A program made the position numbers and the translations under genes. 60,000 nt of DNA from Callorhinchus milii (Eukaryota). The stretch covers positions 108,502,001 through 108,562,000 of the forward strand of contig NW_024704742.1 of NCBI RefSeq assembly GCF_018977255.1, given 5' to 3'. Each line of letters opens with the position of its first letter. The first letter of the stretch is position 1. Positions 1 to 60,000 of this stretch are shown piece after piece. The notes beneath the pieces are model-generated. The model was not told where the DNA came from and did no database searches. It saw only the letters and a program-made list of their open reading frames with translations.

Positions 1-130
1 CACAGTACAACTTGAATACAACCTTATCTGAAGGAAAAACACAAAGATTCCTTCTGTTAAAGATTCACACCTGAAAACAGCCCATTGTAGCCCCTTTGAC
101 AGACATAATTGATTAATTTTGTGAATTGTG

Positions 131-490
131 AATCGCCTCTGAGTCAGAAATTGTGGGTTCAAGCCCCACAATGGGGCTTAGAATTCATATAATCTATGCT
201 GACCTTCCAATGCAGTGTTGGGAAGGTACTGCATTGTTCAAGATGTTTGCCTGTTCAGGTGGATGTTAAAGATTTCTTTAATATCAAAATGAAAAGGAAG
301 TTTCTCCATCAATAATCCCTCAAATAAAATTGGTCATTCACTTCATGCTTGTTTGCCAGACATTGCTGTGCACAAAATTGGCTGCTGCATTTGTCCAAAA
401 AATACACAGTCGCTACTCTCTACGGTATATACTGTAAAGCACTTTGCGATGTCCTCGCAATGTGAAAGGCAAATGTAAGGATATTATTAT
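131..490 (+). mobile_element. old SacSINE1/DeuSINE-like SINE, decayed (paralogue at ~28350-28745)
   Basis: gagtcagaaattgtgggttcaagcccc..gctgac..gcagtgttggg..caggtggatgttaaaga pattern recognised from memory, not by search. Confidence 0.55.
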
Positions 491-941
491 CCTTAAATTA
501 GTAAGTTATCATTTTATTATTACTTTTCTTGTGTTTGGCTTGGAATTCATTTGAACGGTTTGCTTTCAGCATGCTGGGCTGTATTTGGACAATTTGTCAC
601 TATGGTGAATTGTCCATTGAATGTAAACGACTCAGTCTGCTTAACAAGGATCTTTTTGCTTTTATTTATACCACAACTATTGTGCCTTACCAAAAAATAT
701 TTAAGGAGCTATTCTTTATCATGATTTTAAATAGCCAATCCTGCATCTCCCTATTCAAAAATACTTTACTTCTAAAATCGATTACCAGAACTCTCCTCAG
801 CCCCAACAGGTGTGACTGGCAGCAGGAAATCCAATTCCTGCCAGCAGCAATATCACAGCAATGTCCAGCACTACACAACCAGGTAGAAGATTACAACCTC
901 AGTCAACAAATGCAAGGTCGAGGTAAAGTGGAGATTGTTAC

Positions 942-1098
942 CTTCAGATTTGTTGCAACATCAGGGATATTCCTTTTCTCAACCAATTTGTAAAATACCT
1001 CCAGATAAGCCAGACCCTGTAACACTGGCATAGTTTTGTTCTCATGTCTCAGGTAACGGGTCAGGTCAAGAGCTCGATCAAGTGATAACTTTCCTGCA
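942..1098 (-). CDS. erap2: copy A exon 13
   Basis: [19 protein letters not shown]; 157 nt. Confidence 0.92.
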
Positions 1099-4000
1099 CT
1101 AAAGAAAGCAAAAATAACACACAAATCAAGCTTTTCCACCTTCCCCCAATTCACTTTTATTTTATTTCCCCCCTATCTTTGTACCATCTTATCCAATGAA
1201 CCAGTCGCTGTTTGAAAAAAGGGATAGGTGAGCGATACCCACCCAAAATGATACCAATACTAGTGAGCATCTCCACTGCTATGTGCAGATCTCCTAAGAT
1301 AACCTAGCAACTGTGAGCAGATGTGAAAACATGTCTCTTTGACCAATTATCTTTCCCCTCTCCCCACACCCTTTGGCTCCCACCTGCATCTTGGGTGCCC
1401 ATCCAGCACTGTTAAGGGTTTTGAGACATCCTCCTAACAAAAATGTAGACTATATAGTAATTGTAATGTACCATCCTGAGTTACAGAGGTATTTAAGGTG
1501 CTATTGGCTAGGATAAACATTTGAAAAGGAATAATATCAAACCTATAAGAAAACAGCAAAGAATTGGAATAAAGAATTAATAGCTCTCAGTAGAATTGGA
1601 TTAAAGAAACTCAATGATCTCCCAGGTAGTCACTTCTATGAATCTAACACTTTGATTGGGAATGTATATTCACAGAATAAGGTGATATTGACTATCAGGT
1701 CAATAATGCTATTTATCTTGGCAATTCACAATACCTGACGAGTTGGAAAGCATTATGAATGAGGTGTGTTCGGTCCTTCATGCTCAGGAGGGTGTGATCC
1801 TGATCCAGTAGATTAACCAGTGCATCCCATCCACTGTGCTCATAGTGTACAATGTAATAGCCATTCATGTCCACGTTAAACTTCACCCAGTCAGCTTCTT
1901 TGTCCAGTTTAATAGTATCTGATTAACACAAGATCAGTGGGTTTAGTGACGTTCACCAACAAATGAAAACCTAAGAGTTTGGCTTCATCGGTTAGATTGG
2001 ATTCTGCATTACACTCACACTGCACCTGAATTCTGTTGTAAACATTAACAACAACAATTTGCATTTATGTAGCACCCTTCATATCAGATAATGTCTCAGA
2101 ATGCTGTACAGTAGCCAGATGGACACCAAGCAAGGGAGAAAGAGGAGGGGTGAGGTGCTCAAGGACGCAGTTAAGAGGTAGGTTTTCAAGTGAGATTATA
2201 AAATAGGTAAAGAAGGTGGTGGAGCAGAGAGATTGAGACAGGGAGTTCCAGAGATTAGGAACGTTGTGGCTGAAGGCATGTACAGCCACTCATGGTGGCA
2301 TGGAGAGATCAGGAGACTTGCAGACATTGTGCTATGAAGGATATCAAATTGCTACAAAGGCATTTGAAATAAATAGAGGGAAGAAGACTGTGTTTTAAAT
2401 AATTTCACATTGACACACATTTCATTAAATCTTGTACACTATGTTTAGGTTTGTACTATTTTAGCCATGAAAGTGTATTTCATTTTTATGTCACAAGAGA
2501 TGCCAAATATTTAAAACTACCTTAATCCATTTTAATAATTATGGGTACAATTATCTACAGGGAAAAATATGCTATATGATGTGCTAATTATCACAAGGCC
2601 AGAAATGTAATAATTTTGTGCTCTTAGCGACTGGTTCAGACCTGAACATCCCCTTATTTCTGAAAGAAAAATGGATTCTCCGACCAAGTTTCTGGTTAGA
2701 ATTCAAAGTGCTGCCATTGTCTTAGATAGCAAGCATTGCTGAAACCTCTATTCTTGGCTGAATGTGGCCTTTTAACTTTTAATTACAACATAGTATATGG
2801 AGACTGACCCAGGGTTTGTCACCTCCCACGGGCTGTCAAGAAGCAAGCCCATGAACATTTACATGAGTCTAGGTAAGTCTGTGTTTGATGGATAGTGTTT
2901 TCAGCATTTTTCTTGAATATTTCTTGATTTCATCGAATCATAGAATTATACATCACAGAAGGAGGCCATTCGGCCCATCGTGCCTGTGCCCGCTCTTTGA
3001 AAGAGTTGTCCAAATTAATCCCACTTCCCCGCGCTCTCCCCATAGCCTTGCAAATTTGTCCTCCCTAAATATCTATCCACTTCTCTCTTGAAAGTTGTCA
3101 TTGAATCTGCTTCCACCACGCGTTCAGGCAATGCATTCCAGATCGAAACAACTCGCTATGTGAAAAAATTTGTCCTCATCTTCTCCCTGGTTCTTTTGAC
3201 AACTATCTTAAATCTGTGTCCTCTGGTTACCAACCCACCCGCCAGTGAAACCAGTTTCTCCCTGTTCACTCTGTCAAATCCCTTCATAATTTTGAACATC
3301 TCTATTAAATCTTCCCTTAAACTTCTCTGCTCCAAGGAGAACAATCCTTGCTTCTCTTGTCTTTCCACATAACTGAAGTCCCTCATTCCCTGATTTGGTT
3401 TTCAGCAGATATCTGCCTAATATTGATTTATTAATATTTATATTATGTTGTCCCAGCTGAATGAGCAAACAGATGACGGTGGACTAGAATGGTGAATCTT
3501 GGATGGGGACAAACAGACAGACGTCTTTGGTCTTTTTCCCTCTCTCATGGAAAAGCACTCCAAGGTTCTTTTGTCACATCAAGGCTCGATTACAGAAATT
3601 CCCTCCTCATCGGCCTTCCCAACTCTTCCCTTCACAAGCTGCAGATCATCCAAAACCATACAGCTCATGTACTCTAACGCACCAGGCTCCGTGACCCCAT
3701 CACTCCCACCCTCGCCCGACTCCACTGGTTCCCCATCCCCCAGAGGATCGAGTTCAAGATCCTTGTCCTCACCTTTAAGGCCATCCATGGCCTTGCCCCC
3801 TCCTACCTCTCTGACCTGCTGACTCCCTACCAACCTGCCCACTCCCTCCATTCAGCGGGCTCTGGCCTGCTCCATGTCTCCCACCCGACCATGCCCTTGC
3901 CCCCTCCTACCTCTCTGTCCCCACACTCTGTAACTTTATTCCATGGTCCCTTCACCTCGCTTCCTCCCTTGCATCCTTCAAGGCCGGTCTCAAGACCCTT

Positions 4001-7000
4001 CTCTTCGATCGTGCCTTTGGTCGCCCTCCCACCTCTCTGCCTTCCCTCACCCCTACACCACCCCTCCCCCACGCTCGGGCCCCGACACCTGACTGTTCAG
4101 CTTGGGACGTCCTCCCGAAGTGAAAGGCGCTTTATAAATGTAATTTTGTTGTTGTTCTCTGATAACACAGCCAAACCAAGATACCGTGCTGGCAATGGCA
4201 GGACTTGACACATTGAATCACTTCTTTTGTTCTTCTTATCACTTCTTAATCACAGTCTTAACAATCATCTCTGCATCACACCTGGTGCTGCCATGTGTAT
4301 ACTCATCAATGTAATGTGTATGAGATCTCTCACCTGATTTGGTTTTCAGCAGATATCTGCCAATTCTGTCCGAGTTACTCGTGATGTAAGTTAGCGGGAT
4401 GTGCCACAGATAGCTGCAAAAGATTCAGTTAAAAATATGAATGTGGCAAAAGATTGTAGTAACAATATTTTTGATACTCCAGGTGCAGCAGATGGTGTTA
4501 TAATTATATATAAGCAAAACTCCACCAAAACCAACAAAGGAAAATAATCACAAGTGAGGAATAACTACCCAGACTGCAGTGATTCCCACACAGGGTCCTC
4601 TGGAAGGACACTCTTCAGGAAACGCTCCTGTCGTAGCCGGATTAAACTCCCGCTGTGTTCAACAATGATCACTGGCAGCCCTTTCTGAAGTGTCCAAGTA
4701 TTCATAACCTCCTTGATGTCCAGATGTTCCTCTGTATAAAGATACTGAGGAAAAGAAAGGCACAGTTTGCAGTTTTAATACTAAGCGCTTTCATACAAAT
4801 GTATTTTATTCTTTTGAAATCTGTGTTTAAAGGAAGTAAGTCATTCTGTGAATGATCCACCCAGAGTGGAGATCACAAGGGAGCTTCAGATGTAAAAGCT
4901 TTTTGGCCCTTTTGATCTCATTCCACAAAACTGCAGTCCTTCCATTCCAACTTCTTCTGTTTCTTAATTGATGACAATAAGTGTTCACTTCCCCATTTGA
5001 TGGATTATGAGCTCTCCTCTGCTCAGCCACCCAGTGCTGTGTGTTCGATGAGGTTCAGCTGTTGACAGGCAACTTCCTTGTCTTGCTACAAGCATGCCTT
5101 TGTTTGTTAATAATAATAATCCTTGCATTTGATATAGTGCTTTTCAAGTCTTCTCGACGTCTCGAAGGACTTCACAGAATAGACTGTAAAGTGAATCGAG
5201 TGTATATTTGTGGGCGAAACGCGGCAGCCAATTGCGCACAGCAGTGTCCCATAAACAGTCGTGGATTGAAGTGACCAATTTATTATTGGTTTTTTTCTTG
5301 AGTGATTATTATCAGGCATGTGGAGTAAGGAAACTTGCCCAACGTGTCACCCTACTGGGAATCGAATCCAGGTCTCGCGCTTGTGAGGCCAGTGCTTTAA
5401 CCACTGAGCTACAGGACTCCATGTTAATTACATGATTGCCATGCAGAAGGCTACAATAGGGCTTGACCTAACTTTCTGGATGTTGAAAGTCCAATGGAGT
5501 CAGCTATCTTTGATATTCTGGGTAATGACATCTCTCAGAATTTAAGAGGGAGGGAGATGAATATTTGATAGTCAGGTGTATAAAGGGATAACATGAACAA
5601 GCAGTAAAATGTTGCAGATCAACCATGGTCTACTACTATTCCTACGTTCTTAGAATCGGTAAAGTAGTGGCTAATGCAACCTTTTGAATCCATAGTATGT
5701 GTTAATGAATAAAAGAATGAACCAAAACTTACAGCGTTTTTAGCCGCTTGTGAAGTGCTGTAGCAGAATCCACCTGAAGTGAAGTTTCCTTCTGTGCACG
5801 TCTGTTGGGAAGTAACAATTTAATGGTTTAACACATGCTGAAACCATAGATAATCTCAGTACGTCTTTCTGTTTCCAAACCAAAAGAACTGAGTGACGAC
5901 AGCAAAGTTCCACCTTAATATGAGGCTCTGGGACAACGGAAATGTCAGGTCAAGATGTCTTGACAATTGGTCAAGAACAAGTAATGTAGGATGTATGGGT
6001 TGATAAATATTCAATAGCATTCCTCAAGTTTCGCTTTGGGGATTCAGAGAGAAACTCTGCTGAGTACATTATAGGATTTGGATAAAGTCTGTGGTAGAAT
6101 GCATTCTGTTTGGCCTTTGAGAGAAGTAGCTTTGGTTGTCTGAATAGATTTTATTTGTCCATCGCTGTCAATGTCACTTCTTGCTTGGCTTTCGCCAACT
6201 CTTGGCTCTTGGCAATTTGTATCAAATGTTCCCAGGTGCAGTCCTCCAGGGAGAGAGTGCATATTCCATTCCACACACAGGGAAAAGGATAAGTGTGTAA
6301 ATGACATAGATACAGTATGTGGAACTCGAAATCTGGTTTGGATACTCCTTAACATGTTGATGGACTTTCCCATGTGTCAGACACCTGGCTGACCAAAACA
6401 AATGGCATCAACATACAATAATGTGAACTGATTGAATATTTTACATTTACTTCTTCACTCTATGGTGCTTTTCAAATGCAAAATCATATTTTTTTACAGA
6501 AATGTAAAGCCTTACATTGGCCATGCTGTTCCACAGGTCCTCGTTCTTGGCATTCCCATAGCTGTATTTCCGTAGGTAAGAAACTAAGCCACTCTGGAAA
6601 ACCTCCTCTGTTAGAAAATTCCTCAACATGTGCAGAATGCAAGCACCCTACATTCAACAGTAGCAAAAGGTCAGTTACACCATGCATAATCTGGAATTAA
6701 TGAATTGTCCCCATTACTAAATAAAAAAAACAGACAGCAAAAATGAGTGACAGACGAAACATCAATGCTTATTCAGACTCTCTTTGAAAGGCCAAACATT
6801 GAGGTACAGTATTTTTACTGGAGCCATAGGTAAATATTGGGCACATACTACCAACTAGAGCAACAGGGTTAGAAGTTAAGCATGACCTATCCTCACATGA
6901 GCATTTGGGATGTCCTCCTGATGTGAATACTGCAAACATAAATGTAAATTTGTATTACATTGTATAAACACAAAACTATAATAGGGGAGACTGACACATT

Positions 7001-10000
7001 ATTAGCCTGTTAGAGAACATATGAATTCTCTAATTACTTTAAACAGAGAGTAATTAAAGACTGGAATGAGTTACCAGGAAGGGTGGTTGAGGCCAGGACA
7101 CTAGACCTGTTTTAGAAACAGTTTAATGCTGTTATAGAAAGTTGGTAGGATAGGTATTCTAGAAGGGTGCGATCCAATGGGCCAAACGCCATTCAAACTT
7201 CTGTTGCAATTACATTAGCCCAGGACTAGCTTTATAGTCTAGTTTTTGTTAAATTCCCACTTACTTTCTCATAAGATACCGAGTCAAACATTTCCTGGAT
7301 CTGAGTTGGACTTTCTGCTGCTGTGGATATAGCACGTGATGAATTCATGGAGTCGCTTCCCATTGCTCCAAAACATGTGTTCAGAAGATAGTCATCCTGG
7401 GCAGATCAAACGTGAAAGAATGCGTTAAATTGAATCAAAGATCCTGTAGTTATTGAGTTACTGGTATTGAGAAGAATTTACTCACAACTTGTAGCTCTGG
7501 ATAGGTGGCACCAACAGAGACAAACTCCATATACCGGGCAAAGCCTTCGTTAAGCCAGAGGTCATTCCACCACTCCATTGTCACCAGGTTACCAAACCAC
7601 TGGAGGAAACAAACATTCATTAATACTCTCAAAGGTTTGCTTTCAATTAGCAAGGATTGCGAAGGGCCCTGCGAGCAGCAATTTAGCACTTCCTTACCAG
7701 ATGAATTAAAATTTAAGATTTACAATCAAAAGGATAAATTCCATCCCAGAGATTCCTTCCTCTCACCCTCATCTCATTGAAGGTCTAGCTCAAGATATAC
7801 CTCTTTGATCACACTTTTGGTCATCTTTCCCCTCCTCACCCTCCTTGGGTCCCACCCCCAGCTTGACTGCCCAGCCAGGAGTGTTCAGTGCTCTCAGACA
7901 TCCTCCCAATATGAAAGGCACTGAATAAACGGCACTTGTAAGTAAAACAAACATGGATCCCATTTGAAATGTGACAAGCCTGTGGGACACACCATTGCCC
8001 AGAAGCTGGGTGGGGAGGGAATGTTCGGTCACAAACCTATCATTAACAACAACAACAAGATTACATTTGTATAGAGTCTTTCACGTCGGGAGGACATCCC
8101 AAGGCGTTGGACAGAGTACAGCATTTCAGACCCGAGCTGGGGTCGGGGGGGGGGAGAAGGGAGGGGAGGGGAATGGCCGATGGCATGGTCAAAGAGGAGG
8201 GTCTTGAGGCGGGACTTGAAGGAGGCTAAGGAGGGGACGAGGCGGAGTGACTGGGGGATGGAATTCCAGAGGCTGGGGGCAGAGTGGCTGAAGGTTCTTC
8301 CGCCAATGGTGGGGCGGGTGGGTTGAGGGACGTGGAGCAGGCCAGAGCCGGCTGAGCAGAGGGAACGGGCAGGTTGATAGGGGTTAGGCGGTCACAGATG
8401 TAGGGTGGGGCGAGGCCATGGAGGGCTTTGTATGTGAGGACCAGGATCTTGAACTGGATCCTCTGAAGGATAGGGAGCCAATTGAGTCGTACGAGAGTGG
8501 GGGAGATGGGGTCACGGAGTTTGGTTTGGGAGAGGACACGGGCTGCAGAGTTCTGGATTATCTGCAGCCTGTGGAGGGAGGAGTTGGGAAGGCTGACAAG
8601 CAGGGCATTTGCATAGTCGAGCCTGGAGGTGATGAAGGCATGAGCAAGAGTTTCAGTGGCCTGAGGGGTGAGGTAGTGGCGGAGTCGGGCGATATTACGG
8701 AGGTGAGGGAAGGCAGAGCTGGTCATGGCTTGAATGTGGGGGAGAAAAGACAGTTGAGGGTTGAACAAGACACCGAGGTTCCTGACTGGCTGGTGAGTTG
8801 TAGTGTGCAACCGTGGAGGTTGATGCTGCCAGAGCCTGAGGTGCTGAGGCGCTGGTGGGAGCCAATCAGGAGGGCCTCAGTCTTGTTCACATTCAACTGT
8901 AGGAAATTTGCCCTCAACCAGGACTTGATGTCCGACAGGACAGCAGTGGTCCTGGAGTTGGGTGTCATCCGCATACATGTGGAAGTTGATCCCATGTCTG
9001 TGGATGATGTCACCAAGGGGGAGCAAATAGATATTAAAGAGGAGAGGGCCAAGGACAGCCCTGGGGGATATCAGACGTGACAGTGCGGGGGCTGGAGGAG
9101 AAACCGTTAGAGGCAACAAAGTGGAGACGGTGAGAGAGATAGGATTCGATCTAGGCAAGGGCAGCTCTGTGAAGATTGAGTAAAGCAGAGAGGCGGTGTA
9201 TGAGGATGGAGTGGTCAACGATGTCAAAGGTGGCAGAGAGGTCGAGGAGGACAAGGAGGCAGAGGGAGCCCTGATCACAGATGTTCAGAATGTCATCAGT
9301 GACTTTGACCAGGGCTGTTTCCGATCTGTGGGCAGCCAGAAGCCGGATTGGAGGGGTTCAAAGAAGGAATGGCGAGAAAGAAAGAAGCTGAGCTGGGACA
9401 CGACGACTTGTGCCAGGACCTTGGAGAGGAATGGGAGGTTAGAGATGGGGCGGTAGCTGGAGAGGAGGGATGGGTCCAGGGAAGGTTTTTTCAAGATGGG
9501 GGTGATGACAGCTGTTTTTAGGGGGGTGGGAACTGAACCGGTGGACAAGGAGAGGGGCCAGAAGGTGGAGCTGGGAGATGAGGAGAGAGGTGGGGATGGG
9601 TTCGAGGGAGCAGGTGGTGGGTTTGAGTTTGCGGACAGCCGTGGTGAGAGAGGAGGGAGTGATAGGGTCGAAGGAGTATGGGTGGGGGTGGGTCATAAGG
9701 GAGAGGTGATGTGGGGATGGCTGTGGACGGGGCTGAGGTGGCTGAACGTATTCCCTTGATTTTAGATTCGAGGAAGTCCAGCATCTCCTTAAAGTTGGAG
9801 TTTGAGGAGAGGATGGGTGAGGTATGGGAAGGTGGACGGAGGAGACGGTTAGTGGTGGAAAAGAGAAGCCAGGGATTGTCCTTTGTCTCCAAGATAACCA
9901 AGAAGTAGTAGGAGGATTTGACGGAGGCAAGAGCACAGCTGTAGGTCTTGGTGTGGTGAAGCCAAATGTGCCAATGGACCATGAGTTTGGATTTGGTCCA

Positions 10001-13000
10001 GGCACGTTCGGCAGCTCGCACTTGTGCCTTGAGGGAACAGAGATGGCTGGTGTACCAGGGGGATTAAAGACAGGTTTTTAAGGACAGACACATTCTGTAC
10101 GATGTGTTAACCATCCTGGCATTAACTAAGCAACAGACTGTGTTTAGGAATACTGCAATTTTCACATCTTTGTGTTCAGTACAGCTCTTACATCTTTATT
10201 ATGGTCACATTACAGACCATACGAGCACACACCTCACCATAATAGGTCGAAGTTGTATATCTATCGCTATATCCATTTATAATATATTATATATATTTTA
10301 GGGTTACAAAGGCCGTAAGTACAAGGATTCAGATTATTTATTGTTTTTTTATTCAGATACACACCTCAACAAGCTTAACATAGAGCATTCTTAGCTCCAA
10401 CAGATTTTAAGCCTTCAATAGGGCTAGTGCACATTCCTTCATATTCATTACACCCATCTTCTCACCACATTTATCAATTCCTTCTCTCCAGAAGCACATT
10501 TACTTGCCTGTAGAACAAGTACAACTCTTTGTTTCAATGGGCTTACTTTGTAACTTGTTCTATAAATTTATATCCCTCGATGTACAAAATAGTTCCTGAA
10601 TTCTCCATTTATTCCTGGTGAATTTAGAATACAGCATTCCAAAATGGTAAACTGTATGAAAGTTGTTGCATAAACGCAAGTTGTTGTTGTCATGATAGAA
10701 AGCCAACTTTCAATGTAAGAGATGGAAATACCTGATGAGCCAGTTCATGCCCAATCACCATAGTAATCCATAGTTTATTCGATGCTGAGGAGGTCACTGA
10801 ATCGTAGAGTAGAGATGTCTCCCTATAAGTGATCAAACCCCAGTTCTCCATGGCTCCTGACTCAAAATCGGGAATCGCTACGAGATCTAAAAGCACAATA
10901 TTTCTTCTGTTGTTATATCAACAGCAAGGTCGATTTTCACAATATCAACAATAATAACAACAGATTACATTTCTATAGCACCTTTCAGTCAGGAGGATGT
11001 CCGAAGGTACTGGACAGTCAGGGAACCCCACTCGAGCTGGTGGTTTGGATCAGGAGGGCGGGGAGGGGAGGGGTAGGAGGGTGACCAAAAGCACGTTCGA
11101 AGAGGAGGGTCTTGAGACGGCTCTTGAATGAGGCAAGGGATGGGGCAAGGCAGAGTGACTGTAGAATGGAGGGCTTGTGGGATAGAGTTCCAGATAATGG
11201 GGGCAGAAAGGCTGAGGCCCGCCCGCTAATGGTGGAGTGGGCAAGGCGGGGTACGTGAAGCAGGCCGGAGCCTGCTGAGCAGAGGGAGCGAACAGGTTGG
11301 TAGGGGTATATCATTGATATACAGTATATGTAATAAGATGAAATTAAATTGTTGCCTTTTTTAAAGAACATTATGACTGTTTGATATCCCTTTCCCAGTA
11401 GCTGTTGATATTGCCATACCTTGCTTTGGGAGTGGGAAGTAGATATTGAAATAATGTTCATAAAACTCCAGTAGTTTCACTGCTGCTTCCAAAGCATAGT
11501 GAGTTTGGCTCCACTTGTCTGGAACAGCGTATATGGACACCTATTGAATGGGGTATAGATGTGTCAAAGTCCTTCAAGTCAATGAGCAGGAAAATGTACA
11601 TTATATTCCAGAATAGGCAATTGCTTAGAAATAAATATAATAATCTTTGCATTTTGATATAGCGCTTTTCATGTCTTCTAGATGTCTCAAAGCGCTTCAC
11701 GGAATATACTGTAAAGTGAATTGACTGTATATATTTGTGAGTGAAACGTGGTAGCCAATTGCACACAGCAGGTTTTGGTGCTCTGCGCAATTTATTATGT
11801 TCAATGGATACTTGTTCATGACGGTAAACTAGTACCAGGGAATCTTAAAAGCAAATGCAACAGAGTCTGCACAGTACTATCACTTAACTTTGGAAGTTCT
11901 AAATTTAAATTAAACTTTGAAAAATGCCATACACGTAGTTCTGTGTTTTTTACTACAAAACTACAACATAGTTTTGGTCAAAGGACATTTTCCTCCGAGC
12001 TCCAGATGCCATTTCTCCAGGCCCAGATTTAATCAGATCCAAAATGTTTAAGGCAGACTTCCCCATACACACAAAAAAACAAATAACTCTTAAAACAATC
12101 AGCTTCAAAATTAAAGACTGGGTTTAAGAATCTTCCCACATTCTGGACACTCTGAATTAATCCAGTAATAGATAACATATTATATTACAATAGATGTCAT
12201 GGGATTTTTAACTACATAGATTGTTATAGACTGTAAGCACGGAAACAGGCACTTTGTCGAATCAATATTATATATAATCTATAATATTTTTCACCCACTA
12301 AATATACAGTCAATTGACTTCACAGTATATTCTGCGATGCGCTTTGACGTGATAGGGTGCTGCTACAAATGCAAGATTATTATTATTATATATATGCACA
12401 CACAAACTCATGATAACCTTCCTTTACATCTATGCCTCTGGTCACCTCCACCCAGCTCGGAGTCGTGCTCCGCCACTGTCAAGCACTCTGGGACTCTACG
12501 CTGCATGAGAGGTGCTATATAAAGTTATTGTTGTAGTAATCTATACCCAGGTAGAATTGTAGCTCACGTAGGTATTGAATATGAGGTACCTGGTGTTCAG
12601 GATACTGCCCAACCCCTCACAAGGAGGAAACATTATTTTGCGTCATATTTTCAATTCTTTAAACCTGTGGAAAGATGCTTTAAATCATATATCACTGAAA
12701 TATATGTCCTTCGGTTGAGATATTAACACCAAGTCTGCCTGCTCTAGTGAATCCAATAGATATACACACGAAGGAGAAGGGACTAGAAGGGATGAGTTGG
12801 AGTACGGGTGGGTGAAGACTCGGGTGGAGTATAAACATCAGTTGGACTGATTGTGCCAAGTGACCAGGTTCTGTACTGTACAATCAGTGACAATTTATGC
12901 AGTTTAAGATCGCATGACATTCGTTCAGAGAGCAGAAAGTTACTGTATTCTGGTCCCCTGGCTAATATTATTTGTTGATACTTGTTCTTTATGACATGTT

Positions 13001-16000
13001 TCTGGTCCCTATTAGCTGTCACACTTGACTATATCAACAGAATACATTGTATAGTAACTCAATGGGAAGCCTTTTGAGAGATATTGACACAAAAAGGGGC
13101 TTCATAAAAATTATTCCGCTTAACATTTTGAAGATTTTATTTACTTGATGTGGCAGCAATGTTGTGTTCCATACACCCAGCCATACAGAGCAGGAACCAG
13201 GACAAGACACAGAGAGACAACTTTGGCGCAAAGGTCACCTTAATTCCTGTTGAAGTTACAGCACTAACAGATTTGAAGTCGCAGACAATAAATGCCACCA
13301 GGTATGTGCTCATCCTCACACTCACAGCAAAATGGTCTTCAAAAATCCCCTCCCCTATTGGGAAAGATTTAACCTGGAAGATATAAAAACAAAAAACTGC
13401 ACTTAATATTTTTTCAAATGAAACATTTATTTTCAATTTTTTTTAAAGTGAAGGAATGGTGTACATATATGTATATATACACAAACAGTGAAAACCGCTT
13501 TTGCCGGACGCCGGGTAACCCTGGACATCGGGTAAATTGAACAAAACGCCCGGCCCCAATTCATTTATATTGTTTCCTGCCCTAAATATGCCGTTTGATT
13601 CGGACAGGAATCTGGGCAAAATGTTTCGCTGGTCGCCACTGAATGTACTCACTCAGGCCGTCTGTGTGTCCAGCGGCTGCATTCAGCCACGAGGGACTCC
13701 TGGATGTAGATGGGAGGAGTCAGATTGCGATTGACAGCGGACTCCGGCCATTCACAAGTGACTGGAGTGCGTCTGTCAATCAGTGAGGGGGGCGGAGCAA
13801 TAGGAAAGAACAAGGGAGGGAATGGGAGGGGTCAAATCACGATTGATAGACAGCTGAGCCGCTTGTGAATGGGTGGAGCAGCTACAGGATGTCGATCACT
13901 ACGGAGCCGCTGCTATTTGGTCCCCTTCCCGTCCAATTAGAATGGCAATGGGAGGGAGGAAGCATCAGGGCTCCTCTGCTGGAGGGTAAGTTCTGTATTT
14001 TGCAGCCAAACGAAGGTAAATATATTTTACTGATCTCTGTGAGACTATTTTAACTTTTAACCGACCGGTTCGTTAACATTGCTTCAAGTGAAACATTATC
14101 ACATATCATTATACAGCGCCAGTCCTCTGATGGGCGGGAATGATAATTCAGCTAACCTCGGACGCCTCTTAAGGCGGACAAAACGACCACCCCCAATGTG
14201 TCCAAATTAACCGGTTTCCACTGTATACTTAAATGTAAATTGTATATTGAAGTAAAGCACAATATCAAAATCTCACTGGTTTAAAAAATCTTTTTGTGAG
14301 TTTAATACAAAACTAAATCACATCTGTGTTAGATGGTGGTAAATTTAAAGTGAGGTGGGAATGAGGGTTAGGGCTAATAACAAGGCTTTAGTAACTGTGA
14401 GCTCAGAGACAGCCAGGGTTATTTAAAGCTTCTTTCATTAATTCATAAAAGCCATCATAAAGACAAGTGTTTTGGAAAGTCAGAGTTCTCTTTTTTTCAC
14501 TCGTTTGACAATGACGTGAAGTGGAAAGTTTGTCTGCAGTTGCAGGTCAGGCTAAACAATCCTACAATCATAAACAGTGAGGGTGTGACTGTCAAACAGA
14601 ATGAAGATCACTTACCATGGGCATGTTGGACAGTGCAATGTATTGGCTGCCTCTCCTGATCTTGACTGAGAAGTTGGCTTTGAAAGACGGCTCATCAAAG
14701 CAAGGAAAGGCCATGCGTGCTGATGTAGGTTCAAAATGGGTAGAAGCAAGCAGTCTAGAAAGGGAAGACATTCATCAAAAGAAATTAGAGCAAGTTAAAT
14801 GAATGTGAAATAAGTGAAGGGCAAGTTGCACATCAAGACAACTATTTTTATTGCCCTGGGATCATGTGGGGGACGAGTATGTGTACATCCAACCCTACTC
14901 TATCTCTCCTCTATCGCCTTGAATATACTGGGGTAAGGCAGTTACAATGGGATTTAATTTATAATAAATAAATAATATTCCTTGCATTTGATGTAGAATC
15001 TTTCACTTTTGGGTGGACATCTCAAAACGGTTTGCAGGGTAAATTGTGGAGTCCAGTAGCTCAGTGGTTAGAGCGCTTGACTTGCAAGCGAGAGACTTGG
15101 GTTTGATTCCTGGCAGGGCGAAACATTGGGCAAGTTTCCTTACTCCACAACCTCTGTTTACCTAGCAGTAAGTAGGGTCCGGTTGTCAGTCGATTGGTAG
15201 ATCGCTTTTCTGTCGGCAATAATTCCTTAAAAATATTGGTCGCTCAATCCACGACTGTTTGTGGGACACTGCTGTGTGCAATTGGCTGCCACGTTTCTCT
15301 CCCACAAAATTCACTCTAAGTATATTCTGTGAAGCGCTTTGAGACATCTTGAAGAAGTGATTAAGCGCTATATCGAATGCAAGGATTATTATATACCGTA
15401 AAGTGTAGTGATCGTGTATTTTATGGATTGGTGATATACCTCTAGTTATCTTCAGGACTACCCATTTGTGGCTCAGAGTGGGGCTTTTGGTACTGTGTTC
15501 TCCCTGCAATGGATTTGTTGATTTGGGCTAAGCCTAAAACCACTCCATTGAAATAGTTACAACTAAACAATCAGCATACACAATAGCAAGTCCATGTGAA
15601 AGCGCTTTGAGAGGTTTGATGATGGAGACATCATTATAACATCAATGATGCCTGTCATTTTGTACGACATTGAGGGAAGTGTTTACTCGAGTACCAGAGC
15701 AGCAATTATGAGTTAACCAACTACAAAACAAATGCTACCTTACCTTGTTTTGCCATCTTGTGTTTTATAGCTGCTTTTGTAGAAACCATAGAAACCGTCA
15801 GACAGATTGGCTGCATAGTTTATGTTAATAACGTACTTCTCTCCAGCACCCAGAGGCTCAATAGACTGAAGCGCTATTTGCTCGTAAGGTGGAAACTCCA
15901 AAACATTCATGGCTTTTTCATGTTGGGCAATTCCATCTTGTGTTAATGCAATGGTGGCGCTGGTGATTTCCAGGTACTTGCTGTGGAGGACAATGGAGTT

Positions 16001-16258
16001 GGTGTCTTGTTTGACAGAGACCTCAATCTTGGCTACTCCAGTGAAACTCAGAGTGGTTAGATTTGGGTGTATCAACAGGTCATAGTGAAGTGGGATGATT
16101 CTATTGGGCAACCTCATCTTGTTCCAGGGAAATTTCTGTCCATTAGAAGCTATAGGAGCATCTCCACTCTCATGGTCATTGGTGCTTAATGCAGAGCTCA
16201 GCAAGAACTGCAATAGTATTCCAGCAATCAATAACACCATCTCCCTTTTCGATAACAT
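942..16258 (-). CDS. erap2: ERAP2-like ER aminopeptidase, copy A (coding exons 1-13; 3' end lies left of the window)
   Basis: 13 in-frame GT-AG exons: 15744-16258, 14616-14754, 13239-13373, 11420-11540, 10732-10886, 7486-7599, 7265-7396, 6516-6647, 5733-5801, 4569-4744, 4334-4413, 1735-1918, 942-1098. GAMEN, HELAH-x18-E and the catalytic Tyr (SYEKG) are intact. Confidence 0.9.
1735..1918 (-). CDS. erap2: copy A exon 12
   Basis: [22 protein letters not shown]; 184 nt. Confidence 0.92.
2931..3388 (-). mobile_element. CR1 LINE 3' fragment, copy A only
   Basis: [29 protein letters not shown]1 C-terminus; ATTCTATGATTC tail; TTGATTT on both flanks of the insertion. Confidence 0.85.
3575..4155 (+). 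mobile_element. L2 LINE 3' fragment
   Basis: [15 protein letters not shown] motif; 3' hairpin and (TTG)n tail. Confidence 0.85.
4334..4413 (-). CDS. erap2: copy A exon 11
   Basis: [18 protein letters not shown]; 80 nt. Confidence 0.92.
4569..4744 (-). CDS. erap2: copy A exon 10
   Basis: ..[19 protein letters not shown]; 176 nt. Confidence 0.92.
5107..5420 (-). mobile_element. tRNA-derived SINE with L2-type tail
   Basis: Head ggagtcctgtagctcagtgg..ggattcgattcc (A/B boxes); (ATT)n tail. Confidence 0.85.
5733..5801 (-). CDS. erap2: copy A exon 9 (two-Cys loop)
   Basis: [23 protein letters not shown]; 69 nt. Confidence 0.88.
6516..6647 (-). CDS. erap2: copy A exon 8
   Basis: [20 protein letters not shown]; 132 nt. 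Confidence 0.92.
7265..7396 (-). CDS. erap2: copy A exon 7 (catalytic Tyr)
   Basis: [22 protein letters not shown]; 132 nt. Confidence 0.92.
7486..7599 (-). CDS. erap2: copy A exon 6 (third Zn ligand)
   Basis: [20 protein letters not shown]; 114 nt. Confidence 0.95.
8045..10090 (-). mobile_element. L2 LINE, about 2 kb, 5'-truncated and frameshifted, copy A only
   Basis: [33 protein letters not shown] motifs; (TTG)n tail. Confidence 0.9.
10732..10886 (-). CDS. erap2: copy A exon 5 (GAMEN, HEXXH)
   Basis: [25 protein letters not shown]; 155 nt. Confidence 0.95.
10945..11306 (-). mobile_element. L2 LINE 3' fragment
   Basis: [11 protein letters not shown] motif and tail. Confidence 0.75.
11420..11540 (-). 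CDS. erap2: copy A exon 4
   Basis: [16 protein letters not shown]; 121 nt. Confidence 0.92.
13239..13373 (-). CDS. erap2: copy A exon 3
   Basis: [23 protein letters not shown]; 135 nt. Confidence 0.92.
13486..14223. mobile_element. Tigger/pogo-like non-autonomous DNA transposon (MITE), copy A only
   Basis: Imperfect TIRs CAGTGAAAACCGCTT..GGAC / CAGTGGAAACCGGTT..GGAC; TA on the right flank; absent from the B and C introns. Confidence 0.7.
14616..14754 (-). CDS. erap2: copy A exon 2
   Basis: [27 protein letters not shown]; 139 nt. Confidence 0.92.
15046..15393 (+). mobile_element. tRNA-derived SINE
   Basis: Same family as 36102-36431. Confidence 0.85.
15744..16258 (-). CDS. erap2: copy A coding exon 1 (signal sequence + domain I)
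   Basis: [10 protein letters not shown]...FPWNKMRLP...KTR; donor AG|GTAAG. Confidence 0.92.
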
Positions 16259-16744
16259 TCTCCTCGCAGAGTCCCCTGAAAGAACAACAGGTCAGTAATA
16301 TTGCATGGTCAGAGACAGTATCATTGAAATGGTAATAGCACATTCTGAAACCTATCTACACCTTATTGACATCCAACAATGTATGGATGACAATCAGGAG
16401 TAATCTGCAAATATAATACATTCTCACATTACTGAACTTCAAACAACAGAGTTAATTGACATACATAATAATCGCATGGTCCTCACAGGTTATTTTAATG
16501 CTGTTAGTTTTGTTATCATGACTGTCTAAACACAAAATGTTCAGACTCGCAATACATTACTTACATTTCATGCATATTATATTTGAAAACACAATTTTAA
16601 AATTGGAAGCTAAGCCACTCCGAAGTCAATCCAGATTTTTTTCTTCAAAGGATTGCAATGCACTGCCCCCAGCAGACAACAATTATAGAATCAACTGAGA
16701 AGTTTGAGGGAAATAGAAAGATAGATGGAAAATAAGGTATGTGT

Positions 16745-17152
16745 GTGTTCAGCCAAGTTCAGTGGTAGTCAGAAGGTTGTGGGCTCAAGCCCTGCATCAG
16801 GACTTGAACTCATATAGTCTACGATGACACTCCAATGTTGGGGGGTGTTACATTGCCGCAGACGCTATCCTTCGGACGAGGTGTTAAGCCAAGGCCAAGT
16901 CTGCCTATTTAGATGGATGTGGAAGATCCCATGGCACTGTCCGAGAAGAGTTTCTCCCAATGTGCTGTCCAACAATACCCCAAATAAAATGAGTCACTCG
17001 TTTCATGGCTTAGTTGTTTGTAGGATATTACTGTGCAAAATAGGGCTTCCACTTTCGCCTACAAACACACAGTCACACCATTTTGTGGTAAATCCCGTGA
17101 AGTCTTCTTTGGGAAAGCCTTCATTTGGTGCTATACCAAATGCAAGGATTAT
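16745..17152 (+). mobile_element. old SacSINE1/DeuSINE-like SINE (paralogue at ~41705-42112)
   Basis: agtcagaaggttgtgggctcaag..gatggatgtggaagatcccatggcact..aaatgcaaggatt. Confidence 0.55.
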
Positions 17153-17890
17153 GATGTATTAAAAATAATAGTAAGGAATATAGCAAAAATAAAGGAAACA
17201 AGAACAAGACAGCTCTGAGTTTGAATACTGGTGGATAAACCTTTCCATTTCAGGACAATAAAAATGAATACCACACCATGTCCTGGATTCATTTCCTGGG
17301 AGGGGGGAGAGATCAGTCAGGCTGTTTCTGATCCTGGTCCCAGCCCTTGTGGTGGTTGACCTCCTGTGTGGATCACCATAAAACCTGCGAATATAAACTA
17401 AACCCTGACCCGCCAGGTGGTCCCTATTGAACCACAGACCCACAGGTAAGCAGCACTTTGCCATATTGATTTCATAACCTTTTATTGAAGAGGAAACAAA
17501 GCGCAGCCCAATTGCACACAGTGGATTGCAAGAGTCTGAGCTCGGCCTCTCCTGACACAGGCACATGATTCTCTGAACTCTCAGATAGACTGAGACCATC
17601 CCTTCCCGTGTCGTAATATTTAATATTTGACCCGAGTCACAGTCACTGTCTCACTCTGTCAATGGATCGGATTGAAATCCGGGTCAGGACGGCAGAGCCC
17701 TTACAGACCCCGTGTGCAGCTCAGTGGCTGTGAACAGCTCCACATTGGGCTCAGGATCACCTGCTCCTGGGCTGCCCACACCGGCAGTCACTGCACATCG
17801 TCGTCTTCACTAATTCTCACCGCCGTCCCCACGTTTGCAGTTCATCTTCACTCATTTTCTAAAAGCAGAATAAACACCAGAGATACTCAC

Positions 17891-17945
17891 CAGGTCCGGT
17901 CTCCTCCTCTGCCCTTCCCCTCCTCTCAGCTCAGCTCTCGCACAG
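17891..17945 (-). other. putative non-coding exon 0 of copy A (5' boundary uncertain)
   Basis: The ATG exon has an acceptor (ttctttcag) about 17 nt before the ATG, which implies an upstream exon; strong donor CTG|GTGAGT here. Confidence 0.55.
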
Positions 17946-17956
17946 TCACTCTCAAT

Positions 17957-17972
17957 ACTTTCACTTTCATTC
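17957..17972 (-). promoter_or_regulatory. IRF-E/ISRE element, copy A promoter
   Basis: GAATGAAAGTGAAAGT on the minus strand, about 65 nt upstream of a G|GTGAGT donor (17891/17890) ending a putative non-coding first exon. Confidence 0.75.
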
Positions 17973-18009
17973 TGGTCTGTGATCAGCGGATACTGCAATC
18001 AAACCCACA

Positions 18010-18696
18010 TTACACACTCCCCCACCACCCACACCCTCCCCACCCCCCACACCCCCCACCCCCTCCCCCACCCTCCCCATCCCCTCCCCCACACCCCCAC
18101 ACTCCCCATCCCCCACCCTCCCCACCCCCCCACCCACCCCTCCCCCTCCCCCACCCCACCCCCACCCTCCCCATCCCCCATCCCGCACCCACCCCACCCC
18201 CCACCCACACCCTCCCCACGCACCCCACCCACACCCTCCCCATCCCCCACCATCCCCCACCCCCACCCACACCCTCCCCACCACCCACACCCTCCCCCTC
18301 CCCCACCCACACCCTCCCCCCCACACTGACACACTCCCTCCCCACACCATGCCCACCCCCACACTGACACACTCGCCCTCACACTGACACACTCCCCCCT
18401 CACACTGACACACTCGTCCTCACACTGACACACTCCCCCCCCCCACTGACACTGACACACTCCCCCCCCCCTCCCCATCCCCACACTGACAGACTCCCTC
18501 CCCCCACCACACACGCACTGACACACACACTCCCCTCCATTCAGACACAAATACGCTCCCCTCCACACACACTCCACACTCACACGCACACTCCCCTCCA
18601 CACACACTGACACACACACAGACAGTCACACAGAGCCCCTACACATAGACACACACACATCAACACACAGACCCTACAGCCACACCAGATACACAC
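18010..18696. repeat. C/A-rich low-complexity tract (G-rich on the sense strand)
   Basis: Runs of cccca/cacac; shorter paralogue at 42700-42872. Confidence 0.9.
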
Positions 18697-19868
18697 AGCA
18701 GGGGGGAGATGGTCAGGGTGAGGGGAGGGAAGGGAGGGAGCGAGGAGGAGGAAGAGAGTCGAGAGGGGAGCTGAAGGCTCGGTCAAAGAGAAAGGTCTTG
18801 AGACCGGCCTTGAAGGAGGAAAGGGAGGAGGCGGCGAAGGCACTGGGGGATAGAGTTCCAGAGCCTCGGGGCTGAGAGGCTGAAGGCCCGACCACCGATG
18901 GTAGGGCGGTTGGGGCGGGGGACGTGGAGCAGACCGGAGCCAGAGGAACGGAGGGTACGGGCAGGTAAGTAGGGGGATAGTAGGTTGGAGAGGTAGGAGG
19001 GAGCAAGGCCGTGAATGGCCTTGTAGGTGAGGATGAGGATCTTGAATTCGATCCTCTGGGGGATGGGGAGCCAGTGGAGGCGAGCGAGGGTGGGAGTGAT
19101 GTGGTCCCGAAGCCTGGTGCGGGACAGTACACGAGCTGCAGAGTTCTGAATGACCTGCAGTGTGGAGGGAGGTGGCGGGAAGGCCGGCGAGGAGAGAGTT
19201 CCCATAGTCCAGCCTTGAGGTGATAAAGGCGTGGACCAGAGTTTCAGCAGCGTGAGGGGTGAGGTAGTGCCGTAGTCTGGCGATGTTCCGGAGGTGATGG
19301 AAGGCGGTGCCAGTTGTGGTGCGGATATGAGGGAGAAAGGACAGCTCAGGGTCGAACAGAACCCCGAGGTTCCTGACTGGCTTTGAGAGGTGGAGAGTGC
19401 AGCCTTGGATGCTGATGGTGTCAGCGTCTGAGGTGCGGAGGCGCTGACGTGAGCCAATCAGGAGGGCCTCAGTTTTTCGCACGTTGAGCTGAAGAAAGTT
19501 GTCTCTCGTCCAGGACTCGATGTCGGACAGACAGGCTGTCAGGACATCGGTGGTCATGGAGTTGAGGGTAGAGGAGGAAAGGTAGAGTTGGGTGTCATCC
19601 GCATACATGTGGAAGTTAACCCCATGTCTGCGGATGATGTCACCAGGGGGAGCATATAGAGGGTGAAGAGGAGGGGACCGAGGACAGAGCCCTGAGGGAC
19701 ACCGCACAAGACAGTGCGGGGGCTGGAGGAAAAGCCGTTTGTGGAAACAAAATGAAGACGGTGGGAGAGGTACGACCTAAACCACTCAAGGACAGTGCCT
19801 TGAAGGTTGAGGTGGGAGGACAAGCGGTGGAGGAGGATAGCGTGGTCAACCGTATCGAATGCTGTATC
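18697..19868 (-). mobile_element. L2 LINE fragment upstream of promoter A
   Basis: [23 protein letters not shown]. Confidence 0.9.
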
Positions 19869-19874
19869 GAATAC

Positions 19875-20420
19875 AGCCCCTACACGCATAGACACACATA
19901 GCCACACACATTCCTCCACACACACTGACACACACTCCCCTACACACACACAGACACGCCCTTCCACACATACAGACACACACACATACAGACAGTTACA
20001 CATACACAATCATACAGAGCCCCTACACATAGACACATACACATCAACACACAGACCCTACAGCCACACCATAGATACACACACACACTCCTCCACACAC
20101 ACTGACACACACTTCCCTACGCACACACACACGCACACACACACGCGCATACAGTCAGTCAAACAGACACACACACACAGAGCCCCAACACAGACACACA
20201 GAACCTACACACATACACATAGATACTCCCACACACACACATATAGACACACACAGCCCCTACACACAGAAACACACATAGACAGCCCCTAAACACACAT
20301 AGACACACACACACATACAGCCCTACACACATTCACACACACAGAGCCCCTACACACACACACAGACACACAGAGACAGCCCCTATACACAGACACACAT
20401 ATAGACAGCCCAAAAACACA
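19875..20420. repeat. (CA)-rich compound microsatellite (paralogue 43695-44228)
   Basis: acacacag/agcccctacac motifs. Confidence 0.9.
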
Positions 20421-21941
20421 CAAGATTTTCTAATCATTTTCCATTTTTTAATAAAAAAAATCAGAAGGTAAAAAAAATCAGAAGTGGGAAAGAAATATTT
20501 CTGATTTGCAGGTAGAAAATGTGACTGTAAGCAGCAGTTAGATGTGAGATTGAAAGTGTTATGATCTTTGGCTTTGCACTTTGAAACCTGCAGCAACTCT
20601 CAATTTTCATTGGGAAGCCATCATTTCCTGGTTTGGGCTCCAAGTCCAATGAGTCCAGAGAGAAAAACATCAGTGCATTACCATTGGTGTTTGATTTTGA
20701 AAACTTTTATCTCTAATCATACACCTTCCAGCGTTAAAGATTCTGCCATCGAGTCTACACTGATGTTAGCTCCTCCACTGCAACCATCTGCTCTCAACTT
20801 TTTTTGGTCAGCCGTTTGTCTGACACATGCTCAAACCCATCAACATGATCAGCCGGGTTTGACACATGCGGAAACCCAACGCCATGTTTAAGAATATCCA
20901 AACCAAATTGAGAGTTCCATGCAGCCCACCTACACCTGGCACATGATGGCATTGCTACCATTTTCCTGCATGTAGCTCAGGCACATATCCTTTCCCATTG
21001 AGCGATGGTTCTACCAATTGGAGGTGCGATGTTTACACAACAGCTGTTGCTTCTCTCAACCCAATCGAGGTGGATTTCAGGCACTGGATGTATAAACGTG
21101 TGTTCACAAACTCAGATTCCAGGTAACAACAACAACAACAACAACAAGATTCCATTTATAAAGCGCCTTTCACGTCAGGAGGACGTCCCAGCACCTATTG
21201 GCCCAAGCCTCAGAGATTCCTCATCAGCTATCTGGTGGGCATCTGTATCACATTATTTATTAAAACTGGGTTGGTCCAACCTTTTGGTCTCCAAGGGCCT
21301 GATTTCCTATTAGAGAAAGGTTCCCAGGCCCATAAACTATATTTTTGTGTTTCCCTTCCAGAAATATAACAATATTTACACAACGCCTTTTTCACGCTGG
21401 AAAGACGTCTCAAAGCTCTCGACATTGTCGGCTGGGCAGCCGAGGGGGTGGGAGCTGATGGAGTTGGGGTGGGGAAGGGAAAGAAAGCCTCATCAAAGAG
21501 TTAGGTCTTGATGTGCCTTGAAAGGGGAGAGAGCGAGTCAGAGGGACTCCAGGAATGGAGCTCCCATGGGCGAGGGCAAAATGGTGATGGTAGGGCAGAC
21601 TTGGAGGGGGATGAGGGGGACATGAAGCCAGCTGGTGTTTTCTGGGAAAGGGAATGGCTGGGTCAGGAGGTTGCAGAGGTAGGGTGGTGGTGGGGGGGGG
21701 GAAGAATGAAGGACACAGACACACACTCTCTTACAATTACTTTCCTTCACTTCTCCTCTCCCACACTCTCGCTCCCCCCTCCACTCTCTCTCTCCCCTCT
21801 CACACTCTCTCTCTCCCCTCTCACACTCTCTCTCCCTCTCTTTCAATCAGTTTTGCCAACTCCATTATATTTACCAGTGTTGCAGCCTATACTGCGGGAC
21901 TCCTGAAATGAAGGGAAATAAGATGTTGCTGAGCAGTGGTA

Positions 21942-22094
21942 TTACTGTGGGATAGTAATATCCAATAGCCACGATCTGAGGACATCCAGATTCCGCTCCA
22001 GCCACCTAATGTTTTTCTGAATGGTTTCCAGGGCAAGCTGGGTACACCTCAGCTGGGAGCTCTGCTCCTTGATAGATTCAAAGAACATTTTCAC
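21942..22094 (-). CDS. erap2: copy B exon 18 (stop)
   Basis: [21 protein letters not shown]; 153 nt. Confidence 0.92.
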   Translation of the reverse strand: MKMFFESIKEQSSQLRCTQLALETIQKNIRWLERNLDVLRSWLLDITIPQ

Positions 22095-25000
22095 CTGAAA
22101 CAGATGTATGCAGGTAAGGGTTTGGTTTACAGGACATACTTTACAAATATAGCCTGAATATAATTGAACAATGTTCAATTATATACAACATTGCGGTCAT
22201 ATGTTCAGGTCATATGTTCAGGATGTCTACCTCTGTACTGCCAGTTACTCAGGCTAGAAAAGAGGAAATACAGGTTAAATGGGTGGCTTTATGTTTGCCC
22301 GTATCTCTATGAGGTTCTCTCTGAGTTGTTTTCTCTCAAAATTGATTATTACCCAGTGTCAGCATTTATCGTGTTTTTGGTCAGCCGGGTGCCTGAACAT
22401 GTGAAAAACCATCATCATGTTTAATAGTATCTAAACCTGAGAGGGAGCCCATATATGTATACCAACTACATCTGTAAATGTCCATGTCTGGAATGGAATG
22501 TTAAGTCTCTCCCAGAGGGACCCACCCACCTTGCATACCTGATTCCAGATTGTACTAGACACAAGTCACAAGTTTGCGAAAGCCATGGCTTGGGAACCTA
22601 TAGTGTACATCGGGGAACTACTGGAGTTTAACAAGCTTAAATTGCATAGTTTGCCACCAAGAGCATTGTCTGGCAAGCTTCTCCAGCTTGGAAAACTCTA
22701 CATATTGCAGGGTTAACAGGAGCCAAGTGGGAAAAATACCGGCCTCCCTCAGCAATCACTTCAAGTTCACGTTTAGCACAGGTTGTACGCAGAGTGCACC
22801 TTCCTTTACCTTTAAGCCTCACTTGAGAGTTTTGTACTGAATGTTCTAACATTGTCACCAACCATATTTTTGTGCTCTCTCTTTCATTGTGTTTATACAA
22901 TAACAAAAGCCACTAACCTCCTCCAATTCTTCCTGTGATGAAAAGTGAGATGTCGTTCCAATGATAAGCCATCTGATAGTGACGGAGCCAAGCTCAAATC
23001 TATGATGAATATGGACGTTGTTAAACACCCTTCACACTGGCACTTTGCAAAAGAAAATTAATGTTCTTGGACAGTTTAGCTTAGTTTAGTATTTAGTGCT
23101 GTTATGAGGTGACCGAGGTTCCTGAATGTGAGCTGCTCTTTTTATTAGTATTATATTGATCATAGAGATCTATTATGGGAAACAATGAAGGATTCTGCTC
23201 AAAGCACAAGATCATAAAAAGCCACTCATCTCAACAGATCATATCACAAGAGTATTTCAGTCTAGTTTCACTATGTGGAGATGAACACAGGTAGGTCACC
23301 CAATGCTCCTTCACTGAGCTGTAACTGCTCCCATTGCAATTGTTCTCCATATGACATTGAAACATTCAGTGTTGGTGTGTATTGCAATGCAATACAGAGT
23401 CCTGTAGCTCAGTGGTTAGAGCACTTGCCTTGCCAGTGAGAGACCTGGGTTTGATTCCCGGCAGGGTGAAACCTTGGGCAAGTTTCCTTACTCCACACGC
23501 CTAGTAATAATCACTCAAGAAAAAAAAATTGGTCACTTCAATCCATGACTGCTTTGTGGGACACTGCTGTTCGCAATTGCCTGCCACGTTTTAACCACAA
23601 ATATACAGTCAGTTCATTTTACGGTATATTCTGTGAAGCTCCCTGAGACATCTAGAAGATGTGAAAAGCGCTATATCAAATGCAAGAATTATTATTTTTT
23701 TACTTTGTTAATGTCACTGCCTTGTGCTGCTCAGATACTATGAAGGACACAAGGTCTGAATGATTAAAAAGGTACTGACTTCTCAATCAGTTTGTTCCAA
23801 TTCTTCTTCACAAAATTCCAGGCAAGGAGATGTCCGACTGGGTTTCTGCTCACTGCAGCAACGACATGGGCTAGATCCTGCAACTTGATGACATTCCCTT
23901 CCATACCAATCTCCAACAACCTGGGGATATCAGAACAGAGAAGAACTGAGCATTAAGCACAAAATAAGCCTACGCCAGCCACAGGATATGCTTCACACAT
24001 AAGTTTGAACAGAAGGCCACGCAAGTCACACATTCCTTTGCTGGTACAGCTTCCCTGTTGTTCTGCTGTTATATTTTTTTCTGAAGGAGAATACATTACT
24101 TTGTCCTATGTACAGAGTAATTACAGAAATGTTTGTTCAGAAATCTAGTTATAAAATTCTACTTGATCGATGGAAATCTGTAGCTTTTTGAAAGAACTGT
24201 TTTACAAGCTTGGAACACATTCCGAAACAATGGAGAAATCTATGAAAATAAAAACAAGCTGTTAGTTGCCTTTTAATCACATTCCAACACAATGAAATGA
24301 AACCTAACTGACATGAATAGCATCTAGTACCTTTTGGCTCCTCAATGTTTAATGTAAAATAAACTCCTTACCCTGACAGTTTCTCTGGATCCCTGGTGGC
24401 TGCCAAAGCGTTAACAATCTTAATCTTTTCAGCCCCTGACATGGACTGGATGTACTTCTTCAGGAGGTATTCCCATCCATCAGCCCTCTGGGCTCCCACA
24501 GAATACACGATCTCGAGAACATCTGTCGACAAACTGTGATACCAAACAACAGCAAGCTGAATAAATCGGGGTGTTAGTTTTCCAAGTTAATAGTCTTCAC
24601 TGCAGCCTACATGTATATACATACATAGATACATCCACAGATATTGCATGTATCTATATATAGTATATATGTACGTGCGTGAGGGTGTGTGATTGTGTTT
24701 TTTATGGGTGAACACTTTTGTCGAATAATATCAGCCAATATTTTTCCTTAATTTTTTTTAACCAATATGTAGGAAAAAAATTAATAGTTGGGGGAATTAA
24801 CAATCATAATAATTAATAATTTCCTGTATAAAGTTGTGAATATGACAATGTTTGAGTAATGCCTTGACAAGGCTTATAGTGGGGTCAAAAGTGAGCAAGG
24901 GGAGAAGGAGGAGCCTATAATCGCACACAGTGGATGAGATCAAAGATTCTTGCATTCACTACTTTATATAGGAAATAAATGTAGATAAAATCATTATGTT

Positions 25001-28000
25001 TGGTAATTTTAAAACCTCCCAGTGTGAAAATTGTCAAAAAGAATTTGATTTAAAATCGGTTTTTGACAAATCAGAAAAACATGAAGTAATGAAAGTGGCA
25101 ATATTATTGTCCAACAAAAATCTGAAAAAATAAAATAACTAGTTGATTAACTTTAACTAATCAAAGTTAAAATTAAAATTAAAGTTAAAATAACTTTAAC
25201 ACTAACTGTAGTGAACAACGTAGGCATGAATCAGAATCTTTGTAAATGCCAGTAAAAGATCATTGCACCACCGGCTAATGTAACCGGTGTAATTCAACCA
25301 AAAGCGAAAAGCAGGACTCTTGGGAAACATGCTTTGTGATTTTAAAACAGGGGACTGTTACTGGGTGCTGACTGCTATTGGAGGGAATAGTAAATTTGCT
25401 GTGCAACATTTTGATTGGATGCTTAAGGCAGAAATAGATTTGTGGCGTCCTGTAGCTCAGTGGTCAGAGAACTCGCCTCGCAAGCTTGGGTTCGATTCCC
25501 AACAGGGCAAAATGTTGGGCAAGTTTCTTTACTCCACATGCTTCTGTTTACCTTTCTTTCAAACAAAGATTAGATAGTTTTCTTTCAGGAAATAACATTA
25601 TGGGATATAGTACATAGGTAGTTTGGAACGTATGTGCAAGTGACTGCCTGATGGAAGATGGAAGACAAACTGGATGGACCTTGGTCTTTTTTCGTCCAGC
25701 ATTTCTTATGTTCTTATGTGCCTATCAGTAAGTAGGAACCCGGATGTTAATCGATTGGTGAATTGCTGTTCCTGGGGTAATAACTCCTTCAAAAAATAAT
25801 AATAAATTGGTCACTCAATCCATGATTGTTTGTGGGACACTGCTGTGCACAATTGGCTGCATTAAATGCAAGGATTATTATTATTATAGACAGATACTTG
25901 GGTAGCAGAGCTTGCCATTGGTAGCACTCTCTGGCAAGCTTTCCCACTGCTTGTCCAGCTAGGACCATTAAATCATTAGGGCTTTGGTTTACAGGGTTAA
26001 CAGGAGCTGAGTCGAAAGAGTCCTTGCGCTCAGTGACTGGTCTGCCTTTCCAAGTCCTGATGATGAGCCAGGCTGGAATACTGTGGACCTGGTGTTTCAG
26101 GAACTGGACTACAGAGACCACCACAGAGGCCTGGCTCGATTCGGACATTCATGACCAAACGTGACAAATGGAATGGATGAGCCACAGTGATGTACAGTAA
26201 ATACAGTATGATAATAATTATCCTTGCATTTGATATAGCGCTATTCACATCTTCTTGACGTCTCAAAGTGCTTCACAGAATATGCTTTAAAGTGAATTGA
26301 CCGTATATTTGTGGGCAAAACGCGGCAGCCAATTGCGCACAGCAGTGTCCCACAAACAGTCGTGGATTGAAAATGACCAATATATTATTGCTTTGTTTTT
26401 TGGAGGGATTATTATTGGGCGTGTGGAGTAAGGAAACTTGCCCAATGATACAATGATGCAGCTAGAAGCTGATAGTATAGTATAATACTATAATGTTGGA
26501 TAAGAATCATCTCAAAACCTTGCAGTATGTATGTCAGAGCTGTGTCTGATATACTTCTGGGGGTTTAAGAAATTGGCCACCAGGTGTCTCAGTGGTTCAG
26601 TATAGAGACTACTGCACACTGACACCCAGTGGTAGGAAATGGAATCACACCCACAACTGACACTGCAGTCTCCATCTCAATCAAATGGAAGTCAGGACTT
26701 CCTCACAGGAAGGAATAGTAATGTAGTAACAGTGAGAAGCTGCTGCTGCTGCCCACTCCTCACATCTGGTTCAGAGCAGCACTAGTGACGGGCTATTCCC
26801 AGGCTTCCCTTCCCAACTCTCAGCTTTTGACAAGTGTTGACAGGAGGATGGTCAAAGGAGATGTGAGAAACAACAACAACAACAACAACAACAACAGGAT
26901 TCCATTTATAAAGCGCCTTTCACGTCAGGAGGACGTCCCAAGGCGCTGAGAAAATAACTTACAAAGAAAACTAAATTGGCCTCCACCTACAGCAATCTTC
27001 ACATCTGACGGGGACATTATACCAGATTAAAAGCTTTTGATAGTAGTGGGATTGAAACCCATACCACCGAAGACACTGGAGCCTAAATCTATAGTCTTCT
27101 CTTTCTGGAGAAATTAAATACCAAACCCTTGTTCTTACCTTCAAGGCCATTCATGGTTATGCTCCCTCTACCTGTCCAACCTCATAACCCCATATCACCC
27201 TGGCACTCCCTCCACTCGGCAGACACTGGCCTGCTTCAGGACCCCCGCACTTCCCGTCCCACCATTGGTGGTCGGGCATACAGCATCTCTACCCCCACAC
27301 TCTGGAACTCTATACTGCAATCCCTCTGCTTCACCACCTCCTTCAAGTCCGGTCTGAAGACCTTCCTCTTCGACCGTCTCTTCGGCCATCCTCCCACACC
27401 CACCTTTGCTGCCCTCCTCTCCTTCTGATCCCAACTCCCAGCTCGGGACCAATACCCCTGACAGTCCAGCATCTTTCCAATGTGAAGGATGCTGTACAAG
27501 TGTAATTGTTGTTGTTCTGCCACTCAGCCACCTACCGCACCTATTACAGTAGTATATCATCACTGAATGTATAATTTACCTAACTTTATGCACCCACAAA
27601 AAGACAAAATTTACACTAGAAATTATATAAAAATATCCCTGAATGATTTTAAGAGCACTATGTAAGATCGGGTTGATTTATCAGCAATATGTATTCAAAC
27701 CTTGTTCTCATATATGTGACAATCTGATCCATCAAAAAAATTAATGACTAATAAACACTCAGCTATTCACTATTTTCTGTCTAAATGAACCAAACCCATC
27801 AATAAAACTAGGTATCAATTTCTCTATATAAGACATTTCAGCCCCTCAATGAGATTATTGGCTTAGGTTCACTCACAAACAGTCTTTGTTGTCTATATAA
27901 TATATCATCGATTACAAACTGAAGCCCAACATGGTGCTAGGATGATACTGGCAGCTGTCTGCATTTCACCACAAAGGAGAAGCTGAACTAACCTGATGGT

Positions 28001-31000
28001 GCCATTGGAATTCTTCCACTTATTGAATAAATCTAAAGCCTTTTGGAGGCAGGGAGGGTACTGCAGGTCACAGGCCATCTCCAGGAGGTTGGTGCGCAGC
28101 AGACGCTCTGACAGGGAGCCATCGTCACTCCAGGACTGCTTGTCAATCAGGTGTTTGAAAAACTCCAGAATATATCTCTGCAATATGATGGACATCACAC
28201 AAAGAGTCAGCCTGGGATTGTCTTACTTTCAATCAAATGGTCAGGGTACACAGTACAACTTGAATACAACCTTATCTGAAGGAAAAACACAAAGATTCCT
28301 TATGTTAAAGATTCACACCTGAAAACAGCCCATAATTAATTTTGTGTATCAGCTTGGCTCAATAGCTAGCATTCTCGCCTCTGAATCAGAAATTGTGGGT
28401 TCAAGCCTCATGTTGGGACTTGGAACTCATATAGTCTATGCTGACCTTTCAATGCAGTGTTGGGAATGTGCTGCATTATTGGAGATGCCGTCCCTTGAAT
28501 GGACATTAATTGAAGGCCCTCTCTCCCTGTTCAGGTGGATGTTAATGATTTCTTCTTTAAAAACGAGAAGAGAGGGAAGTTTCTCCCTCTATAATCCCTC
28601 AAATAAACTTCACTTAATGGCTGTTTGCTGAGCAGGGCTGCTGTATTTGCCCACAAAATACACAGTCCTACACTTTACAGTGTATCCTGTGAAGCACTTT
28701 GAGATTTCTTCCGAAATGTGAAAGGCAAATGTAATGAGTATTGTTGTTATTACTCTGACGTGTTTTGTCTTATTTTAATTTTTATTGTGATTTCTAATAG
28801 CCAATCCAGCATTTCCCTCTTCAAAAATATTACAGTCCTAAGATTGATTACCAGAACACTCCTCAGCCCCAACAGGTGTGACTGGCAGCAGGAAATCCAA
28901 TTCCTGCCAGCAGCAATATCACAGCAATGTCCAGCACTACAACCAGACCAAAGATTACATCCTTAGTCAACAAATGCAAGGTCTAGGTTAAGTGGAGATT
29001 GTTACCTTCAGATTTGTTGCAACATCAGGGATACTCCTTTTCTCAACCAATTTGTAAAATACCTCCAGATAAGCCAGACCCTGTAACACTGGCACAGTTT
29101 TGTTCTCGTGTCTCAGGTAACGGGTCAGGTCAAGAGCTCGATCAAGTGATAACTTTCCTGCACTAAAGAAAGCAAAAATGACACACAAATCAAGCTTTTC
29201 CACCTTCCCCCACTTCACTTTTATTTTACTCACCCCCCCCCACCTATCTTTTTACCATCTTATATCAAGAATCAGTCTCTGTTTGAAAAAAAGAATAGTG
29301 AGCGGTACACACACCTGAAACTACACCAGGGCTTATGAGCATCTCCACTGCGATGTACCACACTTTTATTTATCTTTCCCCTCCCCACTCCCCTTGGCTC
29401 CCAACTGCAGTGTTAATTGTTTTACGACGTCCTCCAAACACCAAAGATACATTGTCTGGTAATTGTATTGTACAATTCTGAGTTTCAGAAGTACTTAAGG
29501 TGTATTGGCTAGGGTATTAGGATAAACATTTGAAGAGGAACAACATAAAAACCTATGAGAAAACAGCAAATAACTGGAATTAAGAATCAATAGGTCTCAG
29601 TAGAATTGGATTAAAGTAACTCAATGACCTCCCAGGTAGTCACTTCTATGAATCTAACACTTTGATTGGGAATGTATATTCACAGAATAAGGTGATATTG
29701 ACTATCAGGTCAATAATGCTATTTATCTTGGCAATTCACAATACCTGACGAGTTGGAAAGCATTATGAATGAGGTGTGTTCGGTCCTTCATGCTCAGGAG
29801 GGTGTGATCCTGATCCAGTAGATTAACCAGTGCATCCCATCCACTGTGCTCATAGTGTACAATGTAATAGCCATTCATGTCCACGTTAAACTTCACCCAG
29901 TCAGCTTCTTTGTCCAGTTTAATAGTATCTGATTAACACAAGATCAGTGGGTTTAGTGACGTTCACCAACAAATGAAAACCTAAGAGTTTAGCTTCATCG
30001 GTTAGATTGGATTCTGAATTACACTCACACTACACCTGAATTCTGTTGTAAACATTAACAACGTCAATAATTTGCATTTATGTAGCACCCTTCATATCAG
30101 ATAATGTCTTGGAATGCTGTACAGTAGCCAGATTGGGCGCAGTTAAGAGGTAGGTTTTCAGGTGATTAAAAAATAGGTAAGGGAGGGTGTGGGTCAAAGA
30201 GGCTGAGGCAGGGAGTTCTAGAGATTATGAACGTTGTGGCTGAAGGCATGTACAGCCACTCATGGTGGCATGGAGAGATCAGGGGACTTGCAGACGTTGT
30301 GCTATGAAGGATATCACATTGCTACAAAGGCACTTGAAATAAATAGAGGGAAGAAGACTGAGATTTAAATAATTTCATATTGATACACATTTCTGTGAAG
30401 CGCTTTGCGACGTCTCGAAGACGTGATAAGGCTCTATAGCAAATGCGTAAACGTCAAATAACGATCATTATTATTTCATTAAATCTCATCAAGAAGAGCA
30501 GCCGCTCACACTCACATGAGCGCTCTGAGATGCCGTCCGGAGTGGAGGGCGCTATATAAATCCAAGTTGTTGTTGTTGAGTCTAGGTTCTGTCGGAAGTG
30601 TGTTTTCAGGATTTTCTTCACTTATGTTATAAATTTATTTTGTTGGTCAATCATAAAGTTTGTCTTAGACTGTCTTAGACTGTCTGTCCCAGCTAATTGA
30701 GCAAACAGATGGACAAGAGTAGCCTTGGATAGGGTCTGTCGTTGGTCTTTTTCCCTCTCTCATGGACCATCACCAAAGCTCTCCTCAATGGTACTCTGAC
30801 AGGACAACTAAACTAAGATACTATAGAGAACTGAGATACCATAGAGCACAGATGACCTAAGATACCATAGAGCACAGATGACCTAAGATACCATAGAGCA
30901 CAAATGACCTAAGATACTATAGAGCACAGATAACCTAAGATACTATCGAGCATAGATGACCTAAGATACTATAGAGCACAGATGAACTAAGATACTATGT

Positions 31001-34000
31001 AGCATAGATGAACTAAGATACTATGTAGCATAGATGAACTAAGATACTATATAGCATAGATGAACTAAGATACTATGTAGCATAGATGAACTAAGATACT
31101 ATGTAGCATAGATGAACTAAGATACTATATAGCATAGATGAACTAAGATACTATGTAGCAAAGATGACCTAAGATACTATAGAGCACAGATGAACTAAGA
31201 TACTATAGAGAACAGATGAACTAAGATACTATGTAGCATAGATGAACTAAGATACTATAGAGCACAGCTAATCTAAACTGGCGATGGCAGCACGTGACAC
31301 ATTGAATCTCTAATTCTGCAGTCCTTGACAACCATCTCTGCATCACACCTGGTGCCATGTGTATACTCCTCAATGTAGTGTGTACGAGATCTCTCACCTG
31401 ATTTTGTTTTCAGCAGATATCTGCCAATTCTGTCTGAGCTACTCGTGATGTAAGTTAGCGGGATGTGCCACAGATAGCTGCAAAAGATGAGGTAAAAATA
31501 TTTTTGATTCTGCAGGTGTTGCAGAAGGTGTTATAATGATCTATAAGCAAAACTCCGCCAAAAACAACACAGGAAAACAATCACAAGTGACCAATAACTA
31601 CCCAGACTGCAGTGACTCCCACACAGGGTCCTCTGGAAGGACACCCTTCAGGAAACGCTCCTGTCGTAGCCGGATTAAGCTCCCGCTGTGTTCAACAATG
31701 ATCACTGGCAGCCCTTTCTGAAGTGTCCAAGTATTCATAACCTCCTTGATGTCCAGATGTTCCTCTGTATAAAGATACTGAGGAAAATAAAGGCACAGAT
31801 TGCAGTTTTAATACTAAGCGCTTTCATACAAATGTATTTTATTCATTTGAAAAACATTGCAGATCAGTTATGGTCTACTACTGTTTGTAACTTAATCTGT
31901 TCTTAGAATCAGTAAAGTGGTGGCTAATGCAACCTTTTGAATCCACAGTATGTGTTAATGAATAAAAGAATGAACCAAAACTTACAGCGTTTTTAGCCGC
32001 TTGTGAAGTGCTGTAGCAGAATCCACCTGAAGTGAAGTTTACTTCTGTGCAAGTCTATTGGGAAGTAAGAATTTAATGGTTTAACACATGCTGAAACCAT
32101 AGATCTTCTCAGTACGTCTTTGTTTCCAAACCAAAAGAACTGAGTGAAGACAGCAAAGTTCCACCTTAATATGAGGCTCTGGGACAATGGAAATGTCAGG
32201 TCAAGATGTCTTGACAATTGTTCAAGGATGAATAATGTAGGATGTATGGGTTGATCAATATTCAATGCATTTCTCAAGTTTCGCTTTGGGGATTCAGAGG
32301 GAACCTCTGCTGAGTCTACTCTCAGTACATTATAGGATTTGGATAAAGTCTGTGGTAGAATGCATTCTGTTTGGTCTTTGAGAGAAGTAACCTTGGTTGT
32401 CTGAATAGATTTTACTTGTCCATACTTATATTAAAAAAATCCATCGTCTACTGTACTAAGTGGTTTGAAAAACTAAATTGAATCTTCTTTTAGCAACTGG
32501 TGAATTCCTCCAGGGAGAGAGTACACATTCATAGAAAATGTCCATGTGTAAGTGACATATATGCAGTATGTGGAATTCTTAGTGAGACACCTGATTGACC
32601 AAAACAAATGGTGTCAATAGACAATAATGGTGCTTTTCAAATGCAAAATCATTTTTGTTACAGAAAGGTAAAGCCTTACATTGGCCATGCTGTTCCACAG
32701 GTCCTCGTTCTTGGCATTCCCATAGCTGTATTTCCGCAGGTAAGAAACTAAGCCACTCTGGAAAACCTCCTCTGTTAGAAAATTCCTCAGCATGTGCAGA
32801 ATGCAAGCGCCCTACATTCAACAGTAGCAAAGGGTCAGTTACAACATGCAAAATCTGGAATTAATGAATTGTCCCCATTACTAAATAAAAAAGACAACCA
32901 AATAAGTAACAGACGAAGCATCAATGCTTATTCAAACCCTCTTTGAAAGACCAAACCTTGATGTACAGTAGTTTTACTGTAGCCATATGTAAATATTGGG
33001 CACATACTACCAACTAGAGAAACAGGGTTAGAGGTTAAGCATAACTTCTCCTCACATAAAGGCTTGGGATATTATCCCGATGTGAAAGACACTAATATAA
33101 CTGTAAATTTGTGTTGTACTGTATAAACACAATTCTATCAGGCATTATTAGCCTACTAAAGAATATATAAATTCTATCAAGTGGATGCCGCATTTTGCCC
33201 ACAAAGTATACAGTCAATTCACTTTACAGTATATTCTGTGAATTGCTAGGAGACTTTTCGAAGACGTGATAAGGAGCTATATCAAATGCAAAGACTATTA
33301 TTACCTTACACAGAGAGTAATTAAAGACTGGAATGGGTTACCAGGAGGCCTGTTTTAGAAACAGTTTAATGCTGTTATAGGAAGTTGGTAGGATGGGTAT
33401 TCTAGAAGGATGTGATCCAATAGGCCAAAGGGCCATTCAAACCTCTGTTTTGATTAGATTAGCCCAGGACTAGCTTTATGGTCTAGTTTCTATTAAATTT
33501 CCACTTACTTTCTCATAAGACATGGAGTCAAACATTTCCTGGATCTGAGTTGGACTTTCTGCTGCTGTGGATATGGCACGTGATGAATTCATGGAGTCGC
33601 TTCCCATTGCTCCAAAACATTTGTTCAAAAAGAAGTCATCCTGGGCAGATCAACATGAAAGAATATGTTAAATTGAGTCAAAGATCCTGTAGTTATTGAG
33701 CTACTGGTATTGAGAAGAATTTACTCACCACTTGTAGCTCTGGGTAGGTGGCACCAACAGAGACAAACTCCATGTACCGGGCAAAGCCTTCATTTAGCCA
33801 GATGTCATTCCACCACTCCATTGTCACCAGGTTACCAAACCACTGGAGGAAACAAACAATCATTAAGACACTGAAAAGTTTTCTTTAAATTAGCGAGGAT
33901 TGCAAATGGTCTTTAATTAAACTAAACTTTGAAAATTGCCACATATGTAGTAAGAAATTGAAGCAGACATAAAACCACCAGACACTGATCTCACAACTGT

Positions 34001-37000
34001 TTGCTTTTGTTGATTATTATAGCGCTGTGATTAATTACAATTGTAGTCAACTTTAACCTTTCACGTCTTCGAGACGTCTCAAAGCACTTCCAGAATGTAT
34101 TGTGAAGGGAAATGAGTATATATTGCGGGCAAAATGCAGCAGCCAATTGCACAAAGCAAACAGTGGATTGAGTGACATTTTTTTTTGAAGGGATTATAAC
34201 CCCAGATAAACGACTCACCAATCGATTAACAACCGAGTTCCTACTTACTGCTAGGTAAACAGAGGCGTGTGGAGTAAGGAAACTCGCCCAAAGTTTCGCC
34301 CTGCCTGGGAATGGAATCCGGGTCCTCTCGCTCGTGAGGCGAGTGCTCTAACCACTAAGCTATAATAATCCACCAGAATACAGCATTCCAGGATGGTATC
34401 CTGTATGAAAGTTGCTGTATAAGTGCAAGTTATTGTTATGGTATGGCTTCCACTGTAAGAGATGAAAATACCTGATGAGCCAGTTCATGCCCAATCACCA
34501 TAGTAATCCGCAGTTTATCCGATGCTGAGGAGGTCACTGAATCGTAGAGTAGAGCTGTCTCCCTATACGTGATCAAACCCCAGTTCTCCATGGCTCCTGA
34601 CTGGAAATCAGGAATCGCCACGAGGTCTAAAAGTACAATATTTCTTCTTTTATTTGTCATATCAACAAGGTCAATTTTCACAATATCATTGATATACAGT
34701 ACATTGCAACAAGATGAAATTAAATTGTTGACCTTTTAAAAGAACCTCATGATTGTATTATATCCCTTTCCCAGTAATAATAATCCTTGCATTTGATATA
34801 GAGCCTTGTCATGTCTTCTAGACGTCTCAAAGCACTTCACAGAAAATACTGTAAAGTGAATTGACTATATGTTTTGTGGGCGAAACGCAGCAGTCAATTG
34901 TGCCCAGGAGTGCACCACAAACAGTCATGGATTAAGGGACCAAATTATTATTTTTTTGAAGGGATTATTACCCCTGGATAAGCGATGCACTAATGGTCTA
35001 ACAACCGGGTTCCTACTTACTGCTTGGTAATCAGTGGCGTGTGGAGTAAGGAAACTTGCCCAACGTTTATGTTGATATTGCCATACCTTGCTTTGGGAGT
35101 GGGAAGTAGATATTGAAATAATGTTCATAAAACTCCAGTAGTTTCACCGCTGCTTCCAAAGCATAGTGAGTTTGGCTCCACTTGTCTGGAACAGCGTATA
35201 TGGACACCTATTAAGTGGGGTATAGACGTGTCAAAGTCCTTCACTTCAATGAGCAGGAAAGTGTACATTGCATCTCAGAACAGGCAATTGCTTACAACAT
35301 AGTTTCACACAAAAAAACCTCTTAAAACAACCAGCTTCAAAATTAAAGACTGATTAATGAATTTTCCCACATTCTTGACACTCTTAAATAGTGCATTAAT
35401 AGAGCAGATCTATACCTAGGTGGAATTTTACCCCATATAAATATTGAATATGAGGTACCTGGGTGTGCAGGGCACTGGATTGTCCCTCCTCCCAATTGAT
35501 ACCCCTAGTTAAAGATCCCATGGCATTCGTTCAGAGAAGAGCAGGAAGTTACTGTATTCTGGTCCCCTGGATAATATTATTTGTTGATACTTGTTCTTTT
35601 GGCATGTTTCGGGTCCCTATTAGCTGTCACACTTGACTATATCAACAGAATACATTGTATAGTAACTCAATGGGAAGCCTTTTGAAAGATATTGACCCAA
35701 TGAGTGGCTACGTAACAGTTATTCTGCTTAATTTTTTTTGAAATTTTATTTACTTGATGTGGCAGCAATGTTGTGTTCCATACACCCAGCCATACAGAGC
35801 AGGAACCAGGACAAGACACAGAGAGACAACTTTGGTGCAAAGCTCACCTTAATTCCTGTTGAAGTTATAGCACTAACAGATTTGAAGTCGCAGACAATAA
35901 ATGCCACCAGGTATGTGCTCATCCTCACACTCACAGCAAAATGGTCTTCAAAAAGCCCCTCCCCTATTGGTAAAGATTTAACCTGGAAGATATAAAAACA
36001 AAATATTCACTTATGAAGCAGAACATTTTTTTCAAATGAAACATTTACTTTCTCACTGTTTTTTCCAAAAAAAAGTTTTTTGTGAGTTTAAGACAAAACT
36101 TGTGGAGTCCTGTAGCTCAGTGGTTAGAGCACTCGCTTTGCAAGTGAGAGACCTGAGTTCAATTCCAGGCAGGGCGAAACCTTGGGCAAGTTTCCTTACT
36201 CCACACGCCTAATAATAATAATCCCTCCAAAAAACCAAAAACAATAATTAAATTGGTCATTTTCAATCTACGACTGCTTGTGGGACATTGCTGTGCGCAA
36301 TTGGCTGCCGCGTTCGCCCACAAATATAGTCAATTCACCTTACAGTGTGTTCTGTGAAGCGCTTTGGGACGTCCTCCCGACGTGAAAAGCGTTATATCAA
36401 ATGCAAGGATTATTATTATTATTATTATTATAAAACTTATTCACATCTGTGTTAGATGGTGTTAATTTAAAGTGAGGTGGAAATGAGGGTTAGAGTCTGA
36501 TAATAAGGCTTCCGTCACTGTGAGCTCAGACACAACCAGCTTTTTTTTATTTAATTCTTCACTCACTCACTCGCTCCCTCACTCGCTCCCTCCCTTCCTC
36601 CCTCTCTCATTCATAAAAGCCATCATAGAGACAGTGTATGAAAAGCCAGAGTTCTCCTCTTTTTACCCATTTGACAATAACGTGAAGTGGAAAGTTTGTC
36701 TGTAGTTGCAGGTCAGGCTAAACAATCCTACAATCATAAACAGTGAGGGTGTGACTGTCAAACAGAATGAAGACCACTTACCATGGGCATGTTGGACAGT
36801 GCAATGTATTGGCTGCCTCTCCTGATCTTGACTGAGAAGTTCGCTTTGAAAGACGGTTCATCAAAGCAAGGAAAGGCCATGCGTGCTGATGTAGGTTCAA
36901 AATCGGTAGAAGCAAGCAGTCTAGAAAGGGAAGACATTCATCAAAAGAAATTAGAGCAAGTTAAATGAATGTGAAATAAGCGAAGGGCAAGTTGCACATT

Positions 37001-40000
37001 AAGGCAACTATTTATATTGCCCTGGGATCATGTGGGGGATGAGTATGTGTACATCCAACCCAACTCTATCTCTTTATCTAGTATGTGTACTTTTTATATA
37101 CTGAGATAAGGCAGCTAATTTATAATTATAATAAATAAACAAAATTCCTTGCATTTGATACAGAATATTTCATGTTGGTCGGACGTCGCAAAGGGCTTTA
37201 CAGGATATTCTGTAAAGTGCAGTGATGGTGTATTTTATAGATTGATGACATAATTTGGGGTATTGTCAAGATTACCCATTTGTGACTCGGAGTTGGGTTT
37301 TTGATACTGCGCTCTCCATGCAATGAATTTGTCGGGCTAAGCCTAATACCACTCCATTGAAATAGATGCACAATCAGCATACACAACAGCAATTCCATGT
37401 GAAGCACTTTGTGAGGTTTCATGTTATAGGCATGATTTCAAATGCAAGAATTATCAAATGCATACATAAGGGAGTAAGGAACAGAGGGGCATTGGAGATG
37501 GGAGGGGGATTGGGACAGGTGGAGGCTCACCTGGAGTATATACACTGGCACAGGACAGTTGGTCTGAAAGGCCGGTTTCTGTGATGTAACATTCTATGCT
37601 ATGCAAAACTTTGCTCCTGTTTGCTACTAATAATCAACTAAAGAAGAAATCTTCATGTGGGGGCAGAGAGCATGGTTGACGTACTGAATGAGAAATTCCA
37701 TCTGTGTCACAAAAGAGGAGGATGCAGCCGATGCCACAGTATCGGAGGAGAGAGTAGAAAATTGGATAAGATAAGAATAAACCGAGAGGAGATACTAAAA
37801 AGTTTGTTTTTAGTCTGGACGGGATGCATCCTAGCTTACTGTGGGAAGTAAGGGGGGACATAATGGAGGCTCTGGCCATAATCTTTCAATCCTCCTTGGA
37901 CACCGGGGGCGGTGCCAGAGGACTGGAGGGTTGTTACTCCCCTATACAAAAAGGGGCACAAGAATAAACCTGGGAACTACAGGCCAGTCAGCCTAATGTC
38001 AGTAGTGAGGAAACATCTAGAGACTATAATCCGGGACAAAATAATTTTTCATACAGAAAAATATGGGTTAATAAAATACAGCCAACACAGATTTATTAAA
38101 GGCAAATCATGTCGAACAAATCTGATAGAATTTTTTGATGAAGTAACGGAGAGGATGAGTGAAGGTAACCGTGCCTTCAGCTCCCCTCTCGACTCTCTAC
38201 CCCCTCCTCGCTCCCTCCCTTCACTCACACTGACCATTTCCTGCTGCTCGGGTCCCGACCCAACTGTCCAGCGCCTTGGCACGTCCTCCCGACGTGAAAG
38301 GCGCTTTATAAATGCAATCTTGTTGTTGTGATAATAATAATCCTTGCATTTGATATAGCACTTTTCACATCATCTAGATGTCTTAAAGCACTTCATAGAA
38401 TAGGCTGTAAAGTGAATTGACTGTATATTTGTGGGCGAAATGCGGCAGCTAATTGCGCACAGCAGTGTCCCCCAAACAGTCGTAGATTGAAATGACCAAT
38501 TTATTATTGTTTTTTTTTAAGGGATTATTATCAGGCGTGTGGAGTAAGGAAACTTGCTCAAGGTTTCGCCCTGACGGGAATCGAATCCAGGTCTCTCACT
38601 TGCAAAGTGAGTGCTCTAACCACTGAGCTACAGGACTCCACAAGGTAGTGCAGTTGATGTAGTTTATATGGATTTTCAAAAGGCGTTTGATAAATACCAC
38701 ATAAGAGACTTGTAAGCAAAATAGAAGCCCACGTATTAAAGGGACAGTGGCAGCATGGATACAGGACTGGCTGGGAGACAGAAAGCAGAAAGCACAGAGT
38801 GGTGGTGAACAGGTGCTGACAGCATCAGCATCCAAGGCTGCACTCTCCACCTCTCAAAGGCAGTCAGGAACCTCGGTGTTCTGTTCGACCCTGAGACGTC
38901 CTTTCTTCCTCATATCCGCACCACAACTGGCACTGCCTTCCATCACCTCCGGAACATCGCCAGACTACGGCACTACCTCACCCCTCACGCTGCTGAAACT
39001 CTGGTCCACGCCTTTGTCACCTCAAGGCTGGACTATGGAACTCTCTCCTCGCCGGCCTTCCCGCCACCTCCCTCCACAAGCTGCAGGTCATTCAGAACTC
39101 TGCAGCTCGTGTACTCTCCCGCACCAGACTTCGGGACCACATCACTCCCACCCTCGCTCGCCTCCACTGGCTCCCCATCCCCCAGAGGATCGAATTCAAG
39201 ATCCTCACCCTCACCTACAAGGCCATTCACGGCCTCGCTCCCTCCTACCTCTCCGACCTACTATCGCCCTACTTACCTGCCCATACCCTCCTTTCTTCTG
39301 GCTGCGGACTGCTCTACATCCCCCGCCCTAACTGCCCTACCATCGGTTGGTGGGCCTTCAGCCTCTCAGCCCCGAGGCTCTGGAACTCCATCCCCCAGTG
39401 CCTTCGCCGCCTCCTCCCTTTCCTCCTTCAAGGCCGGTCTCAAGACCTTTCTCTTTGACCGTGCCTTCAGCTTCCCTCTCACTCTCTTCCCCCTCCTCGC
39501 TCCCTCCCTTCCCTCCCCTCACCCTGACCATTTACCCCCTGCTCGGGTCCTGACCCAACTGTCCAGCGCCTTGGGACGTCCTCCCGACGTGAAAGGCGCT
39601 CTATAAATGAAATCTTGTTGTTGTTGTTGTTTTTCTGACTGGAGGGAAGTGTGGAGTAGTGTCCCCCAGGGTTCAGTATTGGGACCACTGCTGTTTTTGA
39701 TCTATAAAAATGAGCTGGACTTGGGTATAGGGAGTACAATTTCCAAGTTTACAGATGATACTAAACTTGGGAAATGTAGTAAACAGTGAGGAGGATAGTA
39801 GCAGACAACAAATAGACATAGACAGACTGTAAAAATGGGCAGACACGTGGCAGATTAAGTTTAATGTGGAGAAATGCGAAGCGATATATTTTGATGGTGC
39901 AATTCTAAAGAGGGTGAAGGAACAGAGAGATCTGGTGGTTCATACAAGTAAATCTGTGAAGGTGGCAGGACAGGTAGATAAAGCTGTTAAAAAAGCATAC

Positions 40001-41218
40001 AGGATACTAGGGTTTATAAATATGGTCATAGAATACAAAAGTCAGGAAGTTATGATGAACCTTTATAAAACACTGGTTAGGCCTCAGCTGGAGTGCAGTG
40101 TTCAGTTCTGAGCACCATACTTTAGAAAGAATGTCAAGACATTGGAGAGAGCGCAAAGGAGATTTACCAGGAATAAGGGACTTCAGTTATGAGGAAGGCT
40201 AGAGAAGCTAGGATACTTCTCCTTGGAGCAGAGAAGGTTAAGAGGAGATTTAATAGAAGTTTTCAAAATTATGAAGGGATTTCATAGGGTGAACAAGGAG
40301 AAACTATTTCCACTGGTGGGTGGGTCGGTAACTTAAGGACACCAATTTAAAATAGTTGTTAAAAGAAACAGAGGGGAGATGAGGAGAAATTTTTTCACAC
40401 AGCGAGTTGTTTGGATCTGGAATTCATTGCCTGAAAGGGTGGTGGAAGCCAATTCGATAACAACTTTTAAGAGAAATAGATAATTATTTGGGGAGGACAC
40501 GCTTGCAGGGCTATCGGGAGAGAGTAGGGGAGTGGGATTGATTTGGATAGCTCTTTTCAAAGAGCCGGCACAGACATGATGGGCTGAATAGTCTCCTTCT
40601 GTGTTGTATAATTCTATGATTCTACAACATTGAGGGAACAGTTTACTCGGGTACCAGAGCAGCATTTATGAGTTAACCACATACAAAACAAATGCTAACT
40701 TACCTTGTTTTGCCATCTTGTGTTTTATAGCTGCTTTTGTAGAAACCATAGAAACCGTCAGACAGATTGGCTGCATAGTTTATGTTAATAATGTACTTCT
40801 CTCCAGCACCCAGAGGCTCAATAGACTGAAGCGCTATTTGCTCGTAAGGTGGAAACTCCAAAACATTCATGGCTTTTTCATGTTGGGCAATTCCATCTTG
40901 TGTTAATGCAATGGTGGCGCTGGTGATTTCCAGGTACTTGCTGTGGAGGACAATGGAGTTGGTGTCTTGTTTGACAGAGACCTCAATCTTGGCTACTCCA
41001 GTGAAACTCAGAGTGGTTAGATTTGGGTGTATCAACAGGTCATAGTGAAGTGGGATGATTCTATTGGGCAACCTCATCTTGTTCCAGGGAAATTTCTGTC
41101 CATTAGAAGCTATAGGAGCATCTCCACTCTCATGGTCATTGGTGCTTAATGCAGAGCTCAGCAAGAACTGCAATAGTATTCCAGCAATCAATAACACCAT
41201 CTCCCTTTTCGATAACAT
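21942..41218 (-). CDS. erap2: ERAP2-like ER aminopeptidase, copy B (complete, 18 coding exons, 2832 nt, 943 aa)
   Basis: Exon sizes 515,139,135,121,155,114,132,132,69,176,80,184,157,185,162,141,82,153 sum to 2832 with consistent phases. GAMEN, HELAH..E and SYEKG are present. Loop [13 protein letters not shown] and [13 protein letters not shown] resemble ERAP2 rather than ERAP1 or LNPEP. Confidence 0.92.
22918..22999 (-). CDS. erap2: copy B exon 17
   Basis: [27 protein letters not shown]; 82 nt. Confidence 0.92.
23396..23695 (+). mobile_element. tRNA-derived SINE (paralogous copy at 47435-47731)
   Basis: A/B boxes and (ATT)n tail; same site in B and C. Confidence 0.85.
23780..23920 (-). CDS. 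erap2: copy B exon 16
   Basis: [20 protein letters not shown]; 141 nt. Confidence 0.92.
24372..24533 (-). CDS. erap2: copy B exon 15
   Basis: [20 protein letters not shown]; 162 nt. Confidence 0.92.
25443..25886 (+). mobile_element. tRNA-derived SINE interrupted by a CR1-type 3' end (~25555-25719)
   Basis: SINE head and tail flank a segment ending ttcttatgttcttatg. Confidence 0.65.
26870..26946 (-). mobile_element. minimal L2 3'-end insertion with TSD
   Basis: TGAGAAA duplicated on both sides; empty site in C at 48871. Confidence 0.8.
27038..27098 (-). pseudogene. tRNA-Leu(TAG)-like 3' fragment
   Basis: Reverse complement tagatttaggctccagtgtcttcggtggtatgggtttcaatcccactactatca resembles the anticodon, variable and T arms of tRNA-Leu; 5' half absent. 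Confidence 0.55.
27128..27516 (+). mobile_element. L2 LINE 3' fragment
   Basis: [20 protein letters not shown]. Confidence 0.75.
27993..28177 (-). CDS. erap2: copy B exon 14
   Basis: [21 protein letters not shown]..; 185 nt. Confidence 0.92.
29006..29162 (-). CDS. erap2: copy B exon 13
   Basis: [12 protein letters not shown]; 157 nt. Confidence 0.92.
29745..29928 (-). CDS. erap2: copy B exon 12
   Basis: [12 protein letters not shown]; 184 nt. Confidence 0.92.
30815..31270. repeat. 26-bp minisatellite, about 17 units
   Basis: Unit AAGATACTATAGAGCACAGATGAACT with variants. Confidence 0.92.
31398..31477 (-). CDS. erap2: copy B exon 11
   Basis: [12 protein letters not shown]; 80 nt. Confidence 0.92.
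31602..31777 (-). CDS. erap2: copy B exon 10
   Basis: [22 protein letters not shown]; 176 nt. Confidence 0.92.
31986..32054 (-). CDS. erap2: copy B exon 9
   Basis: [13 protein letters not shown]; 69 nt. Confidence 0.88.
32680..32811 (-). CDS. erap2: copy B exon 8
   Basis: [12 protein letters not shown]; 132 nt. Confidence 0.92.
33509..33640 (-). CDS. erap2: copy B exon 7
   Basis: [22 protein letters not shown]; 132 nt. Confidence 0.92.
33729..33842 (-). CDS. erap2: copy B exon 6
   Basis: [11 protein letters not shown]; 114 nt. Confidence 0.95.
34057..34362 (-). mobile_element. tRNA-derived SINE, copy B only
   Basis: tagcttagtggttagagcactcgc head; absent at C 56880. Confidence 0.8.
34472..34626 (-). 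CDS. erap2: copy B exon 5 (GAMEN, HEXXH)
   Basis: [27 protein letters not shown]; 155 nt. Confidence 0.95.
34775..35064 (-). mobile_element. 5'-truncated SINE shared by B and C (57450-57745)
   Basis: SINE body and (ATT)n tail; absent in A at ~11400. Confidence 0.8.
35087..35207 (-). CDS. erap2: copy B exon 4
   Basis: [15 protein letters not shown]; 121 nt. Confidence 0.92.
35848..35982 (-). CDS. erap2: copy B exon 3
   Basis: [13 protein letters not shown]; 135 nt. Confidence 0.92.
36102..36431 (+). mobile_element. full-length young tRNA-derived SINE
   Basis: A box TAGCTCAGTGG, B box GTTCAATTCC, L2-like hairpin, (ATT)n tail, TSD AAAACTT, empty site in C at ~58527. Confidence 0.92.
36782..36920 (-). 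CDS. erap2: copy B exon 2
   Basis: [22 protein letters not shown]; 139 nt. Confidence 0.92.
37650..40624 (+). mobile_element. CR1 LINE with nested L2 (38168-38329, 38813-39630) and SINE (38330-38642), copy B only
   Basis: [52 protein letters not shown] tail; interrupted by the named elements. Confidence 0.88.
40704..41218 (-). CDS. erap2: copy B coding exon 1
   Basis: One aa different from copy A exon 1 (YIIN vs YVIN); 515 nt. Confidence 0.92.
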
Positions 41219-42582
41219 TCTCCTCGCAGAGTCCCCTGAAAGAACAACAGGTCAGTAATATTGCATGGTCAGAGACAGTATCATTGAAATGGTAATAGCA
41301 CATTCTGAAACCTATCTACACCTTATTGACATCCAACAGTGTGTGGATGACAATCAGGAGTAATCTGCAAATATAATACATTCTCACATTACTGAACTTC
41401 AAACAACAGAGTTAATTGACATACATAATAATCGCATGGTCCTCACAGGTTATTTTAATGCTGTTAGTTTTGTTATCATGACTGTCTAAATACAAAATGT
41501 TCAGACTCGCAATACATTACTTACATTTCATGCATATTATATTTGAAAACACAATTTTAAAATTGGAAGCTAAGCCACTCCGAAGTCAATCCAGATTTTT
41601 TTCTTCAAAGGATTGCAATGCACTGCCCCCAGCAGACAACAATTATAGAATCAACTGAGAAGTTTGAGGGAAATAGAAAGATAGATGGAAAATAAGGTAT
41701 GTGTGTGTTCAGCCAAGTTCAGTGGTAGTCAGAAGGTTGTGGGCTCAAGCCCTGCATCAGGACTTGAACTCATATAGTCTAAGATGACACTCCAATGTTG
41801 GGGGGTGTTACATTGCCGCAGATGCTATCCTTCGGACGAGGTGTTAAGCCAAGGCCAAGTCTGCCTATTTAGATGGATGTGGAAGATCCCATGGCACTGT
41901 CCGAGAAGAGTTTCTCCCAATGTGCTGTCCAACAATACCCCAAATAAAATGAGTCACTCGTTTCATGGCTTAGTTGTTTGTAGGATATTACTGTGCAAAA
42001 TAGGGCTTCCACTTTTGCCTACAAACACACAGTCACACCATTTTGTGGTAAATGCCGTGAAGTCTTCTTTGGGAAAGCCTTCATTTGGTGCTATACCAAA
42101 TGCAAGGATTATGATGTATTAATAATAATAAGGAATATAGCAAAAATAAAGGAAACAAGAACAAGACAGCTCTGAGTTTGAATACTGATGGATAAACCTT
42201 TTCATTTCAGGACAATAAAAATGAATACAACACCATGTCCTGGATTCATTTCCTGGGAGGGGGGAGAGATCAGTCAGGCTGTTTCTGATCCTGATCCCAG
42301 CCCTTGTGGTGGTTGACCTCCTGTGTGGATCACCATAAAAACTAACTCCATCAATGGATCGGATTGAAATCCGGGTCAGGACGGCAGAGCCCTTACAGAC
42401 CCCGTGTGCAGCTCAGTGGCTGTGAACAGCTCCACATTGGGCTCAGGATCACCTGCTCCTGGGCTGCCCACACCGGCAGTCACTGCACATCGTCGTCTTC
42501 ACTAATTCTCACCGCCGTCCCCACGTTTGCAGTTCATCTTCACTCATTTTCTAAAAGCAGAATAAACACCAGAGATACTCAC

Positions 42583-42636
42583 CAGGTCCGGTCTCCTCCT
42601 CTGCCCTTCCCTCCTCTCAGCTCAGCTCTCGCACAG
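42583..42636 (-). other. putative non-coding exon 0 of copy B (5' boundary uncertain)
   Basis: Paralogous to 17891-17945; acceptor of ATG exon at 41236-41237. Confidence 0.55.
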
Positions 42637-42647
42637 TCACTCTCAAT

Positions 42648-42663
42648 ACTTTCACTTTCATTC
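42648..42663 (-). promoter_or_regulatory. IRF-E/ISRE element, copy B promoter
   Basis: Same motif and spacing as copy A; donor at 42583/42582. Confidence 0.75.
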
Positions 42664-42872
42664 TGGTCTGTGATCAGCGGATACTGCAATCAAACCCACA
42701 TTACACACTCCCCACCACCCACCCTCCCACCCCCACCCTCCCCACCCCACCCACACCCTCCCATCCCCCCTCCCCACACACCCCACACTCCCCATCCCCC
42801 ACACACCCCCACACCCTCCCCATCCCCCACCCACACACACCCCACCCACACCCTCCCCATCCACCACCCACA

Positions 42873-43690
42873 CGATCCTCTGGGGGATGGGGAGCCAGTG
42901 GAGGCGAGCGAGGGTGGGAGTGATGTGGTCCCGAAGCCTGGTGCGGGACAGTACACGAGCTGCAGAGTTCTGAATGACCTGCAGTGTGGAGGGAGGTGGC
43001 GGGAAGGCCGGCGAGGAGAGAGTTCCCATAGTCCAGCCTTGAGGTGATAAAGGCGTGGACCAGAGTTTCAGCAGCGTGAGGGGTGAGGTAGTGCCGTAGT
43101 CTGGCGATGTTCCGGAGGTGATGGAAGGCGGTGCCAGTTGTGGTGCGGATATGAGGAGAAAGGACAGCTCAGGGTCGAACAGAACCCCGAGGTTCCTGAC
43201 TGGCTTTGAGAGGTGGAGAGTGCAGCCTTGGATGCTGATGGTGTCAGCGTCTGAGGTGCGGAGGCGCTGACGTGAGCCAATCAGGAGGGCCTCAGTTTTA
43301 CGCACGTTGAGCTGAAGAAAGTTGTCTCTCGTCCAGGACTCGATGTCGGACAGACAGGCTGTCAGGACATCGGTGGTCATGGAGTTGAGGGCAGAGGAGG
43401 AAAGGTAGAGTTGGGTGTCATCCGCATACATGTGGAAGTTAACCCCATGTCTGCGGATGATGTCACCAGGGGGAGCATATAGAGGGTGAAGAGGAGGGGA
43501 CCGAGGACAGAGCCCTGAGGCACACCGCACGAGACAGTGCGGGGGGTGGAGGAAAAGCCGTTTGTGGAAACAAATGAAGACGGTGGGAGAGGTACGACCT
43601 AAACCACTCAAGGACAGTGCCTTGAAGGTTGAGGTGGGAAGACAAGCGGTGGAGGAGGATAGCGTGGTCAACCGTATCGAATGCTGTATC
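42873..43690 (-). mobile_element. L2 LINE fragment upstream of promoter B (paralogue of 18697-19868, 3' part deleted)
   Basis: Same 5' junction (aatgctgtatcgaatacagcc) as in A. Confidence 0.9.
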
Positions 43691-45989
43691 GAATACAGCC
43701 CCTACACGCATAGATACACATAGCCACACACATTCCTCCACACACACTGACACACACCCCCCTACACACACACACGCCCTTCCACACAAACAGACAGTTA
43801 CGCATACACAGTCACACAGAGCCCCTACACATAGACACACACACACATCAACACACAGACCCTACAGCCACACCATAGATACACACACAGACTCCTCCAC
43901 ACACACTGACACACACTTCCCTACACACACACACACACACACACACGATGCACACACTGACACACAGACACTCCCCTCCAGACACGCACGCGCACACAGT
44001 CAGTCAAACAGACACACACACAGAGCCCCTACACACAGACACACACACAGCCCCTAAACACACATAGACACACGCACACACATACAGCCCCTACACGCAT
44101 AGAGACACAGTCACACACATACATGGACAGCCCCTCCAGACACACACACATATACAGCCCCTACACACATTCACACACAGAGACAGCCCCTATACACAGA
44201 CACACATATAGACAGCCCAAAAACACACAAGATTTTCTAATCATTTTCCATTTTTTAATAAAAAAATCAGAACGTAAAAAAAATCAGAAGTGGGAAAGAA
44301 ATATTTCTGATTTGCAGGTAGAAAATGTGACTGTAAGCAGCAGTTAGATGTGAGATTGAAAGTGTTGTGATCTTTGGCTTTGCACTTTGAAACCTGCAGC
44401 AACTCTCAATTCTCATTGGGAAGCCATCATTTCCTGGTTTGGGCTCCAAGTCCAATGAGTCCACAGAGAAAAACATCAGTGCATTAACCATTGGTGTTTG
44501 ATTTTGAAAACTTTTATCTCTAATCATACACGTTCCAGCGTTAAAGATTCTGCCATCGAGTCTACACTGATGTTAGCTCCTCCACTGCAACCATCTGCTC
44601 TCAATTTTTTTTGGTCAGCCGTTTGTCTGCCACATGCTCAACCCCATCAACATGATCAGCCGGGTTTGACACATGCGGAAACTCAACGCCATGTTTAAGA
44701 ATATCCAATCCAAACTGAGAGTTCCATGCAGCCCACCTATACCTGGCACATGATGGCATTGCTACCATTTTCCTGCATGTAGCTCAGGCACATATCCTTT
44801 CCCATTGAGCGATGGTTCCACCAATTGGAGGTGCGGAGTTTAAACAACAGCTGTTGCTCCTCTCAAGCCAATCGAGGTGGATTTCAGGCACTGGATGTAT
44901 GAACGTGTGTTCACAAACTCAGATTCCAGGTAACGCCTTCCAGCACCTATTGGCCCAAGCCTCAGAGATTCCTCATCAGCTATCTGGTGGGCATCTGTAT
45001 CACATTATTTATTAGAACCGGGGTGGTCCAAACTTTTGGCCTCCAAGGGCCTGATTTCCTATTCCTATTTCCTAAAGGTTCCCAGGCCCATAAACTATAT
45101 TTTTGTGTTTCCCTTCCAGAAACATAACAATATTTACACAACGCCTTTTTCACACTAGAAAGACATCTCAAAGCTCTCGACATTGCCGGCTGGGCAGCTG
45201 AGGGGGTGGGAGCTGATGGAGTTGGGGTGGGGAAGGGAAAGAAAGCCTCATCAAAGAGTTAGGTCTTGAGGTGCCTTGAAAGGGGAGAGAGCGAGTCAGA
45301 GGGACTCCAGGAATGGAGCTCCCATGGGCGAGGGCAAAATGGTGATGGTAGGGCAGACTTGGAGGGGGATGAGGGGGACATGAAACAAGCTGGTGTTTTC
45401 TGAGAAAGGGAATGGCTGGGTCAGGAGGTTGCAGAGGTAGGGTGGTGGTGGGGGGGAAGAATGAAGGACACAGACACACACTCTCTTACAATTACTTTCC
45501 CTCACTTCTCCTCTCCCACACTCTCTCGCGGCAGCCGAGGGAGGCTCCAATCTTCTGTCCTAACAGTGAACCACGGAACGCTTCCCTCCTCCCTCTGCTC
45601 TCCCTCACTTACTTTGTTTCTCTCCTCCTCCTCATGGTCTCTTGATCAATCAATCACTCCCCCCTCTTTCTCTCTCACTCTCTCACGGGCTCTCTTGTAC
45701 ACACTTTTTTCCCTTCTCACACACACTCTCTCTTACAATTACTTTCCCTCACTTCTCCTCTCCCACACTCTCTCCGCCCCCCCCTCCCACTCTCTCTCTC
45801 CCCTCTCACACTCTCTCTCCCCCCTCCCACACTCTCTCTCCCCCCTCCCACACTCTCTCTCCCCCCTCCCACACTCTCTCTCCCTCTCTTTCAATCAGTT
45901 TTGCCAACTCCATTATATTTACCAGTGTTGCAGCCTATACTGCGGGACTCCTGAAATGAAGGGAAATAAGATATTGCTGAGCAGTGGTA

Positions 45990-46142
45990 TTACTGTGGGA
46001 TAGTAATATCCAATAGCCACGATCTGAGGACATCCAGATTCCGCTCCAGCCACCTAATGTTTTTCTGAATGGTTTCCAGGGCAAGCTGGGTACACCTCAG
46101 CTGGGAGCTCTGCTCCTTGATAGATTCAAAGAACATTTTCAC
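45990..46142 (-). CDS. erap2: copy C exon 18 (intact sequence, but out of frame after the exon-17 deletion)
   Basis: Encodes the same peptide as B exon 18 in its original frame. Confidence 0.75.
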   Translation of the reverse strand: MKMFFESIKEQSSQLRCTQLALETIQKNIRWLERNLDVLRSWLLDITIPQ

Positions 46143-49100
46143 CTGAAACAGATGTATGCAGGTAAGGGTTTGGTTTACAGGACATACTTTACAAATATAG
46201 CCTGAATATAATTGAACAATGTTCAATTATATACAACATTGCGGTCATATGTTCAGGTCATATGTTCAGGATGTCTATCTCTGTACTGCCAGTTACTCAG
46301 GCTAGAAAAGAGGAAATACAGGTTAAATGGGTGGCTTTATGTTTGCCCGTATCTCTATGAGGTTCTCTCTGAGTTGTTTTCTCTCAAAATTGATTATTAC
46401 CCAGTGTCAGCATTTATCGTGTTTTTGGTCAGCCGGGTGCCTGAACATGTGAAAAACCATCATCATGTTTAATAGTATCTAAACCTGAGAGGGAGCCCAC
46501 ATATGTATACCAACTACATCTGTAAATGTCCATGTCTGGAATGGAATGTTAAGTCTCTCCCAGAGGGACCCACCCACCTTGCATACCTGATTCCAGATTG
46601 TACTAGACACAAGTCACAAGTTTGCGAAAGCCATGGCTTGGGAACCTATAGTGTACACCGGGGAACTACTGGAGTTTAACAAGCTTAAATTGCATAGTTT
46701 GCCACCAAGAGCATTGTCTGGCAAGCTTCTCCAGCTTGGAAAACTCTACATATTGCAGGGTTAACAGGAGCCAAGTGGGAAGAATACCGGCCTCCCTCAG
46801 CAATCACTTCAAGTTCACGTTTAGCACAGGTTGTACGCAGAGTGCACCTTCCTTTACCTTTAAGCCTCACTTGAGAGTTTTGTACTGAATGTTCTAATAT
46901 TGTCACCAACCATATCTTTGTGCTCTCTCATTCATTGTGTTTATACAATAACAAAAGCCACTAACCTCCTCCAATTCTTCCTGTGAGATGTCGTTCCAAC
47001 CATAAGCCATCTGATAGTGAAGGAGCCAAGCTCAAATCTGTGAAGAATATGGACATTGTTAAACACCCTTCACACTGGCACTTTGCAAAAGAAAAATAAT
47101 GTTCTTGGACAGTTTAGCTTAATTTAGTATTTAGTGCTGTTATGAGTTGCCCGAGGTTCCTGAATGTCAGCTGCTCTTTTTATTAGTATTATATTAATCA
47201 TAGAGATCTATTATGGGAAACAATGAAGGATTCTGTCCAACGCACAAGATCATAAAAAGCCACTCATCTCAACAGATCATATCACAAGAGTATTTCAGTC
47301 TAGTTTCACTATGTGGAGATGAACACAGGTAGGTCACCCAATGCTCCTTCACTGAGCTGTAACTGCTCCCATTGCAATTGTTCTCCACATGACATTGAAA
47401 CATTCAGTGTTGGTGTGTATTGCAATGCAATACAGAGTCCTGTAGCTCAGTGGTTAGAGCACTTGCCTTGCCAGTGAGAGACCTGGGTTTGATTCCCGGC
47501 AGGGTGAAACCTTGGGCAAGTTTCCTTACTCCACACGCCTAATAATAATCACTCAAGAAAAAAAATTGGTCACTTCAATCCATGACTGCTTTGTGGGACA
47601 CTGCTGTTCGCAATTGCCTGCCACGTTTTACCCACAAATATACAGTCAGTTTATTTTACAGTATATTCTGTGAAGCTCTTTGAGACGTCTAGAAGACGTG
47701 AAAAGCGCTATATCAAATGCAAGAATTATTTTTTTTTACTTCGTAAATGTCACTACCTTGTGCTGCTCGGATACTACTGAAGGACACAAGGTCTGAATGA
47801 TTAAAAAGGTACTGACTTCTCAATCAGTTTGTTCCAATTCGTCTTCACAAAATTCCAGGCAAGGAGATGTCCGACTGGGTTTCTGCTCACTGCAGCAACG
47901 ACATGGGCTAGATCCTGCAACTTGATGACATTCCCTTCCATACCAATCTCCAACAACCTGGGGATATCAGAACAGAGAAGAACTGAGCATCAAGCACAAA
48001 ATAAGCCTACGCCAGCCACAAGATGTGCTTCACACACAAGTTGAGTGCAGAAGGCCATGTGACTGACACACTCCTTTGGTGTGATAGCTGCCCTGTTGCT
48101 CTGCTATTCTTTTTTTCTGAAGGAGAATATATTACCTCTTATTTGCAGAGTAACTGGTTTGGTTCAGAAATGTAGTTATACCTATTTTACTTGATCTAAA
48201 GAAATCTATATATTTTTTTAAAAGAAGTGTTTTACAAGCTTGGAACAAGAGATAAATCCATGAAAAGTAAAACAAGCTGTTAGTTGCCTTGTAATCACAA
48301 CCCAACACAATGAATGAAGCTTAACGGGCATGAATAGCCTTTTGGCTTCTCAATGTTTAATGTAAAATAAACTCCTTACTGTGCCAGTTTCTCTGGATCC
48401 CTGGTGGCTGCCAAAGCGTTAACAATCTTAATCTTTTCAGCCCCTGACATGGACTGGATGTACTTCTTCAGGAGGTATTCCCATCCATCAGCCCTCTGGG
48501 CTCCCACAGAATACACGATCTCGAGAACATCTGTTGGCAAACTGTAATACCAAACAGTCAGCTGAATAAATCGGGTATCTTGTATGTGTACATATATATT
48601 TGTTTGTATGTATCTACGCACGTATGTATGTGAGGGTGAGAAGATGGATGAGTGAGTGAATGAATAAGTGAGCGAGTGAGGATGTGAAGAGGCATGTTTG
48701 TGTTCATTAATAAGATATGGAATGGTAATGTAGTATCAGTGAAAAGCTGCTGCTGCTGCCCACTCCTCACATCTGGTTCAGAGCAGCACTAGTGACAGGC
48801 TATTCCCAGGCTTCACTTCCCAACTCTCAGCTTTTGACAAGTGTTGACAGAAGGATTGTCAAAGGAGGCATGAGAAAATAACTTACAAAGAAACCTAAAT
48901 TGGCCTCCACCTATAGCAATCTTCACATTTGACGTGGACATTATACAAGATGAACAAGATGATTAGCTTTCTAAACAAACAAGAAGTTGACCACCCAATG
49001 AACTAACCTGATGGTGCCGTCGGAATTCTTCCACTTATTGAATAAATCTAAAGCCTTTTGGAGGCAGGGAGGGTACTGCAGGTCACAGGCCATCTCCAGG

Positions 49101-52100
49101 AGGTTGGTGCGCAGCAGACGCTCTGACAGGGAGCCATCGTCACTCCAGGACTGCTTGTCAATCAGGTGTTTGAAAAACTCCAGGATATATCTCTGCAATA
49201 TGATGGACATCACACAAAGAGTCAGCCTGGGATTGTCTTACTTTCAATTTGAATACAACCTTATCTGAAGGAAAAATGTGAAGATTTCTTATATTAAAGA
49301 TTCACACCTGAAAACAGCCCATTGTAGCCCCTTTGACTGACGTACTGATTAATTTTATGTATCCGCTTGGCTCAGAAGGTAGCATTCTCGCCTCTGGACA
49401 GGGCTGCTGAGTTTGCCCACAAAATACACAGTCACTACACTTTACAGTATGTCCTGTGAAGCACTTTGAGATTTCATCCAAAATGTGAAAGGCAAATGTA
49501 ATAAATGTTGTTGTTACTACTGTGATTTGTGTTTTGTCTTACCCAAAAACGTTTAAGGAACGATTCTTTAATGTGATTTCTAATAGCCAATCCAGCATTT
49601 CCCTCTTCAAAAATATTAGTCCTAGGATCGATTACCAGAATGCTCCTCAGCCCCAACAGGTGTGACTGGCAGCAGGAAATCCAATTCCTGCCAGCAGCAA
49701 TATCACAGCAATGTCCAGCACCACACAACCAGGTAGAAGATTACAACCTCAGTCAACAAATGCAAGGTCGAGGTAAAGTGGAGATTGTTACCTTCAGATT
49801 TGTTGCAACATCAGGGATATTCCTTTTCTCAACCAATTTGTAAAATACCTCCAGATAAGCCAGACCCTGTAACACTGGCATAGTTTTGTTCTCGTGTCTC
49901 AGGTAACGGGTCAGGTCAAGAGCTCGATCAAGTGATAACTTTCCTGTACTAAAGACAGCAAAAAATGACTTAGATGATGTTCCAGTACGATTACAAATCA
50001 ATTTTTTCCATCTTCCCCCACTTCACTTTTATTTTAATCCCCCATCACCTATCTTTTTATTATCTTATACCACTAACCCATCTCTGTTTGAGATAAAGAA
50101 TAGTGAGCTATACACACAACAACAAGATTTCATTTATAGAGCGCCTTTCACGTCGGAAGGACGTCCCAAGGCGCTGGACAGTTGGGTCAGCAGGGGGGAA
50201 ATGGTCAGGGTGAGGGGAGGGAAGGGAGGGAGGGAGCGAGAAGGTGTAGAGAGTCGAGAGGGGAGCTGAAGGCACGGTCGAAGAGAAAGGTCTTGAGACC
50301 GGCCTTGAAGCAGGAAAGGGAGGAAGCAAGGCGAAGGCACTGGGGGATGGAGTTCCAGAGCCTGAGAGGCTGAAGGCCCGGCCACCGATGGTAGGGCGGT
50401 TGGGGCGGGGGATGTGGAGCAGACCGGAGCCAGAGGAATCGGAGGGTACGGGCAGGTAAGTAGGGGGATAGTAGGTCGGAGAGGTAGGAGGGAGCAAGGC
50501 TGTGAATGGCCTTGTAGGTGAGGATGAGGATCTTGAATTCGATCCTCTGGGGGATGGGGAGCCAGTGGAGGCGAGCGAGGGTGGGAGTGATGTGGTCCCG
50601 AAGCCTGGTGCGGGACAGTACACGAGCTGCAGAGTTCTGAATGACCTGCAGCTTGTGGAGGGAGGTGCCGGGAAGGCCGGCGAGGAGAGAGTTCCCATAG
50701 TCCAGCCTTGAGGTGATAAAGGCGTGGACCAGAGTTTCAGCAGCGTGAGGGGTGAGGTAGTGCCGTAGTCTGGCGATGTTTCGGAGGTGATGGAAGGCAG
50801 TGCCAGTTGTGGCGCAAATGTGGGGAAGAAAGGACAGCTCAGGGTCGAACAGAACGCCGAGGTTCCTGACTGGCTTTGAGAGGTGGAGAGTGCAGCCTTG
50901 GATGCTGATGGTGTCAGCGCCTGAGGTGCGGAGGCGCTGACGTGAGCCAATCAGGAGGGCCTCAGTTTTGCGCACGTTGAGCTGAAGAAAGTTGTCTCTC
51001 GTCCAGGACTCGTGTCAGACAGGCTGTCAGGACATCGGTGGTCGTGGAGTTGAGGGCAGAGGAGGAAAGGTAGAGTTGGGTGTCATCCGCATACATGTGG
51101 AAGTTAACCCCATGTCTGCGGATGATGTCACCAGGGGGAGCATATAGAGGGTGAAGAGGAGGGGACCGAGGACAGAGCCCTGAGGGAAACCACACGAGAC
51201 AGTGCGGGGGCTGGAGAAAAAGCTGTTTGTGGAAACAAAATGAAGACGGTGGGAGAGGTACGACCTAAACCACTCAAGGACAGGGCCTTGAAGGTTGAGG
51301 TGGGAGGACAAGCGGTGGAGGAGGATAGCGTGGTCAACCGTATCGAATGCGGCTGATAGGTCGAGGAGGACGAGGAGGCAGAGGGAGCCCTGGTTGCAGA
51401 TGGTCAAGATGTCATTGGTGACCTTGACCAGGGCGGTTTCTGTGCTATGGGCAGCACGGAAATCCGACTGAAGGGGTTCGAATAATGCATGGGTGGAGAG
51501 GAAAGAGCGCAGCTGGGAGGCGACAACTCTTTCAAGGACCTTGGACAGGAAGGGGAGGTTGGATATGGGCCGGTAGCTTGATAGCTGCGACGCATCAAGG
51601 AAGGGTTTTTTCAAAGTGGGAGTGATGGTGGCAGTTTTTAGGGGAATGGGAACAGAGCCAGAGGAGAGGGACAGGTTGATGATGTCTGTGAGAAGTGGGC
51701 CAAGGAGGTGGAGCTGAGAGATAAGGAGTGGAGTGGGGATGGGGTCAAGGGAGCAGGTGGTGGGTTTCAGGGACAGGATGAGTTTGGTGACAGAGGGTGG
51801 GAAAACAGGTTCAAAGGTGTGTAGGGGAGGATGGGTAGGAGTCGGAGTGTGGGAAGGAAGGGGTGGGGAGTGGGTGGAAGGTGGAGGGGCAGTGACCGCG
51901 GAGCGGATTCCCTTGATTTTGGATTCAAGGAAATCCAGCATCTCCTCGCAGTGAAGGTTGAAATTACACCTGAAATTACATCAATGCTAGTGAGCATCTC
52001 CACTGCTATGTACCACACTTTTGCTTATCTTTCCCTCCCCACTCCCCTTGGCTCCCACCTGCAGTGTTAATTGTTTTAAGACGTCCTCCCAACACCAATT

Positions 52101-55100
52101 GTCTTGTAACTGTATTGTACAATTCTGAGTTTCAGAAGTACTTAAGGTGTATTGGCTAGGGTATTAGGATAAACATTTGAAAAGGAACAACATAAAAACC
52201 TATAAGAAAACAGCAAATAACTGGAATTAAGAATCAATAGGTCTCAGTCGAATTGGATTAAAGTAACTCAATGACCTCCCAGGTAGTCACTTCTATGAAT
52301 CTAACACTTTGATTGGGAATGTATATTCACAGAATAAGGTGATATTGACTATCAGGTCAATAATACTATGTATCTGTGGCAATTCACAATACCTGACGAG
52401 TTGGAAAGCATTATGAATGAGGTGTGTTCGGTCCTTCATGCTCAGGAGGGTGTGATCCTGATCCAGTAGATTAACCAGTGCATCCCATCCACTGTGCTCA
52501 TAGTGTACAATGTAATAGCCATTCATGTCCACGTTAAACTTCACCCAGTCAGCTTCTTTGTCCAGTTTAATAGTATCTGATTAACACAAGATCAGTCAGT
52601 TTAGTGATGTTCACCAACAAATGAAAACCTAAGAGTTTAGCTTCATCGGTTAGATCGGATTCTGAATTACACTCACACTGCACCTGAATTCTGTTATAAA
52701 TATTATCAACAACAACAATTTGCATTTATGTAGCACCCTTCATATCAAACAATGTCGTGGAATGCTGTACAGTAGCCAGATGGACACCAAGCAAAGGAGA
52801 AAGAGGAGGGGTGAGGTGCTCATGGATGCAGTTAAGAGGTAGGTTTCAGGTGATTAAAATAACCTGAGTTCAATTCCAGGCAGGGCGAAACCTTGGGCAA
52901 GTTTCCTTACTCCACACAGAGCCTAATAATAATTCCTCCAAAACCAAAAATGATAATAAAATTGGTCATTTTCAATCCACGACTGTTTGTGGGACACTGC
53001 TGTGCGCAATTGGCTGCCGCGTTCACCCACAAATATACAGTCAATTCACTTTACAGTATGTTCTGTGAAGCGCTTTGGGACGTCCTCCCAACGTGAAAAG
53101 CGCTATATCAAATGCAAGGATTATTATTATATAGGTAAAGAAGGGGGTGTGACAAAGAGGCTGAGGCAGGGAGTTCTAGAGATTAGGAACGTTGTGGCTG
53201 AAGGCATGTACAGCCACTCATGGTGGCATGGAGAGATCAGGGGATTTGCAGACATTGTGTTATGAAGGATATCACATTGATACAAAGGCACTTGAAATAA
53301 ATAGAGGGAAGAAGACTAAGATTTAAATAATTTCATATTGATACACATTTCTATGAAATGCTTTGCGACGTCTTGAACACGTGATAAGGCTCTATAGCAA
53401 ATAGAAGAATTATTATTACTTCATTAAATCTCATTCAAGAAGTGGCCTACGAACACTGACATGAGTCAAGGTAAGTCCATGTTCCGTCGGTAGTGTGTTT
53501 TCTGGTTTTTGTGATTGAATATTCCTTGATTTATGTTATCAATTTATTTTGTTGGCCGATCATGAAGGTTGCCCACCACTGTCTTCGCTACACTGAACTC
53601 CACCTGCTACAGCTTTGCCCACTCACTTAATTTGTCTAAGTCTAACATGAGTCTAGGTAAGTCCGTGCTCCATTGGTAGTGTTTTTTCAGTTTTTTTTTA
53701 TTGATTTTTTGCTAATTGAGCAAACAAATGTCCATCTTTAACCCTAAGAGTAGCCTTGGATGGGGTCTGTCTTTGGTCTTTTTCCCTCTTTCATGGACCA
53801 TCACCAAAGCTCTCCTCAATGGTACTCTGACAGGACAACTAAACTAAGATACTATAGAGAACTGAGATACCATAGAGCACAGATGGCCTAAGATACCATA
53901 GAGCACAGATGACCTAAGATACTATAGAGCACAGATGAACTAAGATACTATGTAGCATAGATGACCTAAGATACTATAGAGCACAGATGAACTAAGATAC
54001 TATAGAGCACAGATGAACTAAGATACTATAGAGCACAGATGAACTAAGATACTATGTAGCATAGATGAACTAAGATACTATAGAGCACAGCTAATCTAAA
54101 CTGGCGATGGCAGCACGTGACACATTGAATCTCTAATTCTGCAGTCCTTGACAACCATCTCTGCATCACACCTGGTGCCATGTGTATACTCCTCAATGTA
54201 GTGTGTACGAGATCTCTCACCTGATTTTGTTTTCAGCAGATATCTGCCAATTCTGTCTGAGCTACTCGTGATGTAAGTTAGCGGGATGTGCCACAGATAG
54301 CTGCAAAAGATGAGGTAAAAATATTTTTGATTCTCCAGGTGTTGCAGAAGGTGTTATAATGATCTATAAGCAAAACTCCGCCAAAAACAACACAGGAAAA
54401 CAATCACAAGTGACCAATAACTACCCAGACTGCAGTGACTCCCACACAGGGTCCTCTGGAAGGACACCCTTCAGGAAACGCTCCTGTCGTAGCCGGATTA
54501 AACTCCCGCTGTGTTCAACAATGATCACTGGCAGCCCCTTCTGAAGTGTCCAAGTATTCATAACCTCCTTGATGTCCAGATGTTCCTCTGTATAAAGATA
54601 CTGAGGAAAATAAAGGCACAGATTGCAGTTTTAATACTAAGCGCTTTCATACAAATGTATTTTATTCATTTGAAAAACATTGCAGATCAGTCATGGTCTA
54701 CTACTGTTTGTAACTTCTTCTGATCTTAGAATCAGTAAAGTGGTGGCTAATGCAACCTTTTGAATCCACAGTATGTGTTAATGAATAAAAGAATGAACCA
54801 AAACTTACAGCGTTTTTAGCCGCTTGTGAAGTGCTGTAGCAGAATCCACCTGAAGTGAAGTTTCCTTCTGTGCAAGTCTATTGGGAAGTAAGAATTTAAT
54901 GGTTTAACACATGCTGAAACCATAGATCTTCTCAGTACGTCTTTGTTTCCAAACCAAAAGAACTGAGTGAAGACAGCAAAGTTCCACCTTAATATGAGGC
55001 TCTGGGACAATGGAAATGTCAGGTCAAGATGTCTTGACAATTGTTCAAGGATGAATAATGTAGGATGTATGGGTTGATCAATATTCAATGCAGTTCTCAA

Positions 55101-58100
55101 GTTTCGCTTTGGGGATTCAGAGGGAACCTCTGCTGAGTCTACTCTCAGTACATTATAGGATTTGGATAAAGTCTGTGGTAGAATGCATTCTGTTTGGTCT
55201 TTGAGAGAAGTAACCTTGGTTGTCTGAATAGATTTTACTTGTCCATACTTATATAAAAAAAATCCATCGACTACTGTACTAAGTGGTTTGAAAAACTAAA
55301 TTGAATCTTCTTTTAGCAACTGGTGAATTCCTCCAGGGAGAGAGTACACATTCATGGAAAATGTCCATGTGTAAGTGACATATATGCAGTATGTGGAATT
55401 CTTAGTGAGACACCTGACTGACCAAAACAAATGGTGTCAATAGACAATAATGGTGCTTTTCAAATGCAAAATCATTTTTGTTACAGAAAGGTAAAGCCTT
55501 ACATTGGCCATGCTGTTCCACAGGTCCTCGTTCTTGGCATTCCCATAGCTGTATTTCCGCAGGTAAGAAACTAAGCCACTCTGGAAAACCTCCTCTGTTA
55601 GAAAATTCCTCAGCATGTGCAGAATGCAAGCGCCCTACATTCAACAGTAGCAAAAGGTCAGTTACAACATGCAAAATCTGGAATTAATTAATTGTCCCCA
55701 TTACCAAAAAAACAAAACAGACAGCAAAAATGGTGACAGATGAAGCATCAATGCTTATTCAAACTCTCTTTGAAAGGCCAAACATTGAGGTGCAGTATTT
55801 GTACTGTAGCCATATGTAAGTATTGGGCACATACTACCAATTAGAGCAATAGGGTTAGAGGGTAATCATTACCTCTCCTCACGTAAGAGCTTGGGATATC
55901 CTCCCAATGTGAAAGGCACTCATATACTAAATTTGTGTTGTGCTGTATAAACACAATTCTATATTAGACATTATTAGCCTACTAGAGAATATATCAATTT
56001 ATCAATTGGCTGCCGCGTTGCGCCCACAAAATATACAGTTAATTCACTTTACAGTATATTCTGTGAAGCGCTATGAGACATCTCGAAGACGTGATAAGGC
56101 ACTATACCAAATGCAAAGATTATTATTATTGCTTTATAAAAAGACTGATTAAAGACTGAAATGGGTCGCCAGGAAGGGTGGTTGAGGCCAGGACACCAGA
56201 CCTGTTTTAGCTTAATGCTGTTATAGGAAATTGGTAGGATGGGTTTTCTTGAAGGATGAGATCCAATAGGCTAAAGGGCCATGGAAACCTCAGCTGTGAT
56301 TAGACTTTACGTGTAGTTTCTGTTAAATTCCCACTTACTTTCTCATAAGACACGGTGTCAAACATTTCCTTGATCTGAGTTGGACTTTCTGCTACTGTAG
56401 ATATAGCACGTGATGAATTCATGGAGTCTCTTCCCATTGCTCCAAAACATGTGTTCAAAAGATAATCATCCTGGGCAGATCAAACGTGAAAGAATACGTT
56501 AAATTGAGTCAAAGATCTTGTAGTTATTGAGTTACTGGTATTGAGAAGAAATTACTCACCACTTGTAGCTCTGGGTAGGTGGCACCAACAGAGACAAACT
56601 CCATGTACCGGGCAAAGCCTTCATTTAGCCAGATGTCATTCCACCACTCCATTGTCACCAGGTTACCAAACCACTGGAGGAAACAAACAATCATTAAGAC
56701 ACTGAAAAGTTTTCTTTAAATCAGCGAGGATTGCGAAGGGTCTTTAATTAAACTAAACTTTGAAAATTACCACATATGTTGTAAGAAATTGAAGCAGACA
56801 TAAAACCACCAGACACTGATCTAACAACTGTTTGCTATTGTTGATTATTATAACGCTGTGATTAATTACAATTGTAGTCAACTTTAACCCCACTCTGGAA
56901 ATTCATCTTCTTTTGAGTTGCTGCTCCCAGGGTTAGGATCAACTCATTTACTTTCTCACTTGTTCTATAAATTTATATATAAATTTATATCTCTTGATGT
57001 ATAAAATAGTTCCTGAATTCCCTATTTATTCCCGGAATTTAGAATACAGCATTCCAGGATGGTATCCTGCATGAACGTTGTTGTATAAATGCAAGTTGTT
57101 GTTGTTAATGGTAGAAGGCCAGCTTTCAATGTAAGAGATGGAAATACCTGATGAGCCAGTTCATGCCCAATCACCATAGTAATCCACAGTTTATCCGATG
57201 CTGAGGAGGTCACTGAATCATAGAGTAGAGCTGTCTCCCTATAAGTGATCAAACCCCAGTTCTCCATGGCTCCTGACTGGAAATCAGGAATCGCCACGAG
57301 GTCTAAAAGCACAATATTTCTTCTTTTATTTATTATATCATAAGGTCAATTTTAATAATGTCATTGATATACAGTATATTGCAACAAGATGGAATTAAAT
57401 TGTTGACCATTTTAAAGAACATTATGACTGTATTTTATCCCTTTCCCATTAATAATAATCCTTGCATTTGATATAGTGCCTTGTCACGTCTTCTAGATGT
57501 CTCAAAGCACTTCACAATACAGTAAAATTAATTCACTGTATGTTTTGTGGGCGAAACACGGCAGACAATAGTGCACAGCAGTGTCCCACAAACAGTCAAG
57601 GATTAAGGAACCCAATTATTATTATTTATTTATCTTTTGAAGGGATTATTACCTCTGGATAAGCGATCTGCCAATTGACTAACAACCGGGTTCCTACTTA
57701 CTGCTTGGTAAACAGAGGCGTGTGGAGTAAGGAAACTTGCCCAACAATTATATTGATATTGACATACCTTGCTTTGGGAGTGGAAAGTAGATATTGAAAT
57801 AATTTTCATAAAACTCCAGTAGTTTTACCGCTGCTTCCAAAGCATAGTGAGTTTGGCTCCACTTGTCTGGAACAGCATATATGGACACCTATTAAATGGG
57901 TTAAAGACGCGTCAAAGTCCTTCAGTTCAATGAGCAGGAAAGAGTATATTATTTCCCAGAACAGGCAATTGCTTACATTGTAGTTTCACCTCCCCAAAAA
58001 AACTCTTAAAACAACCAGCTTCAAAATTAAAGACTGGTTTCTCACATTCTGGCTCCTCTGAAATAGTGCATTAGTAGAGTAAATGTTTCCCCAGGTGGAA

Positions 58101-58965
58101 TTTTAGCCCATATAAATATTGAGTATTAGATAACTGGGTGTACAGGATGCTGGATTCTCCCTCCCCCCAACTGATACCCCTAGTTAAAGATCCCAAGACA
58201 TTCGTTCAGAGAAGAGCAGGAAGTTACTGTATTCCAGAGCAGGAACCAGTACAAGGCACAGAGAGACAACTTTGGTGCAAAGCTCACCTTTATTCCTGTT
58301 GAAGTTACAGCACTAACAGATTTGAAGTCACAGACAATAAATGCCACCAGGTATGTGCTCATCCTCACACTCACAGCAAAATGGTCTTCAAAAAGCCCCT
58401 CCCCTATTGGTAAAGATTTAACCTGGAAGATATAAAAAAAATCACTTATGAAGCAGAACATTTTTTTCAAATGAAACATTTATTTTCTCAGTTTTTAAAA
58501 AAAATGTTTTTTGTGAGTTTAAGACAAAACTTATTCCTATCTTGTGTTAAATGGTGGTAATTTAAAGTGAGGTGGGAATGAGGGTTGGGGTCTGATAATA
58601 AGGCTTTAGTAACTGTCACAGACAACCAGAGTTATTTAATGCTTCTTTCATTCATTCATAAAAGCCATCATAGAGACAGAGTATGGAAAGCCAGAGTTCT
58701 CCTCTTTTTACCCATTTAACAATAACATGAAGTGGAAAGTTTGTCTGTAGTTGCAGGTCAGGCTAAACAATCCTACAATCATAAACAGTGAGGGTGTGAC
58801 TGTCAAACAGAATGAAGATCACTTACCATGGGCATGTTGGACAGTGCAATGTATTGGCTGCCTCTCCTGATCTTGACTGAGAAGTTGGCTTTGAAAGATG
58901 GCTCATCAAAGCAAGGAAAGGCCATGCGTGCTGATGTAGGTTCAAAATGGGTAGAAGCAAGCAGT
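45990..58965 (-). CDS. erap2: ERAP2-like ER aminopeptidase, copy C (coding exons 2-18; start right of window; frameshift in exon 17, so truncated protein or young pseudogene)
   Basis: 17 GT-AG exons with the same sizes as copy B except exon 17 (72 vs 82 nt). The shifted frame stops at TGA 46141-46139. Confidence 0.85.
46966..47037 (-). CDS. erap2: copy C exon 17, 10-nt deletion (frameshift)
   Basis: [18 protein letters not shown] then RKNWR; 72 nt vs 82 nt in B. Confidence 0.88.
47817..47957 (-). CDS. erap2: copy C exon 16
   Basis: [19 protein letters not shown]; 141 nt. Confidence 0.9.
48380..48541 (-). CDS. erap2: copy C exon 15
   Basis: [15 protein letters not shown]; 162 nt. Confidence 0.9.
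49008..49192 (-). CDS. erap2: copy C exon 14
   Basis: [14 protein letters not shown]; 185 nt. Confidence 0.9.
49792..49948 (-). CDS. erap2: copy C exon 13
   Basis: [12 protein letters not shown]; 157 nt. Confidence 0.9.
50117..51950 (-). mobile_element. young L2 LINE, about 1.8 kb, 5'-truncated, copy C only
   Basis: 304-aa and 256-aa RT ORF pieces separated by frameshifts; hairpin and (TTG)n tail; empty sites in A and B. Confidence 0.92.
52393..52576 (-). CDS. erap2: copy C exon 12
   Basis: [12 protein letters not shown]; 184 nt. Confidence 0.9.
52862..53130 (+). mobile_element. 5'-truncated tRNA-derived SINE, copy C only
   Basis: Starts at the B box; empty sites at A ~2200 and B ~30170. 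Confidence 0.85.
53845..54090. repeat. 26-bp minisatellite, about 9 units
   Basis: Same unit and flanks as 30815-31270. Confidence 0.92.
54221..54300 (-). CDS. erap2: copy C exon 11
   Basis: [12 protein letters not shown]; 80 nt. Confidence 0.9.
54425..54600 (-). CDS. erap2: copy C exon 10
   Basis: TWTLQKGLP; 176 nt. Confidence 0.9.
54809..54877 (-). CDS. erap2: copy C exon 9
   Basis: [13 protein letters not shown]; 69 nt. Confidence 0.88.
55503..55634 (-). CDS. erap2: copy C exon 8
   Basis: [12 protein letters not shown]; 132 nt. Confidence 0.9.
56339..56470 (-). CDS. erap2: copy C exon 7
   Basis: [28 protein letters not shown]; 132 nt. Confidence 0.9.
56560..56673 (-). CDS. erap2: copy C exon 6
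   Basis: [11 protein letters not shown]; 114 nt. Confidence 0.92.
57148..57302 (-). CDS. erap2: copy C exon 5 (GAMEN, HEXXH)
   Basis: [27 protein letters not shown]; 155 nt. Confidence 0.92.
57768..57888 (-). CDS. erap2: copy C exon 4
   Basis: [10 protein letters not shown]; 121 nt. Confidence 0.9.
58288..58422 (-). CDS. erap2: copy C exon 3
   Basis: [13 protein letters not shown]; 135 nt. Confidence 0.9.
58827..58965 (-). CDS. erap2: copy C exon 2
   Basis: [13 protein letters not shown]; 139 nt. Confidence 0.9.
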
Positions 58966-59271
58966 CTAGAAAGGGAAGACATTCATCAAAAGAAATTAGA
59001 GCAAGTTAAGTGAACGTGAAATAAGTGAAGGGCAAGTTGCACATCATAGCAACTATTTTTATTGCCATGTGCATAGGTTCATCCAACCAAACTCTAACTC
59101 TTTGTCTAGTATGTGTACTTTTTGTATACTGGGGTAAGGCGGCTAATTTATAATTATAATAAATAAATAATATTCCTTGCATTTGATATAGAATCTTTCA
59201 TGTTCGGAGGACATCTCAAATCGCTTCACAGGATACACTGTAAAGTGTAGTGATGATATATTTTATGAATT

Positions 59272-60000
59272 GGAAACAGCTCTGGTCAAAGTGACAAATG
59301 ACATTCTGTCCATCTGCGACCAGTGCTCCCTCTGCCTCCTCGACAGTGTTGACCACTCTATCCTCATCCACCACCTCTCAGTTCACCTCAACTTTCATGG
59401 TTCTGACCTTGACTGGTTTAGATCCTACATCTCATACCACCTCCACTTCATCTCCTTTAGCCCCCATATCATCTCGTGCGGTGTTCCTCAGCGGTGTTCC
59501 TATATGCTCCCTCTTGGTGACATCATCCGCAGACATGGGGTCAATTTCCACATGTATGCGGATGACACCCAACTCTATCTCTCTGCCTCCACCCTCAACT
59601 CCAGGACCACTGCTGTCTTGACAGAATGACTATCAGACATCAAGTCCTGGATGAGAGCTACCTTTCTTCAGTTGAACATCAACAAGTTCTGGATGATCTG
59701 CAGCCTGTGGAGGGAGGAGTTGGGGAGGCCGACAAGCAGTGTGTTTGTATAGTCGAGCCTTGATGTAATGAAGGCATGTATGAGGGTTTCGGTGGCCTGT
59801 GGTGTGAGACAGTGTTGGAGCTGGGTGACGTTGCAGAGGTGGGGGAAGGCAGAGCAGGTAATGTCACGGATGTGGAGCAGAAAGGATAGTTGAGAGTCGA
59901 ACAAGACCTCAAGATTCCGGACTGGCTTAGCAAGGTGGAGTGTGCAACCATGGATGGTGATACTGTCAGCGCCTGAGGTGAGGAGGCGCTGACGGGAGTC
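59272..60000. mobile_element. L2 LINE fragment with internal inversion
   Basis: Plus-strand RT motifs to LQLNINK (59686), then minus-strand continuation. Confidence 0.8.

Follow-up and report, generated by a model that had tools for sequence, protein, structure and literature searches.

In mammals, peptides for MHC class I are trimmed by two complementary enzymes, ERAP1 and ERAP2, and the origin of this division is unsettled. A run of ERAP2 genes in the elephant shark, Callorhinchus milii, raises the question of whether duplicates of one of these enzymes can come to trim different peptides. In a 60,000-nucleotide stretch of contig NW_024704742.1 (the window), tblastn and exact GT-AG exon models placed three ERAP2 genes head-to-tail, all on the minus strand, at distances of 24,960 bp (ATG of copy A to ATG of copy B) and 24,048 bp (stop of copy B to stop of copy C). 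These results bear out an earlier note, made from the sequence alone, on the number, strand and spacing of the copies and on the host being a cartilaginous fish (it is a chimaera); the array of at least three aminopeptidases that it described stands as three genes in the window, of which only two encode full-length enzymes. The array comprises:

942..16258, minus strand: ERAP2 copy A, coding exons 1-13 (ATG at 16258; exons 14-18 lie past the left window edge)
16259..21941, no strand assigned: spacer between B and A, with the B 3' flank, CA-rich microsatellites, a LINE fragment and the A 5' flank
21942..41218, minus strand: the whole of ERAP2 copy B, 943 aa in 18 coding exons (ATG at 41218, stop at 21942-21944)
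45990..58965, minus strand: ERAP2 copy C, exons 2-18 (exon 1 lies past the right window edge)
46966..47037, minus strand: copy C exon 17, 10 bases shorter than B exon 17
15660..17386, no strand assigned: 1.7-kb block around coding exon 1, 98.5% identical to 40620-42343

Copies A and B are intact, with sound frames and splice sites. Copy A shows 0 differences over 703 aa from RefSeq XP_042190149 (a 943-aa protein), and copy B, whose reading frame has no internal stops and encodes the Pfam domains Peptidase_M1_N (PF17900), Peptidase_M1 (PF01433) and ERAP1_C (PF11838), shows 0 differences over 943 aa from XP_042190131; both are already in the RefSeq annotation, as "ERAP2-like" and "ERAP2", respectively. 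The diagnostic residues of copy C agree with the UniRef C. milii models P0125 and P0127-P0133, and because each of the 16 C. milii protein records compared falls into type A, B or C, the array probably holds exactly three copies. Corresponding exons have the same length in every copy, the exception being exon 17, with 82 nt in B against 72 nt in C; the identical exon architecture claimed earlier therefore holds for exon lengths apart from exon 17, where copy C is frameshifted. Its 10-base deletion falls between 46983 and 46982, where there is a short direct repeat, and is followed by loss of the frame after residue 884 and replacement of the final 59 residues, up to a stop at 46139-46141 in the last exon. 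UniRef models P0002 and P0003 carry an identical frameshifted tail; the one contig piece listed across exon 17 (X9 record 19) is without the deletion. As a candidate pseudogene, copy C has the frameshift, yet also a dN/dS of 0.12 relative to A and C-type exon letters in spliced contigs; purifying selection would have acted on it up to a late frameshift, and its product is now likely weak or inactive.

All three translations carry the M1 zinc aminopeptidase signature (GAMEN, HEXXH(X)18E and the catalytic Tyr), and a check of the copy B equivalents of human residues 334-337, 370, 371, 393 and 455 found the catalytic residues kept. In trees confined to ERAP1 and ERAP2, the copies nest inside cartilaginous-fish ERAP2, on the ERAP2 side (SH-aLRT 99-100), and form one clade (SH-aLRT 100). 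They are 79% identical to shark ERAP2 versus 59% to shark ERAP1; at 51 columns diagnostic of ERAP1 and ERAP2, all scored copies have the ERAP2 state at 36 and the ERAP1 state at 1; and among solved structures human ERAP2 scores highest (1288 bits; ERAP1 1184, IRAP 875). A long cytosolic N-terminal tail is a defining feature of IRAP; here a hydrophobic stretch begins at residue 8, and there is no long LNPEP-type tail. Tree, structure matches and diagnostic columns thus confirm the ERAP2 identity, and the phylogeny disposes of the possibility, raised in the earlier note, that the proteins group elsewhere. The expansion is lineage-specific, as that note had proposed, although having several ERAP2 genes is not exceptional, more than one being common outside mammals. 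A turn of copy B toward ERAP1 was ruled out, Lys420 being its sole unique ERAP1 match among the 51 columns.

The proteins of A and B differ at 29 of 943 residues (97% identity), and 39 of 943 positions vary across the three copies. New here is that copy B has Asp at the S1 position together with changes at the equivalents of human residues 363, 416, 420 and 892:

36902..36904, minus strand: Asp at codon 178 of copy B, where A and C have His (equivalent to Asp198 in the S1 pocket of human ERAP2)
14736-14738, minus strand: copy A codon 178, His at the S1 position (exon model)
58947-58949, minus strand: copy C His at the S1 position (exon model)
34508..34510, minus strand: Arg at codon 343 of copy B, where A and C have Trp (equivalent to Trp363 in the human S1' pocket)
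33620..33634, minus strand: copy B codons 396-400, with Phe396 and Lys400 (human Tyr416 and Val420; Tyr and Thr in A and C)
22981..22983, minus strand: Val at codon 872 of copy B, where A and C have Phe (equivalent to Tyr892 of the human S2' gate)

The changed residues are predicted to line substrate pockets, and so A and B likely trim different peptides. At position 198 (human numbering), copy B has the mammalian-type Asp and A and C have His, which predominates outside the Asp lineage (128 of 147 ERAP2 rows); elasmobranch ERAP2 has His in 21 of 24 sequences, Gln in 3 and Asp in none. Trp363 is kept in 24/24 elasmobranch and 118/120 other ERAP2 sequences; as a counterpoint, Trp363Arg strikes a near-invariant residue. 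A review (PMC11284793) describes a human ERAP2 crystal structure with an Arg side chain bound in S1 by Asp198, and the ERAP1 substitution Q181D, at the equivalent position, alters specificity (PMC6131210). The variable positions cover 5 of 18 ERAP2 active-site residues taken from that review (P = 5e-4), a post hoc list in that the review was first searched with residues chosen after the differences had been seen. An independent S1' table has 2 of its 11 residues variable (P = 0.07), and within domain II alone the active-site enrichment is weaker (3/14, P = 0.04). Human ERAP2 residues 416 and 420 are positively selected in mammals, and changes there are predicted to be destabilizing (PMC3967941); two of the three positively selected sites in that study are among the variable positions, both changed in B (P = 0.005).

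Pairwise dN/dS is 0.20 for A-B, 0.12 for A-C and 0.37 for B-C, and by this measure all three copies have been constrained. No comparison, of the whole gene or of a region, gave a value above 1 (exon 7, 0.21-0.50), so positive selection is not demonstrated. Copy-specific nonsynonymous and synonymous changes in exons 2-13 stand at 10:6 in B, 8:22 in A and 6:10 in C, a raised nonsynonymous share in B versus A and C together (Fisher p = 0.036), which relaxed constraint would fit equally well.

ERAP2 is characteristically flanked by ERAP1, in opposite orientation, and LNPEP. A tblastn search of the window with shark ERAP1 matched ERAP2 exons only and found no plus-strand relic, and no elephant shark ERAP1 appeared among the best 120 protein hits, which were headed by ten shark and ray ERAP1 clusters. 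ERAP1 has likely been lost in the elephant shark, and the ERAP2 copies are possibly standing in for it. We propose tentatively, and with more doubt than belief, that two-enzyme trimming was rebuilt after this loss from duplicated ERAP2, with the His-to-Asp switch in S1 re-evolved independently and A and B as a complementary pair. Neither the apparent absence of ERAP1 nor the pocket substitutions of copy B had been picked up in the earlier note.

Four sequencing runs from two studies contain spliced contigs and letters characteristic of each of A, B and C; none of the runs is recorded as RNA, their type being presumed, and it is the spliced contigs that show transcripts. SINE and LINE repeats dominated the run depth, which was disregarded. 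The contigs are mosaics of paralogs, the B-only letters in the runs are synonymous and could be alleles, and the Asp198 site is not among the 40 variant rows listed of 311 in the four runs. Upstream of A and B lie two identical candidate regulatory motifs:

17957..17968, minus strand: IRF-binding-element-like 12-mer, copy A, ~75 bases upstream of the donor of a candidate non-coding first exon
42648..42659, minus strand: identical IRF-element-like 12-mer upstream of copy B (motif scan)

The scan with an IRF-binding-element pattern gave 2 matches against 0.06 expected, both being copies of one site; GAS-like and poly(A) matches were too frequent for interpretation.

The reading that we consider moderately probable is that, of three head-to-tail ERAP2 genes, one of them frameshifted, A and B likely encode ER aminopeptidases that differ in specificity through the changed pocket residues of B and act in MHC class I trimming. 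Tandem duplication of one ERAP2 unit of ~24-25 kb would have come after the divergence from sharks and rays; the homology of the B/A spacer (16259..21941) to the C/B spacer (41219-45989) suggests that a second duplication came about by unequal crossing-over, and patchy gene conversion would have followed. In copy B, the His-to-Asp change would bring an acidic group into S1 and favor N-terminal Arg or Lys, as in human ERAP2, and Arg363 and Val892 would reshape S1' and S2'; copy A would have retained the ancestral His pocket. The MHC role in chimaeras is carried over by analogy from mammals.

Several other readings have to be weighed against this one. The main rival, which we regard as a serious possibility short of an even chance, is a plain dosage or neutral duplication in decay, with A functional, C a pseudogene and B mildly damaged under relaxed selection. 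It would account for the frameshift in C, for the raised nonsynonymous share of B (at a dN/dS still below 1) and for departures of B from near-invariant residues such as Trp363, and ERAP2 is dispensable in rodents and many humans (PMC7390905, PMC9234130). Yet in B the catalytic residues are all kept, the frame is complete, the splice sites are canonical and the changes sit at pocket positions, and the His-to-Asp change also marks the second bony-vertebrate ERAP2 lineage. Haplotypes mis-assembled in tandem, the artifact that the earlier note had warned of, would explain why the exons are so similar (0-12 differences per exon), but are extremely improbable: the types number three rather than two, they recur in separate UniRef models with single-residue differences, and a single run (X5) has A-type and B-type exon letters along with C-type contigs of introns 3 and 5. 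The introns of A, B and C are mostly 5-16% divergent, with different lengths and insertions, which itself argues that the copies are not haplotypes.

It is also unlikely that the His/Asp pair dates back to the origin of jawed vertebrates and that B is an old Asp-lineage gene homogenized by conversion except at a selected site. Conversion patches are real: B-C introns 8-10 and 17 diverge by ≤2%, and the 98.5% A-B block around exon 1 is likely a recent gene conversion. Of 18 diagnostic columns, 2 have the Asp-lineage state in B and in no other copy, and a fused coelacanth model (P0360) joins tandem His and Asp copies. Against this, the state shared at one of those two columns, 417, is the consensus in elasmobranchs too, no shark or ray sequence has Asp198 (0/24), and residue 198 flips elsewhere (Asp in the bowfin a-copy, His in the tarpon b-copy). 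Placing B in the Asp lineage costs 283 log-likelihood units and is rejected by an AU test (p 3e-99), a result that full conversion would give likewise. With B outside the old Asp lineage in tree and AU test, its Asp198 likely arose independently, and copy B may work like an Asp198-lineage ERAP2 without belonging there. An older blood-pressure role has been argued for the subfamily, as its ancestral function (PMC7390905), and angiotensin III starts with Arg, a favored ERAP2 substrate (PMC9234130); that the copies mainly process peptide hormones of the renin-angiotensin type rather than antigens is nonetheless very unlikely, given the IRF-element-like motif 5' of A and B and the missing LNPEP-type tail.

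We found no description in the literature of the elephant shark ERAP2 array or of the copy B pocket changes; one survey includes no cartilaginous fish (PMC7390905), and a text search of the elephant shark genome paper's supplement (PMC3964593), which figures and scanned tables would escape, gave 0 ERAP hits. If ERAP1 is absent and ERAP2 has split into His and Asp variants, a single kind of substitution would have given rise to complementary trimming on more than one occasion; should B simply be in decay, and an ERAP1 gene exist that annotation has missed, the array would be an ordinary tandem duplication. Since A and B are only 29 residues apart, the determinants of specificity could be mapped by simple swaps.

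Compared with human ERAP2, of the oxytocinase subfamily (PDB 3SE6, 5AB0), the elephant shark enzymes have the same three Pfam domains, GAMEN, HEXXH(18)E, Tyr455, Phe450 and Glu200, but there are three genes instead of one, Asp198 is common to human and copy B only, copy B has Arg363, Phe416, Lys420 and Val892, and human Arg366 is Met in all copies. In sharks and rays, the one ERAP2 (Heptranchias XP_067838981, for example) forms the sister group (SH-aLRT 99; 79% identity) and shares His198 with A and C; in the records seen, however, each of these species has one ERAP2 and one ERAP1 cluster with neighboring accession numbers, whereas elephant shark ERAP2 falls into three types and the ERAP1 search gave no hit from this species among the best 120. 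Salmon likewise has two ERAP2 copies, 93% identical, but as ohnologs of a whole-genome duplication rather than in tandem, and with ERAP1 kept (PMC5824609). In our trees, bony vertebrates have two ERAP2 lineages, a pattern that we did not find in the cited literature: a His198 lineage (coelacanth, turtles, emu, crocodile and most teleosts) and an Asp198 lineage (mammals, turtles, lungfish, sturgeon, gar, bowfin and eel), both present in turtles, sturgeon, bowfin, tarpon and coelacanth. This suggests that most fish "ERAP2" belongs to a lineage (His198) distinct from mammalian ERAP2 (Asp198), which bears on the borrowing of human substrate rules in fish immunology. These lineages, in tandem in coelacanth, resemble the elephant shark array in placing a His/Asp S1 pair within one genome, but theirs is an old split (~63-66% identity), whereas elephant shark A and B are a separate, younger pair at 97%.

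Self-comparison of the window resolved three collinear repeats, and tblastn combined with splice-site fitting gave three minus-strand genes with GT-AG introns, bearing out the tandem ERAP2 copies of an earlier note made from the sequence alone, whose two repeat distances are exact against the models fitted in this way:

16258-942, minus strand: copy A, exons 1-13 inside the window
41218-21942, minus strand: copy B, complete, 943 aa
58965-45990, minus strand: copy C, exons 2-18 inside the window

Copy A corresponds to RefSeq XP_042190149 (703/703 residues) and copy B to XP_042190131 (943/943), so the array is already partly on record. Callorhinchus milii proteins match the first coding exon at 100% identity, and the suspected cartilaginous-fish host is thus the elephant shark, a chimaera. 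An upstream ATG mini-exon lies on the minus strand at 42249 in B, where RefSeq isoform X1 uses it, and at 17292 in A (donor GTTG in B versus GTGG in A). Exon 9, of 69 bases (5733-5801, 31986-32054 and 54809-54877), codes for a two-cysteine loop also present in human ERAP2; within it, residue 486 of B is changed from Gly to Val.

The copies are real paralogs. Mis-assembly is highly improbable, given that aligned intron columns diverge by 5-16% in most comparisons and that separate SINE and LINE insertions have given the introns different lengths. Several LINE copies, mutually 92-96% identical, are each confined to the intron of one ERAP2 copy and so were inserted after the duplications. The LINE copies (reverse transcriptase remnants, Pfam RVT_1) and a 26-bp minisatellite of intron 11, for which no counterpart is listed in A, are:

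8049-9789: LINE
18696-19862: LINE
38810-39624: LINE
42873-43684: LINE
50116-51980: LINE
30828-31267: minisatellite in B, 17 units
53859-54090: minisatellite in C, 9 units

The two spacers are homologous, with a LINE fragment and CA-rich repeats common to both, as would fit a single initial junction that unequal crossing-over then duplicated. Near-identical tracts between copies, namely B-C introns 8-10 and 17 (≤2% difference) and, between A and B, a 1.7-kb stretch surrounding exon 1 (98.5% identity), are taken as gene conversion. Exon 17 is shorter in C than in B (72 and 82 bases), and past residue 884 the reading frame shifts: six foreign residues are followed by a stop where the last exon begins, with the loss of 59 C-terminal residues. 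The C transcript would probably escape nonsense-mediated decay. UniRef models, which presumably derive from an earlier assembly, also carry the frameshifted tail (single-residue differences from the window: 369 in A, 767 in B, 222 in C), and no type-C RefSeq protein was found among 13 cluster members.

Human ERAP2 is the top solved-structure match, and that alignment supplies the human numbering used below (copy B position + 20). FastTree, run without C. milii fragments, fused models or anything <760 aa, divided 207 proteins into 147 ERAP2 and 60 ERAP1 rows. In IQ-TREE, run on 30 of 42 chosen rows, A, B and C form one clade (SH-aLRT 100) with shark and ray ERAP2 as its sister (99), which upholds the proposed ERAP2 assignment within two trees that lack LNPEP. 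Bony vertebrates have two ERAP2 lineages (P0019, P0022, P0023, P0081, P0156, P0158, P0180, P0360), one mostly His198, with most teleost ERAP2, and one mostly Asp198, with the mammalian proteins. Site 198 flips repeatedly, as the bowfin a-copy has Asp and the tarpon b-copy His. The ERAP1 residue, Gln198, occurs in three stingray and devil-ray ERAP2s (P0011, P0014, P0016), two of them with long branches and other pocket changes.

The three copies vary at 39 of 943 positions. Copy B has Asp198, against His (21/24) or Gln (3/24) in elasmobranchs, and Arg363, against Trp in 24/24 elasmobranchs and 118/120 others, along with Phe416, Lys420, Met453 and Val892. Also variable are Glu332, Ser348 and Asn360 in A, and Lys447, Thr452 and Arg427, which match the elasmobranch consensus, in C. 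According to the available part of PMC11284793, Asp198 and Glu200 hold an Arg side chain in the S1 pocket of human ERAP2, Trp363 lines S1' and Tyr892 gates S2'; 5 of 18 residues from this source, a post hoc list, vary among the copies (P=5e-4). An independent list, the S1' table in the accessible portion of PMC7225938 ('Val376' taken as 367), gives 2/11 (P=0.07). The excerpted PMC6131210 describes a specificity change in ERAP1 Q181D, at the position matching 198.

We incline to the reading that A and B are ER aminopeptidases of different pocket chemistry, in which A would retain the ancestral pocket, B would have moved toward basic N-termini, the two together would widen the trimming range, and C would be a recently broken copy. 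A possible, less probable alternative is that B is decaying under relaxed selection. B is altered at two of the three positively selected mammalian ERAP2 sites (416, 420, 857) in the part of PMC3967941 available (P=0.005), where they are linked to stability rather than catalysis. Between pairs of copies, dN/dS is 0.12-0.37 and does not exceed 1 anywhere; B-specific changes are 10:6 nonsynonymous to synonymous, against 14:32 for A and C together (p=0.036), a pattern as compatible with retuning of the enzyme as with relaxed constraint on it. A constrained tree placing B in the Asp198 lineage was rejected, so Asp most likely re-arose in the elephant shark; that B is instead an old paralog homogenised by complete gene conversion is unlikely. 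Service in hormone processing is less likely still.

Sequencing runs X5, X6, X7 and X9 (two studies; 4 of 24 listed runs, presumed RNA) were aligned to copy C, and contigs from X6, X7 and X9 join one exon to the next, which shows that the locus is transcribed and spliced. The contigs mix paralogs, and the Asp198 site falls outside the 40 of 311 variant rows listed, so expression of individual copies is at most suggested. A-type exon 15 letters occur in X5, X6 and X9 and synonymous B-only letters in X5 (codons 415, 537) and X9 (codon 537); C-type exon 7 appears in X9, and both X5 and X6 gave intron 3 contigs of C type. Each of A and B is preceded by a 12-base IRF-element-like match, close to a candidate non-coding first exon (2 versus 0.06 expected, the two counting as one ancestral site). 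Interferon-gamma regulates the human ERAPs, according to the accessible text of PMC7390905.

A sevengill shark ERAP1 query recovered ten shark and ray clusters (itself included) at 79-100% identity, followed by lungfish and coelacanth at 72%. No C. milii row was among the best 120 of 7,332, and all 31 unnamed rows best match skate, sturgeon, amphibian, bird or mammal; the search scored proteins of 522-1663 aa among 8,000 candidates, a range that a fragmentary or unannotated gene would escape. Since the ERAP2 proteins of C. milii and the shark share 79% identity, an ordinary ERAP1 would be expected near the top ranks, and a true loss is probable; that loss and complementary specificity both hold is doubtful. 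The available part of PMC7390905 gives ERAP1 absence in other groups from ortholog tables, with cartilaginous fish outside those listed. We found no description of the triplication, pocket changes or missing ERAP1 in literature listings on ERAP2 duplication and phylogeny in cartilaginous fish (few subscription journals; the genome paper's supplement).

Human ERAP1 adjoins ERAP2 in opposite orientation (PMC6039459, in part); by that arrangement, an elephant shark ERAP1 would fall just past the window's right edge. In the turtle Asp-type cluster of P0159, Gopherus flavomarginatus and Natator depressus each have two distant accession numbers, a hint of further duplicates. A fused coelacanth model contains one His198-type and one Asp198-type ERAP2 in tandem, and this, together with the two bony-vertebrate lineages, indicates that multiple ERAP2 genes are not exceptional outside mammals.

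Follow-up and report, generated by a model that had tools for sequence, protein, structure and literature searches.

An ERAP2-type aspartate at the S1 position of one of three tandem aminopeptidase genes in Callorhinchus milii

Introduction

ERAP1 and ERAP2 help to determine the peptides that arrive at MHC class I, a role in which the difference between their P1 preferences is central. A cluster of related genes in Callorhinchus milii raises the question of whether tandem copies of one such aminopeptidase differ at the residue that governs P1 preference, and whether the difference is likely to matter. The window analyzed is a stretch of 60,000 nucleotides (contig NW_024704742.1, positions 108,502,001 to 108,562,000), and all coordinates below count from its first base. 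If the reading developed here is true, a cartilaginous fish without detectable ERAP1 holds young paralogs that differ at the S1 residue.

A tandem array of ERAP2-clade genes

The window contains three tandem M1 zinc aminopeptidase genes of the ERAP2 clade, designated A, B, and C, all on the minus strand. Their closest protein matches are C. milii entries with 99–100% identity. The genes run in the order LNPEP, A, B, C, with the minus strand used throughout, and LNPEP lies ~42 kb from the last exon of copy A. Exon 1 of this neighbor is 75% identical over 283 residues to shark LNPEP, N-terminal tail included, versus only 43–48% identical to ERAP1 sequences. The position of the array matches human 5q15, where ERAP2 adjoins LNPEP according to the available text of PMC7390905.

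All three copies sit on one 139-Mb contig. The genome contains exactly three copies of the S1 exon at 98% identity or more, and the next best of the nine matches listed has 66%. In a tree of 54 rows, built by a quick IQ-TREE search under LG+G4 without bootstraps, the three copies are monophyletic (SH-aLRT 100) inside a chondrichthyan ERAP2 clade (SH-aLRT 99). The entire ERAP2 clade comprises 28 of the 54 rows (SH-aLRT 100), and the copies group with it, not with ERAP1 or LNPEP. No ERAP1 ortholog was found in the C. milii genome searched. An M1 locus on contig 5 was ruled out as ERAP1, as it reads QFSPT where a Q/H/D-FEPT motif is expected.

The copies are close to each other, with pairwise dS of 0.03–0.07 and pairwise dN/dS of 0.17–0.32. 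Identity between A and B is 98.55% in the 5' region versus about 88–94% elsewhere. Intron lengths and insertions differ between the copies; intron 1 spans 3.8 kb in B as against 1 kb in A. The data suggest that the chondrichthyan ERAP2 ortholog, a predicted ER-type M1 zinc aminopeptidase that would trim the N termini of peptides, underwent a recent triplication in tandem. By their membership of the ERAP2 clade, the copies may reside in the ER lumen and take part in MHC class I trimming.

Gene structures and catalytic motifs

Copy B, delineated by tblastn and a splice-site search, is a complete gene of 18 coding exons (21942..41218, minus strand) with an open frame of 943 residues and AG/GT at every intron. 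Copy A likewise has 18 exons, an open frame of 943 residues, and AG/GT at every intron. Copy A matches the database protein P0006. Its exons 1–13 lie in the window (1..16258, minus strand), and exons 14–18 are located outside, up to 6.7 kb ahead of the window start. The exon model of copy C places exons 2–18 in the window (45990..60000, minus strand) and exon 1 ~0.9–1.45 kb past its end. Exon 17 of copy C carries a 10-bp deletion relative to A and B (46982..46983, minus strand). If the A/B donor is used, the deletion shifts the frame and leads to a stop at residue 891, and the database models P0001 and P0002 finish in the shifted frame. With this frameshifting deletion, copy C may not be a working partner.

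Exon 1 encodes a hydrophobic N-terminal stretch. The GAMEN motif starts at residue 314 in all three copies; in B, it covers residues 314–318 in exon 5 (34583..34597, minus strand, coordinates derived from codon 312). The zinc ligands are also present in all three, in HELAH at residue 350 (residues 350–354 in B; 34475..34489, minus strand, coordinates derived from codon 343) and, as the distal Glu, in WLNEG at residue 370. The SYEKG motif at residue 434 provides the catalytic Tyr435 in each of the three copies, and the tyrosine is present throughout the 54 rows of the tree. Tyr435 aligns with the catalytic tyrosine of ERAP2 (Tyr455), equivalent to Tyr438 of ERAP1. For copy A (P0006), the Pfam domains Peptidase_M1_N, Peptidase_M1, and ERAP1_C score 164.9, 266.0, and 276.2 bits, against curated cut-offs of 25.8, 27.7, and 38.2 bits, respectively. 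P0007, an isoform of copy B, contains all three domains with similar scores and matches the ERAP2 PDB chains over the full length (E = 0). As judged from its sequence, copy B is an intact gene in which all catalytic motifs are kept.

The S1 codon in the three copies

The original prediction placed an Asp codon at the S1 switch of B and a His codon in A and C. Direct reading of the minus strand confirms this assignment. Codon 178 is GAT (Asp) in B (36902..36904, minus strand), also read in a contig of run X10, and CAT (His) in A (14736..14738, minus strand) and C (58947..58949, minus strand). The local context is ACC GAT TTT GAA CCT in B and ACC CAT TTT in both A and C.

Codon 178 lies in exon 2 of every copy, after the AG acceptor. 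In the exon model of B, exon 2 (36782..36920, minus strand, 139 nt) encodes the S1 residue together with the Glu to which the substrate N terminus is anchored. The latter is codon 180, GAA (36896..36898, minus strand), which aligns with Glu200 of ERAP2 and is kept in A and C. Exon 2 of B differs from that of A at 3 of 139 bases (36904, 36857, and 36842) and from that of C at 4 of 139, the additional one being 36854. Only the difference at 36904 changes the protein, so the exon products are otherwise identical, as had been claimed. In a phmmer search against PDB chains, the 44-residue exon aligns without gaps with residues 193–236 of ERAP2 and 176–219 of ERAP1. The Asp of B therefore falls on Asp198 of human ERAP2 and Gln181 of human ERAP1, the register assumed in the original prediction.

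Read and transcript support

Two runs, X5 and X10, were taken as putative RNA from their exon–exon joints, which runs X1 and X2 lack. The joint between 35980 and 36780 is seen in contigs of both X5 and X10. Record 10 of X10 joins exons 4, 3, and 2 at the modeled splice sites, joints that neither of the DNA-like runs, X1 and X2, shows. The record agrees with the reference at base 36904 (GAT) and, in exons 3 and 4, has the B-type bases at the diagnostic sites. Copy B is probably transcribed, with GAT present in a spliced, B-type contig. At 36842, 36854, and 36857, the same contig has silent bases resembling those of C and so is possibly a mosaic of two paralogs. GAT is also present in four database isoforms (P0003, P0004, P0005, and P0007), possibly from the same animal.

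The DNA run X1 differs at this codon. Its single contig over codon 178 reads CAT, is equal to copy C base for base, and is C-like at all five sites that separate B from C. The contig has a depth of 28 versus ~15 for neighboring contigs. Its depth and ends fit several readings: a contig of copy C that was misplaced, loss of the path of B, or a B allele in that animal that carries His through conversion. Since X1 shows only the CAT contig, the Asp in B may be polymorphic and not fixed. Codon 178 lies outside the cover of X2 (exon 2) and of X5, whose contigs end ~95 bases short. Both X1 and X2 contain contigs identical to B-specific introns, together with copy-C-type contigs. Read support for GAT, the check named for the original prediction, is partial, with the codon present in the spliced X10 contig and CAT in the sole X1 contig.

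Direction and origin of the aspartate

Residue 178 is His in 19 of the 28 rows of the ERAP2 clade, Asp in 7, and Gln in 2. The Asp rows are copy B and six amniote rows. The elasmobranch relatives of A, B, and C have His, except for two rays with Gln. Across the ERAP2 clade, His is the common condition and not the exception, which indicates that the Asp of B is a derived state with an origin separate from that of the amniote ERAP2 Asp. The amniote Asp-type rows form a separate clade, and the whole 54-row tree requires at least five state changes at residue 178. An independent origin of the Asp is supported on this tree. The wider parallel with an ERAP1/ERAP2 division of labor is not supported in its original form: all copies belong to the ERAP2 clade and no ERAP1 ortholog was found in the genome. 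If this history is true, His would be the specificity residue of the ERAP2 clade in early jawed vertebrates, and Asp at the position of ERAP2 residue 198 would have arisen at least twice.

Predicted S1 specificity of copy B

The primary list of 12 S1 residues is reportedly that of Zervoudi et al. 2011. The literature premise of the original prediction holds in the available parts of its sources: Asp198 and Glu200 of ERAP2 hold the guanidinium group of a P1 Arg (PMC11284793), and the Q181D mutation of ERAP1 alters substrate specificity (PMC6131210). The available text of PMC3342382 relates the preference for basic residues to the number of acidic S1 residues, three in ERAP2, two in IRAP, and one in ERAP1, and its summary gives Glu177 and Asp888 as further acidic S1 residues of ERAP2.

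Codon 868 of B is GAG (Glu; 22993..22995, minus strand), aligned with the acidic S1 residues Asp888 of ERAP2 and Glu865 of ERAP1, and Glu is also found in A and C. Position 157, equivalent to Glu177 of human ERAP2, is Tyr in the copies and Asp in turtle and crocodile rows. B thus has two acidic S1 residues (Asp178 and Glu868), A and C have one each, and human ERAP2 has three.

After duplication, a single C-to-G change converted the ancestral His of B to Asp. Residue 178 is positioned two residues before the Glu holding the substrate amino group, at a site that contacts the P1 side chain in human ERAP2 and ERAP1. With Asp178 and Glu868 in the S1 pocket, N-terminal Arg and Lys would be removed better by B than by the His-type copies. 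Better removal of these residues would in turn allow the array to span a wider range of N termini. On balance, we favor by a little the view that Asp178, with Glu868, shifts the P1 preference of B to Arg/Lys and widens the range of the array. A shift of B toward Arg/Lys N termini can reasonably be inferred from these residues. The companion proposal of a preference of A and C for other residues is a guess; the literature search found no enzymology of any His-type ERAP2.

Other replacements in copy B

Several other replacements distinguish B from A and C. By copy comparison, codon 343 is CGG (Arg) in B (34508..34510, minus strand) and TGG (Trp) in the other two copies. The codon aligns with Trp363 of ERAP2, an S1' residue in the available text of PMC9558494. 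The B-type contigs of X1 and X10 read TGG at this codon, giving Trp and not Arg, and Ile257 of the B copy in the window is not found in X10. The absence of Arg343 from X1 and X10 and of Ile257 from X10 indicates that part of the B-specific list is polymorphism. Codon 872 is GTC (Val) in the reference (22981..22983, minus strand) and encodes Phe in A and C. In the alignment, it corresponds to Tyr892 of ERAP2 and Ser869 of ERAP1 at the S2' gating site; the available parts of PMC9558494 and PMC11284793 assign an S2' role to Tyr892.

Four clustered base changes in codons 396–400 of B (33620..33634, minus strand) lead to Y396F, L397F, and T400K and are kept in the X10 B-type contig. The neighboring paralog was rejected as their donor, as its exon 7 does not contain them. 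Codon 433, which precedes the catalytic Tyr435 by two residues, is ATG (Met; 33521..33523, minus strand) in B and encodes Val in the other copies; the Met is kept in X10 and X5 contigs.

The named pocket residues (178, 343, and 872) account for 3 of 13 replacements unique to B. For a post hoc set of ~20 pocket residues out of 943, this clustering has a hypergeometric P of ~0.002. The ratio of replacement to silent changes is 9:7 in the B lineage versus 21:36 in A and C combined, a difference that is not significant (Fisher P = 0.25).

A more far-reaching scenario, which we regard as doubtful, would join these changes. ERAP1 would have been lost in chimaeras and two-specificity trimming rebuilt from ERAP2 duplicates. 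The groove of B would have been selected at S1 (His178Asp), S1' (Trp343Arg, still segregating), and S2' (Phe872Val), with gene conversion shuffling pocket variants into haplotypes. The array would then be a small polymorphic antigen-processing locus, and the Asp a second, separate invention of the acidic S1 pocket of ERAP2 type.

Alternative explanations

B could also be a young, redundant duplicate whose changes, neutral or slightly deleterious, have arisen by drift, a reading that is less probable than a specificity shift but carries appreciable weight. Asp, Arg343, and Val872 would then still be segregating and be tolerated since A provides the function, in a birth-and-death turnover with no maintained division of labor. 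Such a turnover agrees with the frameshifting deletion already present in C, with the absence of Arg343 and Ile257, and perhaps of Asp in X1, from other runs, and with copies that are still close in dS and exchange sequence, as seen in the A–B 5' region. B shows no significant rise in its replacement-to-silent ratio, as drift would allow, but the overall dN/dS points to constraint. In addition, the replacement in B is the very residue that amniote ERAP2 uses, and in X10, GAT is found against a second sequence background. Three pocket residues among 13 changes would also be unlikely under uniform drift, with the caveat that the set was post hoc.

Asp178 might instead chiefly lower or change catalytic efficiency, making B a weak enzyme or a partner subunit and not a basic-residue trimmer. 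The title of Goto et al. 2008 is said to call Gln181 crucial for the enzymatic activity and specificity of ERAP1, and the conserved Trp343 (in the reference haplotype) is gone from B, as is Phe872. However, the catalytic motifs of B are all intact, and Asp at the same site does not preclude full activity of ERAP2 in the available text of PMC11284793, which makes this explanation improbable. It is more improbable still that GAT is an assembly error or that the copies are alleles misplaced side by side. The CAT reading of the sole X1 contig would fit such an artifact, yet GAT recurs in the X10 contig and in the four database isoforms (which may share one animal), the introns differ in length and insertions, the copies share one 139-Mb contig, and X1 and X2 contigs match B-specific introns beside copy-C-type contigs.

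Comparison with known M1 aminopeptidases

Human ERAP2, with solved structures such as 3SE6 and 6EA4, matches the copies over the full length (E = 0) with the same domains. Its Asp198 is equivalent to Asp178 of B, Glu200 and the acidic residue 888 to Glu180 and Glu868 of all copies, Trp363 to Trp343 of A and C, and Arg895 to Arg875. Human ERAP2 differs from A and C in having Asp, not His, at the S1 position. It also differs from the copies at Glu177 (Tyr157) and Pro333 (Ser313, a Ser as in ERAP1), and its Tyr892 is replaced by Phe in A and C and by Val in B.

Human ERAP1 belongs to the same family, with the site of its Q181D mutant at the position of residue 178. It resembles the copies in the Ser preceding GAMEN (Ser316, equivalent to Ser313) and resembles A and C in having one acidic S1 residue (Glu865, equivalent to Glu868). 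It has Gln at residue 181, not the His of A and C, and falls in another clade of the tree than the copies. IRAP (LNPEP) possesses a membrane anchor. Its acidic S1 residues, Glu426 and Glu541, occupy other positions than those of B, and the 181/198 position is Gln. Like B, IRAP has two acidic S1 residues, and it trims both hydrophobic and basic N termini in the available text of PMC3342382.

The His-type ERAP2 proteins of elasmobranchs, coelacanth, sturgeon, and teleosts resemble A and C, sharing His, Trp343, Phe872, and Arg875. Among the rows used, His-type fish ERAP2 is represented by one sequence per species, with no tandem trio differing at the S1 residue. The turtle Dermochelys, like C. 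milii, combines a His-type "ERAP2-like" and an Asp-type "ERAP2" protein in one genome (P0020 and P0049). Unlike the C. milii genes, the two turtle genes diverged deeply and long ago, belong to separate clades, and include an Asp type with three acidic S1 residues. The His/Asp pair of C. milii (A and B) differs at ~3% of residues, residue 178 included, and would thus come near to a natural mutagenesis experiment on P1 preference outside mammals.

Gene structure of the three copies

Self-comparison of the window reveals a gene-sized unit in three long copies, arranged as direct repeats. Gene models were built by tblastn and a splice-site search that included the flanks beyond the window. Each copy is composed of 18 coding exons with AG/GT boundaries throughout, and A and B each contain an open frame of 943 residues. 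Copy B (41218-21942, minus strand) lies entirely inside the window. The spliced models of A and C, also on the minus strand, place the last five exons of A before the window start and the first exon of C past the window end. The GAMEN (314), HELAH (350), and WLNEG (370) motifs and the catalytic Tyr435 are kept in all three copies, and the Pfam domains Peptidase_M1_N, Peptidase_M1, and ERAP1_C score far over their cut-offs.

A search with B's first exon was evaluated over the best 120 of 131 proteins. The top seven of these are Callorhinchus milii UniRef entries (P0001-P0007) of 99-100% identity; next come proteins of sharks and rays that bear the name ERAP2 (56-65%). P0007 aligns with chains of human ERAP2 at E = 0 and slightly less well with ERAP1 chains. 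The database isoforms correspond to A (P0006), B (P0003, P0004, P0005, and P0007), and C (P0001 and P0002). The P0006 model begins with a short exon upstream that is spliced to an internal point of exon 1 and leaves out the hydrophobic N terminus (17192-17248, 42143-42205); this start may be an alternative one or a prediction artefact.

Ten base pairs present in A and B are missing from exon 17 of C (46962-47037), after 46983. With the A/B donor, the frame of C shifts and reaches a stop at residue 891, losing about 50 residues of the C terminus; the frame would be restored by use of a GT lying four bases past that donor. The database models of C end in the shifted frame. Judged by its sequence, copy C may be a young pseudogene.

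The S1 codon

Direct reading of the minus strand gives ACC GAT TTT GAA CCT in B, with GAT at 36904-36902, and ACC CAT TTT GAA CCT in A (codon at 14738-14736) and C (58949-58947). The original observation of Asp in B and His in A and C holds as written at all three places. Each S1 codon (178) lies inside the 139-nt exon 2, with an AG acceptor in front. Exon 2 of B differs from that of A at three bases and from that of C at four, and 36904 is the sole difference that alters the protein, confirming that the exon is otherwise identical at the protein level. At a threshold of at least 98% identity, exon 2 is found in the genome only in the three copies; the next match is at 66%. A phmmer alignment places exon 2 of B gap-free on ERAP2 193-236 and ERAP1 176-219. 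The Asp is residue 6 of the exon and thus falls on ERAP2 198 and ERAP1 181, the register that had been proposed.

Origin of the aspartate

A motif search identified the S1 residue in 71 of the 120 proteins (best 120 of 131), as Gln in 34, His in 21, and Asp in 16. A 54-row tree, made up of the three models and 51 of the 120 proteins, was obtained by a quick IQ-TREE search (LG+G4, SH-aLRT support only) and rooted on four LNPEP rows; the 69 omitted rows were mostly same-species isoforms or close relatives (many cyprinids, snakes, and C. milii isoforms) and short fragments. The tree splits cleanly into an ERAP1 clade of 22 rows (support 99) and an ERAP2 clade of 28 (100), and A, B, and C form a single clade (100) within a chondrichthyan ERAP2 clade (99). 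Within the 28-row ERAP2 clade, His occupies the site in 19 rows (A and C, four elasmobranchs, the coelacanth, the sturgeon, nine teleosts, and two turtle rows named 'ERAP2-like'), Asp in seven (B, four turtle rows, crocodile, and lemur), and Gln in two (Mobula and Hemitrygon). Outside this clade, 25 rows have Gln and one has His.

This distribution indicates that His is ancestral for the chondrichthyan genes and that the Asp of B is a derived CAT-to-GAT change. As reconstructed from these sequences, the tree shows the Asp of B to be separate in origin from that of amniote ERAP2. At least five state changes are required on the 54-row tree, and the S1 residue is, by this reconstruction, repeatedly switched across relatives. 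Turtles have both His-type and Asp-type ERAP2-clade genes, in separate clades (P0020/P0021 versus P0049/P0067). The two rays with Gln in ERAP2 are myliobatiform (P0010, P0013), and one teleost ERAP1-like protein, P0114 (Arapaima), has His.

Evidence from sequencing runs

Four of 24 listed public runs were compared with window 33450-37000 at 98% likeness. The run data are all assembled contigs and therefore report presence only. Among the four, the S1 codon is covered by X10, which contains exon-exon joints, and by the DNA-like X1, and not by X2 (DNA-like) or X5 (with joints). In record 10 of X10, exons 4, 3, and 2 are joined precisely at the modelled splice sites, and the contig extends past exon 2. 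At the exon 3 and 4 sites discriminating B from A and from C this contig is B-type, and it has the reference base at 36904, giving GAT. It departs from B of the window at 35868, which gives Val257, and at three silent positions of exon 2 (36842-36857), where its bases are those of copy C. The C-like bases and Val257 suggest gene conversion over short tracts, or recombination of haplotypes, among the copies. Record 9 of X10 is B-type over exons 5-7 and keeps Phe396, Phe397, Lys400, and Met433, but codon 343 is TGG (Trp). In X1, which lacks exon joints, codon 343 of a B-type contig is TGG, and the sole contig over 36904 reads CAT and equals copy C at five of five B/C-differing sites (36683-36964).

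Support for GAT comes from the X10 contig and not from X1. In our reading, GAT is real and transcribed, although Asp may not be carried by the B of every animal; the reference haplotype has Arg343 and Ile257 as variants, and sequence moves between the copies.

Divergence and substrate pockets

The copies vary at 46 protein columns, C's shifted stretch counted in. Pairwise Nei-Gojobori dS, dN, and dN/dS are 0.060, 0.0125, and 0.21 for A-B, 0.070, 0.0118, and 0.17 for A-C, and 0.032, 0.0103, and 0.32 for B-C, indicating young copies under purifying selection. Copy-unique changes (silent/replacement) number 25/14 in A, 7/9 in B, and 11/7 in C; in this split B does not differ significantly from A plus C (Fisher P = 0.25). 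Exon 1 and its upstream region are 98.55% identical over 1.7 kb between A (15660-17383) and B (40620-42340), most other aligned stretches being at about 88-94%. The sequences point to concerted evolution of these 5' ends.

The 13 B-unique replacements are H178D, V257I, W343R, Y396F, L397F, T400K, V433M, G486V, M674V, N694S, P767S, F872V, and K888Q. They were placed by alignment to ERAP2 and by the 54-row alignment. Residue 343 corresponds to ERAP2 Trp363, listed among the S1'-defining residues in a passage of PMC9558494; Trp is shared by every row of the ERAP2 clade except B (27 of 28). Residue 872 corresponds to ERAP2 Tyr892 and ERAP1 Ser869, described in passages of PMC9558494 and PMC11284793 as an S2' selectivity or gating residue. 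Residue 433 is two positions ahead of the catalytic Tyr. Three of the 13 changes hit a set of about 20 named pocket residues among the 943 of the protein (hypergeometric P ~0.002), a hint and no test, since the list was picked after the changes were seen.

The S1 pocket comprises 12 residues according to a review's summary of Zervoudi et al. 2011, which relates basic P1 preference to the number of acidic ones: three in ERAP2 (E177, D198, D888), two in IRAP, and one in ERAP1 (E865) (PMC3342382, in part). In the 54-row alignment the copies have Glu at 868 and Tyr at 157. With Glu868 common to all and Asp178 in B only, A and C would each have one acidic S1 residue and B two.

B codons 396-400 (33620-33634) contain four base changes within 13 bases, yielding Phe-Phe-x-x-Lys as in shark ERAP1 rows; a donor was sought in the adjoining LNPEP exon 7 and not found there. 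In A alone, codon 312 (10861-10863) is Glu versus Gln, two residues ahead of GAMEN. It adjoins Ser313 (ERAP1 Ser316, ERAP2 Pro333) and adds a negative charge near A's active site.

Genomic surroundings

LNPEP is the next gene, about 42 kb past the 3' end of A (108423739-108453638 on the contig). Its exon 1 is 75% identical over 283 residues to shark LNPEP, including the cytoplasmic tail, and 43-48% to ERAP1 sequences. ERAP1 is present in sharks and rays. With ERAP1 of a shark as query, nothing in the genome ranked above the three ERAP2 copies (61%) and LNPEP (52%) among 48 scored of 98 first-look candidates, and the 120 best database matches, where tetrapod ERAP1s appear at 65-72%, included no C. 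milii protein. By these searches a C. milii ERAP1 orthologue is not detectable, though assembly gaps could hide one. An M1 locus on contig 5 was rejected as ERAP1, being a different family member.

Weak reverse-transcriptase matches below the Pfam cut-off, at 37882-38331 (plus strand) and 42658-43701 (minus strand), correspond to decayed retroelements within the enlarged first intron of B and upstream of the gene. At about 42.7-44.3 kb (42700-44300) there is a low-complexity repeat rich in His, Thr, and Pro.

Discussion

Goto et al. 2008 reportedly describe Gln181 of ERAP1 as crucial for both its activity and its specificity. In the proposed mechanism, B is an intact, transcribed ERAP2-clade aminopeptidase in which one derived change creates an Asp-x-Glu pair in the S1 pocket. 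B may therefore be predicted to trim Arg and Lys N termini better than A and C.

Searches for literature on ERAP2 in elephant shark found none, and those on cartilaginous fish, teleost, and zebrafish ERAP2 turned up no account of this array or of the residue that fish have at the S1 site. A survey of 248 species does not include cartilaginous fishes; it describes ERAP1 as absent from most bony fishes and ERAP2 as older than mammals (PMC7390905).

The proposed specificity switch, with a recreated ERAP1/ERAP2-like division of labour, is partly supported: the independent origin of Asp stands on the 54-row tree, and a functional split among the copies is a prediction. In human ERAP2, the Asp-x-Glu pair grips the Arg side chain (PMC11284793, in part), and ERAP1 Q181D is cited as a mutant with altered specificity in a passage of PMC6131210.
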